Program-made: the position numbers and the translations under genes | Notes under the pieces: generated by a model | The model's database searches: none | Told to the model about the DNA's origin: nothing | The model's input: only the letters and a program-made list of their open reading frames with translations | In this document: piece after piece, positions 1 to 64,000 of the stretch | Layout: each line of letters begins with the position of its first letter | Position numbering within the stretch: position 1 is the first letter of the stretch | Source: Chiloscyllium plagiosum | Lineage: Eukaryota | Direction: 5' to 3' | Assembly (NCBI RefSeq): GCF_004010195.1 | Contig: NC_057753.1 | Span: 3,255,514 to 3,319,513 of the forward strand | DNA: 64,000 nt

Positions 1-420
1 AAGATTTGAGCTATAGGGAGAGGTTGAATAGGCTGGGGCTGTTTTCCCTGGCGCGTCGGAGGCTGAGGGGTGACCTTTATCGAGGTTTATAAAATCATGA
101 GGGGCATGGATGGGGTAAATAGAGAAAGTCTTTTCCCTGAGGTAGGGTGAGGTTTAGGTTGAGAGGAGAAATATTTAGAAGGGACCTAAGGGGTAACTTT
201 TCCACACAGAGGGTGGTATGTGTATGGAATGAGCTGCCAGAGGATGTGGTGGTGGCTGGTACAATGACAACATTTACAAGGCATTTGGATGGGTATATGA
301 ATAGGAAGGGTTTGGAGGGATATGGGCCGGGTGCTGGTCGGTGGGACTAGATTGGGTTGGGATATCTGATTGGCATGGACGAGTTGGACCGAAGGGTCTG
401 TTTCCGTGCTGTACCTCTCT
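1..420 (+). mobile_element. CR1 (HER1-like) LINE 3' fragment
   Basis: YRERLNRLGLFSL...RGNFSTQRVVCVWNELP, and 3' UTR ggaccgaagggtctgtttcc. Confidence 0.9.
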
Positions 421-1250
421 CTGTGTCTCTGAGAGATCCCAGAACTGAATTCTCACCCTTTAAGCCTGCTCCTCACCACACCTTCACCTTACCTATCCAT
501 ACAGGACAAAAGAAATCCATTCGGAAACTCAAGTCCGTGCTGATTGTCCGTCGAGTGAGCCAGTCATTTCCATTCTCCTTCACGTCCCCAGATTTCCCTC
601 AACTGCCAGGCTAATTTCCTTTTTGGAAACATCTGCCAGTCCACCATCTTTGTTTACAGAGTTCCAGTCAAAGATACTCACTATCTCATCTTGCCAGCAG
701 CTGGGCATCAAGATATTTCTTTCCCCCCTCCCCGAGTTAGCATTTTCCCATGTATTCAGTGTGAATCAGCAACTTTAGGGGAGATGGAAGGGTGTACTTT
801 GTGTCAACAGTGTGAGAGTGGAGTATGTGGGAAAGAGACATACATCCTCTGGAACAGGAGGGGGAGCGGGTGTTTGGCGCAATTGTTGGTTTAGAATTGC
901 TATCTTTCGACGAAACTGGTAACGTTTGTCATCTCCTTTAGCAGGCTATCGAAAGGAATGGAGGATTTAGGAATGGAAGCAACAGTCGCTCAGCCTTTCC
1001 TGAACCGGACGTCACTGGTCTTTTAATCGAGGCGGAGAAAGAGTTGTCGGATCTCTCTGCTTCAGGAGGGTTGAAACTTGGCTGGAAAACCCACGCTGAG
1101 TGTGTGTTGCAGTGCGCAGACTGTGGCAAGGTGGGGGGAGAACACCGTGGACAGTTACCCAACCTGAGCATAACGTTGTCTGATCGGCGGTGACCAGCGA
1201 CCGCACCCACACCGCTCTTTGGGGGGGGAGGGGGGCGGTTTGCCGGCGCC

Positions 1251-2108
1251 ATGGAGAAATCGTGGAAGTGTGGGGACTGCCAGAAGGGTTTCCGGTCGCC
1301 CTCGGAGCTGGAGACCCACCGGCGGGTGCACACCGGCGAGCGGCCGTTCACTTGCTCCGTGTGCGGGAAGGGCTTCACCCAGTTCCCGATCCTGCTCAAG
1401 CACCAGCGGGTGCACACCGGCGAGCGGCCCTTCGCCTGCTTCATCTGCGGGAAGGCCTTCGCCCAGTCGTGCCACCTGCTGCGGCACCAGCGGGTCCACA
1501 GCGGCGAGCGGCCGTTCGTCTGCCCCCGGTGTGGCAAGGGCTTTGGCCACGCCAACAACCTGCAGCGGCACCAGCGGGTCCACACCGGCGAGCGCCCGTT
1601 TGCCTGCGCCGAGTGCGGCCGGCGCTTCAACAATGCGTCCAACCTGCAGAAGCACCAGCGGGTGCACGCCGAGTCGCGGCCCTTCCCCTGCCCCGACTGC
1701 GGCAAGGCCTTCGCGCAGCTCGCCGGGCTGCAGACCCACCAGCGGGTGCACACCGGCGAGCGGCCCTTCCCCTGCCCCGACTGCGGCAAGGCCTTCCGCT
1801 TTGCGTCCAACCTGCAGAAGCACCGGCGCGCCCACACTGGCGAGTGGCTGTTCACCTGCTCCCGGTGCGGCAAGGGCTTCACCCAGTCCTCCAGCCTGCT
1901 GCGGCACCAGAGCAGCCACGCCGCCGCCGAGCGGCCCTGCCAGTGCGCCGACTGCGGTGGCGCCTTTGCGAGCCCGGCGGCGCTGACGGCCCACCAGCAG
2001 AGCCACGCCGAGGAGCGGCCCTTCGGCTGCGCCGACTGCGCCAAGCGCTTCCGGGTCCTGTCCAAACTGCGGCGGCACCAGCGGGTGCACACCGGCGAGC
2101 GGCCCTTC
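1251..2108 (+). CDS. C2H2 zinc-finger protein (gene A), at least 10 fingers, 3' end lost in N gap
   Basis: ATG in good Kozak context (ggcgccATGG). MEKSWKCGDC followed by 10 CxxC-x12-HxxxH repeats with TGERPF-type linkers. Runs into the gap at 2109. Upstream splice acceptor tttagcag|gctatc at 943-944. Confidence 0.95.
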
Positions 2109-3409
2109 NNNNNNNNNNNNNNNNNNNNNNNNNNNNNNNNNNNNNNNNNNNNNNNNNNNNNNNNNNNNNNNNNNNNNNNNNNNNNNNNNNNNNNNNNNNN
2201 NNNNNNNNNNNNNNNNNNNNNNNNNNNNNNNNNNNNNNNNNNNNNNNNNNNNNNNNNNNNNNNNNNNNNNNNNNNNNNNNNNNNNNNNNNNNNNNNNNNN
2301 NNNNNNNNNNNNNNNNNNNNNNNNNNNNNNNNNNNNNNNNNNNNNNNNNNNNNNNNNNNNNNNNNNNNNNNNNNNNNNNNNNNNNNNNNNNNNNNNNNNN
2401 NNNNNNNNNNNNNNNNNNNNNNNNNNNNNNNNNNNNNNNNNNNNNNNNNNNNNNNNNNNNNNNNNNNNNNNNNNNNNNNNNNNNNNNNNNNNNNNNNNNN
2501 NNNNNNNNNNNNNNNNNNNNNNNNNNNNNNNNNNNNNNNNNNNNNNNNNNNNNNNNNNNNNNNNNNNNNNNNNNNNNNNNNNNNNNNNNNNNNNNNNNNN
2601 NNNNNNNNNNNNNNNNNNNNNNNNNNNNNNNNNNNNNNNNNNNNNNNNNNNNNNNNNNNNNNNNNNNNNNNNNNNNNNNNNNNNNNNNNNNNNNNNNNNN
2701 NNNNNNNNNNNNNNNNNNNNNNNNNNNNNNNNNNNNNNNNNNNNNNNNNNNNNNNNNNNNNNNNNNNNNNNNNNNNNNNNNNNNNNNNNNNNNNNNNNNN
2801 NNNNNNNNNNNNNNNNNNNNNNNNNNNNNNNNNNNNNNNNNNNNNNNNNNNNNNNNNNNNNNNNNNNNNNNNNNNNNNNNNNNNNNNNNNNNNNNNNNNN
2901 NNNNNNNNNNNNNNNNNNNNNNNNNNNNNNNNNNNNNNNNNNNNNNNNNNNNNNNNNNNNNNNNNNNNNNNNNNNNNNNNNNNNNNNNNNNNNNNNNNNN
3001 NNNNNNNNNNNNNNNNNNNNNNNNNNNNNNNNNNNNNNNNNNNNNNNNNNNNNNNNNNNNNNNNNNNNNNNNNNNNNNNNNNNNNNNNCCAGCCAACTCA
3101 TCCTCCTTCCCCCCCCCCCCCCCCCCCCCCAACTCCTCGTCCTATTATTACATTACATGGTTCACTTTCAGTGAAACCCACTCTCCCGCTCTCAGCTCTC
3201 ACGGTCACTTATTCAGCTTCTCCTCTGCCAGTACCAACCACTATCCCCTTGTTCTCCTCCCCTTTCATCTCTCTTTCTACATCTCCATCTATCTCCTTAC
3301 TCCTCCCTCTTCTCTCTCTCTCTCCCTGAATTAACTGGAGACATTGTCTCTCTTAGATTCCCACCGGCTGTTTCTTACAGTAATCATCAACACCCATTTT
3401 GAAATGTGT

Positions 3410-3685
3410 AGGTTAGATTTCCCCTACAGTGTGGAAACAGGCCCTTCGGCCCAACAAGTCCACACCGACCCTCTGAAGAGCAGCCCACCTACATTCGCCT
3501 ACATTTACCCCTGCCTAATGTACCTAACACTCTGGGGCAATTTAGCATGACCTGTGGGAGGAAACCCACACAGACACTGGGAGAATGTGCTAACTCCACA
3601 CAGACAGTCGCCCTAAGGCTGGAATCGAACCCAGGTCCCTGGCGCTGTGAGGCTGCAGTGCTAACCACTGAGCCACCGTGCCGTG
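3410..3685 (-). mobile_element. HE1-type SINE
   Basis: Reverse complement of the 44017 copy with an internal deletion. Confidence 0.85.
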
Positions 3686-4757
3686 TATATTTTTTTATTA
3701 GTACATCTTCATAACTAATTAAGAAAATTACAGTCTCTATTCAGCGCCGATTATCCATCAGTTATTCAGAACCGGGCTGAGCGTGAGTCATTGATTACTT
3801 GGCTGGTCGGCAAATTTGTCAGATTAAGTGGGTCTCTGTGGCCGCGCGAAATGTCTCCCCTGCAGAGCTAATCGGTCTATCTCTGAGATAATGCTCTTTT
3901 CCTACATCAGCCTATGTTTGTAACCAATCTCTGCAAAATGAGATTCCCTCAATCTTGAAGTCTTTGAACTGTAAAAGGTAAAACCACGGGCATTATGGTC
4001 ATACATCAATCCAAGGCTTACAAACAATGGAATGGCCGCAATGAGAAAGAAAAGCATTGGTGGGGGGGGGAGAGGAGTTAGCCCAGTGTCCTGGGACCTG
4101 ATATTGAAAACCTCCGTCAACATCAGTGAGACCTGATGGTCTGGTCGTCAGCAGATCCCTAACTGCATGATCTCGCTCTGTGAGAATCGACTTGCACATC
4201 TCCTGAAGATGTCTACAATTCGCAAAGTTCCTTACCGGCAGCGTTAATACAGCCCGAGATGGCTACTATATAAATACAAATTTATTTTGCGATCGACCGA
4301 TGTTTCAGCTGGAGCACATGCCGGCTGACGGTGGGACCAGACCTCCCAGGATGAACCAAGGGCACCTCCCTTTAGAGGCCACTCAATGAATTGTGGCAAG
4401 TGACCATTTATAGGACTCAAGGAATCAGCCCTTCTCCCTCCTCCTGAGTCATGCAGGCTGAGAACAGACCGTGGAGCTAGCCAATGGACTGAAAGTTACT
4501 TCTCCCACCAACCGGGAAGGGTAACATTTTCAACCCCAATCGTTCTGTCTTTTGTCAAACTCTCTCACGAGATTGCAACAGTGCGTTTATTTCAGAAGCC
4601 CAGCATTGCTTCAAAGTTTGAATTTGTTCTGAGGGGGCTGAAAGGTTCTACTTAAGTATCTTTCCTCCGGCCTGTCAATCTAGGTTAACAATCATGTCGA
4701 GTGGTCCAAGTAGATTGTTCCTTTCAGTGTCCACCCAACTCTGTCACTCTCAAGGAC

Positions 4758-4912
4758 GTTTAATTGGAAGCACTAGCTTTCGGAGCGCTGCTCCTTCATC
4801 GGGTGGTTGTGATGCTCCGAAAGCTAGTGCTTCCAGTTAAACCTGTCAGACTATAACCTGGCGTTGTGTGATTTTTAACTTTATACGCCCCAGTCCAACA
4901 CCGGCCTCTCCA
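4758..4912. mobile_element. Penelope-like terminus, family 2, short inverted arrangement
   Basis: ggaagcactagctttcggagc ... gctccgaaagctagtgcttcc inverted pair. The minus-strand hammerhead at 4771-4805 has a CCGATGA core variant. Confidence 0.65.
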
Positions 4913-4959
4913 AGACTGTTTCCTTGTTTCTCTCAAACTGAACAAGTTCCTCAATGTTG

Positions 4960-5610
4960 GGAAAACAGGCCCTTCAGCCTAACTCATCCATGCTGATCAC
5001 GTTCCTAAACTGAACTAATTTCATTTGCCTGTGTTTGGCCCATATCCCTCTAAACCTTTCCTGTTCATGTACCTATCCGAATGTCTTTTGATGTTGTAAT
5101 TGTACCCATCTCTACTACTTCCTCTGGCAACTTGTTCAAATTCCACGTCGCCCTCTGTCTGGAAAACGTTGTCCCTCCCCGGTCTGTTTTACCCTCTTAC
5201 CTTCAATCTACACCCTTCCAGTTTTGGACTCTCCAACCCTAGGGAAAAACTTTACCTCGTCTGTACCCCTCATGATTTTATAAACCTCGAGAAGGTCACC
5301 CCCTCGCCCTCATATGTTCCAGGCATAAAGTGCCAGCCTTCATAAGCCTCTCCTAAAGTCTTCCAGTCTCAGTAGCATCCTGTAAATATTTTCTTGCACA
5401 CTTGCCAGTTTAATAACGTCCTTCCTGTCGCAGGGTGACCAGAATTGTACGCAGGACTCCAGTATCTCATACAGGTGTAACATGATGTCCTAACCGCTGC
5501 TCTGATCAATGAAGGAAAGCATGCCAAATATGTTCTTTGCCACCCTGTGATGCCACTTTCAAGGAACGATGTGCCCGCACCCCAAGGTCTGACTGTTCGA
5601 CACTCCCCAT
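4960..5610 (-). mobile_element. CR1 LINE 3' fragment, diverged
   Basis: Reverse-complement homology to the CR1 3' end. Confidence 0.75.
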
Positions 5611-7175
5611 TCCCCTGCTGTTCCCATCTCTAACCAATGACTATTTTTATTTTTATTGAGTGTCGTCGATTATCCTGCACAGTTAAACACCGCCGAATCC
5701 CCACATGAACCCCCCAAACTGCCACTTATTCCTCCAGAGGTGTTTTCTGACATGTTATGAAGGCGAACTAACTGGAAATGCAGCTGCTGTGGGATTTAAA
5801 AACTCACTGCAGCTAGTCGAGTCTTTAGGAAGCATCTGCTAGCACGGTGACAGATTCTGCAATTTCCAACTCCCAATACTGAGATGCACAAACGTAAAAC
5901 ACCAGATTCATATTTTATGCGACTGATACATCCTCAACCACATATTTGAAGTCACGAACAAAGACTGAAAAATAAGAATTCCCACGGGGTGAATATTACA
6001 TCCATTTCCTGAACCACATGACCATATTCATGTTGCCGTTGGTCATGTGAAATCACAGTATCGGGGAACAGGAGACCATGAGGGTGTTGTACTTAAATGT
6101 ACACAGTATGCAAAACAATGTAACTGAGCTTGTAGTGCACATTGAAGTTGGTGGGTCCAATGTTCTGGGCGTTATAGAGCTGTGGCTGCAAAGACATCAG
6201 GACTGTTAACTAAAGACACAAGGATATACGTCCTATACTCCCATGTACATAGATCCCTGAAAGTTGCCACCCAGGTTGATAGGGTTGTTAAGAAGGCATA
6301 CGGTATGTTAGCTTTTATTGGGAGAGGGATTGAGTTTCGGAGCCACAAGGTCATGCTGTAGCTGTACAAAACTCTGGTGTGGCTTCACTTGGAGTATTGC
6401 GTACAGTTCTGGTCACTGCATTATAGGAAGGATGTGAAAGCTTTGGGAAGGGTGCAAGGAGATTTACCAGGATGTTGCCTGGTATATAGGACTGTTTTTG
6501 TTAGAGAGAAGAGGGTTGAGAGATGACTTAATTGAGACATACAAGATAATCATAGGGTTAGATTGGATAGCGAGAGCCTTTTTCCTTGGATTGTGAAGGC
6601 TAGCACGAGTAACATAGCTTTAAATTGAGGGGTGCTAGATATAGGACAGATGTCAGAGGTAGTTTCTTTACTCAGAGAGAAGTAGGGGTGTGGAATGTAC
6701 TACCTGCAACAGTAGGAGACTCGCCAACGTTAAGGGCATTTAAATGGGCATTGGATAAACATATGGATGTAAATGGAATACTGTAGGTTAGATGGGCTTC
6801 AGATTGGTTTCACAGGTCGGTGCAACATCGAGGGCCGAAGGGCGCTGGAATGTTCTGTGTTCTAAAAGACAGGCAGAAGGGTTGGAGTGGCCTTGCTCTT
6901 AAAAAAAAAAATTGAATCTACAGCGAAAGTATAGGTATATATAGGTAGAGTTTTTTTAGAGAATGCAAAAGAGAAAAGATGCTCCTGCGAGTTATGCACA
7001 GGCCCCCTAGCAGTAATAAGGGTGTGTGACAGGAAACAAACCCGCTATTACAGAACACATGTAAGAAGCTTGGGAGGACTTCAACAGGTGGCCTCGGAAA
7101 GTTGGGTTGGTAACCGATCTCAAGAAAAGAAATTCATGGAATGTCTACGAGATTTTAATTGTTGTTTCGGAACAG

Positions 7176-7490
7176 GGTGGCACGGTGACTCAGTGGTTAG
7201 CACTGCTGCCTCACAGCACCAGGGGCTCAGGTTCGATTCCAGCCTCGGGGCAACTCCCTGTGTGGAGTTTGCACATTCTCCCTGTGTCTGTGTGGGTTTG
7301 CTCCGGTTGGCTCCCACAGTCCAACGATGTGCAGGGGTTAGGGTGATTTGGCCATGCTAAATTGCCCCATCGTGTTAGGTGCATTAGTCAGAGGGAAATG
7401 GGTCCCGGTGGGTTACTCTTCGGAGGGTGGGTGTGGACTGGTTGGGCTGAAGGGTCTGTTTCCACACTGGAGGGAATCTAATCTAATCTA
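7176..7490 (+). mobile_element. HE1-type SINE
   Basis: tRNA-like head, V domain and (aatct)n tail. Confidence 0.88.
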
Positions 7491-7646
7491 ACAGCTTGTG
7501 GTAGAGCCCATGAGCGAATGGCGAGTTCTGGGATTTGGTGATGTGAAATGAAGCAGACTTGATGAGGGAGCTCATGGGGGAACAGAGCCCTCAGGGATAG
7601 TGACCAAAATTATGAGAGGGAGAAGCTGGACTCGGGTGTGATGGTA

Positions 7647-7967
7647 CGGGTGCACAATCCTTTATCCGAAATGCTCGGGAGCAGCTGGCTTTCGGAATTC
7701 AGGATTTTCCGAATTTCAGAGTCAGTGAAGGTTTGATGGTGAAAGATTTCAAAACATCTTCCCTAACAGCAGACTCACTGAGAGTAAAACAGGCCTGGCA
7801 GTGCTGGGCCACACCCCTCCCCCCCATGTCGCATCTGAGTGACACCCTTCGAGCGGGTGTGGGTGTATTCGCACATCCAACAATTTTGTTAATGAGGGAA
7901 AAGAAAGTCACGAGAAACCTTTGGATTTTGGAGGTTTTCAGATTTCGGATAAAGGGTTGTCTACCTG
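7647..7967. mobile_element. pogo/Tigger-like MITE
   Basis: Terminal inverted repeats cgggtgcacaatcctttatccgaaat and atttcggataaagggttgtctacctg, flanked by TA on both sides. Confidence 0.8.
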
Positions 7968-8709
7968 TATTATGAATGAGTGAAGCTCACTAAACGACCC
8001 GTGAGGGAGGAGCTGCCCAGAATTGATTGGAAGGGGAGCCGAGTAGAGAAGGTGGAGGGACAACAACGGCTGGAGCGTCTGGTGGGGGGTCGTTCAAGAG
8101 ACAGAGCAGAAATTGATCCCGACGAGGAATAAGGGGAGGATGAAGCAACCGTGGCTGATGAGTGAAGTCAGGAACTGCAGAAGAGCAAAAGAAAATGCGT
8201 GTAATGTGGTGAAGATGAATGGGGAGCCTTTGAAAGACAGCGTAAGACCCGGTAAAAAGCAGGAAGGGTGGGGGAACGATGAAATAGGATAAGCTAGCTA
8301 GTACAGCAAACTTTATTTGAACCAGGACCCTAATGAACGGGCACTCAATAAACCAGCAAAAGTTATGTCAGTTAAGTACTGGATGTTGACTGTATTATCG
8401 CGATCTCTGTAACGCCCAAGTAGTCAGTTGAGGACGCGAGTGATAAAGTTGTCTGTGGGTAAGTTTTGGTTAAGGCGAAGTTGCATTATTATGTAAGTGA
8501 TTTATGCTGTAAATAAAGTATAACAGGGAGATGTGTACACTGTGTTACGTTTCCATTATTTGGACCAATAGGCACACTTATGGTCCTGTATAAAAGAAGA
8601 TTCTGAGAGTTTTCTTTTAGGTTTGTAAAAAGCAAGAGTGGACGTTAGACCGCTGGAAATGAGATGAGGGAAGAAGTAATGGGGAGGAAAGAAATCCCAA
8701 AAGAACTCC

Positions 8710-9070
8710 TCAGTTGTTAGCACTGCTGCCTCACTGCGCCAGGGACCCGGGTTCGATTCCAGCCTCGGGGTGACTGAGTGTGGGGAGTTTGCACATTCTC
8801 CCCGTGTCTGCGTGGGTTTCCTCCGGGTGCTCCGGTTTCCTCCCACAGTCCAAAGATGTGCAGGTTTAGGTGAATCGGCCAATGTAAAGTGTCCCATGGT
8901 GTTCAGGGATGTGTAGGTTAGGGTGGATTGGCCATGCTAAAGTGCACCAGAGTGTTCAGGGATGTGTAGATTAGGTGCTTTAGGGGTAAATGTAGGGGAA
9001 TGGGTCGAGGTGGATTACTCTTCAGAGGGTCAGTGTGGACTTGTTGGCCTGTTTCAACACTAGGGAATCT
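8710..9070 (+). mobile_element. HE1-type SINE with internal ~55-bp duplication
   Basis: Head, V domain and a duplicated ggtgttcagggatgtgtag segment. Confidence 0.85.
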
Positions 9071-9547
9071 TGAAAACAAAACGGACTAACTACTTTGCAT
9101 CGGTTTCCACAATGGAAGCCACCAGCTACAGACCAGAACCTGAAAGAGAGTCAGGGGCAGAGGTGATTGACATGTTTATCATTAAGGAGAAGCTGCTGGG
9201 GAAGGGTCTGAAGGTGGATCAATCACTCAGCTTGATGGACAACACCCCAGCTTTCTACGGACGATAGCTGAGGCGAACGTGGAAGCGTTTTTTGGCAATC
9301 TGTCGGGATCGGTGGAGGACTGGAAAATGGCTTATGTAACACCCTGTTTCAGGAGGGAGGGGGCAGAAGATAGGAAATTATTGGCAGGTTCACTAAACTC
9401 CAATAGCTCCTGACCTCGTTACAGTCTCGATACAAACATGGGCCCAAAAAAGCATTCTAAATTCCAGAGACAATCTGAGAGTGACTGCACTTGACCATCA
9501 AGGCCACGTTTGACCAAGTGTGGCATCCAGAACCTCCAGTCAAACTT

Positions 9548-9897
9548 GGGTATCGTGGTTTTTATTGTTGGATTGTTAATCCAGACACCCAGGTAATGTT
9601 CTCGGATCAAAGCCTGTCAGATGGTGGAATTTGAATTCAGTGAAGATCTGGAATTAAGAACCCAGCAATAACCATGAATCATTGTTGATTGTCTAAAAGA
9701 AAATCCCATCTGGTTCACTAATGCACCTTGGAGTCAAATTGCCATCCTTACCTGGTGTGGCCTACATGTGACTTCAGACCCACGGCAATGTGGTTGACGT
9801 TTGGCAATGTGGTTGATGTTTGACTCTCTGGGTCACTTGGGATGGGTAATAAATACTGGCCCAAACCAGTGTTGCTCACGTCCTATTAATGAATGTT
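9548..9897 (+). mobile_element. Old SINE-like element sharing a 3' tail with the LINE at 24320-25320
   Basis: Tail gggatgggtaataaatactggcccaaaccagtgttgctcacgtcc resembles gggatcaggcaataaattctggccagccagcgatgcctacatcc. Flanked by pieces of the same LINE family. Confidence 0.55.
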
Positions 9898-10164
9898 TTT
9901 AAAAATGCTCCAACATAACACAAGAAGCTTGACGTCATCCAAACCAAAGTCGCCCGCTTGATTGGCACCACATTCCCTCCCTCCGTCACCGACACTCAGT
10001 AGCAGCAACGTGTACTGTCTAGAAGATGCACTGCAGACATTCTCCAGAGATCCTGAGACAGCGTCTTCCAAACCACGACCACTTCCACCTAGAAGGACGA
10101 GGGCAGCAGGTACATGGGAACACCACCCCCTGCAAGTTCATCCTCAAATCACCCACCATCCTGT

Positions 10165-10497
10165 TCTGTTTTGGGGCCACTGCTGTTAGTCATTTTTTAT
10201 AAACGATCTGGACGTGGGCGTAGGAAGATGGGTGAGTAAATTTGCCAATTACTCTAAGGTAGGCAGAGTTGTAGATAGTGCCAAAGGATGCTGTGCGTGA
10301 CAGAGGGACATAGCTAAGATGCAGAGCTGGGCTGAGAACTGGCAAATGGAGTTTAATGTGGAAAAAGTGTGAGGTAGTTCACTTTGGAAGAAGTAACAGG
10401 AATGCAGAGTGCTGGGTAAAATACTTGGCAGTGCAGATGAACAGAAAGATCTCTCACCAGATGCATAAATCCTTGAAAGTTGCCACCCAGGTTGCTA
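10165..10497 (+). mobile_element. CR1 RT fragment
   Basis: SVLGPLL..IFINDLD..SKFA motif region. Confidence 0.8.
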
Positions 10498-10640
10498 GGC
10501 AAAAGTGAGGACTGCAGATGCTGGAAATCAAAGTTTAGATCAGACCGGTGCTGGAAAAGCACAGCAGGTCAGGCAGCATCCGAGGAGCAGGAAAATCGAC
10601 GTTTCAGACAAAAGCCCTTCTGGAATAGAGGCAGGAGAGC
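10498..10640 (-). mobile_element. Penelope-like 3' terminus, family 1
   Basis: gcaaaagtgaggactgcagatgctggaa...gcagcatccgaggagcagg, shared with the copies at 16577, 34545, 35006 and 53490. Confidence 0.75.
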
Positions 10641-10642
10641 GA

Positions 10643-13071
10643 CCAGTGAGAGGCCCGACAGAGAGTATTACCCACCCACAACCCAGTGAGAGGCCCGACA
10701 GAGAGTATTACCCACCCACAACCCAGTGAGAGGCCCGACAGAGAGTATTACCCACCCACAACCCAGTGAGAGGCCCGACAGAGAGTATTACCCACCCACA
10801 ACCCAGTGAGAGGCCCGACAGAGAGTATTACCCACCCACAACCCAGTGAGAGGCCCGACAGAGAGTATTACCCACCCACAACCCAGTGAGAGGCCCGACA
10901 GAGAGTATTACCCACCCACAACCCAGTGAGAGGCCCGACAGAGAGTATTACCCACCCACAACCCAGTGAGAGGCCCGACAGAGAGTATTACCCACCCACA
11001 ACCCAGTGAGAGGCCCGACAGAGAGTATTACCCACCCACAACCCAGTGAGAGGCCCGACAGAGAGTATTACCCACCCACAACCCAGTGAGAGGCCCGACA
11101 GAGAGTATTACCCACCCACAACCCAGTGAGAGGCCCGACAGAGAGTATTACCCACCCACAACCCAGTGAGAGGCCCGACAGAGAGTATTACCCACCCACA
11201 ACCCAGTGAGAGGCCCGACAGAGAGTATTACCCACCCACAACCCAGTGAGAGGCCCGACAGAGAGTATTACCCACCCACAACCCAGTGAGAGGCCCGACA
11301 GAGAGTATTACCCACCCACAACCCAGTGAGAGGCCCGACAGAGAGTATTACCCACCCACAACCCAGTGAGAGGCCCGACAGAGAGTATTACCCACCCACA
11401 ACCCAGTGAGAGGCCCGACAGAGAGTATTACCCACCCACAACCCAGTGAGAGGCCCGACAGAGAGTATTACCCACCCACAACCCAGTGAGAGGCCCGACA
11501 GAGAGTATTACCCACCCACAACCCAGTGAGAGGCCCGACAGAGAGTATTACCCACCCACAACCCAGTGAGAGGCCCGACAGAGAGTATTACCCACCCACA
11601 ACCCAGTGAGAGGCCCGACAGAGAGTATTACCCACCCACAACCCAGTGAGAGGCCCGACAGAGAGTATTACCCACCCACAACCCAGTGAGAGGCCCGACA
11701 GAGAGTATTACCCACCCACAACCCAGTGAGAGGCCCGACAGAGAGTATTACCCACCCACAACCCAGTGAGAGGCCCGACAGAGAGTATTACCCACCCACA
11801 ACCCAGTGAGAGGCCCGACAGAGAGTATTACCCACCCACAACCCAGTGAGAGGCCCGACAGAGAGTATTACCCACCCACAACCCAGTGAGAGGCCCGACA
11901 GAGAGTATTACCCACCCACAACCCAGTGAGAGGCCCGACAGAGAGTATTACCCACCCACAACCCAGTGAGAGGCCCGACAGAGAGTATTACCCACCCACA
12001 ACCCAGTGAGAGGCCCGACAGAGAGTATTACCCACCCACAACCCAGTGAGAGGCCCGACAGAGAGTATTACCCACCCACAACCCAGTGAGAGGCCCGACA
12101 GAGAGTATTACCCACCCACAACCCAGTGAGAGGCCCGACAGAGAGTATTACCCACCCACAACCCAGTGAGAGGCCCGACAGAGAGTATTACCCACCCACA
12201 ACCCAGTGAGAGGCCCGACAGAGAGTATTACCCACCCACAACCCAGTGAGAGGCCCGACAGAGAGTATTACCCACCCACAACCCAGTGAGAGGCCCGACA
12301 GAGAGTATTACCCACCCACAACCCAGTGAGAGGCCCGACAGAGAGTATTACCCACCCACAACCCAGTGAGAGGCCCGACAGAGAGTATTACCCACCCACA
12401 ACCCAGTGAGAGGCCCGACAGAGAGTATTACCCACCCACAACCCAGTGAGAGGCCCGACAGAGAGTATTACCCACCCACAACCCAGTGAGAGGCCCGACA
12501 GAGAGTATTACCCACCCACAACCCAGTGAGAGGCCCGACAGAGAGTATTACCCACCCACAACCCAGTGAGAGGCCCGACAGAGAGTATTACCCACCCACA
12601 ACCCAGTGAGAGGCCCGACAGAGAGTATTACCCACCCACAACCCAGTGAGAGGCCCGACAGAGAGTATTACCCACCCACAACCCAGTGAGAGGCCCGACA
12701 GAGAGTATTACCCACCCACAACCCAGTGAGAGGCCCGACAGAGAGTATTACCCACCCACAACCCAGTGAGAGGCCCGACAGAGAGTATTACCCACCCACA
12801 ACCCAGTGAGAGGCCCGACAGAGAGTATTACCCACCCACAACCCAGTGAGAGGCCCGACAGAGAGTATTACCCACCCACAACCCAGTGAGAGGCCCGACA
12901 GAGAGTATTACCCACCCACAACCCAGTGAGAGGCCCGACAGAGAGTATTACCCACCCACAACCCAGTGAGAGGCCCGACAGAGAGTATTACCCACCCACA
13001 ACCCAGTGAGAGGCCCGACAGAGAGTATTACCCACCCACAACCCAGTGAGGGGCCCGACGGAGAGCATTAC
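10643..13071. repeat. 40-bp minisatellite, about 60.7 copies
   Basis: Unit acccagtgagaggcccgacagagagtattacccacccaca. There are 59 identical copies from 10681 to 13040, plus a partial first unit and a degenerate last unit. Confidence 0.99.
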
Positions 13072-13296
13072 AATGTCAATCAGTAAGTTTAAATTTGTAA
13101 GGGGCTCCACCAATTCACAAATTGAAAACAATACAAAGAACTACGGATGCTGGAAATCTGAAACGAAACCAGAAATCGCTGGGAGAAACTCCACGGCAGG
13201 TCTGGCTGCATGTGCAGGCAGACAGCCCATTCTGAAGATGTGTCACGGGGACTCTGCTTTCTCTCCCCTCAGCTGCTGCCGGAGCTGCTGAATTTG

Positions 13297-14355
13297 TAGA
13301 GTCATGGACTCTCCTGCAGCATGGAGAATGGCCTTTTGGCCCAAACTGGTCCATGTTCATCCTTGCTAACCCCATTTCCCTGCACTTGGCCTATATCCTT
13401 CTAAACCTTTCCTCTCTGTGTATTTGTCCAAATGCCTTTTAAATGTTGTTATTGTACCCGCCTCCACCGCATCCGCTGGCAGCTCATTCCATATGCGTAC
13501 CACCCTCTGTGTAAAAAAAGTTGCCCCTCAGGTTCCCTTTTATTCTTTCCCCTCTAACGATGCCCTCTCGTCCTCAATTCCCTCACCCTGAGAAAAGAGA
13601 CTGAGAGCCTTCACCCGATCGATCCACACCTCTCATGACCACGTACTTTTCTATAAGATTCCCCCCCTCAGTCTCCTACACTTGAAAGAAAATAGTCCTA
13701 GCTGTCTAACGTCTTCCTATCAAGTTAAAAATCACACAATACTGTATCAGGTTGTAGCCCAACAGGTTTAGAACAAAGAAGAAGGAAAATTACAGCACAG
13801 GAACAGACCAAGCCTGTGTCGATCCAGATCCTCTATCTAAACCTGTCCCCTATTTTCTAAGGATCTGTATCCCTCTGCTCCCTGCCCATTCATCTATCTG
13901 TCTAGATTCATCTTAAATGATGCTATCGCTCCCTCCCCTACCACCCCCTACCCCTGCATTGCAGGCCCCCACCACTCAGCATAAAGAACTTTCCACGTAT
14001 ATCTCCCTTAAACTTTTCCCCTCTCACTTTGGATCCTTGACCCCTCGTAATTGAGTCATCCAGTCTGGGAAAAAGTTTCTTGCTATCCACCCTCTCTACA
14101 GCTCTCATAGTTTTGCAGGCATCAATCGAGTCTCCCCTCGACCTCCTCCTTTCCAATGAAAATAATCCTAATCTGCTCAACCCCTCCTCATAGCTAGCAC
14201 CCTCCACACCAGGCAACATCCTGGTGAACCTCCTTTGCACCTTCTCCAAAGCATCCACCATCCTTTTGGTGACCAGAACTGTTAGCAGTATTCCAAATAT
14301 GGCCAAACCAAAGTCTTATGCAACCGTAACATGACCTGCCAACTCTTGTACTCAA
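13297..14355 (-). mobile_element. Two CR1 3' fragments
   Basis: ALEKVQRRFTRMLPG...LGLFSLERRRSRGD. Confidence 0.85.
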
Positions 14356-14670
14356 TTTTAATTTGGAAGTAGGAGCTTTTGGAGTTTTGCTTCTTTATCA
14401 GGCAACTAGTGGGGCAGGACCATAGGACACAGAGTTTATAGTAAAAGATGAAACTGTTATACAAATGATGCGAACAAATCTGGATTGTGATGGCTTTAAT
14501 CGCTTAGAATGGGTTGCAGATTTCGATTCATTAACACGCAAATCTGAAAACTTCTTTCATTACACCTTCCTGACATAACTTCAGGTTTTATTTCAAAAGG
14601 GTGACACCTCAGCTCAGACAATGCATTAAAGGTGTGAGGTTAGAGTCTGCCTGTGTGCCAACTTGAAGTT
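14355..14670 (-). mobile_element. Penelope-like fragment, family 2 (its tip at about 13720-13770 is separated by a CR1 insertion)
   Basis: aagttaaaaatcacacaa...ccaacaggttta resumes after the CR1 as taatttggaagtaggagcttttggag...tttatcagg (degenerate hammerhead). Confidence 0.55.
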
Positions 14671-14683
14671 ATGATTATATTCG

Positions 14684-15247
14684 TGGGCAGCACGATGGCT
14701 CAGTGGTTAGCACTGCTGCCTCACAGCGCCAAGGTCCCAGGTTTGATTCCAGCCTCGGGTAACTGCCTGTGTGGAGTTTGCACATTCTCCCCCCTGCCCC
14801 GTGTCTGTGTGGGTTTCCTCTGGATGCTCCGGTTTCCTCCCACAGGCTAAAGATGTGCAGGTTAGGAGAAACGTCTTCACCCAGCGAGTGGTGGGTGTGT
14901 GGAATGCTCTGCCACAGAAGGCTGTGGAGGCCAAGTCTCTGGATACTTTCAAGAAAGAGTGGGATAGAGCGCTTAAGGCTGGTGGAATCAAGGGTTATGG
15001 GGATAAGGCAGGGACAGGATACTGATCGAGGATGATCATAATGAATGGTGGTGCTGACTCGAAGGGCAGAATGGCCTACTCCTGCACCTATTGTCTATTG
15101 AATTGGCCACCCTAAGTTGCCCATAGTGTTACGCTGATTAGTCAGGGGTAAATATAGGGTAGGGGAAGTGGGTCTGGGTTAGTCTTCGGAGGGTTGGTGT
15201 GGACCTGTTAGGGCCAAATGGCCTGGTTCCATATTGTAAGGATTCTA
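14684..15247 (+). mobile_element. HE1-type SINE interrupted by a CR1 3' end (about 14864-15100)
   Basis: The SINE stops at gtgcaggtt and resumes at aattggcca after a CR1 tail ending cctattgtctattg. Confidence 0.8.
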
Positions 15248-15469
15248 AACTATTTCCAAAGTAGGAATTGATAAAATGTCACTTGGACTGCCTGCAGATT
15301 TTATGCTTGTTGCACGAAATAGAATACATCTGCAAATGCAAATTCATCCCATAGGCTTATGTGTGTGGGAGGGAGGGAGGGAGATACTGTGTGCAGGTTT
15401 GACCTCTCAGAGGATATGCCTGTGGGAAGGCGTGCGCGTGAGTGTTTTGAGAGGCTGGTGGATGTCTGA

Positions 15470-16010
15470 GAGCGCGCACGCCTCAGGTCACAATGGGGGG
15501 GGGGGGTGGGACCCCTGATTGACAGCCGTTGCGGACCAATAGACAGAGCGGTGGCGGCCGGCCCTCCGACCAATCAGAGCCAGACCCGGGCGGGTCGCAC
15601 GCGACGGACCCCCCCACCACCCTGCGCCCGACTCGCCGCGCAGGCGCAGTTGCCGGTGGTGACCGTTGCTGGGGCCGCCCGTGGGAAGCCGTCGGAGATT
15701 GTGGACGGTGAAAGGTGAGGAATGTCACGACCTGCGGTGGACGAGGCAGTTTCCTGGAGGCTGGGAGGTGCTTCCGATCGGAATGGCAGGATCGCGGTCC
15801 CGGTCCGCGGCCGACCAGGACAAGGCCGCGGATCCGAAGCCGGGCAGTGCCCGGTGGTGGTGGTGGTGACCGCCATCTTAATTGGGGGCAAAGTCTGGCA
15901 GGGCGCATGCGTAGCATTGTCCCCCTGGCCTGGAGAGGATGGGGTGATGGCCGCCATTTTAATTGGGGGCAAGGTCGAGCAGGGCGCATGAGCAGTGCAT
16001 TCTCTCTCCC
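15470..16010 (+). promoter_or_regulatory. CpG-island promoter and non-coding exon 1 of gene B
   Basis: CpG-rich. CCAAT boxes at about 15536 and 15570, NRF1-like GCGCAGGCGCA at about 15638, splice donor aag|gtgagg at 15714/15715, and two YY1-like CCGCCATnTT motifs. Confidence 0.75.
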
Positions 16011-16576
16011 CCCCCCCCCCCCCAATGAATATCAGCTTCTTTCCAATTTATATCCTAGATTTGCAGCCTTGCATTTCATAATTTGCTGTTTGGAGGATAT
16101 TAAATGGGAATGATTTTGCAAGCAGCAAACAAAATGGTCACCAGCCTGGGGCAGCGAAACGAAGATGGTTCACAGTTTGGGATTTGGGAGGAGAGAGAGA
16201 GAATCATTGTAATTCCAATCTGATTCATTAATTTGATTTCTTTTTAGGTATACAGCACGTAAAACTGGACTCGTCCCCTTTTGCCTACGCTTGGCCCATA
16301 CCCCTGGAAACCTTTCGTATCCATGTACCTGTTCAATTGTCTTTTGAGTGTTGCAGTTATAGCCATCCCTCCAACTTCCTCTGGCAGCTCACTTCATATA
16401 TACACACCAGCCTCTTCGTGAAAATGTTGCCCCTCGGGTCCATTTTACATCTTACTGCTCTCTTTTGCCCTCCAGTTTTGGACACCCCCAACCCTGGGGA
16501 AAATACTTCGGCTGTTCATCTTACCTGTGCCCCTTGTGGTTTTAAAAACGTCTGCAAGGTCATCTCCTCAACTATG

Positions 16577-16938
16577 CAAAAGTGAGGACTGTAGATGCTG
16601 GAAACCAGAGTTTAGATCAGTGTGGTGCTGGAAAAGCACAGCAGGTCAGGCAGCATCCGAGGAGCAGAAAAATTGACGTTTCGGGCAAAAGCCCTTCATC
16701 AAGAATAGAGGCAGGGAGCCTGCAGAGTGGAGAGATAAATGCGAGGGTGGGGGTGGTGGTGGGCTGGGGAGAAGGTAGCAAACAGTACAATAGGTGAATG
16801 CGGGTAGGGATGGAGGTGATAGGTCAGAGGGGAGGGTGGGGGAAGGTAGCATAGAGTGCAATAGGTGAATGGGGGTGGGGATGGAGGTGATAGGTCAGAG
16901 AGGAGGGTGGAGCGGACAGGTGGGAAGGGAGATTGGTA
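16577..16938 (-). mobile_element. Penelope-like 3' fragment, family 1, with internal ~65-bp duplication
   Basis: Same terminus as 10498. Hammerhead variant TTGATGA at about 16672-16707. Runs into an N gap. Confidence 0.8.
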
Positions 16939-17162
16939 NNNNNNNNNNNNNNNNNNNNNNNNNNNNNNNNNNNNNNNNNNNNNNNNNNNNNNNNNNNNNN
17001 NNNNNNNNNNNNNNNNNNNNNNNNNNNNNNNNNNNNNNNNNNNNNNNNNNNNNNNNNNNNNNNNNNNNNNNNNNNNNNNNNNNNNNNNNNNNNNNNNNNN
17101 NNNNNNNNNNNNNNNNNNNNNNNNNNNNNNNNNNNNNNNNNNNNNNNNNNNNNNNNNNNNNN

Positions 17163-17790
17163 CCTGTCTACTTTGTGATGCCACTTTTAAATAACTGTCC
17201 CTGTACTCCTAGGTCTCTCTGTTCGACAAGACTCTATTATTAACTGTGTAAGTCCTGCCTTCGTTTGTCTTCCAAAATGCAACACGTTGCATTTATCTGA
17301 ATTAACCTCCCATCTGTCGTGCCTTGGCCCTCGAGCTGAGTTAATTAATATTCCTTGTAATCTTAAATAATCTTCTTCATAGTCCACTATATGATTTTGG
17401 TATCATTGGCAAACTTACGAACCGTGACTCCTATACTCTCACCCAAATCATTTAGATAAATGACGATGTGGATCCAGCATGGATTCTTGCGACATGCCAT
17501 TGGCCACAGGCTTCCAGTCTGAAAAACAAGCCTCTACCCACCACCCTCTGTGTTTTACCATCCAGCCAATTTGTATCTAATTGCCAGCTTTCCCTGGATG
17601 CCGTGTGATTTAACCAAACTAACCAGGCTCCCATGTGGTACCCTGGCAAAGGCCTTGCTGAAGTCCTTGTAGACAGCGTTTGCCGCATTGCCCTCATCTA
17701 TCTTCTTGGTCACGTCTTCAAATCCAAATTCAGTCCAATTTATGAGACACGATTTCCCACTCACAAAGAATGCTGACTGTCCTTACTCAG
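17163..17790 (-). mobile_element. CR1 RT fragment
   Basis: GKSCLIN...VYKDFSKAFARVPHG. Confidence 0.85.
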
Positions 17791-18353
17791 TCGTTTAGAG
17801 ATTCTCAATCTGCAGAGAGGAGCTCAAGAACCGAAGCCATTGCAGAGGAAAGGCAGGGAGGTGAAACCCAGGAAAGAAGGAATGTGGTGGTAATGGATTT
17901 GGGTTTCAGTCCAAGGAGGAAGGAGAGCGTGTGGGTTCTGGGATTTATAACTTTGCGCAAGAAGTGAAGGGGCAGTCTTCCATAAAAACTCGAAGTGTGT
18001 GCTCTGAATTTCTACCCTGTCCTGACAATGATGACATTTGTAAACATAGTTTATCCTTTTACAGGCTTTGAGAAGGGAAAGATTGCGAGATGCACGGCTG
18101 GGACCAAACAGCACCTCGGGATCTGAATATCATTGGCCTTTGAGTTTGGAGGGAGGAACGCTTGGCCGAAAGGGAAGATTTAAAACCTCAGTGTGAGTGG
18201 AAAAGCACGAAAACGTATACACACCCCCCTGAGTGACACTGTTCCAACAAACAGACTGTGGAAAGGAGTTTAAAACTACTACACCCTGAAAATCATATTG
18301 CACTCTTGATAGTGGGGAGAGATCATATATGTGTTGCGTGTGAACAAAGCATC

Positions 18354-19196
18354 ATGGTCAAACCGTTGACATGTGGGGACTGTGGCAAACGATTCGATTA
18401 CCCATCCCAGCTGGAAATTCATCGCCGCAGTCACACTGGGGAGAAACCATTTGTCTGTTCAGTGTGTGGGAAGGAGTTCACCAAGACAACCTGCCTCATG
18501 TTACACCAGCGCATTCACACCGAGGAGAGGCCGTTCAGCTGCACTCGCTGTGAAAAGAGGTTCATTTCTTCGTCTGACCTCAATCAGCACCAGCGGGTTC
18601 ACACCGGTGAGAGACCATTCATTTGCTCCCAGTGTGGGAAGGGATTCACAAAGTCATCCAACCTGGTGACTCACCAACGGATTCACTCTGAGGAGAAGCC
18701 ATTCCACTGCACTTACTGCGGGAAGCGTTTCAAATATTTACACAGCCTCGAAGAACACCAAAGGGTTCACACCGGGGAGAGGCCGTTCACGTGCTCTGTG
18801 TGTGGGAAGGGATTCACTCAGCCATCCAGTCTGGTGAGGCACCAGCGGGTTCACACCGGGGAGAGGCCGTTCAGCTGCTCCGTGTGCGGGAAAAGCTTCA
18901 GGCAGACGTCTGCCCTCATCACGCACCAGCGGGTTCACACTGGGGAGAAACCGTTCCCCTGCTCGGTGTGCGGGAAGGCCTTCACTGTCTCATCCACCCT
19001 CAAGGCACACCAGCAAACTCACTCTGCGGAGAAGCTCTTCGACTGCTGTCACTGTGCTAAGTCCTTCAGGTGTTCATCTGCTCTGCTCGCGCACCAGCGG
19101 GTTCACACCGGAGAGAGACCATTCATCTGCTCCGTGTGCGGGAAGGGATTCACTCGCTCCTGCAGTCTGGTCACGCATGAGCGACTCCATAAATAA
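18354..19196 (+). CDS. C2H2 zinc-finger protein (gene B), 10 fingers, about 280 aa
   Basis: First in-frame ATG at 18354 (atcATGG); the ORF track start at 18258 is GTG. Ten C2H2 fingers, ending HERLHK-stop. Acceptor ttttacag|gctttg at 18063-18064. Confidence 0.95.
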
Positions 19197-19622
19197 CTAG
19201 GGGGATTGGACTCTGCTGTCATTTATGTTGGCAAGCACATCCGGGCTTATTTGTCTGACACCTTTTGTATGTGCTGTGAGAGCAATCGGTACAACCCATT
19301 GGAGTTTAATATTCTGGATACGTCACTGATATTTAAAGCAGTGCTTTCTCACCTTCAAGATATTTGTGCTCCTTCACGTTAACTGAAGAATTCTTAATAG
19401 GAACTAATTTACAATAATATTGTGAACTTTTAGTTCAATCCTGAACGGATCTTCGGTGCAAAATCTATGATTCAGTGTCTGAAAGATGCCACTCATTAAC
19501 ATCTCCAATGAGAAAGTGCTGATTAATCCTTGCTGACAATTCTCACTGACCTGTGCACTCTTCAATGTGATACCTCAGGTTCACAGTTATCGAAAAGCAA
19601 TTCTGTGAAATGGACACCTCGC

Positions 19623-19658
19623 AGTCCTGATGAAGGGCTTATGCCCGAAACGTCGACT
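19623..19658 (+). ncRNA. Minimal type-I hammerhead ribozyme motif (Penelope-derived), intact core
   Basis: agtc-CTGATGA-a-gggc-ttat-gccc-GAAA-cg-TC-gact. Stem I is AGTC/GACT, stem II is GGGC/GCCC, stem/loop III is the palindrome ACGT, and the predicted cut follows the GUC ending at 19654. Confidence 0.75.
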
Positions 19659-20496
19659 CTCCTGCTCCTCGGATGCCGCGGTGCTTTTCTAACGCCGCGC
19701 TCTCGTCCTCAGAGTCTCCGTTCTGCAGCTTCCCATCAGTTTGAGTTGGGAAATCCCACCATTTGAGATTGAAAAGGCTGCTTCCCAAGCAGAAAGGCCC
19801 AAGCGAGGTGGGGTTGCAGCCGGATTGCTGATGCAGAAAAAGACCCATCTACTGTAACGCCCTCCTCCACCTCTGTCACGAGGTAGGATCCCTTTCAGAG
19901 AGTGTGCATGTCACAAAAAGCATCCCGATATATCAAAAAAAAGCGATAGAGGAGATTGCAGCAAGGCATTTGTTCTTCAAAATTCCATTCCTCAGATTCA
20001 TCTGCTCTTTTTGTGACCACGTGTGCTGTACAGTACGGCTGAACGAAGATTGGAATAAAACAGAGGTGTTTCTCAGCTCCCACACTGTTTGGTTTTTTTT
20101 TCCCCTTCTCCATTCTCCATCCCCTGAAGATATGAAAGGAGTTTATCCAAGACAGCAAAGTTGACCGTCAGCCCAAACTGAAAACCAAGTTAACAACATA
20201 GCACGTCTTTGTACAGAGAATTCCTCGACACGGAAGACATTACAGTTTGTAGATGGGATTGATTCCGATGCACGGTGCATGGTGAGTTGTCAGAACGGTT
20301 GTTAAAGGCTCTCATGTCTGGTTGGCTTGGTTGCTGACTGAGTTGTGTCTGATTGGATGGAAAATCAAGAGTGGGGTAAAGTGCTTCAGCAGCAGTGATG
20401 GGTCCAACATGGTCCAAGCTACACCAGGTCATGGTGACCACCATGCAACCATCACAGGCAATCACAGTACCATGTTAGAGAACTTTGGAGAATAAT

Positions 20497-23008
20497 GGTG
20501 GCACGGTGGCTCAGTGGTTGGCACTGCTGCCTCACAGCACCAGGGACCCGGGTTCGATTCCAGCCTCGGGCGACTGTCTGTGTGGAGTTTGCACGTTTTC
20601 CTCGTCCATGCCAACCAGATATCCTAACCTAATTGAGTTCCATTTGCCAGCACTTGGCCCATATCCCTCCTTACCCTTTCTATTCATGTGCCCATCCAGA
20701 TGCCTTTTAAATGTTGTTATTCCGCCAGCCTCCACCAATTCCTCTGGTCGCTCATTTCATACACGCAGCACTGTCTGGCCGTTGTACGTCCCTTTTACAT
20801 TTTTCCCCTCTCACCTAAACAAATACCTTCTAGGACATTCCAGCTCAGTCCAGGCCCTTCGGCCCTCGATGTTGAGCTGACCTCTGGAACCAATCCGAAG
20901 CCCATTTATCCTACACTATTCCATTTTCATCCATATGTTTATCCAATGACCATTTAAATGCCCTTAGAGTTGGCGAGTCCAATCCTGTTGCAGGTAGGGT
21001 GTTCCACACCTCTACTACTCTCTGAGTAAAGAGCCTACCTCTGGCCTATATCTATCACCCTTCAATTTAAAAGAGGAAAAAGGCTCTCACTGTCCACCCT
21101 GTCTAACCCTCTGGTTATCTTATATGTCTCAATGAAGTCACCTCTCAACCTTCCCTCGAACAAAATCAGCCTCAATCCCTCAGCCATTCCTCACAAGACA
21201 TTTCCCTTCATACCAAGCCTTTCTCTCTAGTTCTGGACCACCCCTCCCCCCCCCACCCCCTCAGGGAAACGACCGTGTCTATGTAGAACATAGAACAATA
21301 AAGCACAAAACAGGCCCTTCGGCCCTCAATGTTGCACCGACCTGTGAACTAATCTAAGCCCATCCCCCTCCACGATCTCATCATCATCCGTATGCTTATC
21401 CAAGGACTGTTTAAATGCTCTTAATATGACTGAGTTAACTATATTGGCAGGCAGTTCATTCCACATCCTTATCACTCTCTGAGTAAAGAACCTGCCTCTG
21501 CCATCAGTCTTAAATCTATCACCCCTCAATTTGCAGCTATCCCCCCTCGTACAAGCTGACGTCATCATTCTAGGAAAAAGACTCTTACTGTCCACCCTAT
21601 CTAATCCTGTGATCATCTTGTATGTCTCTATTAAATCTCCTCTTAGCCTTCTTCTCTCCCATGAGAACAGATCCAAGTCCCTCAGCCTTTCCTCATAAGA
21701 CCTTCCCTCCAGACCAGGCAACATCCTGGTAAATCTGCTCTGCACCTTTTCCAATGCTTCCACATCCTTCCTGTAATGGGGTGACCAGAACTGTACACAA
21801 TATTCCAAGTGTGGCCGCACCAGCGTTTTGTATAGTTGCAGCATGACATACTGCTCCGGAACTCAATCCCTCTGCCAATAAAACTTAAGAACCATAAGCC
21901 TTCTTAACAGCACTATCAATCTGGTGGCAACTTCCAGGGATCTATGTACATGGACACCAAGATCCCTTTGCACATCCACCCTACCAAGAATCTTTCCATT
22001 GATCCAGTAATCTTCCTTCCTGTTATTCTTCCCAAAGTGCATCACCTCACATTTATCTGCATTGAACTCTATTTGCCACCTCTCCACCCAATTCTGCAGT
22101 TTATCCAAGTCCCCCTGCAACCTGTAACATTCTTCCACACTGTCCACTACTCCACCGACTTTAGTGTCGTCTGCAAACTTACTAACCCATCCACGGATGC
22201 CTGCGTCTAAGTCATTTATAAAAATGACAAACAGCAGTGGTCCCAAAACAGATCCTTGTGGCACATCACTAGTAACCGGACTCCAGGCTGAATATTTTCC
22301 ATCAACCAACATTCGCTGCCTTCTTACAGAAAGCCAGTTTCTAATCCAAACTGCTAAATCCCCCTCAGTCCCATGCCTCCGCATTTTCTCCAAAAGCCTA
22401 CCACGAGGAACCTTACCAAAGCCTTTACTGAAGTCTATGTATACCACGTCAACTGGCCGTACTCTCTCCATGCCCCTCATGATTTTATAAACCTCTATAA
22501 GATCACCCCTTACCCTCCGACGTGCCAGGGAAAACAGCCTGAGCCTATTCAGCTTCTCCCTACAGCTCTCCCTATAGCTCCATCCCTAGCAACACCCTTG
22601 TAAATTGTCGTGAGAGAGGGAAATGCAGTGGATGAGTTGTCAGTAGGTATTTGATAAGGTGCTGGACAGCAAGCTCATTGATAAAATCAACCTCGTGATA
22701 TTAAAAAGAGTGGGGCAGTGTGGATAGAAAGTTGTGGCAACCATGAAAAATGGAGAGTGGTGGTTTTTGAATGTTCTTCAAACCAGAAGGATGGAAACAG
22801 TGCTGTCAACAGGGTCAATGATGGGTTCACTGCTCTTCCCAACATTTGAGAAATAATCTGGACCAGATGGGCTGAGAAGTGGCAGATGGAGTTTAATTCA
22901 GATAAATGCGAGGTGCTCCATTTTTGGAAAGCAAATCTTAGCAGGACTTATACACTTAATGGTAAGGTCCTAGGGAGTGTTGCTGAACAAAGAGACCTTG
23001 GAGTGCAG
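20497..23008. mobile_element. Cluster of a SINE head and CR1 fragments, including a well-preserved minus-strand RT at 21285-22450
   Basis: DVVYIDFSKGFGKVP...[20 protein letters not shown]...SKFADDTK and LYKTLVRPHLEYCVQFWSPH. Confidence 0.9.
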
Positions 23009-23911
23009 NNNNNNNNNNNNNNNNNNNNNNNNNNNNNNNNNNNNNNNNNNNNNNNNNNNNNNNNNNNNNNNNNNNNNNNNNNNNNNNNNNNNNNNNNNNN
23101 NNNNNNNNNNNNNNNNNNNNNNNNNNNNNNNNNNNNNNNNNNNNNNNNNNNNNNNNNNNNNNNNNNNNNNNNNNNNNNNNNNNNNNNNNNNNNNNNNNNN
23201 NNNNNNNNNNNNNNNNNNNNNNNNNNNNNNNNNNNNNNNNNNNNNNNNNNNNNNNNNNNNNNNNNNNNNNNNNNNNNNNNNNNNNNNNNNNNNNNNNNNN
23301 NNNNNNNNNNNNNNNNNNNNNNNNNNNNNNNNNNNNNNNNNNNNNNNNNNNNNNNNNNNNNNNNNNNNNNNNNNNNNNNNNNNNNNNNNNNNNNNNNNNN
23401 NNNNNNNNNNNNNNNNNNNNNNNNNNNNNNNNNNNNNNNNNNNNNNNNNNNNNNNNNNNNNNNNNNNNNNNNNNNNNNNNNNNNNNNNNNNNNNNNNNNN
23501 NNNNNNNNNNNNNNNNNNNNNNNNNNNNNNNNNNNNNNNNNNNNNNNNNNNNNNNNNNNNNNNNNNNNNNNNNNNNNNNNNNNNNNNNNNNNNNNNNNNN
23601 NNNNNNNNNNNNNNNNNNNNNNNNNNNNNNNNNNNNNNNNNNNNNNNNNNNNNNNNNNNNNNNNNNNNNNNNNNNNNNNNNNNNNNNNNNNNNNNNNNNN
23701 NNNNNNNNNNNNNNNNNNNNNNNNNNNNNNNNNNNNNNNNNNNNNNNNNNNNNNNNNNNNNNNNNNNNNNNNNNNNNNNNNNNNNNNNNNNNNNNNNNNN
23801 NNNNNNNNNNNNNNNNNNNNNNNNNNNNNNNNNNNNNNNNNNNNNNNNNNNNNNNNNNNNNNNNNNNNNNNNNNNNNNNNNNNNNNNNNNNNNNNNNNNN
23901 NNNNNNNNNNN

Positions 23912-24312
23912 AGTTAAGTAGCACAGATAAGTAAATAATAGGGAAACAGCAGCAAAAACAAAAACACAGGTACAGGTGAGTGTTAAAAGTTTGTGAGTCC
24001 ATTCAGTATTCTAACAACAGTGGGGTAGAAACTGTTACGAAACCGGCTGGTGCGTGTGGTCAGGCTTCTGTACCTTCTCCCCGATGGTAGAGGTTGTAGA
24101 AAAACATTGCCGGGGTGGGATGGATCTTTGAGAATGCTGGTGGCCTTTCCTTAACAGCGGGCCTGGTAGATGGATTCTATAGATGGGAGGTTGGCCTTTG
24201 TGATTGTCCAGGCCGAGTTCATCACTCTCTGTAACCGTCTCTGATCTTGAATGGTACATTTGCCATACCAGGTAGTGATACAGCTAGACAATGCTCTCAA
24301 TGGCGCACCTAT
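23912..24312 (-). mobile_element. Rex1/Babar-type LINE 3' fragment
   Basis: Minus strand reads HPGNVFLQPLPSGRRYRSLTTRTSRFRNSFYP. The same 3' UTR is on the plus strand at about 27460-27660, and a related piece is at about 38400-38510. Confidence 0.75.
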
Positions 24313-24319
24313 AAAAATT

Positions 24320-25320
24320 ATTGGAGATCAGACTCCTCAGCTGCAGGACATCTCCGCAGGAATTCCTCAGGGGAGTGTCCTCGGCCGGACCATTTTCAGC
24401 GGCTTCATCAATGACCTTCCCTCTATCATAAAGTCAGAAAGTAGGGATGTTCGCTAATGATTGGTGCTGAACATTGTGCATTCGCCTCTTCTCAGATACT
24501 GAAGCAGTCCGTGTTCAACTGCAACAACATCTGGACAATACCAGGCTTAGGCTGACAAGTGGCAAGTAACACTTGTACCATTGTCAGGCAATGACTGTCT
24601 CCAATAAGAGACATTTTATTCGCTACTCCTTAACATTCAAAGGTGTTACTGTCACGATCAACATCCTGGGGATACCTTTGACCAGAGAGTCACCTGGACT
24701 CACCATATAAGTAGTGGCTGCAAGAGCAGGTCAGAGGCTAGGAGTGCTACAGTAACTAACTCGCCTCCTGATTCTCCAAAGCCATTCCGCATCTACGAGG
24801 CCCAAGTCAGGAATGTGTCAGAATACGCCTCGCTTGCCTGGATGGGTGCAGCTCCAACAGCACTCGTGAAGTTGGCATCATCCAGGACAAAGTAGCCTGC
24901 TTGGCACCACACCCACAAGCATCCACTCCCGCCACCCTCAGTGCTGAGTCACAGCAATGCTTGCCATCTACAAAGTGCACTCCATCAAAGTTCCTCGGAA
25001 CAGCACCTCCAAACCCGTGATCCCTTCCGTCAAAAAGGACAAAGGCAGCAGCTACATGGGAGCACACCAACTACAGGTCCCCCTCCCCCCCCCCCCCACT
25101 CACCGTCCTGATGTGGATACTGATCGCAGTTCCTTCAGCATCACTGGGGCAAAATCCTGGAGTTCCCTCTCTCAGGACATTATGGGTCAACTTCCGACAC
25201 GTGAACTGCAGTGGTTCACAAAGGCAGCTCACCACCACCCCCCTTCTCATGGGCAAGGGGAGGGGGAGGGATCAGGCAATAAATTCTGGCCAGCCAGCGA
25301 TGCCTACATCCTGGGAGTTC
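24320..25320 (+). mobile_element. CR1-clade LINE (second family), RT to 3' end
   Basis: ISAGIPQGSVLGRTIFSGFINDLPSII motif. Confidence 0.8.
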
Positions 25321-25407
25321 AGAAAAGATTTCATGGGCTGTGACCATCGAGTGAAGAGGGTGTGAGTGAATAGTCATTCCAACACCAAGCAAAACTGACC
25401 CAGTAAA

Positions 25408-25772
25408 TAGAGTCATAGCGATGTACAGCAGGGAAACAGACCCTTCGGTCCAACCTGTCCATGCTGACCAGATATCCCAACCCAATCTAGTCCCACCTGC
25501 CAGCACCCGGCCCATATCCCTCCAAACCCTTCTTATTCATATACCCATCCAAATGCCTCTTTAAATGTAATTGTACCAGCCTCCACCACTTCCTCTGGCA
25601 GCTCATTCCATACCCATGCCATCCTCTGTGTGAAGAATTTGGCCCTTAGGTCTCTTTTATCTCTTTCCCCTCTCACCCTAAACCTATGCCCCTCTAGTTC
25701 AGGGCTCCCCGGTCCCAGGGTGAAGACTTTGCCTATTTACCCTATCCAGGCCCCTCATAATTTTGTAAACCC
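25408..25772 (-). mobile_element. CR1 (HER1-like) 3' fragment
   Basis: Reverse complement of the 1-420 type. Similar copies at 16250-16575, 27867-28200, 38627-38998 and 56676-57152. Confidence 0.85.
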
Positions 25773-26302
25773 TTTGAACCGATCATCAACTCCTTTTGTG
25801 ATTAATTTTGACCGCTGCCATTCCTCCAACATGTCAATCATTCCACTGGGCTCCGGATGATTGGAGGGGCTGCGGAAATTTAGTTCCACCACAAGATGAC
25901 AGTGCTATTGTGTTTCATCTGTCTTAAGCTGACCATTATGCGCCCTTATTTCACGGGGCTTGGACTATCACAGCAAGGAAGTTGCATTCCAACTGCACAA
26001 GGTACTGGTGAGACTATACCTGGAGTACCGAGAGAGGTTTTGATGGCCTTGTTTAGGAAGATATTTTATTTCGTTGGAGAAAGTTCAGAGACGGTTCACC
26101 AGGATGGTCCCTGGTCTGCAAGAATTGTCTAATGAGCAACGGTTCAACAGGTTGGGACTCCACTCAATGGTGTTTGGAAAAATGCGAGATGATTTCGTAG
26201 AAGCATATAGGATTCTTAAGGGGCTTGACAGGGTATATGCTAAGGGGATGTTTACCCTCTGGGGAGAGTCATCACCAGGGGGCATAGACACAGAATTAAC
26301 TC

Positions 26303-27002
26303 TGAGGAAAATCACCAGCCTCAGAGTCGGGGTTCAACGACAGAGTTTATTGTACAAGGAAATACCGGAGCTCTGGGGAGAGAGAGACACACCAACAGCA
26401 CAGTGGTCCGCTGCGAGTCTTCTCTCAACCCAGAGCACATGTCAAGACACTTTTATACATTTTGTAATAAAAGGTCAGTGATGAGGTTATTGTCTTTGCA
26501 ACATGGTTTGTTTATGGTAAACATTGCAGAATCGTTAATCATTTCGGTGCAGTCATTGTCAGTTCCAGCGCAGTCTTTGTTAATTTCAGCGCGGTCGTTG
26601 TCAGTTTCAGCGCGGTCGTTGTCAGTTTCAGTGTCTGCATGGAAGTCCATTGCTGTCGTAATCGCTCTTCCTCTGAAGGAGGGTTACTGCAGCCCTGGCT
26701 GTTATCACTCTGTATTGAGTCTGTATCAAGCTGTTAGCATTTCTATCAAAGGTGTTGGCTGGACCCTGACACTTCGGCTACTCATGAGTATTCCCTCCCT
26801 CATCCACCTTAAACTAATCAACTAGGTTGTGAGTGCATTGTGCTGGCCCCAGGCAGTGTCTGTATTTGCTCTGCTGTCTCTCTCTCTCCATATTGTGGTC
26901 CGGTGGCCATCTTGTGTGTCAAGTGGCCAACTGATGGCTCAACGGCCATCTTGTGTGTCTGTGTGCCGAGCGTCACCCTGCCCCGTGCCATCTGTCACTT
27001 CA
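26303..27002 (-). mobile_element. Solo LTR-like insertion (700 bp) splitting a CR1 fragment
   Basis: TGA...TCA ends. Minus-strand TATAAAA at about 26451-26457 lies ~100 bp before AATAAA at about 26346-26351. Internal 21-bp tandem repeat. CR1 sequence resumes on both sides. No clear target-site duplication. Confidence 0.6.
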
Positions 27003-28199
27003 AAGGGGCACCGATTTAAGACTGAGATGAAGAGGAGTTCCTTATCTCAGAGGGTTATGTGTCTTTGAAATTCCTTGCTGTGGTAGATGCTTGATCAGCA
27101 GAGGAATGGAGGATTATGAGTAAAAGGGGGGCAGGAAGGTGGTCGTGAGGAGTGGGATCCTCTTGAAGGGCGGAGCGGTCTCGAGGGGCCAAATGTCCCA
27201 CCCCTCTTCCTCTTTTGTGGTCATGTGATGTCCTCAGCAAGTGAATTTCACTCTCCAGACACACTGTGAGCTGAACGAACCGGTGAACTCTTTCTGATTA
27301 GTATGCTGGGCATTGGATCTTCCCACAGGCGTGTGGACTGTCTGAAGAAGTAACTGACCGGAAAACCCTTTCCCTTCTCTTCCCGCAGCAGAGTTTGATT
27401 GTTCCGATTCTGCTGGCAGGGTCGTGGAGCTCATTGGATCAATGTTTCTAGGGTAGATGTTTCTACCCAGTTTCTCCCCTACTGTTAGAATGCTGAATGG
27501 ACTCTCAAACTCTTAACACTCACCTGTACCTGTGTTTTTGTTTTTGCTGCTGTTTCCCTATTATTTACTTATCTATGCTACTTTCCTCTGTGATCTGCCT
27601 GTGTTGCTCACAAGACAAAGCTTTTCACTGTGCCTCGGTACACGTGACAAGAAATCCAATGTGCTGGATTGGTTGATTTCCAGCTGTGCTGTATAATTTC
27701 TTCAAAATGTTCTCTTTCAGTGATAGAGAAGGGAAACAGCAAAGGTGGAATCAGTAGCTTCGGGGAGGAAAGTGTAAGGAGACAGTGGGAAAAGCTTTAC
27801 AGTTCTTGGGAGTCGCACAGGAGAACAGTGGTTCAAATCATTTTCAAAATTGGTACACGGCACAGTAGAATCATAGAGATGTACAGCGCGGAAACAGACC
27901 CTTCGGTCCAACCCGTCCATGCCGACCAGGTATCCCAATCTAGTCCCACTTTCCAGCACCCGGCCCATATCTCTCCAAATCCTTCCTATTCATATACCCA
28001 TCCAAATGCCTCTTAAATGTTGCAATTGTACCAGCCTCCACCACTTCCTCTGGCAGCTCATTCCATACAGGTACCACCCTCTGTGTGAAAAAGTTGCTCC
28101 GTAGGTCTCTTTTAAACTGTTCCCTCTCACCCTAAACCTATGCCCTCTAGTTCTGCACTCCCCCACCCAAGGAAAAGACTTTGTCTGTTTACCTTATCC

Positions 28200-28405
28200 A
28201 TGGTGGCACAATGGTTGGCACTGCTGCCTCACAGCACCACGGTCCCAGGTTCGATTCCAGCTTCGGGGGCGACTGTCTGGGTGGAGTTTGCACATTCTCC
28301 TCATGTCTGCATGGGTTTCCTCCAGGTGCTCCGGTTTCCTCCCATAGTCCAAAGATGTGCAGGTTAGGGAGAATTGGCCATGCTAAATTGCCCGATAGTG
28401 TTAAG
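28200..28405 (+). mobile_element. HE1-type SINE, 5' part, running into a gap
   Basis: Head and V domain. Confidence 0.85.
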
Positions 28406-28990
28406 NNNNNNNNNNNNNNNNNTAAGGGTTTAACTTTTTTTTTAAACTTATGCCAGTTTAAAAAGTTTTTTTTTTTCTGTTGGGATGATTTGAAAGCAGT
28501 GGTAAGCAAGTGGCATTTATAGGGAGAACTGATAACACTCTCTCCAGTCTTGCCAATGTTTCACTGAGTGGATGCTTTGCTCATCCAGCACTCTATATCA
28601 GACACGTCAGGATGGTGTTCACTTTTATCTGTTGCCCTGCATCTTGTACGTGGTGGAGTTTGAGGATTTGCTAATTGTTTCAAGGTTTAGGTTGAGTTCC
28701 AGATGTTTAGGTCCCTCTGCGTCACCCACATCTCTCTCGCTTTCCTTCCACGGTCATCAGAATCTTGTGTGGGCCCAAACTGGATGGCAGGTTCCCTTCT
28801 TTGAAGGACAACGGGAAGAAGTTGGGGTTTTTTTTTTGCCAGTCTGGCAGCTTCCGTGGTCACTTTATCCTGATGGGGACCCCACCAATGACCAGATTTT
28901 TTCAGCTCAATTTCACAACTTGACGTTTGCGTTTTTCTGTGGCTCCTCTCTCACTCCCCTTTTCTCATGTTTTAAATTTCAACTTCACAG

Positions 28991-29464
28991 GCTATCAGAA
29001 GTGGAGGCTTTACAAAGAGGAAACCGAAACCAGTCATTGGAGAGTTGCTCGATTTCTTATAAGCCGAGTATCATGGAGTGAAGGAACACCGTTTACAGTG
29101 TGGAGGAACGATACATGGTTTTCTGTCAACGGTGAGGTTTCAGCCAGTTATCTGACCTGCTGTCACACTGGAGAGAAATCATGGAAGTGTGCAGATTGTG
29201 AGGAGTAGTTCCGATCCCTAGTGGACCTGGAAATACATTGACACGTTCAGAGTGGGGAGAGGCTGTCCACTTGCATTTGTGTGGAAAGGGATTCACTCAG
29301 TTCTCCCAACTGCTGGCTTAACAGCGAGTTCACACTGAGGAGCGATCATGGTTAAATTCAGCGCGAGTTAACACTGGGAGAGGCTGTATGTCTAACCGGA
29401 GGGTGGCAAGGGATTCACTATGTTATTGTCTCACCTGTTGAGGCATCAGCGAGTTCCCAAGTGA
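28991..29464 (+). pseudogene. C2H2 zinc-finger pseudogene (C)
   Basis: Family acceptor ttcacag|gctatc. Translates in pieces as GEKSWKCADCEE*FRSLVDLEIH*HVQSGER, CGKGFTQFSQLLA*QRVHTEE and GKGFT...HLLRHQRVPK*, with stops and frameshifts. AATAAA follows at about 29548. Confidence 0.85.
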
Positions 29465-29707
29465 CTCCAGCACGCATCTATGTTCATTTTGTTTTTTTTT
29501 ACTGATGTGAAAGAAATTCCAGTCCACTTTTAGGTGCTATTATTTTGAATAAAAGTCAAATAGATCAATTTGGTGTTAAAGGAAGTGTGAAATCATATAT
29601 TGAGTTTATCAAAAGTTAGTTCCTTTTGAAGTGCTCTTCCTCGCTGCTTCCTCTGTCATCACCTCAGAGAACACGTGTGAGGTGCCCATAGACGTTCTGC
29701 CTGTCGG

Positions 29708-31607
29708 CAGGGATGGCCGTGGCTGACGAGGGACGTTAAGAAACATATAAAGTTAAAAGAGAAAAAGTATAACATAGCAAAGATAAGTGGGAAAATGGAG
29801 GACTGGGAAGCTTTTAAAGAACAACAGAGGATTACTAAGAAGGAAATACACAGAGAAAAAATGAGGTACGAAGGTAAACTGGCCAAAAATATAAAGGAGA
29901 ATAGTAAAAGCTTTTTTAGGTATGTGAAAGGCAAAAAAATGGTTAAGACTAAAACTGAAGGAGGTGGCTCGAGAAATCGTGGATGCGTTGGTGATTATTT
30001 TCCAGAGTTCGATAGATTCGGGATCGGTTCCTGCGGATTGGAGGGTGGCTAATGTTGTACCACTTTTTAAGAAAGGTGGGAGAGAGAAAGCAGGAAATTA
30101 TAGACCAGTTCGTCTGACCTCAGTGGTGGGAAAGATGCTGGAGTCAATTAGAAAGGATGAAATTATGACACATCTGGATAGCAGTAACAGGATAGGTTAG
30201 AGTCAGCATGCATTTATGAAGGGGAAATCATGCTTGACTAATCTTCTGGAATTTTTTGAGGATGTAACTCTAAAGATGGACAAGGGACATCCAGTGGATG
30301 TAGTGTACCTGGACTTTCAGAAAACCTTTGATAAAGTCCCACATAGGAGGTTAGTGAGCAAATCTAGGGCACATGGTTTTGGGGGCAAAGTACTAACTTG
30401 GTTGAAAGTTGGTTGGCTGATAGGAAACGAAGAATAGTGATAAACGGCTCTCTTTCAGAATGGCAGGCAGTGACCAGTGGGTACCGCAGGGATCAGTGCT
30501 GGGACCGCAGCTTTTTACAATATATATTAATGATATAGAAGATGGTATTAATAGTAACATCAGCAAATTTGTTAGGAGATTACAGGGTGACCTGGACAGG
30601 TTAGGTGAGTGGACAGATGCATGGCAGATTCAGGTATCCACTTTGGTGGCAAGAAAAGGAAGGCAGATTACTACCTAAATTGAGTCAAGTTAGGTAAACT
30701 AACTTCACCCCGAGAGTGGTGGGTGTGTGGAATGCTCTGCCCTAGAAGGCAGTGAAGGCCCAGTCTCTGGATTCGTTGAAGAAAGAGTTGGATAGAGCTC
30801 TCAAGGATAGTGGAATCAAGGGTTATGGAGATAAGGCAGGAACAGGATACTGATTGAGGATGATCAGCCATGATAGTAATGAATGGTGGTGCAGGCTCGA
30901 AGTTTACCTAAACTTCACTCAATTTAGGTAAAGGGCAGTACAAAGAGATCTGGGTATTCTTGTACACCAGTCAATGAAGGCAAGCATGCAGGTACAGCAG
31001 GTAGTGAAGAAAGCTAATAGCATGCTGGCCTTCATAACAAGAGGGATTGAATATAGAATATTATGTGCAGTTCTGGTCTCCAAATTTGAGGAAAGACATT
31101 CTGGCTATTGAGGGAGTGCAGCGTAGGTTCACGAGGTCAATTCCTGGAATGGCGGGACTATCTTATGTTGAAAGTTTGGAGCGACTGGGCTTGTACACCC
31201 TTGAGTTTAGAAGACTAAGAGGGGATCTGATTGAGACGTATAAAATTATTAAAGGATTGGACACTCTGGAGGCAGGAAACATGTTTCCGCTGATGGGTGA
31301 GTCCCGAACCAGAGGACACAGCTTAAAAATAAGGGGTAGGCCATTTAGGACAGAGATGAGGAGAAACTTCTTCACCCAGAGAGTGGTGGGTGTGTGGAAT
31401 GCTCTGCCCTAGAAGGCAGTGAAGGCCCAGTCTCTGGATTCGTTGAAGAAAGAGTTGGATAGAGCTCTCAAGGATAGTGGAATCAAGGGTTATGGAGATA
31501 AGGCAGAAACAGGATACTGATTGAGGATGATCAGCCATGATAGTAATGAATGGTGGTGCAGGCTCGAAGGGCAGAATGGCCTACTCCTGCATCTATTGTC
31601 CATTGTC
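29708..31607 (+). mobile_element. CR1 ORF2 3' half with deletions and an internal self-duplication
   Basis: [50 protein letters not shown] and LGLYTLEFRRLRGDLIE. Confidence 0.92.
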
Positions 31608-31744
31608 ACTAATACGGAGGCAATCTGATCAATTGCCTCTGCTGCTTCCCTCCCTTCCTGTTAGACTTGTTCCACAACAAAGTTGCGTTCATCTGTCACC
31701 CCCCCCCAGTGCTTGCACATTACTCGTACCATCCACTGGCATTA

Positions 31745-32430
31745 TTTCAAAGTGGGGACTCCTACTGGAACCAGACTGTATTAAATTTAAGAGGGATGTA
31801 AGTCTGTATGAATACGTGATAGGAGTGCGAGGAGGTTCTGAACATAAATCAGAAATTTGACTTGCAATGTTTGAATGTTGCAAAGGCTTATGGGAGTAGA
31901 AACCAGAACTGGATTATTTGAAATCTTTTTGAGGCTAAACTGAAAGACCCGGTAAATGAGAGTAAAAGCAAGATTTTGTAAAAGTTATATGCTGTATGCA
32001 ATTACTCTGCATATCGAATTGAAATGAGGGAATCCTGAACTTAATGTACTAGTGCTAGAATTATCTAAAATTCAGCTAAAAATGAAAAAAAAGATAAAAA
32101 GAAATGGACAAGGATCAGGAAAGGAACAAAGAATTGGAAATACAGCTGGAAATTGAGAGAGAATAATAAAAACTGGGAAATTGAATTTTAAAAACACAAA
32201 CTCCAAAGAGCTAAGAAATTAGACAACATGACTTTGTCAGAGTAAAACTCAAAAGTAAAGAATGAAAGAAAAGGCAGAGGGTCAGTCTAATTCCGAAGAC
32301 AGATTTGATTGAACTAGAAATTTACGCTTAGTACCAAAATTAAGAGTTCAAAGATATTTAATTTTTAAAAAGTAGCAGGGTTGACAAATTGGTTAAAAAA
32401 TGAATAACTTCATGCTTCATCTGTCATGAA
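31745..32430 (+). mobile_element. Decayed Ty3/Gypsy (Gmr1-like) gag 5' region
   Basis: Frameshifted pieces LVLELSKIQLKMKK, EMDKDQERNKELEIQLEIERE, EDRFD*TRNLRLVPKLRVQRYLIF and KVAGLTNWLKNE*. Degenerate PBS-like tggggactcctactgga at about 31753. Confidence 0.55.
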
Positions 32431-32647
32431 TTTGTCTTAACGTAACTTGTTTAAACTGCACCAAAGACATATTATGTCCTCCTTGTCACTAGTTTTGAGT
32501 CATTCACTAATTTGAAAATATTACATTGGTTTCCTTCACCCAAACTGTTGGCATATTGTGAACAGCTGGGGCCCAAGCAGCATTGCGGTACTTGAAACTG
32601 CCTTCCATTCTGAAGAAGATCCATTTATTCCTATTTAAAAAAAACAC

Positions 32648-33220
32648 CCGAAAGAACTGCGAGTGCTGTAAATCAGAAACATAAACAGAAATGTCTGGAA
32701 AAGCTCAGCAGGTCTGGCAGCATCTATGGAGAGAAATGAGACTTAACGTTTCAGGTCGGGAGACCCTTCCTCAGAACTCCAGTTCTCAATGAACAAGTTG
32801 AATGTAGGTAAAGGGCCAGCGGGAGCGGTCCAGGTGGAGGGAGAGTGTTGGAGGTGGACGAAGGGGTCCATGGGATGGGGGAGGATTCTTGTCCAAAGAA
32901 ATAGGCACGGAGGCGAAGGCAACAGAAGAAGCGTTCAACATAATGTCATGCCTGAAATTCATTAAGGTGGGGACATGGAGGGATAAAACCTTTGCTTAGT
33001 ATAGAATGTTCACCGTCAGAGAGTGGGAGGTCAGGAGGGATGGTGAATAATACAGGAGATGGAGTTGGGGAGGGGGTGGAGTCAAAAGCAAGGGGAGGGT
33101 AGGAATGATCTGGAAGGCCGTGGATATCTCTTAGTTGTTGTATCCCGTGTGCCTTGAGGCTTGAAAGCTCTGAGGAAGGGTCACTCGACCTGAAACGCTA
33201 ACTCTTGATTTGTCTCCACA
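32648..33220. mobile_element. Penelope-like fragment, family 3, with inverted termini
   Basis: Minus-strand terminus at 32648-32790 and plus-strand ctgaggaagggtcactcgacctgaaacg at about 33170. Confidence 0.6.
32741..32778 (-). ncRNA. Minimal hammerhead ribozyme motif, Penelope family 3
   Basis: Reverse complement reads agtt-CTGAGGA-a-gggtc-tccc-gacct-GAAA-cg-TT-aagt. Confidence 0.5.
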
Positions 33221-33222
33221 AG

Positions 33223-33890
33223 TGGTGGCACTGTGGCTCAGTGGTTAGCACTGCTGCCTCACAGCGCCAGGGATCCAGGTTCGATTCCAGCCTCGGGGCG
33301 ACTGTCTGTGTGGAGTTTGCACATTCTCCCCCATGTCTGTGTGGGTTTCCTCTGGGTGCTCTGGTTTCCTCTCACAGTCCAATTTGGATGTGCCGGTGTT
33401 GGACTGGGGTGTGCAAAGTTAGAAATCACTCAACTCAGGTTCGATTCCAGCCTCGGGTGACTGCGTGGAGTTTGCACATTCCACACTGTAAGTAATCTGA
33501 TCTAATCTAATCTAATTCTCCCCGTGGCTGCGCGGGTTTCCTCCGGGTGCTCCGGTTTCCTCCCACAGTCCAAAGATGTGCAGGTCAGGGTGAATGCTAA
33601 ATTGCCCGTAGTGTTAGGTGCATTAGTCACGAGGGAAATGGGTCTGGGTGGGTTACGCTTCGGAGGTTCAACACCGGGTTATAGTCCAGCAGTGTATTTG
33701 GAAGCACTAGCTATCATAGCGCTGCTCCTTCATTAGGTAGTTGCCTGATGAAGGAGCAGCGCCCCGAAAGCTAGTGCTTCCAAATAAACCTGTTGGACGA
33801 GAACCTGGTGTGTAATTTTTAACTTTGTACCAGGCTTTGATTTTGCACACCAACAGTATAAGATTCTGGATCAGAGTGGTGCTGGAAAAG
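33223..33890 (+). mobile_element. Scrambled HE1 SINE and Penelope family-2 nest
   Basis: SINE pieces at 33223-33380 and 33435-33670 are interleaved with Penelope terminus pieces at 33385-33435 and 33670-33830. Confidence 0.7.
33742..33776 (+). ncRNA. Minimal hammerhead ribozyme motif, Penelope family 2
   Basis: tgc-CTGATGA-a-ggagc-agc-gcccc-GAAA-gc-TA-gtg, with an AGCT palindrome. A degenerate inverted partner lies at about 33705-33738. Confidence 0.55.
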
Positions 33891-33914
33891 CCCTTCTGGA
33901 CAGACTGGGCGCAG

Positions 33915-34345
33915 GGGTTGACATGATGTTTGCTTTGAAATTTGTGACTGTAAACCTTCCCCTTCCGATATCCTGCAAAAGAAGGGGAGAAGGACCAGAC
34001 AGAAATTGCACTGCACGGCTTGGAGGAAAATCGAGACGTTGCAAGAAAGCACCAAGGGCACAGTCTCTCAGCTGCAGTGCAGCCCAGGAGGGAGCAGGTG
34101 CCCCGGCGCAGGCGCAGTTTAGCAGCAGCGGCCGACGTCATGGGGCGGGGCGGCTCCCCGAGCCGGTTGCCCTGGAAACCGTTGTCTCGGCGAAGCGAGG
34201 TGGGGGAAAAAACAATGGCTAGGGGCGGGGCTCCTGCCTGCAAGCTGGAACCCCAGGACGTCACCGCCGGGCTCTGCGACTCCGACTTGGCTGCTTCAGG
34301 CAAGCCCCGCCCGCCATTGTTGGACGTCACAATGCGGACGGACAA
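33915..34345 (-). pseudogene. Orphan ZNF gene head (promoter, exon-1-like segment and acceptor) with no coding exon
   Basis: 34090-34335 aligns by eye with the E/F promoter at 49540-49812. The family acceptor ttttgcag|gatatcggaagggg is at 33974-33973, and the sequence is then cut off by Penelope termini. Confidence 0.7.
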
Positions 34346-34544
34346 GTCGGGTTCAAAGTGAAACTCCGGGGATAAAGATCCTGGCTGACCCTTGCTGGAG
34401 GACTAGGGATGGTGTCAATCTGAAGTAGACTGCTCCTTGGTAACTGCAGTCTATACTGTGGAGGGCCACCCAGTCAGTAATATACCCCCCTCTGTATCCC
34501 TATACCTTATTTCTTCCATGTGCCTGTGCAATATAATGTTCTCA

Positions 34545-34850
34545 GGTAAAAACAATGACTGCAGATGCTGGAAATCAGAGTTCAGGTCAGAGTGGTGCTG
34601 GAAAAGCACAGCAGGTCAGGCAGCATACCAGGAGCAGGAAAATCGACGTTTTGGGCAAAAGCACTTCATCAGGAATAAAGGCAGAGAGCCTGCAGAGAGG
34701 AGAGATAAATGCGAGGGGGGTGGGGCTGGGGAGAGGGTAGCATAAAGTACAGTAGGTGGATGGGGATGGAGGTGATAGGTCAGAGGGGAGGGTGGGGGAG
34801 GATAGCAAAGAGTACAATGGGGTGGGGATGGAGGTGATAGGTCAGAGGTC
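34545..34850 (-). mobile_element. Penelope-like 3' fragment, family 1
   Basis: Terminus with a degenerate hammerhead and the G-rich segment also seen at 16577. Confidence 0.75.
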
Positions 34851-35002
34851 AATAAAAATCATACTGTTACCAATATGATTTCAGCTTTGACATATTGAAA
34901 ATTTTCCAGAAATGTTTTAGGATTAGCCACTTCCACCCTCGTTAACAAGTCTCTTCCATCAGATGTAGTCTAACTAATAACAAGTTGTCACAGAGTCATA
35001 CA

Positions 35003-35783
35003 TCACAGCAGGTCAGGCAGCATCCGAGGAGCAGAAAAATCGACGTTTCAGGCAAAAACCCTTAATCAGGAATAGAGGCAGGGAGCCTCCAGGGTGGAGA
35101 GATAAATGGAGGGGTGTGGAGAAGGTAGCAAAGAGTACAATAGGTGAATGGGGGTGGGGATATAGGTGATAGGTCAGAGGGGAGGGTGGAGTGGATAGGT
35201 GGGAAGGGAGATTGACAGGTAGGACAGGTCATGAGGCTGGTGCTGAGCTGAAAGTTTGGAACTGGGGTAAGGTGGAGAGAGGGGAAATGAGGAAACTGGT
35301 GAAGTCCACATTGATGCCTTGGGGTTGAAGTGTTCTGAGGCGGAAGATGAGACGTTCTTCCTGCAGGTGTCGGGTGGTGAGGGAGCGACGGTGAAGGAGG
35401 CCCAGGACCTGCGCCTCGGGACACTTCAACCCCAGGGCATCAATGTGGACTTTAACAGTTTCCTCATTTTCCCTTCCCCCACCTCACCCTAGTTCCAAAC
35501 CTCCAGCTCAGCACTGTCCCCATGACCTGTCCTACCTGCCTATCTTCCTTTCCACCAATCCACTCCACCCTCCTCCATGACCTGTCACCTTATCCCCATC
35601 TCCACTCACCTATTGTACTCTTTGCTACTTTCTCCCCACCCCCACCCTCCTCCAGCTTATCTCTCCACCTTGCAGGCTCTCTGCCTTTATTCCTGATGAA
35701 GGGCTTTTGCCCGAAATGTCGATTTTCCTGCTCCTCGGATGCTGCCTGAACTGCTGTGCTTTCCCAGCACCACTCTAATCTAG
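35003..35783. mobile_element. Penelope-like element, inverted pair of 3' fragments
   Basis: 35003-35420 (-) and 35421-35783 (+) are largely reverse complements. The minus arm translates LQEERLIFRLRTLQPQGINVDF, the C-terminus of a Penelope-like endonuclease domain. Confidence 0.8.
35689..35724 (+). ncRNA. Minimal hammerhead ribozyme motif, Penelope family 1
   Basis: attc-CTGATGA-a-gggc-tttt-gccc-GAAA-tg-TC-gatt. The loop III palindrome is mutated. Confidence 0.5.
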
Positions 35784-35844
35784 AATATAATTTTCTAATG
35801 ATATGCATTCTCCACTTCTGCCAATCTTTTAGGCTCCAGGTCCA

Positions 35845-36120
35845 TAATAACGAAGACTCACTGCGGGAAACGCTTTAAAATTTCCAGGGAGCTGAGGCGC
35901 CATCAATGCATTTACAATGACAAGACCCTGTTCAGGCGTTCTTACTTGGTGGGTGGATGGGTTCAGAATGCCAACGAATTAACGCTGACAAAAGTGCACG
36001 TGGTATTCACTGAATGCTCGGCCCTGCTCAGATACCAATGAGTTTGTAAGTATTTAAAGAGACTGGGTTCTGCTGGTAACCACACCCAGGACTGAAACCG
36101 ATTCATTCTGACCGTGGGGA
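35845..36120 (+). pseudogene. Highly decayed 3' end of a zinc-finger gene (D) with family 3' UTR
   Basis: Translates HCGKRFKISRELRRHQCIYNDKTLF and FTECSALLRYQ*VCK. It is followed by ctgggttctgctggtaaccacacccaggactgaaacc, which resembles the 3' UTR of gene F. Confidence 0.65.
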
Positions 36121-36209
36121 AAGTTGGAGGGTTTCTTTCTATTGGACTGGCTGCTCTGCTTCCTGTCGCCCTAATGTTCTTTGAACCTGGGAGTGCACAT
36201 TTCCAGCAT

Positions 36210-36852
36210 AGGGCAGCATGGTGACTCAGCGGTTAGCACTGCTGTCTCATGGTGCCAGGGACTGGGTTCAATCCCAGCTTCGGGGACCTGTCTGTGTGGA
36301 GTCTGCACATACTCCCCCTTGTCTGCGTGGGTTTGATTAGATTCCCTACAGCGTGGAAACAGGCCTTTCGGCCCAACCTGTCCACACCGACCCTCCGAAG
36401 AGTAACCCACCCAGACCCCATTCCCCTACCGTATATTTTACCCCTGACTAATGCACCTAACACTACGGGCAATTCAGCACAGCCAATTCACCTGACCTGC
36501 ACATCTTTGGACTGTGGGAGGAAACCGGAGCACCTGGAGGAAACCTACGCAGACACAGGGAGAATGCGGAAACTCCACACAGACAGTTGCCCGAGGCTGG
36601 AATTCAACACACGTCCCTGGTGCTGTGAGGCAGTGGTGCTAACCACTGAGCCACCATGCTCATGTTTCCTCCCACAATCCAAAGGTGTGCAGTTGAGGGT
36701 GAATTGGCCATGCTAAATTGCCCATGGTGTACAGGGATGTGTGGGCTAGGGGTAAATGTAGGACAATGGGTTTTGGGTGGGTTGCTTTTCGGAGAGTCAG
36801 TGTGGACTTGCTGGGCCGAATGGCCTGTTTCCACACTGTAGGCATTCTATGA
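36210..36852. mobile_element. HE1 SINE (-, about 36335-36660) nested inside another HE1 SINE (+)
   Basis: The plus copy breaks at gtgggttt and resumes at gtttcctcccaca, around a full minus-strand copy. Confidence 0.85.
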
Positions 36853-37049
36853 TTTCCACTGAAATGAACCATAGAAGCTGATGAAGTACATTTATTTTAA
36901 TCTGGATTAAAAAAATGTTTTCCCTGCCACTTCAATTTATCTAAAATAAATATGCGTGTCTGTTCCATTGAGTCTACAGCACAGGACGAGACCAATTGGC
37001 TCAATTGGTCTCTGTCAGTATTTATGCTCTACATAAGTGTGCACCTAAC

Positions 37050-37620
37050 TGTGATAGATAAGTCACCACAAGTTACCTTTATTTCATCTACTGATTAAGA
37101 AATCTCATAGGCCATCAAGTACTGAAACAAGCTTTTAAACTTTATTGCAAGCAGCAACCAAAATAAGAGCTCTCAGGTCAGCAAGTTAAGCCTCACAACT
37201 CAACTTGGCTATGACCAGATTAATGGTGGAATTTAGCTCTGATTCTAACCAACAGTCCCTGTCTCTGGAAGTGTCCAGGGTTCAGTCCTTGTGCAGTGAT
37301 GTTCTTTGAAGTTCTGAGTGTGAAGGGCTCTGCTGTCGGATTATTACACAGATTTTTGTCCTGTGGGTCTATGATGTAACATTATCGATGAATCTTCAGA
37401 TCCTTTCATCATGTTCTTTCATCCACATTTGCATCCATGTAACAAGGAACAAAGGAGCTACTTCTGATAAGTAGGCAATTCTGCAGCTTGCCTTCTTATC
37501 AGAAGTAGTTTCTTTGTCCCTTTTTACATTTGGCCTTAACTTTCTGTTTGCAGACACAGCTTTCCTGGGAGTGACTCGTAAAATTCTTCAGCCGGACAGT
37601 CATTTATCCTTAGGGCATGA
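37050..37620 (-). mobile_element. Possible LTR-like fragment containing a long hairpin
   Basis: Begins TGT, has a minus-strand AATAAA at about 37141, and is unrelated to the flanking CR1 pieces. Weak support. Confidence 0.3.
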
Positions 37621-37642
37621 GGCATCTGGTTATCAAGCAGGG

Positions 37643-38005
37643 AGGTTTATAAAACCATGAGGGGCAATAATAGGATAAATACACAAAGTCTTTTCTCAGG
37701 GTTGAGGGAGTCCAGAACTAGACAGCAGAGGTTTAGGGTGAGAGGGGAAAGATATAAAAGGGACCTAAGGGGCAAGTTTTTCATGTAGAGGGTGGTATGT
37801 GTATGGAATGAGCTGCCAGAGGAAGTGGTGGAGGCTGGTACAATTACAATATTTAAAAGGCATCTGGATGGGTCTATGAATAGGAAGGGTTTGGAGGGAT
37901 ATGGGCCGGGTGCTGGCAGGTGGGACTAGATTGGGTTGGGATATCTGGTCGGCCTGGACGGGTTGGGCCGAAGGGTTTGCTTCAGTGCTGTACATCTCTG
38001 ATTCT
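37643..38005 (+). mobile_element. CR1 (HER1-like) 3' fragment
   Basis: Same family as 1-420. Confidence 0.85.
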
Positions 38006-39129
38006 ATGTGGTGTCAAAACAGTTTTGTTCATTCCTGCTCCCATGTAAGGCTAATTGCTTTCAATTCCTGTATAAATTTGCCCTTGTCTTTTATTCCAGA
38101 CAGAGTTATCACTGCTTCTTTCAGTCTTTCAACAGTTACTAAAGTTCACACTGTCACATATCTCTCTTCATCTTCCATCCATCAACATATCCTACTATTC
38201 CTTTCACCCTCGTGTAAGTATCCAGCGTTCCCTTAAATGTATTCCCGCACCACTTGCTGAGGGAGTGAATTCCTCATTCTCAACACTCGCTGGGTAAAGA
38301 GATTGCTCTTGAAATCATTACTTGATTATTGAAGCATCTTCAAGATTTCGATCAGGTCACACGAGTCTCCTTTTTTCTAGACTCCACACACACCTCTCAA
38401 TCAAACTCTTCTCCCTCCTGCCATCTAGCAGAAGATACCAGAGCATTCGGTCTCTCACGGCCAGACTGTGCAACAGTTTCTCCCCCCTGAGGCATCAGGC
38501 TCCTTAACACGATACGATCGGACACTTTCCCATCTGAAATTCTTTGCACGACTTCTAACCGCTGCGAATAAAGTATCTATGATTTATTATTCTTCTGTTA
38601 CACTGTAACATGCGTGTTTTGCACTTAGAGTCATAGAGATGCACAGCATGGAAACTTCAGTCCAACCCGTCCATGCTGACCAGATATGCCAAACCAATCT
38701 GCCAACACCCGGCCCGTATCCCTCCAAACCCTTCCTATTCATATACCCATCCAAATGCCTCTTAAATGTTGCAATTGTACCAGCCTCCACCACATCCTCT
38801 GGCAGCTCATTCCATAGCCTGTGTGTGAAAAAGTTGCCCCTTAGGTCTCTTTTATATCTTTCCCCTCTCATCCTAAACCTATGCCCTCTGGTTCTGGACT
38901 CCCCCACCCCAGAGAAAAGACTTAGTCTATTTGCCCTATCCATGCCCCTCACGACTTTGTAAATCTCTATAAAGTCACCACTCAGCCTCCGACGCTCCCT
39001 AAGCACTGCACGATTGTGTAGTTTGTGCTGTCCACATAGCACCCTCAGTCCTGGAGGAACACTGTCTCATTTTTACCGTATCAGTTGTATCTGGTAGGAA
39101 TGACAAATAAAAAGCTACTCTACTTGACA

Positions 39130-41880
39130 CTCTACTAAAAGGCCCTTTGGCCCATCCAGTCTGCACCAACAGTGCACTGCTCCCAGTTTCCTGCACTTGT
39201 TCCCTATCCTTGAATATTTGAAGTACTCATCCCAATTTGTTTTAAAAGGTTGCGAGGTTTCGATCCTCCACTACACTCCCAGGCTGTGCCTTCCAGATTC
39301 CCACCACCTGCTGAGTAAAAACGTTTCTTTCTAAATTTGTTTTTGCCCCTCGATTTGTTGCCCCTTGTCTCCAAAACTACACCTTCTCGCGATGGAGCCC
39401 TCATTCCAAGGGGGGCAGCTGCTCTCTCTTCACCCTGTCCATGCCCCTCATAATAGAACACAGAACAATACAGCGCAAAACAGGCCCTTCAGCCCTCGAA
39501 GTTGCGCCGACCTGTGAACTATTCTCAGCTCGTCCCCCTACACTATCCCAAAAATCATCCATGTGCTTATCTAAGGATTGTTTAAATCTCCCTAATGTGG
39601 CTGAGTTGACCACATTAGCAGGTAAGGCATTCCACGCCATTACCACTCTCTGCGTAAGGAACCTGCCTCTGATATCTGTCTTAAATCTATCCCTTCAATT
39701 TGTAGTTATGCCCCCTTGTACAAGCTCACATCATCATCCTAGGAAAAAGACTGTCACTGTCTACCCTCTCAAATCCTCTGATCATCTTGTAAGTCTCTAT
39801 CAAATCCCCTCTTAGCCTTCTTCTTGCCAATGAGAACAGGTTGAAGTCCCTCAGCCTTTCCTCATAAGACCTTCCCTCCAGACCAGGCAACATCCTGGTA
39901 AATCTCCTTGGCACCTTTTCCAATGCTTCCACATCCTTCCCGAAATATGGGGACCGGAACTGTACACAATATTCCAAGTGTGGCCGCACCAGCGTTTTGT
40001 ATAGTTGCAGCATGATATTGCGGCTCTGGAACTCAATCCGTCTACAAATGAAGCCTAACACACCATATGCCTTCTTAACAGCACTATCAACGTGGTGGCA
40101 ACTTTCAGGGATCTATGTACATGGACTCCAAGATCCCTCTGCACATCCACACTACCAAGAATCTTTCCATCGACCCAGTACTCTGCCTTCCTGTTATTCT
40201 TCCCAAAGTGCATCACCTCACATTAATGTTATATCCCTCAATCATGCCCCGTCCCCTAAGCTCCAGAGAAAACAATCCAAGATGATCAAGTCTTTCCTTA
40301 TAGGCCAGTTTCTCCATCACAGGCAATATCCTGGTGAACTTCCTCTGTCCGCATTTGAGTGCCATCACATCCTTCACACAATGTGGTGACCATAACTGCA
40401 ACACAGTGCTCCCGTTGTGGTCTGACCTACACTATGTACAACTCCAACATTAGCTGGGGCGCATGGTGGCTACAGCACCAGGGGACCCAGGTCCGATCCT
40501 CAGCCTTGGGTAACTTTCTGTGTGGAGTTTGCACATTCTCCCTGTCTTTGCATGGGTTTCCTCCCACAGTCCAAAGATGTGCAGGCTAGGTGGGTTAGCT
40601 GTGGGAAATGCAACGTTGTGGGAGATAGTGGGTCTGGGTGGGATGCTCTTCAGAGGGTTGGTGTGGACTTGCTGGGCTGAACGGCCTGATCTTACACTGC
40701 AGGGATTCTATCATCGACCTCCTTGCCCTTATACTCTGTGCCACAACTAATGAAAGCAAGTACGCTTGGCTTTATTGGTAAATGCACTGAGTAGAGGAGT
40801 TGGGATGTCATGTTGTGGCTGTCCAGGATACTGGTTAAGCCACTTTTAGTATACGATGTTCAATTCTGGTCTCACTGCTGTAGGAAGGATGTTGTGAAAC
40901 TCGAAAGGGTGCAGAAAGATTTACGAGAGTGTTGAAGGGTTTGAGCTATAGGGAGAGGCTGAATAGGCTGGGGCTGTTTTCCCTGCAGCATCGGAGGCGG
41001 AGGGATGACCTTATAGAGGTTGCTAAAATCATGGATAGGCTAAACAGACAAGGCCCTTTTTCCCTCGGTAAGGGAAATACAGGGCAGAGATTTAAGGTGA
41101 GAAAGGGAAGGTTTAAAAGGGACCCAAGGGGCAACTTTTCCATGCAGGTGATGCGTGTGTGTGGAATGAGCTGCTAGAGGAGATGGTGGAGGCTGGTACA
41201 ATTACAGCATTTCAAAGGATGAATACATGAAAAGGAAGAGTTTAGAGGGATATTGACCATATACTAGCCAATGGGACGAGGTTAATTTTGGATATCTGGT
41301 TGGCACAGCTGAGTTGGAAAGGTCTGTTTCTGTGCTGTACATCACTAAGACTCAAAGTGCCCCCTTTGATTCTTAACTATCCTATTCACATGCTCTGCCA
41401 ACTTCAAGGATCTGTGAATACATACCCCAAGCTCCCTCTGTTCTGCTAAGCTGCCTAGTGTCCTGCCATTCATTAAATACTCCCTCACTGTGTTTCATTT
41501 TTCAAAGCGCTTCACCTTGCGCTTAAATACCGTCAGTGACGAGAGTGACCCATCTATATCTTCCTGTAACTTATAAACAACTTCTTCAACTATTAACCAC
41601 TCTGTCAAACTTGGGGTCACCTGCAAGCTGGCTTAACATTCCCCGCACATTTTGATCCACATCATTTACAATCATTATAATAAACAATAAGGCACTAAGT
41701 TCTGATCCTTGTGGTATACCTCTGGACACCGGCTTCCTGTCACTCAAACAGCCTTCGATCACTATCCTCTGTCTCTTGTTACAAAGCCAGTTTTTCTGAT
41801 CCATCTCACCATGTCTCACTGGATTCCATGTACTTTAAGCTTCCCAAACAGTGTTCCATGTGGGACCTTTTCAAAAGCTT
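39130..41880. mobile_element. Nested CR1 fragments (- at 39452-40220, + at 40765-41352, within an older - copy)
   Basis: LYKTLVRPHLEYCVQFRSPY, GIPQGSELSALLF and LSYRERLNRLGLFSL. Confidence 0.85.
40455..40710 (+). mobile_element. HE1-type SINE, diverged
   Basis: V domain and tail. Confidence 0.75.
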
Positions 41881-41902
41881 TGCAACAGCCCACACAAACG
41901 CA

Positions 41903-42195
41903 GGTGGCACGGTGGCTCAGTGGTTAGCACTGCTGCCTCACAGCACCAGGATTCCAGGTTCGATTCCGGCTTCGGGGGCGACTGTCTGTGTGGAGTTTGC
42001 ACATTCTACCCCCGTGTCTGTGTGGGTTTCCTCTGGTTGCTCCGGTTTCCTCCCACAGTCCAAAAAGATGTGCAGGTTAGGGTGAATTGGCCATGGTGTG
42101 AGGTACATTACTCAGAGGGAAATGGGTCTGGATGGGTTGCTCTTCGGAGGGTCGGTGTGGATTTGTTGGGCCGAAGGGAATCTAATCTAATCTAA
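41903..42195 (+). mobile_element. HE1-type SINE
   Basis: Head, V domain and (aatct)n tail. Confidence 0.88.
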
Positions 42196-42574
42196 ACCGA
42201 ACTTCCCTCATCCAGACACTCGATCGACATGACCTCCCTCTGGCAAAGCCATGATGACGATCCCTAATTAACCCACGCTCTTCCAGGCAGGCATAGTCTT
42301 GCTCCTTCAGAAATTTCTCCAATAGTTTCCTTGCCACTGACACAAGACTCGTCGGTCTCAAATTTGCTGGTTCATCTCTACCACCCCTCTTAAGAAGTGA
42401 ACCAGATTAGCCATCCTCTGGCTCTTCCCCTGTGGCCTGACAGGAGTTAAAAATGTGTGCCAGAGAATATAACGTGAGAAAATGTGAAATTGCCCGTTTT
42501 AGATTAGATTACATTTTAGTGTGGAAACAGGCCCTTTGGCCCAACAAGTCCACACGATTGAAGTCGTTTGGTAC

Positions 42575-43170
42575 AGAAAAGATTTACAAGGATGTTGCCA
42601 GGGTTGGAGGATTTGAGCTACAGGGAGAGGCTGAACAGGCTGGGGCTGTTTTCCCTGGAGCATCGGAGGCTGAGGGGTGACCTTATAGAGGTTTACAACA
42701 TTATGAGGGGGATGGGTACATGAATAGGAAGGGTTTGGAGGGATATGGGCCGGGTGCTCGCAGGTGGGACTAGTTTGGGTTGGGATGTCTGGTCGGCATG
42801 GACGGGTTGGACCGAAGGGTCTGTTCCCATGCTGTACATCTCTATGACTCTGTTGGACTATAACCTGATATTGTGTGATTTTTAACTCAATCTATTAATA
42901 TTGTGTGAATATAAGTGTTTTAATAACTAATGTTGAATTGATAGATATAGGTCAGATGTCAGAGGTATTTTCTTTACTCAGAGAGTAGTCAGGGTGTGGA
43001 ACGCACTGCCTGGAACAGTAGTAGACTCGCCAACTTTGAGGGCATTTAAATGGTCAGTGGATAGGAGAATGGAATAGTGTAGGTTAGATGGGCTTCAGAT
43101 TGGTTCCACAGGTCGGTGCAACATCGAGGGCTGAAGGGCCTGTACTGCACTGGAATGTTCTATGTTGGTT
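42575..43170 (+). mobile_element. Two CR1 3' fragments
   Basis: Match the two CR1 3' UTR types seen elsewhere in the window. Confidence 0.8.
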
Positions 43171-43579
43171 TACAGCCTGGAGTTTGGAGTAACCATTCGG
43201 GCCTCCTGCACATTTCTGTCTCTGTTGTTTTTGACAGAGTCAGGTGACAGAGCGGAAGCTGAGAATAAAGGGGCCTGAAACCCTTAGGGGGGGTCATTGA
43301 CGAAGAGAGAGGCAGGAAGGTGCTGGGACAGACGGGAAGTGGGCTTTCACAAGGACCTCCGTGGGTTCAGTGACAGTGTCCAAAGCAGACAGTCACAGGA
43401 ACAGGGGGACAGAGGAGTCCAAGAGGAACATTTTGTTCCAGAGCCCTTTACGCGTTCCTTTAACTCTGACTCCCTTTGATTCTCAAGTAATTTTTATTCT
43501 ATTTCATTTATAAGCTCTTACCAGTAAAAATATCGGATGCTGCTGGACTTTTCCTGATTAAATTTGTGTCTCTTTTTTA

Positions 43580-43870
43580 AAGATTCGATTCCCTACAGTA
43601 TGGAAACAGGCCCTCTGGCCCAACAAGTCTACGCGAACCCTTCGAAGAGTAACCACTCAGACCCATTCCCCTACATTTCCCTCTGACTGATGTACCTAAC
43701 ACTATGGCCAATTTCCCATGGCCAATTCACCCTCAACTGCACATCTTTGGATCGTGGGAGGAGACCCAGGGAGAATGTCTGTGAGGAGTTTGCACAGTCG
43801 CCCGAGGCTGGAATCGAACCAGAGTCCTGGGGTGGTGAGGCAGCAGGGCTAACCACTGAGCCACCATGCC
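43580..43870 (-). mobile_element. HE1-type SINE
   Basis: Reverse-complement copy, head-to-head with the copy at 44017. Confidence 0.85.
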
Positions 43871-44016
43871 AACCTGTTCAGGGGAGAGTGGTAGGCAGTG
43901 CCATAACAGAATAGATATCTCTCTCAGTTCATTGGTAAGGAGCCAGAGTGGAAGATGAGATTTCCTTTTTGGTTTGACACAGTGATATTAGGAAATGGAT
44001 TAGACGTGATCATCTT

Positions 44017-44336
44017 GGCGGCACGGTGGCACAGTGGTTAGCACTGCTGCCTCACAGCGCCAGAGACCCGGGTTCAATTCCCGCCTCAGGCGACTGACTG
44101 CGTGGAGTTTGCACGTTCTCCCCGTGTCTGTGTGGGTTTCCTCCGGGTGCTCCGATTTCCTCCCACAGTCCAAAGATGTGCAGGTTAGGTGAATTGGCCA
44201 TGCTAAATTGCCCATAGTGTTAGGTAAGCGGTAAATGTAGGGGTATGGGTGGGTTGCGCTTCGGCGGGTCGGTGTGGACTTGATGGGCCGAAGGGCCTGT
44301 TTCCACACTGTAATGTAATGTAATCTAATCTAATCT
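44017..44336 (+). mobile_element. Full-length HE1-type V-SINE (tRNA-derived)
   Basis: A box tggcacagtgg, B box gttcaattc, V domain tggagtttgcacgttctcccc...cccacagtccaaagatgtgcagg, CR1-like tail gggccgaagggcctgtttcc and (taatc)n end. Confidence 0.9.
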
Positions 44337-45246
44337 TTCTGTTAATGTTTCACTGCTGACAGATGTTGACTTTTGACCGGTCATATCGAGGCAGAGTAGC
44401 AACACCATTACACTGGGGAAAAGCACCGTCTGCCGTCGAGGCCATGGCACCAGTCCGTCAAATCTGTAAAAATTCAACAAATCGCTGAGCTCAGGACATT
44501 CCTCCTCATACTGTTTTCCAGACGGAGACTGATTGAACCCAGTCATTGGTGAGGGTCAGTTGCACAAAGCAATTACACGATCTGCCCTTGAACCGCCTGA
44601 ACCTGCCCAAGTCTGGTCACACTCTCCGACAATCGGTCCCCCTCACCCACCCCCGGTGCAGGGAGTCAGCGTTCCCATCACAACCAGTGAAAACACAGTG
44701 GCCTTGACACTGTCTCGGATTCCGGGCCCCTCTTGCTTCCCCCGAACTCTAGGAGCTGTGGATCTCCCCGTTCCTACAGAGCAAACCATTTGTTCTCAGT
44801 TCTGATGGATTTCTGAAATTTGGCCCCTGTCAGATCAATAAGATATTGTAAGAACAAAGGATCAAGCCATAATTTCCATCCTGTCACCTGTCCACCATCT
44901 TGACCCGGAGTGTAGTTAAAACAAGATAAAGTATTTAATCAGTGACTAGCAAGAAAATCCAAAGTAGACGGTACCTCAATATTTTCACAGTTCACACCTT
45001 GAGGCGGGGAGGCGTTCTCTCTGATGCTCATTTAATTCTACATTTTACTTTCTTTTTGTGTTCTGGCCCTGCCCTGTTGGGGGGGGGGGTCACATCTTCT
45101 TCGGAAGGAGTGCTGTGAAGTTTAAGTTAATCGCGCACAGATACGTGAGCTTCCAGCAATGGGTCATGGATGGAAGTGAAAGATTCTCCAACTGTCCCTT
45201 CACAGTTCCTATTTAGCTTCCTCTCTCCCAATGTCTTGTCGCAACG

Positions 45247-45968
45247 GAGAAAGGGAGGGCTGCAGACGCTGGAGATCAGAGTCGAAGAGCGTGGCGCTGG
45301 AAAGGCACAGGCGGTCAGGGCAGCATCCGAGGAGCAGGAGAGTCGATGGTACGGGCATAAGCCCTTCATCCGGAATGAGGCTTGTGGCCCAAGGGGGTGG
45401 AGAGATACATGGGAGGGGGCTGGGGACTGGGGAGAAGGTAGCTGAGGGGTAGATAGAGGTGGGGGTAATGGTGATAGGTCAGAGAGGAGGGCGGAGCGGA
45501 TAGGTGGGAAGGAAGATGGACAGGTAGGACAGGTCATGAGGGCGGTGCCGAGTTGGAAGGTTGGATCTGGAATAAGGTGGAGGGAGGGGAGATGAGGAAA
45601 TTGGTGAAATCCGCATTGATTCCATGTGGTTGGAGGGTCCCAAGGTGGAAGATGAGGCGTTCTTCCGCCATGCGTCGGGTAGTTAGAGTTTAGCGATGGA
45701 GTAGGCCCAAGTCTGTGGCAGAGTGGGAAGGAGGGTTGAAGTGTTCAGCCACGGGGCGGTGGGATTGGTTGGTGCGGGTGTCCCGGAGATGTTCTCCGAA
45801 ACGACCTGCAAGTTGGCGTCTTTCTCCCCAGTGTAGAGGAGACCATATCGGGTGCAACGGACACAGTAGTTTGACGTGTGTGGAAGTGCAGGTAAATCTC
45901 TGTCGGATGAGGAAGGATCCTCTGGGGCCTTGGATGGAGGTGAGGAGGGGGAGGTGTGGGCGCAGGAT
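45247..45968 (-). mobile_element. Penelope-like element 3' fragment with GIY-YIG remnant
   Basis: Homologous to 48455-49130 in the opposite orientation, with a degenerate hammerhead at about 45340-45377. Confidence 0.8.
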
Positions 45969-46708
45969 TTACTTGTCTCAGTGCAAATATCGTCATCCCT
46001 TGCACATTCATCTCCCTCATTCTCTGACCATTCCTTGTGAGTTGAATTCTCTCCCGATCATTCCAAGTCACGTTCCTGTCTGGACGACGTGTCACTGTCT
46101 TGATGATGTCACAATGTTGTCTCGGTCCCCAGGCCACATTCACCATTTGACGTCTGGCTGTTTTCTCAAGGGGTTGCACGTGTTTGGGACCTGCTCTTCA
46201 GTTCATCATGAAATTTCCCCAAGTTCACAGCTTCAAAGGGAGCACATGATGTCTACCCACTCACACCGGTATCCCAACCTCACATTCTGAATTTGAAGGC
46301 CATCTTGACCAAAACAGCACAGTGACGGGTCTGTCTGTCCGGCCTGAAAATTTGCTCACCCTCCCCTCGGTTGCGCTGAGATTTCAGGTAGATGTCAGAC
46401 TGTCAGATGTGGTTTTTTTGACAGGACGAGTCTGTCTTCTTTATTTCAGACCGTCAGACTAGGGTTGTTCCCTCTGCAGCTGGGGGAGAGATTGCGTCAA
46501 GCTATGAAATTAGGACAAATTTTCCCTGAACCAAAGAGAGACAGCTTTACAGATCTCCCCAGCTCAGTCCGCCAACATGAACCCGTCAACTGCTACTTCA
46601 ATACGCTATTGCGTTTTCCTGCACAGATTTCTGTCTGAGGCCTGTTGCACTGTCCCAACGTAAGCTTCAAGGACAACAACACTATCCACCGGATCTGACC
46701 CCTTGTCA

Positions 46709-47635
46709 TCACTTGTGAACTCTCTGGTGTGCCCGTAGGTTCGATGACTGAGTGAAGCCCTTTCCACACTCAGTGCAGATGAATGGCCTTTCCCCAGAGT
46801 GAACCCGCTGGTGTGTCAACAGGCTAGATGACTGAGTGAAGCCCTTCCCACATGTGGAGCAGACGAAGGGCCTCGCCCCGGTGTGGACTCGCTGGTGGAT
46901 TAATAGGCTGGACGAATCCTTAAAACCTTTTCCGCAGTCACAGCAGATGAATGGCCTCTCATTGGTGTGGACCCGCTGGTGAGTCAGCAGGGTGGAGGAC
47001 AGAGTGAATCCCTTCCCACATTCAGAACAGATGAACGGCCTCTCCCCAGAATGAACTCTCTGATGTATCTGGAGTTTGGACAGCTCCGTGAACCCCTTCC
47101 CACACTCGGCACAGGTGAACGGCTTCTCCCCGGTGTGAACATGCTGATGTGTTTGCAGGTGGGACAGCTGAGCGAATCCCTTTCCGCAGGCAGAGCAGGT
47201 GAAAGGCTTTTCCCCAGTGTGAACCCGATGGTGTTTCTGCAGATTGGACAGAATAGTGAACGCCTTCCCACACACAGAGCAGGTGAACGGCCTCTCCCCC
47301 GTGTGAACACGCTGGTGCATCTGGAGGTGGGATAACAAAGTAAATCCCTTCCCACACGTCGAGCAGGTGAACGGCCTCTCCCCCGTGTGAACACGCTGGT
47401 GTGCTTGCAGGTTGGATGATCGAGTGAATCCTTTCCCGCACTCGGAGCAGGCGAACGGCCTCTCCCCCGTGTGAACACGCTGGTGCATCAGCAGGTTGGA
47501 CGAATCGCTGAATCCCTTCCCGCACACGGAGCAGGTGAATGGTCTTTCCCCGGTGTGACTGCGGCGATGAATCTCAAGCTCAGATGGGGCTTTGAAGCCT
47601 TTCCCACAGTCCTCACACTTCCACGGTTTCTCCAT
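46709..47635 (-). CDS. C2H2 zinc-finger protein (gene E), 11 fingers, 308 aa
   Basis: [10 protein letters not shown] start, 11 fingers, ends HQRVHK-stop. Putative intron 49489-47969 (gcag|gtgagg ... ttacag|gatatt). Confidence 0.96.
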
Positions 47636-48449
47636 GCTGACCTTCTATCTGTCCGGGTTTGACGATCAGGTAAAATATCATCCACAACCCCTCTAATGGT
47701 TTTTCTGCTGTGAACAGGGCAATACTATTCTAGCCCTGTAACCAGTTAACGTTCACAGCACTGAAACAATGTTGACTTCAGTGGTGAGCCTCCGTGCTAG
47801 TTGAATCAGGATGATGGTTGACAGCTTCTGAAGCAGTGAGGACAAGAATGATCATTCTCCTTCAGAAGATACAGAGGCCAATAAGTCTTGATGAAGACAG
47901 TGACTGTCAGATCTTGACAGGCTGGTTGGCTTGAGAGTTCTGTCTTCAAACCCTCTCCATCTAATATCCTGTAACATATTACAAGAGTAAATACTGTCAG
48001 TACAGCCCACAACCTCAGAGGGCAATTCAAGTTTTCGTGAAACGGCCTCCCATCTTTTGTTCGCAAACATGGAAAATTTACATCTCACACACTCTCCCTC
48101 TGCAAGGATGTGCAGGTTAGGGGAATTGGCCATGCTTAATTGCCCATAGTGGTCAGGGATGTATACGTTAGATGCATTAGTCCGGCGTAATTATTGAGTA
48201 ATAGGGGAATGACTCTGAGTGGGTTACTCTTTGGTGGAGGAGTTGTTGCGCTTAAGGGCCTATTTCCACACTTCTAATTCCAAAAATTCTAATTCTACCT
48301 CAAGTTCATGCTCTCTACTCTCACAAAGGGACTGATCCATGCTGTTTAATGGATGCTCACTCATCCTTTCTCTGTCTGGGACGCAGAGACCACACACACA
48401 CAGAAAACCAAGAGGAGGACAGTTCTGTGAATATCAAAGAAAGAAAGTT

Positions 48450-49130
48450 CCCCCTTACCTCGGTCCAAGGCCCCAAAGGATCCTTCCACATCCAACAAAA
48501 ATTTACCTGTACCTCCACCAATGTCATCTCCTGTGTCCATTGCACCCGATGCGGTCTCCTCCACATCAGGGAGACAGGACGCCAACTTGCGGATTATTTC
48601 AGAAAACATCTCTAGGACACCCGCACCAACCAACCCAACCGCCCCGTGGCCGAACACTTCACCTCCCCCTCCCACTCTGCCGAGGACATGTAGGTCCTGG
48701 GCCTCCTCCATCGGCAAACCCTAACCACCTGGAAGAAGGACGCCTCATCTTCCGCCTCGGAACCCTGCAACCACAGGGGGTCAACGTGGATTTCACCCGT
48801 TTCCCCTCCCCCCCACCTTATCCCACTCCGAAGCCTCCAGCTCTGCACCACCCTCTTCACCTGTCCCTCGCCTTTCCCACCCGTCTGCTTCACCCGCCTC
48901 TCCGACCTATCACCGTTACCCCCACCTCCATCTATCTATTGCATTCCCTGTTACCTGCCCACCCCCCCTCCCATTTATCTCTCTACCCTCTTGGGCCACA
49001 AGCCTCATTCCTGGTGAAGGGCTGATGCCCGAAACGTCGATGCTCCTGGGACGCTGCCTGACCTGCCGTGCTTTTCCAGCGCTGCACTCTTCCACCCCGA
49101 TCTCCAGCATCTGCAGTGCTCACTTTTCCC
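48450..49130 (+). mobile_element. Penelope-like element 3' fragment with GIY-YIG endonuclease remnant (in intron of gene E)
   Basis: Translates FTCTSTNVISCVHCTRCGLLHIRETGRQLADYFRKHL and LEEGRLIFRLGTLQPQGVNVDF. Hammerhead variant CTGGTGA at about 49011. Confidence 0.85.
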
Positions 49131-49429
49131 CAAGTTCCCCCAACATTCCCCTGCACCCCAGAGCCCAGGATTTTCCAAGGAGGTTGCTGGGCAGTGAAGA
49201 TTATCTCAAGAGGACGAGGAGATTGCTGATGTAGGGCTTTATGCCCCAAGTGTCCACTCTGCTGCCCCTGGGATGCTGCCTGACCTGCTGTGCTTTTCCA
49301 GCCCCACACTCTCGACCCTGATCTGCAATCCCCTCTTTTCTCCAAGTTTCCCCCCACGTGTCCCCCTGCACCCGGGGGGGGGGTCCAGGATTTTGCAAAG
49401 GGTGTGGGAGAAGGAATTGCTTTGGCTGA

Positions 49430-49950
49430 CCGATGCTCCGTGCAGTGTGCACCCTGCGCTGCGCGAAAGCGACCCTGCCCGGCCCTCACCTGCAACACAA
49501 AAGCAGCAGCGGCTGGAGAAGTGGGGGGGGAAGCAGAGCTGTACGGAGCAGGCGCAGTTGCGGCAGACGGGGAAGGGAGGAGCTGCCTCTCGCGCCGGTC
49601 CGGCAGCCGGTCGCCCTGGAAACCTTTGTCTCCGCGATGAAGTAGCGAGGGGGGGAAACAATGGGAAGGGGTGGAGCCACCGTGTCCCGAGCGCGCAGCC
49701 TGGAACCCCGAGGAGCACCACCCAACCCGGCTGTTCCTATTGGCTGCTCCACACAGACTTCACAAACCTTGCAGACTCCACCCCCCCCCCTCGTGTTCAA
49801 CGTCACAATGAGGAAGTTGCCCCATTCGAGCGATTACTTCCTCCTCTGTGCAACCAAGAGTCCTCTTTGCATTTCTCTCCTCACTTGCAGTACATGAAGG
49901 CACAGGAAGTGATTCCAGGGAAGGAGCGTGCTCTGCAAAGGTTGGTTCAG
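49430..49950. promoter_or_regulatory. Bidirectional CpG-island promoter between genes E (-) and F (+)
   Basis: CpG-rich, with outward-facing splice donors at 49489 (-) and 49951 (+). Contains ATTGG at about 49739, CGTCA at 49801, GCAGGCGCAG and ETS-like GGAAGT motifs. Confidence 0.75.
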
Positions 49951-50839
49951 GTATGCCTATCTCTCTTTAAGGCATTAACACTTTTCCTGTCAGCTTGATA
50001 CATCGGTTTCTCCGGCTAAGGCGATGACCGCTTGCCAGATGTTCACAGTTGGGGGATTTCTGCAAAGGATGGCTCAGGGTTTAAGGGACAGTAAATTGGA
50101 GCGTCCAATTCGTCCCAGCCTCCCTCTGTGTCCCCGCAGCCTTGCATGTTGACATCCTTCAAATGCCATCTAATTTCGTTTTGAAATGATTTCGATTCTC
50201 CTTCACTTCGAGCACAAGAGTTTTGTAAATTTGTTTGACAGGATACTTGAAAGGCAGGATTTGCAGGATCAAACCTCAAGGCCGGACAGTCACTCGACCT
50301 GTGTGATGCGATATCATCAAATAGGTCGAATGTGGACCTGTCGATCAACATGAATCAGTACCTTTTATAAGAACGGGGACAGTGTATATTAGGCCAGCAG
50401 TGTAATAATAGAGGGAGAGTGTGCAGGATATAAATTTACATATTTTGGAGAATGAGCGTGGAAAAAATATTGTTCAATTGAAATCTGAATTTCAACCTGA
50501 ACTGGTAGTAACGTCTTTGTGATCTTTTACAGGACGATTTAAAGACTGAGTACTCAAACCACACGTCATGCAAATGTGTGACATATCTGGGATCCGAATA
50601 TAGTTGGCCTTGGAATCTTAAAGGAGAAATGCTTGTCTGTTCTTCCTGTTTCAAAATGTTTTAAACGTCACTGTGCCTGGGACAGCGAGAGTGCTCCAGT
50701 GAGGTAACTGTGGGAAGGAGCTTTAACTATTTATGCAGTTGCACTGACTGAAAGCACATTTTGTTGAAGCAATGTTTCTATGTAAGGATGGGGCTTTAGC
50801 TCATTATTGACCCTGGACATACACAAGGACATCTGCACC

Positions 50840-51598
50840 ATGGAGAAACCATGGAAATGTGAGGACTGTGGGATCGGCTTCAAAGTTCCATCTGAACTGG
50901 AGATTCATCGACGCAGTCACACTGGGGAACGGCCATTCACCTGCTGCCAGTGTGAGAAGAGATTTGTTAATTCATCCACCCTGCTGAGACACCAGAGGGT
51001 TCACACTGGGGAGAGGCCATTCACCTGCTCTGTGTGTGAGAAGAGCTTTAGTCAGTTTTCCAGCCTTTTGAAACACCAGCGAGTTCACTCTGGGGAGTGG
51101 CCTTTCACCTGCTCTGTGTGTGGAAGAGGATTCAGTGCCTCATCCAGCCTGTTGACACACCAGCGGGTTCACACCGGCGAGAGGCCATTCAACTGCTCTG
51201 AATGTGGGAAGGACTTCAGTGATTCGTACAGCCTGCGGAGACACCAGCGAATTCACACCGGGGAGAGGCCGTTCACCTGCTCTGTGTGCGGTAAGGGATT
51301 CGTTCAGTCATCCGAGCTGCAGAGGCACCACGTCTCTCACACCAGCGAAAGGCCTTTTCGGTGCTCGGACTGCGGTCGCAGCTACAAAACCTCTCGGAAC
51401 CTGATGCTGCACCAGCGAATTCACACTGAGGAGAGACCGTTCAGCTGCTCTCACTGTGCAAAGAGATTTATAACCTCGTCCAACCTCCGCAGACACCAGC
51501 GTGTTCACACAGGGGAGAGGCCGTTCGTCTGCTCTGTGTGTGGGAAGGGATTTAGTCAGTCATCTGGGCTGCGGAAGCACCAGCGAGTCCACAAATGA
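50840..51598 (+). CDS. C2H2 zinc-finger protein (gene F), 9 fingers, about 252 aa
   Basis: gcaccATGG start, [10 protein letters not shown], 9 fingers, ends HQRVHK-stop. Putative intron 49951-50532 (cag|gtatgc ... ttttacag|gacg). Confidence 0.96.
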   Translation: MEKPWKCEDCGIGFKVPSELEIHRRSHTGERPFTCCQCEKRFVNSSTLLRHQRVHTGERPFTCSVCEKSFSQFSSLLKHQRVHSGEWPFTCSVCGRGFSASSSLLTHQRVHTGERPFNCSECGKDFSDSYSLRRHQRIHTGERPFTCSVCGKGFVQSSELQRHHVSHTSERPFRCSDCGRSYKTSRNLMLHQRIHTEERPFSCSHCAKRFITSSNLRRHQRVHTGERPFVCSVCGKGFSQSSGLRKHQRVHK

Positions 51599-51924
51599 TG
51601 ACAGTGCTCGGCTTCTGCTGTTATTGCGTCTGTTGATCACAACCGGGACTGAACCATGCTCAACCTGAAAGGGCGGTCAGCACTGTTATCTCAGAGTCAG
51701 GAGATGGTGGATAGGAGAGCCACTCCAGAGACCCACATCATCCACCATTCCATGTTCAACGTTCCCGGTGGTGGTGGATCATTTCACGTGAGACTTTGCT
51801 CAGCTGATACTGAGTTGGAGGCAGGGGCCATCTTGTAAGGGCGGGGTTGGATTGGTTAGGCCTGTATCCATTGGAGCTTAGAAGAATGACAGGTGACCTT
51901 TTGCAACATGTGAGATCCTGAGGG

Positions 51925-52247
51925 GTTAGAGTTAGAATCTCTTCAATCCCTTCGGCCCCACAAGTCCAAACTGACCCTCCGAAGAGCATCCCACCCAAAC
52001 CTATTCCCCATTACTCTACATTTACAAATGCACCTAACCTACACATCCCTGAACACTATGGGCAATTTAGCAGTCAGTTCACCTCACCTGCATGTCTTTG
52101 GAGTGTGGAAAGAGACCGGAGTACCCGGAGGAAACCCACGCAGACACAGAGAGAAGTACAAACTCCACGCAGACAGACGCCCCGAGGCAGGAATTGAACC
52201 CAGGTCCTTGGCGCTGTGAGGCAGCAGTGCTAACCACTGTGCCACCA
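51925..52247 (-). mobile_element. HE1-type SINE inserted in an old CR1 fragment (51835-52560)
   Basis: Reverse-complement SINE. The flanks are collinear CR1 3' sequence. Confidence 0.8.
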
Positions 52248-52574
52248 GTTCTGACAGGGTCGATGCTGAAAGAGTGTTCCTGACTGTGGGAGAGGCTAGA
52301 GCTGGGGACACAGTTTAAAAATTCAGGCTCGCCCATTTGAGATGGAGAAGAGATCTTTCTACTCCCAAAGGGCTGAGAGTCTTTGGAACACTCTTACCCA
52401 GAGAGCTAGGAAGGTAGGATCAGGGAATGTTTATAAACTTCAGGTAGATAGATTTGTGACTACTAAGTCAGTGAAGGATTATCAGGAGGTAGTGGGGAAC
52501 GTGGAGTTGTGGCCATGATCTGATTGAGTGGCATGCATAAGATCTGGTTGGACTGCTGATCGATCGATTGTTTG

Positions 52575-53365
52575 ATTGATCTATTGTTGTCACGTGCTGC
52601 GATACAGTAAAAAAAAAGTGTTTTCTGTGATATACAGGCTGATCATATCATACGAGTGCATCAGGATAGTAGAAGAGTGCGCAGAACATTAGTGTTAGAG
52701 CAGCAGAAAAGGTGCAGAGAGAGAGAGAGATTACGGTTGACATTTGAGAGATTGATTCGAAAGTCTGATAACAGCAGGGAAGAAGCTGTTCCTGAAATCT
52801 CTTTCTATGTGTATTTAAACTTTCATATCTTCTGCCTGACAGAAGTTGGTGGTAGAGAGTATAACTGGGGTGGGAGGGGGCCTTTGGTCACTTTCCCAAG
52901 ACAGTGGGAAGCATAGGTGGAGTTAATAGATGGAAGACTGGTTTGCGTGATGAAGTGGGCAGCATTTGTGATTCTAGAGTTTCCTGCAGTCTTGGGGAAA
53001 AAGCAGTTGCCAGAACCATGCTGTGATACAGCCAGATCAAATGCTTTCTATGGTGCACCTACAAAAATTAGTAAGAGTCCTTGTGGACATACCGAGTTCC
53101 CTTAGCCTCCCGAGGAAGTACAAATGTCGTTGTGCTTCCTTGAAATGTGGGTAGATCAGGACAGATTGTTGGTGGTTATCACTCCCAGGAACTTCACGGT
53201 CTCGGCCATCTCCACCTCAGCACCAGATAGGGACCTCCGTACACTCCACTTCTTGAAGTCAGTTAGCAGCTCCTTCATTTGACGAGATTGTTGTCTTGCC
53301 GCTAGGCCTTCAACCTCTTTCCTGTATTCTGTTTCATCATTTGACATCCGACCTACGGTGGCACT
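52575..53365 (-). mobile_element. Rex1/Babar-type LINE 3' fragment
   Basis: SNDETEYRKEVEGL...MKELLTDFKK...VEMAETVKFLGVITTNNLS. Confidence 0.75.
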
Positions 53366-53489
53366 ACCCCTAGTGTTGTTTGTAAGTTTTAAAATGGAGT
53401 AGATGTAATTGTGAAGTAATTCTTTTCTCAGAGAGTAGTTGGGGCGTGGAACGCACTACCTGCAACAGTAGTAGACTTGCCAACTTTTA

Positions 53490-53716
53490 GTTTAGATCAG
53501 AGCGGTGCTGGAAAAGGACAGCAGGTCAGGCAGCATCCGAGGAGCAGGAAAATAGAGGTTTCGGTCAAAGGTCCTTCATCCCTCTATTCCTGATGATGGG
53601 CTTTTGCCCGAAACGTTGATTTTCCTGCTCCTCGGATGTTGCCTGACCTGCTGTGCTTTTCCAGCACCACTCTGATCTAAACTCTAGTTTCCAGCATCTG
53701 CAGTCCTCACTTTTGT
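53490..53716. mobile_element. Penelope-like inverted terminal pair inserted in a CR1 3' fragment
   Basis: Two ~90-bp arms in inverted orientation. The flanks resume the CR1 sequence (53420-53870). Confidence 0.8.
53586..53621 (+). ncRNA. Minimal hammerhead ribozyme motif, Penelope family 1
   Basis: attc-CTGATGA-t-gggc-tttt-gccc-GAAA-cg-TT-gatt. Core intact, stem I weak. Confidence 0.55.
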
Positions 53717-54127
53717 CTCGCCAGTTTTAAGGGCATTTAGATGGTCATTGGATAGGTATATGGACGAGAATGGAATAGTGTCGGTCAGATGGGCTTCAGA
53801 TTGGTTCCACAGGTCGGCACAATATTGAGGGTCAAAGGGCCTGTACTGCGCTGGAACATTCTGTGTTCAAGATATAATTTAGATTAGTTCAGCCCACCTA
53901 ATTGAAAGTTTCAAATTCACCCCTTCAAATGGCACTATTCCAGGTCGGACAGAGATATCCCATCAGGCAAGGCAGATACTCAAGAGTTAATTAATAAGAT
54001 GAGATTTTATTCGATATAATTTAGTAAAGTACTTTCTGCCCCTTCTTTATTCGTCCGTTACTGAGATCAAACTTGTGTGGCTCAGTTTTTATAACTAGAA
54101 GTGAATGAGCTGAAAGAGTTGTGCTTT

Positions 54128-54440
54128 CAGATTCCCTACAGTGTGGAAACAGGCCCTTCGGTCCAACCAGTCCACACCGACCCTCCGAAGAGTAACCCAC
54201 CCAGACCCATTTCCCTCTGACTAATGCACCTAACACTATGGGCAAGGTAGCATGGCCAGTTCACCCTGACCTGCACATCTTTGGACTGTGGGAGGAAACC
54301 GGAGCACCCGGAGGAAACCCACGCCGACACGGGGGAGAACATGCAAACTCCACACAGTCAGTCGCCTGAGGCAGGCATCAGACCCGGGTCCCTGGTGCTG
54401 TGAGGCAGTGGTGCTAACCACTGTGCCATCAAGCCACCCT
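54128..54440 (-). mobile_element. HE1-type SINE
   Basis: Full reverse-complement copy. Confidence 0.88.
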
Positions 54441-54832
54441 TAAATTCTTTAAAGATTCAATATAAGAAATTAATTGGGGTGAAAAAGTCATGGAATATAA
54501 AGAACCAGATTGAAATTGGGAAACTGTATTTCAAACAAAGTATAGCTTTTATTATTTGAGAATAAAAGTGTGAACATAGGAGAAAAAAAATAATTGAAAT
54601 AAAAGGGAATTGTGTGCAATAAAAGGAAAGCACCTTTTCTAGTTTTCACGGCACTGAACAAATCAATAATATCACTGACATTGACATTTTTGCCAATTCA
54701 TTCTGAAGGTTTCAAATTGTTAAACAGCTAATCAACTGCCAGCAAGCTGAATTGCATCTGTGCAGAAATCTGTCAATCTTTTTTTATACTGACTCTTCCT
54801 CAGAATAGGGAAAATCTGAGGAAAAATGTTTG

Positions 54833-56535
54833 TGTCATAGAGAAACAGACCCTTCGGTCTAACTCATCTATGCCAACCAGATAGCCTAACCCAATCTAGT
54901 CCCATTTGCCAGCATCCGGCTCATATCCCTCTAAATCCTTTCTATTCATATACCCATCCAAATGCCTCTTAAATGTTGTAATTGTACCAGCCTCCACCAC
55001 TTCCTCTGGCAGCTCGTTCCATACACACACCACCCTCTGCATGAAAAGTTGCCCCTTGGGACTCTTTTATATCTTTACCCTCTCACCCTAAACCTATGCC
55101 CTCTAGTTCTGGACTCCCCGACCCCAGGGAAAATACTTTCTCTATTTATCCTATCCATGCCCCTTCATGATTTTATAAACCTCAATAAGATGCTCCAGGG
55201 AAAACAGCCCCAGCCTGTTCAGCCTCTCCCTATAGCTCAAATCCTCCAACCCTGGCAACATCCTTGTAAATCTTTTCTAAACCCTTTCAAGTTTCACAAC
55301 ATCTTTCCAATAGGAAGGAGACCAGAATTGCACGCAATATTCCAACAGTGGCCTAACCAATGTCCTGTACGGCCACAACATGACCTCCCAACTCCTGTAC
55401 TCAATACTCTGACTGATAAAGGAAAGCATACCAAACGCCTTCTTCACTATCCTATNNNNNNNNNNNNNNNNNNNNNNNNNNNNNNNNNNNNNNNNNNNNN
55501 NNNNNNNNNNNNNNNNNNNNNNNNCATCCAAATCATTTATGTAAATGACAAAATGTAGAGGGCCCAGCACCGATCCTTGTGGCACTCCACTGGTCACAGG
55601 CCTCCAGTCTGAAAAACAACCCCCACCATCACCCTCTGTCTTCTACCTTTGAGCCAGTTCTGTATCTAAATGGCTAGTTCTCCTTGTATTCAATGAAATC
55701 GAAATTTGCTAATCAGTCTCCCATGGGAAACCTTGTCGAACGACTTACTGAAGTCCATATAGATCACATCTACTGCTCTGCCTTCATCAATCCTCTTTGT
55801 TACTTCTTCAAAAAACTCAATCAAGTTTCTGAGACATGATTTCCCACCCACAAAGCCATATTGACTATCCCGAATCAGTCCTTGCCTTTCCAAATACATG
55901 TACATCCTGTCCCTCAGGATTCCCTCCAACAACTTTCCCACCACCGACATCAGGCTCACTGGTCTATAATTCCCTGGCTTGTCTTTACCGCCCTTCTTAA
56001 ACAGTGGGCAACATGTTTGCCAACCTCCAGTCTTCTGGCATCTCACCTGCAAGCTTACTAACTGCACCTCCTATGTTCACATCCCCCAATCATTTATTTC
56101 AGTGATGAAAAGCAGAGGACCCAGCACCGATCCTTGTGGCACTCCACTGGTCACAGGCCTCCAGTCTGAAAAACAACCCACCACCACCACCCTCTGTCTT
56201 CTACCTTTGAGCCGATTCTGTATCCAAATGAAGTCCATATACATCACGTCCACTGCTCTGCCCTCATCAATCCTCTTTGTTATTTCTTCAAAAAACTCAA
56301 ATCAAGTTTGTGAGACGTGATTCCCACACACAAAGCCATGTTGACTATCCCTAATCAGTCCTTGCTTTTACAAATACATGTACATCCTGTCCCTCAGGAT
56401 TCCCTCTAACAACTTGCCCACCACTGACATCAGGCTCACTGGTCTGTAGTTCCCTGGCTTTTCCTTACCACCTTTCTTAGATAGTGGCACCATGTTAGCC
56501 AACCTCCAGTCTTCTGGCACCTCACGTGTGACTAT
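54833..56535 (-). mobile_element. CR1 ORF2 fragments with a repeated RT segment
   Basis: GNYRPVSLMSVVGKLLEGILRD occurs twice (55690-56067 and 56368-56530), and [11 protein letters not shown] occurs twice. Confidence 0.9.
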
Positions 56536-57611
56536 CGAGGGTCCTCCAAAACCTTTCCTGCGTTTTGTTTCTGTCTCAAAGTTTGTTTTCGGTGAAGTAA
56601 ATAAAAGGAGCAAAAGAGTTAGAATTGATCTAGTAAACATCAAATTAATTGAATTGACCATTAACAGGACACAGTAGAGTCATAGAGATCTACAGCACGG
56701 AAACAGACCCTTCGGTCCATGCCGACCAGATATCCCAACCCAATCTAGTCCCATCTGCCAGCACCAGGCCCATATCTCTCCAAACCCTTCCTATTCAAAT
56801 GCCTCTTAAATGTTGCAATTTTACCAGCCTCCACCACTTCCTCTGGCAGCTTATTCCATACCCGTACCACCCTCTGCGTGAAAAAGTTGCCCCTGAGGTC
56901 TCTTTTATATCTTTCTCCTCTCACCCTAAGCCATCTAGTTCTGGACTCTCCCGACCCCGGAGAAAAGAGTTTGTCTATTTATCCTATCCATGCCTCTCAA
57001 AATTTTGTAAACCTTTATAAGGTCACCCCTCAACCTCCGACGCTCCAGGGAAAACAGCCCCAGCCTATTCAGCCTCTCCCTGTAGCTCAAATCCTCCAAC
57101 CCTGGCAACGTCCTTGTAAATCTTTTCTAAACCCTTTCAAGTTTCACAACATTTTACTGTGGAGAAGACCAGAGGTTACACTCTGATGATAAGGAGGATG
57201 TTCTGGTGTAGTTGTAATGCCAATCCGGAACCCCAGATCAAAGTTCTCAGGGTTGAACCCTACCAAGGAGATGGCAAAATGTCAATTTAATGAAATCTGG
57301 CATTTGAATTCAATAAGGTCAACACTGTCAATTGTCATTTTAAAAAAAAAAACCTGGTGCACCTGACTGCAGGGCTGAGTTGAATATTTAAAACTGGGAG
57401 AACATGAAGAGAGCAATCCTGAATAATTGAAAATATGGAATAATTCAAATATGATTGTCAAAACCCATTTTTGTGACTGCATTTCTACTGTCAGAAAATA
57501 TCTTCTTCCCATTTCCTGTTGAATTCTGTCAATAACAGTAAGCAGCTGATTGTTACCAGATCAGTGTGTCTTCGTCATTATTTCTCAATTCATTAATTTC
57601 GATTTTGACAT

Positions 57612-57890
57612 AAATCCAAAAGAACTGAGGTTGCTGGAAATCTGAAACAAAAACAGGAACTCCTGTCAAGTATCAGCAAGTCTAGCAGCATCCATGGAGA
57701 GAAATCAGTGTTAACGTTTCCGGTTCAGTGACCGTTTCCCTTCAGAGCAGTTCTGCTGACTTTCGAAGTTATAATTCACACAACACCAGGTTACAGTCCA
57801 ACAGCTTTAATTGGTAGCACGAGCTTTCAGAGCCCCGCTCCTTCATCAGGCTGTTGCCAGTCCATGGCTGATTTTCGAGTAATTTCTGCT
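57612..57890 (-). mobile_element. Nested Penelope-like termini, families 3 and 2
   Basis: gctggaaatctgaaacaaaaacag...gttaacgtttccgg followed by tcacacaacaccaggttacagtccaacag...ccttcatcagg. Confidence 0.6.
57818..57852 (-). ncRNA. Minimal hammerhead ribozyme motif, Penelope family 2
   Basis: Reverse complement reads agc-CTGATGA-a-ggagc-ggg-gctct-GAAA-gc-TC-gtg. Confidence 0.5.
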
Positions 57891-58864
57891 TTTGGTATCA
57901 ATTTTGAGTTTGGTTTGTCAACAGCTTTTACGTGACACTGAGCTTTTCACATCATCCACACCTTATCCTCAATGTATTCTCCTGCTTACTTTCCATACCT
58001 GTCTCCACAAACACCCTTTTGTCTTTGTTCAGAATGAATTCTCCCTCATTGAGATATGGCTTACTTTTTCAATGTTCCCTCTTTCTGTTGATAAGGGTGT
58101 CGCTGCCGAAGGGAATGTGTTTGACTTGTCCTTTCGACAACTTCCATCATATGCATTATTCAGCCCATCAAGTGAATATTGTTAGTCCAGATACCACTCC
58201 TCCCCGTTAACCGTGTGAAAACAATTCGGGAAAGCCCACTTGATACTCGCTGTGCTGAGGATCTAGCCTAATTGCTGGAACTTGAACTGTACATTTCTTC
58301 ACGTAATATCCAGGAAGAGCAAGAATGGAATAAGCCTATCAGCCCCACGATTCAAGCCCCGAACGTGAGAATAGAGAGTGGCCTGACTTTAAAATAACTA
58401 AAAAGGGTTGATACGAGCTCTGGCTCAAGGTCAGTCAGGAATAAGGCCAGATATTAAGCGTTCAAGGTATCATTGGCAGTATTACCATCACTCTTGTGGT
58501 AACAACTCTCACATCAAATGAGGATCAGGACACAGACTTTCCCTGTGCTGTCAGCCACTGAGAGACAGCGGACCCTCAGCAGGGGATGAGATAAGAATAT
58601 CCTCAGTGTTTTCACTGCCTTTTGTTCCAGAAATTTAGCAGTGTTGCTTCAGAAATTCCACCTCCATGATCTAACCCAGTTCCCTTGATCACTTAGTTGT
58701 AACTCACAGATCAGCTCAGCCAAGATCCAGGGAAATTGTGGTTGTCGAATGCTAAATTACGCATACTAGCAGCCTGGAATTTTAACCAGCTTATAATTCT
58801 TACATTGGTCGCTTGTCGGCTGTTTGTGCAAGCTGACTTTGCACAATCCCGGTAGCGATGGGAA

Positions 58865-59945
58865 ATGAACAACTTATAATTGTAGAGCACATCCAGCACC
58901 ATAAACATTCCAAAGTGCTTCACAGGAATTTTGATTGTAAAGTAATTTTGATTGGCCAAAATCTTGATTGAGGTAGGTTTTACAAGCAGCTTTAAGTCAA
59001 GGAGTGACACAGAGATTTCAGGGAGAATTTTAGAGTTTGACAGCAGTGTTGAAGTAATTAAAATCAGAGACATGAATGAGGGGGGCTCGGATACCTGAGA
59101 GGATGTGAGATCAGAAATTGTAGTGTTGGGGCGATACAAATATCTGAAAGCCGGTATGCAAATTTTAAAATCAAAGCATTGCCTGATCAGGAGCCAATAT
59201 AGGTCATCGAGTAAAGGCCATGATGATAAGCAAAATTTGGGCAAGAAAGCACATGGGCTGCAGTTTTGGATGGACTGCTGTTCCTGTCTTGAGGTGAATG
59301 TGAGGGTCCTATCAGGATTGGATTGTCAAGTCTAAAAGTAAGATGGGCAAAAGTGAGGGCTTCAGCAGCAGATAAGCTGGGGTGAGGTGGAGATGGAAGG
59401 CATCACGGAGGGGAATGGCGATGGTGTTATAACTTGGAGATGGTGAAGCAGTTTGTTTAGCATCAGACAGTACCTAAGGAGAGGGGCAGACGGGGGGAGG
59501 GAATGGAACTTGTATTACTGACCGAAGACAGTGGCTTTGGTCTTCCCGATGCTTACTTGGAAGAAATTTCTGATGCAACCCCTACAAGACTTGGCACAAG
59601 CAGTCCAATATTTTAAAAACAGTGGAAAAATGGAGCGGGATGGTGGTGAGGAACGGCTGGTTTTTATCAGTGTACATGAAAATTAATCCAGTGCTTTAGG
59701 AATAATGTCAGTTGAAGGCAGTGTGCACGGGGGGGGGGGGGGGGGGCAAAGATAGATCCTCGAGGGACACCAAGTTCAAGGCCTTTGCAGAGGAAAGGTA
59801 GGTTGGTGATGGGCTGGTATTTTGCAAAGCTGAAGAGTTTTTTTTTAAGATGGCTGAGGATAGTGGATTGAAAAAAGTGAGGGGGGGGCAGTACTAGAAG
59901 AGAGGATAACTCAAAAATATTAGATAACATGAAGTCAGGTGGTCA
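58865..59945 (-). mobile_element. L2-type LINE fragment, old
   Basis: PLLDDLYWLLIRQCFDFKICIPAFRYL matches the L2 C-terminal motif. YQPITNLPFL..GVPRGSIF also present. A related plus-strand piece is at about 63590-63770. Confidence 0.65.
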
Positions 59946-59966
59946 ACTGTTCATTATAATAGATCG

Positions 59967-60117
59967 GGCATAAGCCCTTCTTCAGATTCCTGAAAAAGGG
60001 CTTATGCCCGAAACGTCGATTCTCCTGCTCCTTGGATGCTGCCTGACCTGCCATGCTTTTCCAGCAACACATTTTTCAGCTCCGATCTCCAGCATCTGCA
60101 GTCCTCACTTTCTCCCA
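59967..60117 (+). mobile_element. Penelope-like terminus with short inverted 5' arm and 18-bp target-site duplication
   Basis: Flanked by gttcattataatagatcg (59949-59966) and gttaattataatagatcg (60118-60135). Confidence 0.8.
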
Positions 60118-60132
60118 GTTAATTATAATAGA

Positions 60133-60640
60133 TCGCCCTATTATAGGAAAGATGTGGATGCTTTGGAGAGGTTTCAGAGGAGGTTTACCAGGATGCTATC
60201 TGGAATGGAGGGCTTATCTTATGAAGAGAGGTTGACTGAGCTTGGACTTTTCTCATTGGAAAAAAGAAGGAAGAGAGGGGACTTAATTGAGGTGTACAAG
60301 ATAATGAGAGGCATAGATAGAGTTGATAGCTAGAGACTTTTTCACAGGGCAGAAATTGTTAACACAAGGGGTCATAGTTTTAAGCTGTTTGGCGGAAAGT
60401 ATAGAGGGGATGTCAGAGGTGGTTTCTTTACGCAGAGAGTTGTGAGAACATGGAATGCGTTGCCAGCAGCAGTTGTGGAAGCGAGGGCATTGGGGATATT
60501 TAAGAGACTGCTGGACACGCATATGGTCACAGATATTTGAGAGTTCGTACACTAGGTTTACCTTACATGAGGATCAATGGTCGGCACAACATTGTGGGCT
60601 GAAGGGCCTGTTCCGTGCTGTACTGTTCTATGTTCTATTA
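60133..60640 (+). mobile_element. CR1 3' fragment
   Basis: SPYYRKDVDALERFQRRFTRML...RGDLIEVYKIM. Confidence 0.88.
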
Positions 60641-60689
60641 AAGAATAGGATCATGGACTAAGCTCAAGCTTAGCATGACATACAGTAGG

Positions 60690-61180
60690 AGAATCATAGA
60701 ATCCCGACAGTGCAGGGAGAGCCCATTCAGCCGACGCCAATTCTTCAAAGAGCACTCTGCCAGCCTATCCCCATAAACCCACATTTACCATCGCTAACCC
60801 ACCTAACACAATATCAGGCAAAATAGCATGTCCGATTCACCTAACACACACATCTTTGGACTGTGGGAAGAAACGGTGGCTAAGTGGTTAGCACTGCTGC
60901 CTCACAGCACCAGGGTCCCAGATTCGATTCCAGCCTCGGGCCACTGTCTGTGTGGAGTTTGCACATTCGCCCCTCCCGCGTCTGTGTGGCTTTCCTCTGG
61001 GTGCTCTGGTTTCCTCCCACATTCCAAAGATGTGCAGGTTAGGGTGAATCGGCAGTGCTAAATTGTCCCTAGTTGTTAGGTGCATTAGTCAGGGGGGTGG
61101 GTGGGTTACTCTTCGGAGGGTCGGTGTGGACTGGTTGGGCCGAAGGGCCTGTTTCCACACTGTAGGGAATCTAATCTAAT
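60690..61180. mobile_element. Two adjacent HE1-type SINEs (partial - at 60690-60870, + at 60872-61180)
   Basis: V-domain matches on both strands. Confidence 0.8.
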
Positions 61181-61365
61181 CAAGCAAAGATCCAAATCCA
61201 TTAAAAAGATTTGACAGATTATTTAACACAGCCGATTTATTTAACATTTACCGAGGATGTTAACATTTATAACTGGGCTGGAGTTTATTAACCTGAACAG
61301 CAAGCAATCCCGATGTACACAGATATGTGCTGGATGTGATTCACAGCAAAATCCAACTGCTGTCA

Positions 61366-62151
61366 TCACTTGTGAACATGCTGGTGTCTCAGCAGGTGAG
61401 ATGTCCGATTGAATTTCTTCCCACACTCCGAGCAGGTGAACGGTTTCTCCCCGGTGTGAGCCTGCTGGTGTCTCAGCAGGGTGGAGGACTGAGTGAATCT
61501 CCTCCCACACACTGTGCAGATAAAGGGCTTTTCCCCAGTGTGAACTCGCTGATGTTCAGTGAGTTGGGATGTTCGCCTGAACCCAGTCCCACAGTTAGTG
61601 CACCTGAACGGTTTCTCCTCGGTGTGAACGCGTTGGTGGGTGACCAGTGCCCCAGAGCTTTTGAAGCACTTCCCACAGTCTGGGCATTTAAAGGGTCTCT
61701 CTTCGGTGTGAACACGTCCGTGGTGCATCCGCTCCCCAGAGCTTTTGAAGCACTTCCCACAGTCCGGACACTTAAAAGGCCTCTCCTCGGTGTGAACGCG
61801 TTGGTGGGACATCAGATCACTGGAACTCCTACAGCACTTCCCACAGTCTGCACACTTAAAAGGTCTCTCCTCAGTGTGAATCCGCTGGTGATTCAGCAGG
61901 CTGGATGACTGAGTAAAGCCCTTCCCACACGCACAGCAGGTGAATGGCCTCTCTCCGGTGTGATTCCGTCGATGGGATTCCAGTTCAGACGGGTAACTGA
62001 ATCCCTTCCCACAGTCCCCACATTTCCATAGCTTCTGCCCAGTGGGGCTGCACTCATGTCCCGAAAGGCTAGGTGGTCGACTGAAGTCTCGTCCACACCC
62101 ACAACACATGTACGGTTTCTCCGCCCTGTGAACGGTGGTCGTTCCTTTCAT
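61366..62151 (-). CDS. C2H2 zinc-finger protein (gene G), 1 degenerate plus 8 intact fingers
   Basis: ATG at 62151 ([14 protein letters not shown]). A degenerate finger (CCGC...HECSP) precedes [23 protein letters not shown]. Ends HQHVHK-stop. Acceptor tttcacag|gatgta at 62254-62253. Confidence 0.93.
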
Positions 62152-62614
62152 AATCAAAATCCAAACCCAGGTTACAGTAAATGGTGTCTTTCAGTTAGAG
62201 TTTTGATGTTTGGTTTCAGATTTCCGATTACAAATCCTCCCTTCCTTACATCCTGTGAAATTGATTCAAAATAGAGAAGGCAGTCAGAGAGAGAGTAACA
62301 AAAGTAGGTTTTCACGAATGTACTTCAGAGAAGGGAACCAATCACTAAGGTCAGACCTGGGAAGATTCTGGCTACTGGGAGGGGAGAGAGGTAAGGAAGA
62401 GGGAGTTTATACATCCACAGCTGTATGTAACTCAACAAGAAATTTGATAAAACTTCCTAAACCCTGAACCTCCCCCACACAGATGGACCAGGACAGCAGG
62501 TATTTGTGAACATCATCACTTCCAAGTTATCTCCAAATCATACGCTTGTCTGGATGAAGCAGAAATTTCCGATTGAAAATACAATTAAATATACTGATTT
62601 CCTCTTAAAGTTAC

Positions 62615-63430
62615 AGAGATATCCAGCACAGAAACAGACCCCTTCGGACCAACCCGTCCATGCCGACCAGATCTCCAAACCTAATCTAGTCCCACCTACC
62701 AGCACCCGGCCCATATCCCTCCAAACCCTTCTCATTCACATACCCATCCAGATGCCTTTTAAATGCTGTAATTGTACCAGCCCCCCCACCACTTCCTCTG
62801 GCAGCTCATTCCACACAAGTACCACTCTCTGCGTGAAAACGTTCCCCTTAGGTCTCTTTCATATCTTTCCTCTCTCACCCTAAACTTATGCCCTCCAATT
62901 CTGGACTCCCCCAACCCGGGGAACAGACTTTCTCTATTTATCCTGTCCATACCCCTCATGACTTTATAAACCTCTATAAGGTCGCCCCTCAGCCTCTGAC
63001 ACTCCAGGGAATACAGCCATATCCTATTCAGCCTCTCCCTATAGCTCAAACCCTGGCAACATCCTTATAAATCTTTTCTGAACCTTATCAAGTTTCGCAA
63101 CATCTTTCCAATAGGAAGACCAGAACTGCACGCAATATTCCAAAAGTGGCCTAACCAATGTCCTGTACAGCCACAACATGACCTCCCAACTCCGGTACTC
63201 AATACTCTGAACAATAAAGGAAAGCATATCAAACGCCTTCTTCACTATCCTATCTACCTGCGACTCCACTTTCAAGGAGCTATGAACCTGCACTCCAAGG
63301 TCTCTTTGTTCAGCAACACTCCCTAGGACCTTACCATTAAGTGTATAAGTCCTGCAAAGATTTGCTTTCCCAAAATGCAGCACCTCATATTTATCTGAAA
63401 TGAACTCTGTCTGCCACTCCTCAGCTCATT
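62615..63430 (-). mobile_element. CR1 (HER1-like) 3' fragment
   Basis: LHFGKAN...LYRTLVRPLLEYCVQFWS and SYRERLNRIWLYSLE. Confidence 0.9.
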
Positions 63431-63794
63431 CAGTCTCTTCATCACCAAGATTGTCTTTTTCCACCTCAGTAGGTTTATGCACTCCGTCCCAGTCTCTACT
63501 CATCTGCCTTTGAAGCTTCCAATCATTTGTTTGTTAGCTCCAGACCATCTCTCACATTCAACCTTCAGGTCACCCAAACTCTGCTGCATGGACCCTCACT
63601 CACACCGAGTGCTGCTTACCCATTGCCCTGTGTTCACGGCACACACAAACCCCAGCTAGGAAGCACCAAAAGATGACGATTCTCATTCCTTGCTTTCAAA
63701 TCCCTCCATGGCTGCCACCACCATTATCTCTGCAATCACCTCTGTACAGTCAGCGCTCTGAGATTAACTGGTGGAAGTAAACACACAAATGAAA

Positions 63795-63915
63795 GCACAA
63801 TACTGCAGATCAAACAATAACTGTGAGTAGCCAGAGAAACTCAGGAGGTCTGGCAACATCTGTAGGGAGGGGAACAGTTAACGTTTTGAGTCCAATAAGA
63901 CTCTTTTTCAGCTCT
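63795..63915 (-). mobile_element. Degenerate Penelope-like terminus, family 3-like
   Basis: actcaggaggtctggcaacatctg...agttaacgttttgagtccaataagactctttttcag. Confidence 0.5.
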
Positions 63916-64000
63916 TTTTGTTTTATTTCAAAAGGAATTAACTTGTGTTTAATATAATAAAACAGGTGAACACACTGCATTTAAAATAAGCTTAATACAC

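Follow-up and report, generated by a model that had tools for sequence, protein, structure and literature searches.

Introduction

The KRAB-ZFPs of tetrapods and the FiNZ-ZNFs of cyprinids are clustered, lineage-specific families of poly-C2H2 zinc finger genes, in which a constant N-terminus is combined with diversifying finger arrays; their function is to bind transposons and silence them via a corepressor. FiNZ is a cyprinid-specific acidic sequence of 28 residues. Both KRAB and FiNZ are described in PMC10547256 as non-finger domains encoded by a separate upstream coding exon. A finger itself can also serve as the constant module. The N-terminal finger of Drosophila CLAMP is reported to bind MSL2 via helix positions +5, +8, +9 and +12, and mutation of +1 weakens the binding (PMC9226498). 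According to PMC12774644, a single N-terminal C2H2 finger of the dipteran CGx-Phi type (IMZF, Mzfp1) acts as an interaction module in proteins without BTB, ZAD, SCAN or KRAB; these fingers need an extra adjacent beta-strand and are described there for Diptera only. In the account of PRDM9 given in PMC3388066, the first array repeat is a boundary repeat unlike the homogenised internal ones.

Here we describe a cluster of shark C2H2 genes which is likewise lineage-specific, with a constant N-terminus and diversifying arrays.

Results

Composition of the gene cluster

The window analysed, a stretch of 64,000 nucleotides from Chiloscyllium plagiosum, holds five C2H2 genes (A, B, E, F and G) and pseudogene C, and a distinctive lead finger is common to all of them. 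With 8-11 fingers per gene, TGE(K/R)P-type linkers and matches to Pfam PF00096 and PF13465, the genes belong to the tandem C2H2 (Kruppel-type) class. The finger-bearing features were the following:

1251..2108, plus strand: coding sequence of gene A, 10 fingers, running into an N gap; GC3 0.95
1263..1331, plus strand: lead finger of A
18354..19196, plus strand: coding sequence of gene B, 10 fingers; lead finger 18366-18434; HK-stop
29073..29464, plus strand: pseudogene C, G-type start with finger 0; frameshifted
29182-29250, plus strand: lead finger of pseudogene C, interrupted by stops
35805..36080, plus strand: remnant D, decayed fingers and a 3' tail similar to the tails of other genes
46709..47635, minus strand: coding sequence of gene E, 11 fingers; lead finger 47623-47555; HK-stop
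50840..51598, plus strand: coding sequence of gene F, 9 fingers; lead finger 50852-50920; HK-stop
61366..62151, minus strand: coding sequence of gene G, finger 0, lead finger, 7 more fingers, HK-stop
62112-62047, minus strand: degenerate finger 0 of G
62028-61960, minus strand: lead finger of G

All six finger sequences quoted in the initial annotation (A, B, C, E, F and G) were located where it had placed them, and the HK-stop noted there closes the four complete genes (B, E, F and G). Gene A, which had been counted as intact, is not shown to be so, since after 10 fingers it enters an N gap at 2109-3088. The lead finger had been taken as the first of its array; this is not strictly so, as a degenerate finger 0 precedes it in G and C and decayed earlier fingers lie ahead of it in the MEKP-start genes. 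The cluster is best explained as a shark birth-and-death group of finger-only C2H2 genes.

Upstream exons and effector domains

The features found ahead of the coding sequences are listed below:

945, plus strand: acceptor of A, a single in-frame stop 19 codons ahead of the ATG; leader otherwise open
15600..15714, plus strand: CpG island with the candidate promoter and first exon of B, the exon having no ATG; a donor follows 15714; approximate 5' end
15640, plus strand: shared promoter motif of B, within the candidate promoter and first-exon stretch; predicted from sequence
18065..18353, plus strand: leader of B, starting at the splice acceptor; decayed fingers; 3 in-frame stops
33917..34330, minus strand: fossil promoter and acceptor resembling those of E, not followed by a finger array
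47636..47968, minus strand: leader of E, starting at the acceptor and holding 6 in-frame stops
49490..49720, minus strand: candidate first exon of E, which has no ATG; a consensus donor follows 49490; approximate 5' end
49819..49950, plus strand: upstream exon of F; a run X5 contig connects it to 50533
50533..50839, plus strand: leader of F, containing decayed fingers, 5 in-frame stops and 8 upstream ATGs
62252, minus strand: acceptor of G, a single in-frame stop ahead of the ATG

The genes that start with MEKP carry decayed earlier fingers in the 5' leader, and their start ATG lies inside a former linker. In gene F, a contig of run X5 (probable RNA) splices the upstream exon 49819..49950 to 50533; runs X1 and X5 were guessed to be RNA, and the exact GT-AG join argues for splicing. 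This exon begins a 62-codon upstream ORF, which is out of frame with the fingers, and with nine upstream ATGs, those of the upstream exon included, the translation of F is not assured. In gene E, a contig of run X1 (probable RNA) ends at 47967 with 44 letters unplaced; X1 sequence spans 49532-49685 of the candidate first exon, and the join of this exon to the leader is predicted. Read-backed splicing is limited to F and to the acceptor of E, the structures of A, B and G having been drawn from sequence. A further raw-read run, X15, was sampled at about 2 in 100; the sequence recovered was mostly repeat-derived, with 99% running on into unlike sequence, and gave no splice information.

In all five genes the acceptor is followed by in-frame stops (A 1, B 3, E 6, F 5, G 1), which block the fusion of upstream sequence to the fingers. 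The layout of KRAB and FiNZ genes, whose effector is joined in frame to the fingers from an exon farther upstream, was thus not found, and no usable upstream coding exon was seen for E and F, so that the absence of an effector claimed earlier was not refuted. In agreement with that claim, Pfam gave no KRAB, SCAN or BTB domain in any of the five window proteins (for E, among the best 25 of 29 families), and in the precomputed domains KRAB (PF01352), SCAN (PF02023) and BTB (PF00651) were listed for none of the 28 named chondrichthyan matches. A FiNZ sequence, as judged by length and not by a profile, has no room in the four residues ahead of the lead finger of A, B, E and F. The extra beta-strand of the CGx-Phi fingers was not found in the sequence either, the same four residues preceding the finger in these MEKP-start genes and a canonical linker following it. 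The window proteins look finger-only.

Two further possibilities were rejected. A read-through tail was considered because some shark gene models continue past the HK-stop into a shared tail; in the window these tails hold indels and stops. A shared upstream peptide was dismissed since neither B nor E has an ATG in its candidate first exon.

Conservation of the lead finger

The lead finger had been described as near-identical between the genes. It is more alike than expected by chance, but it is not invariant, the identity between genes being 61-91%. Overall it was 73% identical (10 pairs), as against 55% for internal fingers (737 pairs) and 62% for finger 2. The lead finger has six non-structural positions that do not vary; in a control in which one non-first finger was taken from each gene, the mean over 45,360 draws was 3.1, and 1.5% of the draws reached 6. 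The extra conservation is confined to the helix. At the other post-Cys2 positions the lead finger of the window scored 0.60 and finger 2 0.66 (permutation p=0.70), and outside +1, +2, +5 and the contact sites the values were 0.67 and 0.73 (21 arrays).

The helix had been given as PSELE. Pro, Ser, Leu and Glu are indeed kept, but +3 is variable (Gln in B; Lys, Leu and Arg in other sharks), and since the lead finger varies at -2, -1, +3 and +6 the motif is P-S-x-L-E. Pro+1 and an acidic +3 had been read as a sign of poor DNA binding; both also occur in internal fingers of these genes and in fingers of the solved Zfp568 chain, and they do not mark a finger as incapable of binding DNA. The unusual residue of the lead finger is the Glu at +5. 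In pseudogene C, Pro+1, Ser+2 and the two Arg residues are no longer present. The lead finger was modelled a single time for self-association, with no alignment used; the ipSAE values of 0.05 and 0.04, against a mark of 0.32, count neither way.

Contact positions were more conserved in finger 1 (0.31) than in fingers 2 and 3 (0.15 and 0.16), which leaves room for DNA binding by the lead finger; within the window the values were 0.33 for the lead finger and 0.03-0.10 for the others. These values would suit a shared nucleic-acid anchor, in which the lead finger would recognise RNA, a DNA shape or a half-site common to the family and the remaining fingers would contribute specificity, as would the canonical zinc ligands, hairpin Lys and linker, the Tyr-1 found in 16 of 26 database copies, and the solved Zfp568 fingers, which carry Pro+1/Ser+2 and Glu+3. 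We consider such an anchor improbable, however: positions -1 (S, Y, A, V, Y) and +6 (T, I, I, I, S) vary in the window, +3 switches between acidic and basic residues across sharks, and the mean charge of the helix is -1.3, as compared with +0.5 in internal fingers.

Constraint at the codon level

Positions +1, +5, +8 and +9 of the outer helix (P, E, R, R) were identical in all five genes, with varied codons at all four. Only 8 of the 45,360 control draws of non-first fingers matched at these positions, a fraction that is not a clean p-value because these four were chosen, following the CLAMP paper, when Pro+1 and Glu+5 had already drawn attention. Between genes, 48% of the synonymous sites of the lead finger differ, and its whole-finger dS was 0.77 (6 pairs, the GC-rich A left out). 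At -1, +3 and +6 the dN/dS was about 0.8 (0.84), these values being derived from 4-5 genes and 23 codons. In the internal fingers dN/dS was 1.1-1.3 at contact sites, with 1.33 at -1, +3 and +6 vs 0.37-0.39 elsewhere, as calculated on paralogous repeats with no formal selection test; the base-contact residues of the array diversify, as in the KRAB-ZFPs and FiNZ-ZNFs. The outer face of the last finger, which is also an array boundary, was unconstrained (pN 0.37). When its constraint was compared with that of the other fingers, a check proposed in the initial annotation, the lead finger proved more constrained within the sample at hand, which is not genome-wide. The data support protein-level purifying selection on the face of the lead finger that points away from the DNA.

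Inheritance only, with one or two templates, slow shark evolution and a lead finger that stays in register between paralogues, would also make the fingers alike. The decayed upstream fingers, the acceptor, the promoter motifs and the HK-stop are common by descent, and the framework is conserved to the same degree as in finger 2. Yet with 48% of the synonymous sites different and the flanks near random, the four outer positions show no replacement, and they include three of the residues that pseudogene C has lost. The leaders are 59-68% identical between genes (57-60% when shuffled) and the 3' tails score 0.54 against 0.50, falling to background farther out; this decay means that recent copying does not explain the conservation of the lead finger. 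Thus we hold the explanation by inheritance to be very improbable.

Occurrence in sharks and elsewhere

The lead finger stands first or second in the array in seven named shark species. With a scoring matrix built from the window sequences alone, 25 of 236 chondrichthyan fingers were high-scoring, all at array position 1 (20) or 2 (5), in a sample biased toward the lead finger since the database copies were retrieved by words from it. Among 3,007 other fingers there was a single high scorer, in a JGI protein with shark-type sequence. Pro+1 together with Glu+5 occurred in 1 of 3,006 other fingers, and Glu+5 in 31 of 3,006 fingers from outside the chondrichthyans and in 1 of the 219 remaining shark fingers. 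Of the database copies 25 of 26 have Glu+5, counted over all 28 named chondrichthyan proteins with the window rows left out; the one miss is most likely an internal finger of P0073. An earlier tally of 31/31 left out P0073, P0177 and P0178 and took in five window fingers and P0147. Sharks differ in the charge at +3 (of 26 copies, E in 8, Q in 5, K in 4, L in 4 and R in 2). Arg+8 is present in 16 of the 26 copies, and Arg+9 is common across all fingers (2,201 of 3,006). In the skate protein P0178 the helix motif is retained and the hairpin is another one.

Metagenomes scanned with a DNA pattern gave no loci, and a protein scan gave 25 generic loci, at most about 50% identical in the main match, which were not used. 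Only generic C2H2 clusters were returned from the ESM Atlas. None of the four window proteins tried is present in the protein collection, and six relatives were singleton clusters. The search with long proteins returned mostly many-finger tetrapod proteins, which were used as background. In the main texts searched, mostly of papers outside subscription, no description of the shark family or of the lead finger was found.

The sequence pattern could be explained by pure structure, if the lead finger were an end-cap that, having no finger ahead of it, is adapted to folding and remaining soluble by itself and needs no partner. Pro would lie in the first helix turn, Glu+5 would pair with Arg+8/+9, and a polar residue would stand in place of the Leu found at +5 in 80 of 148 internal fingers. 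Residues three or four apart in a helix can form salt bridges; Glu+5 stands three and four residues ahead of Arg+8 and Arg+9, a spacing that would permit them. At the boundary such a finger would escape the shuffling of the internal 84-bp repeats, and the dS between the lead finger and the internal fingers of its own gene (1.98) exceeds that of the internals among themselves (1.07), indicating no exchange between them. The first repeat of PRDM9, as presented in PMC3388066, is likewise aberrant and set apart; it is, however, truncated, lacks a cysteine and belongs to one gene, whereas the shark finger keeps its four zinc ligands and occurs in many paralogues. Other observations do not fit an end-cap, which we regard as possible but rather unlikely. 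In 265 non-shark arrays the first finger lacks such a cap (Pro+1 in none, Glu+5 in one), the G-type genes keep the signature behind finger 0 (5 of 25 high scorers are second), and the last finger is unconstrained although it too is a boundary.

Discussion

The outward face of the lead finger is fixed while its DNA-reading face drifts, and it may therefore be a docking site for a partner protein. We give about even credence to this reading as a protein-docking finger, which is drawn from sequence comparison. The constraint on the outer face would then come from protein binding. The idea of a constant protein-interaction finger put forward earlier is in keeping with this constraint, but not its supporting argument that the PSELE helix is unsuited to DNA.

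Like the CLAMP finger as described in PMC9226498, the lead finger is a classical finger at the N-terminal end with conserved +5, +8 and +9, and its helix has a conserved outer face and atypical residues at the base contacts. CLAMP is a single insect gene, in which fingers 2-7 bind the DNA, and homology is not claimed; unlike the finger of CLAMP, the shark lead finger is joined directly to finger 2 by a canonical linker and belongs to a multi-gene family.

The gene layout, the pattern of constraint and the place of the lead finger at the array start are observed. In the proposed mechanism each gene has a single coding exon, preceded by a leader made of decayed fingers and by an upstream exon which contributes nothing to the finger protein. 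The fingers past the lead finger would read DNA and diversify. The lead finger would have largely given up base reading and would present a fixed outer face, made of Pro+1, Glu+5, Arg+8 and Arg+9 with the Trp-x-Cys-x-Asp-Cys hairpin, to a putative partner common to the family, which may be a chromatin cofactor or another family member. It would thus act as a constant N-terminal module made from a finger of the array itself. In this sense the family may be seen, by analogy, as a shark counterpart of the KRAB/FiNZ system, with the difference that in sharks nothing in frame comes from the upstream exon and a canonical finger, located in the array exon, forms the constant part.

If the lead finger is only an end-cap, the result is a modest note on the evolution of finger arrays. 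The docking reading is directly testable, as the lead finger is a 23-residue bait with a ready control in the form of Glu+5/Arg+8 mutants. The finger is also a family marker by which to count shark zinc-finger genes that are labelled in databases only as 'zinc finger protein 239-like' or 'uncharacterized'. We suggest, as a doubtful but not negligible proposal, that sharks, which apparently lack KRAB-ZFP expansions, may possess a transposon-silencing family in which a finger of the array was turned into a corepressor-recruiting module; this would add a third solution to those of KRAB and FiNZ, one that may predate the split of sharks and rays.

Gene inventory and structure

Five C2H2 open reading frames (A, B, E, F and G) were found in the window. 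These and the related decayed copies are as follows.

From 1251, + strand: gene A, 10 fingers, then interrupted by an N gap (2109-3088)
18354-19196, + strand: gene B, 10 fingers
About 29073-29464, + strand: pseudogene C
33917-34330, - strand: fossil promoter and acceptor, a copy of E's, with no finger array behind it and repeat sequence adjoining directly
About 35805-36080, + strand: remnant D
47635-46709, - strand: gene E, 11 fingers
50840-51598, + strand: gene F, 9 fingers
62151-61366, - strand: gene G, 8 fingers and a degenerate finger 0

The nearest named relatives are shark proteins. The lack of KRAB, SCAN and BTB domains, reported in the initial annotation, was confirmed, as Pfam gave matches of zinc-finger or zinc-ribbon type only (in the case of E, among the best 25 of 29 families). 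The finger exons start at a common acceptor, 230-350 bases upstream of the lead finger (the near-constant finger at the array start). In all five genes the stretch from acceptor to start codon contains one to six in-frame stops, so that an upstream exon using this acceptor cannot add a domain. The leader of gene A is open in frame for 82 codons before its single stop.

In case of F, a single 453-letter contig of run X5 maps to 49819-49947 and 50530-50864, consistent with an intron at 49951-50532 bounded by GT-AG, and in the DNA-like run X11 one contig is continuous across 49912-50560, the region of this intron. In run X1 one contig begins at the acceptor of F with 106 extra letters, while another stops at that of E with 44 letters unplaced; X1 and X5 are guessed to be RNA runs, X5 from a related organism. 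The upstream exon of F opens a 62-codon reading frame which is that of decayed fingers and is out of frame with the intact ones, and neither E nor B has an ATG in its candidate first exon. The 5' leader of F (49819-50839) contains nine upstream ATGs, which may strongly damp its translation. Thus the finger-only status is well supported for F and likely for E; for A, B and G it is a prediction from sequence alone.

E and F are arranged head to head with about 100-150 bases between their first exons, and share a short promoter (49490-49950) with CCAAT boxes and a motif which we take to be X-box-like. An 11-base motif is repeated at 15640, 34108 and 49548, and a second promoter motif occurs at 34324 and 49800. 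A 40-bp tandem repeat with strong AT skew (60.7 copies, 99% identity) occupies 10643-13071, and the spacers are filled with SINE-like repeats and reverse-transcriptase-like ORF fragments, presumably of CR1 type (21326-22585, 55277-56070 and many shorter pieces). The GC3 of gene A (1251-2108) is 0.95 vs 0.61-0.69 in the other genes. Fingers 3-5 of G (61624-61854, - strand) are nearly duplicates of one another and form a distinct type; in finger 4 the core Leu is replaced by Arg. The short tail after the HK-stop is homologous between genes (19194-19260, 46650-46711, 51596-51660, 61310-61368); it is treated as coding in some database models without the stop, and is decayed in the window.

Constraint on the lead finger

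The lead finger had been called invariant. It is indeed more alike between the window genes than finger 2 or internal pairs (73% identity vs 62% and 55%), but its identity varies between 61 and 91%. The excess is confined to the helix; the remaining positions after the second Cys are conserved about as much as in finger 2. In a dN/dS comparison without the GC-rich A, the whole lead finger (dS 0.77) had a ratio of 0.22, lower than finger 2 (0.48), the last finger (0.30) and internal pairs (0.33). At the base-contact positions -1, +3 and +6 of the lead finger the ratio was 0.84. The outer-face positions +1, +5, +8 and +9 (Pro, Glu, Arg, Arg) showed zero replacements in all five genes, with varied codons at every one; non-first-finger draws were likewise fixed in 8 of 45,360 cases, a value qualified by the choice of the four positions after the data were seen, guided by the CLAMP paper (PMC9226498). 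Since the leaders and 3' tails have decayed until their identity is close to that of shuffled sequence, and most of the signature is gone in pseudogene C, the selection acts on the protein.

The leaders hold recognisable decayed fingers, A, B, E and F have their start ATG in a former inter-finger linker, and an additional, often degenerate, finger 0 is kept in G, C and many database proteins. The lead finger is therefore the first intact finger and not the ancestral first.

Distribution of the motif

Among the 236 fingers of 28 named chondrichthyan proteins, a scoring matrix made from the five window lead fingers set apart 25 (scores 24-44 vs at most 8.5 for all other fingers scored). As the relatives were retrieved using words from the lead finger, they indicate in which taxa and where in the array it occurs, but not how often. 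All 25 are first or second in their array. One unnamed JGI protein was the sole high-scoring exception outside this set, and Pro+1 together with Glu+5 occurred in 1 of 3,006 other fingers. The motif was present in Mustelus, Scyliorhinus, Cetorhinus, Carcharodon, Heterodontus, Chiloscyllium and Hemiscyllium (three copies being truncated or without a His), which we place in four orders. In Heterodontus, the long models probably fuse neighbouring genes and hold it at most once per array. A skate protein carries the helix motif on a different hairpin, and the motif is absent from the single sawshark protein in the set (P0073). A bird finger (fragments P0146, P0148, P0164, P0182, P0186, P0200) has the hairpin and Glu+5/Arg+8 in common with the shark lead finger and lacks Pro+1 and Trp (score 6-8.5 vs 24-44); the likeness is possibly due to chance, the fragments having been retrieved by shared words.

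Possible function of the lead finger

The earlier argument that proline and acidity disfavour DNA binding proved weak, since Pro+1 and Glu+3 also occur in internal window fingers and in the solved Zfp568 structure, presumably a DNA complex. The informative pattern is which helix face stays fixed. The N-terminal finger of CLAMP was reported to bind MSL2 via +5, +8, +9 and +12, on the helix side facing away from the DNA, and to bind it less well when +1 is mutated (PMC9226498); +5, +8 and +9 are also without replacement in the lead finger of the five window genes. A fly family lacking other effector domains is described as using single N-terminal fingers for dimerisation (PMC12774644). We infer that the fixed outer face would dock a partner protein common to the family, and we give this about an even chance. 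A structural end-cap would suit the same residues, as Glu+5 can pair with Arg+8/+9, but the pattern is missing from 265 first fingers of other arrays and is kept even behind finger 0, making this role somewhat unlikely. A nucleic-acid anchor shared by the family fits the pattern less well than either docking or capping and is improbable; plain inheritance, which also fits less well than these two, is more improbable still.

At the contact residues of internal fingers, divergence equals or exceeds that at synonymous sites (dN/dS 1.1-1.3), as would be expected of a family tracking changing targets. Zinc-finger number has been reported to track retroelements across animals (PMC10547256), in a main text with no mention of sharks, chondrichthyans or cartilaginous fish. 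In the literature searched, no description of the shark family or its lead finger was found. The family belongs to neither the KRAB-ZFPs nor the FiNZ-ZNFs, but by analogy it may work like one of them, as initially proposed; that its lead finger would recruit a corepressor for transposon silencing is a rather doubtful extension. The lineage-specific lead finger with split constraint in finger-only shark genes is real; the docking mechanism has precedent in other fingers, and by analogy with these it may operate in sharks.

Follow-up and report, generated by a model that had tools for sequence, protein, structure and literature searches.

Does a hammerhead ribozyme motif that lies in sense orientation behind a zinc-finger gene of Chiloscyllium plagiosum act on the mRNA of that gene? 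The initial annotation considered it a possibly exapted self-cleaving element that sets the 3′ end or the stability of the mRNA. We analysed the 64,000-nt stretch of contig NC_057753.1 that contains the gene (the window, to which all positions refer) and conclude that the motif is very probably an uncut passenger, likely inert, in a 3′ UTR that probably ends by way of the AATAAA at 20054.

Structure of the hammerhead motif

The motif spans 36 nt, and its letters and coordinates agreed with the initial annotation, as did its position 430 nt behind the stop of gene B (19196) on the same strand. Its parts are as follows.

19623–19658, plus strand: minimal type I hammerhead without helix III, with a palindromic ACGT at 19650–19653 and a predicted cut between 19654 and 19655
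19623–19626, plus strand: 5′ strand of stem I, AGTC
19627–19633, plus strand: CTGATGA box, followed by an extra A at 19634
19635–19638 and 19643–19646, plus strand: stem II, 4 bp
19647–19650, plus strand: GAAA, followed by CG at 19651–19652 and TC at 19653–19654
19655–19658, plus strand: 3′ strand of stem I, GACT

The conserved core of the minimal hammerheads of Penelope-like elements (PLEs), CUGANGA plus GAAA plus UH, was present (19627–33, 19647–50 and 19653–54). Also present were helix II with G10.1–C11.1 (G19635–C19646), the extra base between positions 9 and 10.1 (A19634), the palindromic 15.1–16.1 without helix III (ACGT, 19650–19653) and the short helix I (4–5 bp; here AGTC/GACT) in type I topology. 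By its sequence, the gene B hammerhead belongs to this known kind. Since nothing lies between C15.2 and G16.2, helix III is impossible in a single strand, consistent with the earlier proposal of a minimal type I hammerhead that would need a dimer.

The pattern of core plus stem II occurred 23 times in 448 kb and not once in any of five shuffles, and the reversed-pattern controls also gave zero; the motif is real, beyond chance. The bare CTGANGA box occurred at chance frequency (46 vs 47) and is therefore uninformative alone. An Rfam scan at the motif returned zero hammerhead matches at E ≤ 5 and five weak, unrelated matches.

The Penelope-like repeat family

The motif forms the head of a repeat fragment with a deletion of 9–10 nt after 19678.

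19625–19735, plus strand: 5′-truncated Penelope-like end piece (pseudo-LTR stub) of an older, CpG-rich subfamily; right end approximate

The Penelope origin put forward in the initial annotation was corroborated, as the same repeat follows remnants of reverse transcriptase (RT) and GIY-YIG domains elsewhere and is a terminal repeat of an element with both. GIY-YIG-like remnants, read by eye, precede it at window positions 49011 and 45372, and it was found at seven of the nine loci picked with a GIY-YIG-like peptide. In L114, stretches read by eye are presumably RT motifs. Among the atlas look-alikes of that region (0.93–0.95), PF01541 occurred in 11–19% of members, and Pfam gave nothing on the broken, frameshifted element pieces.

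The family is very large, with 52,878 exact intact hammerhead cores in the genome. An identical 30-mer was found in 923 genome copies and a fully pairable stem I, A(A/G)TC..GAT, in 1,512. The exact AGTC/GACT 36-mer was unique in the genome, and AGTC also stood in front in three other copies. The window contains 11 other related stretches, eight with ATTC on the 5′ side; stem I of the gene B copy is better paired than in these siblings, as had been noted, but the 1,512 pairable copies deprive it of special status. Of the copies selected by their tails (82 in 464 kb), 54 had a recognisable core and 21 passed the intact test (one of the 21 from another family). The start of the gene B fragment at the ribozyme was likewise seen as described, but it is no special sign: a rough classifier placed such starts in 17 of 37 regional and 18 of 30 genome-wide copies, with a few miscalled by eye (at least 11 of the 30 genome-wide hold). 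Neither a fully paired stem I nor a start at the ribozyme is unusual in the family.

By random placement, approximately 0.0065 exact sense cores are expected per 880-nt UTR, or approximately 130 for an assumed set of 20,000 UTRs of that length. Of 11 regional zinc-finger frames, four were followed by a sense copy no more than 3 kb behind the stop (two intact, that of gene B included) and two by an antisense copy.

Many copies, regional ones and L001–L030 included, begin a few bases before CTGATGA, approximately 30 nt short of the predicted cut rather than at it, and such starts may mark the start of the element RNA or a stop of reverse transcription. Head-to-head inverted repeat pairs joined at the ribozyme were observed at window positions 59985/59990 and 53582/53590 and in L027/L028, and pairs of this type often create an AATC/GATT stem I. 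At window position 32769 (minus strand), a second, more distant family has a hammerhead-like head (CTGAGGA), a longer stem II and a related tail.

Gene B and probable transcription across the motif

The gene and the elements behind it are listed below.

18354–19196, plus strand: gene B coding sequence, 280 aa, C2H2 zinc-finger array (PF00096, nine stretches); start codon placed by comparison with paralogues
19197–20075, plus strand: putative 3′ UTR of a short isoform, tiled by X1 and X4 contigs, with one X21 read pair ending at 20075
20054–20059, plus strand: AATAAA polyadenylation signal, with CA at 20074–75 and a U-rich tract behind
20282–20287, plus strand: GTGAGT, putative splice donor 627 nt downstream of the cut site

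Eight pairs of run and stretch were aligned. The samples with informative reads or contigs were X1 (type unrecorded, 93 million letters), X4 (RNA by guess) and X21 (a poly(A) single-cell run); a further run, X22, contributed zero placed reads. Contigs from X1 and X4 tiled gene B from the coding region into the UTR, upstream and downstream of the motif alike. Contigs of the two samples departed from the window sequence at 20282, where the site reads CATG/GTGAGT, and continued for 579 and 509 letters, respectively. We infer splicing at this site, although a structural DNA difference may account for the departure instead. In X21, bin depths indicated one read pair that lay clear of both the repeat and the coding fingers, with mates at approximately 19813–19962 and 19995–20075. 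The second mate was partly aligned and ended at the CA 16 nt behind AATAAA, where a genomic A run is absent; with one molecule and a read end derived from bin depths, 20075 is likely a poly(A) site. From the stop (19196) up to 20054 neither AATAAA nor ATTAAA was found, in agreement with the initial annotation.

Gene B RNA apparently extends 420–630 nt beyond the cut site. Judged from contigs guessed to be RNA and the one read pair, read-through past the cut site is likely. The same contigs and read pair support the earlier placement of the motif in the sense strand of a transcribed 3′ UTR, which is likely correct, and the motif does not appear to set the end of this UTR. As to whether transcripts cover 19654 or end there, both sides were covered, but the locus-specific contigs cross the cut site by 5–8 letters only (bridging rule: 31 letters on each side), and poly(A) would also be present on a 3′ product of cutting. 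Contig ends at 19650–19653 were considered as cleavage products and rejected, as X6, likely a DNA run, ends there too.

The putative donor at 20281–20287 lies 1,085 nt past the stop codon and is apparently used. An intron so far into a 3′ UTR normally makes the isoform a target of nonsense-mediated decay. Decay by way of the 20281 donor would be a more ordinary way of tuning gene B than a ribozyme.

The UTR stretch 19300–19560 is common to paralogous zinc-finger UTRs and is possibly a common regulatory element; zinc-finger paralogues on C44 and C45 (L033–L041) share 100–250 nt of 3′ UTR with 70–85% identity. Paralogues with this insertion were absent among 46 matches. Displacement of an ancestral poly(A) signal by the insertion was considered and rejected, since just one of nine paralogous loci had AATAAA at the corresponding place. 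In a protein-based search for orthologues, identity was at most 64% among the best 120 of 1,331 gene B homologues, with ray proteins highest. Upstream of the gene, a CpG island at window positions 15470–15850 has a pair of CCAAT boxes and, near 15715, a site resembling a splice donor; an acceptor lies at 18064/18065. These are likely the promoter and first exon of gene B and the beginning of its coding exon. One X4 contig was without two letters at 18338–18339, just upstream of the putative start, and the first 115 letters of another mismatched 18809–18923. These odd contigs possibly represent a variant allele of gene B.

Sequence decay of the gene B copy

The alignment comprised 65 of 101 collected copies, the other 36 having been dropped as younger subfamilies by a word filter. 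The gene B copy had no private changes in the motif, four in 19659–19707 and approximately ten aligned differences in the last 30 nt. The initial annotation had set a perfect core against a remainder deleted and diverged from 19660 on. The perfect core and the 9–10 nt deletion were found, but 19659–19676 equals the subfamily majority at every position and is as perfect as the core. Approximately four private events, the deletion included, fall in 19677–19707, where most apparent changes are common to other copies, and the heavy divergence of the stub is confined to approximately 19708–19735.

The 27 regional older-type copies had a mean of 3.4 motif changes, and two of them had no private motif changes. 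Those two had 7 and 11 changes in the proximal tail, compared with four in the gene B copy, and one of them probably belongs to a younger subfamily. The chance of a perfect core in an old copy is roughly 3–7%, which is mildly unusual and expected many times genome-wide. The gene B copy contained 11 CpG in 109 nt, while the mean of 54 copies was 3.6 and the maximum 9. Since CpGs were kept along the copy, with eight of the 11 outside the motif, their retention points to local escape from CpG decay rather than to selection on catalysis. A DNA search with the tail of the stub (common words skipped) returned the locus itself and one 51-nt match only, so no subfamily with that tail was found.

Orthologue and natural variants

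A contig of organism C corresponding to 19206–19648 differed by 15 substitutions and two indels (3.4% divergence) and kept the 5′ half of the motif. Because the orthologue carries this half, the insertion is older than the split from organism C. Thirteen differences were listed, none of them in 19582–19638 (chance 0.14), and two unlisted differences, each no more than approximately 10 letters from an end, may fall in the motif. The probability of no change in the 16 motif letters is 0.57, and one orthologue with the 5′ half only has no statistical power.

Among the samples, X4 contained two forms, which part from each other at 19639, where loop II begins. X1 had three differences, one of them listed; by comparison with the contig alignment described above, the other two fall within 19639–19648, either in the loop, whose letters may vary freely, or in stem II. 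Two X1 variants in 19639–19648 compared with one in the preceding 442 letters is a significant excess if that placement holds (Fisher 0.001). The longest record of X6 (probably DNA) was identical to the window, and neither X1 nor X4 had a difference in 19650–19735. Variation thus appears at least not depleted inside the motif.

Predicted folding

In a nearest-neighbour model, which leaves out core tertiary contacts, Mg2+ and proteins, the active homodimer had −20.3 kcal/mol and two monomers −26.5 kcal/mol, placing the dimer 6.2 kcal/mol above. In the monomer fold that it predicts, CGUC is base-paired to the CUGAUGA box. The pairing probability of stem I was 0.66–0.92 for the motif alone, 0.02 in a 141- or 251-nt context and 0.40–0.46 in 451 nt, and that of stem II was 0.57–1.0. 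Sense copies that could serve as partners in cis were found neither within 16 kb downstream nor from 15,500 to the motif; the next sense copy, at 35693, is 16 kb away and has an altered core.

Two features of the tail were noted in the predicted fold.

19677–19699, plus strand: inner tail hairpin, 7 bp, predicted
19711–19722, plus strand: tail segment reverse-complementary to 19649–19660 at 10 of 12 positions, which in the predicted fold ties up the 3′ strand of stem I

The complementarity of 10/12 compares with 7/12 for the family majority, whose register is almost identical, and with at most 8/12 in 64 natural copies. Simulated decay reached 10/12 with P 0.001–0.004, a post hoc and uncorrected value, the fold having been seen first. 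The predicted occlusion of the stem I 3′ strand was 0.92 and was matched by one of the 64 copies. According to the available text of PMC5453318, template switching between imperfect inverted repeats makes change clusters of this type. Template switching is likely the plain explanation of the tail complement, whose match consists of two tracts with a 2-nt gap rather than one continuous copied tract. Whatever its origin, the predicted tail helix would make cutting less likely.

Possible roles of the motif

In the reading that we hold to be very probable, the truncated end of a Penelope-like element, with a minimal hammerhead at its head, would have inserted in sense behind gene B. The motif would ride along uncut in the 3′ UTR, with AATAAA at 20054 setting the end. 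Cutting would need a second copy, pairing through ACGU and swapped stem I strands, because a single copy cannot form helix III. A cis partner appears to be absent nearby, and folding predictions leave the monomer either misfolded or caged by its tail. The perfect core may be due to the copy-wide escape from CpG decay together with the few percent of old copies that would be perfect by chance, and template switching across a latent inverted repeat, from one arm to the other, is the likely source of the clustered far-tail changes. Several observations count against a mere passenger: the absence of private motif changes where older regional copies average 3.4; the unique AGTC/GACT together with the lack of a listed organism C difference in 19582–19638 (chance 0.14); the bridging of the cut site by at most 7–8 contig letters and the rise of stem I pairing to 0.40–0.46 in the 451-nt context; and the 10/12 tail complement, rare under random decay (P 0.001–0.004, post hoc).

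Exaptation would mean that the hammerhead dimerises with element RNA or with a second molecule of gene B mRNA, cuts the gene B message and thereby sets the 3′ end or lowers stability in a concentration-dependent manner. We consider this very unlikely, even though the perfect core in an old copy, the unique 4-bp Watson–Crick stem I, the sense position in a transcribed UTR and the 5′ half kept in organism C favour it. Family RNA is also abundant (146 of 148 placed X21 reads were in the 95–99% class, with nearly all depth on the repeat), and Clec2 provides a precedent (PMC2950038, available text). However, transcripts appear to run 420–630 nt past the site, and the dimer is predicted to be unfavourable. 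In trans, the usual AUUC of a partner would form a U–C mismatch with GACU, so that the better 5′ strand is no help. Each of the three supposed signs of selection proved either widespread among family copies or attributable to retained CpGs. The proposed setting of the 3′ end or stability is unsupported, because the RNA appears to end downstream (at approximately 20075, with the putative splice at 20281 also downstream), the features are common, variants occur in the motif, a cis partner is absent nearby and published monomers were inactive.

Alternatively, the core may be kept whole while selection shaped the tail into a helix covering the catalytic strand, to defuse a harmful insertion or to let cutting occur only when a protein or RNA opens that helix. 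This idea, which we judge improbable to the same degree, draws on the tail complement (10/12 vs at most 8/12 in 64 copies, P 0.001–0.004) and the occlusion of 0.92 reached by one copy in 64, but the P value is uncorrected and the pattern was noticed after looking at the fold. A template switch gives such clusters without selection (PMC5453318, available text), and one core substitution would be a cheaper way of defusing. While 19650–19735 was without difference in X1 or X4, such invariance is expected at low divergence, and the organism C comparison covers positions up to 19648, before the tail.

An incidental, unselected leak, by which a small share of gene B RNA would be cut on meeting Penelope RNA or protein, has in our estimation an equally slim chance; such a leak could affect every transcript that contains an intact sense copy. 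The core is intact, very many intact copies exist in the genome, and the protein of an anole element enables cleavage in vitro (PMC11167929); however, the stub is short, deleted and refolded, and the suggested protein site lies >100 nt into the element (PMC11167929). Sense copies were also not depleted behind zinc-finger genes (four sense vs two antisense among 11 genes, a tiny sample). Also very unlikely is a domesticated caged switch, in which core and 4-bp stem I are kept, the tail helix locks the strand, and element RNA or protein opens it, triggering dimer-type cutting and coupling the mRNA level to transposon activity.

As an uncut passenger, the motif has little importance of its own; it shows that intact sense copies are tolerated in host mRNAs, in line with the idea that minimal Penelope hammerheads have almost no activity away from their element. 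Were the caged or the exapted reading true, a minimal dimer-type hammerhead would be in host use and a zinc-finger gene could sense transposon RNA. Because natural alleles differ inside the motif, the gene B locus is a cheap test case.

Comparison with known systems

The Clec2 hammerheads of rodents and other mammals likewise lie in the sense strand of a 3′ UTR. In the available texts (PMC6155905, PMC2950038) they are discontinuous type III ribozymes, occur in several mammals and lowered a reporter by 80%. Unlike these, the gene B motif is a minimal type I hammerhead in a high-copy repeat, and its activity is putative; the Clec2 kind has helices I–III and monomer activity, and helix III would be impossible in the gene B motif.

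The non-LTR retrozymes (Li, Clavereau, Pollet 2026, 10.64898/2026.07.22.740005) are also derived from PLE pseudo-LTRs (pLTRs) according to the available text, which places exonic Xenopus copies mainly in last exons and 3′ UTRs. They form tandem arrays of repeats, each with a hammerhead, whereas the gene B motif is a single copy; one of nine tested retrozyme dimers cleaved.

The PAc (Poseidon) hammerhead of the green anole (Frangieh et al. 2024, PMC11167929) is similar in that a pLTR hammerhead is followed by approximately 100 nt to the element end, and its parent element encodes an RT with a C-terminal GIY-YIG domain, which we count as a likeness. Unlike PAc, the gene B copy is a non-autonomous stub in a host UTR. 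The anole hammerhead did not cleave unless the protein of the element was present, zero RNA reads began or ended at its cut site, and the protein was suggested to bind the RT initiation site, >100 nt into the element (PMC11167929).

A literature search on shark Penelope hammerheads found no account of this motif. The closest relatives are the minimal hammerheads in the pLTRs of metazoan PLEs (Cervera and De la Peña 2014, PMC4209133). In the available text of that study, cartilaginous fish are not named among the hosts in the main text, and the supplements may list some; the monomer did not cleave, and dimer cleavage was low. The same text gives a helix II of 7–8 bp in Schistosoma, compared with 4 bp here, and approximately 4,000–9,000 copies for coelacanth and Xenopus, compared with 52,878 exact cores here. 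The likenesses described there are a type I fold without helix III, a palindromic 15.2–16.2, the extra base between 9 and 10.1, G10.1–C11.1 and a 4-bp helix I, and, as for the gene B copy, an occurrence mostly as single dispersed copies from truncated elements.
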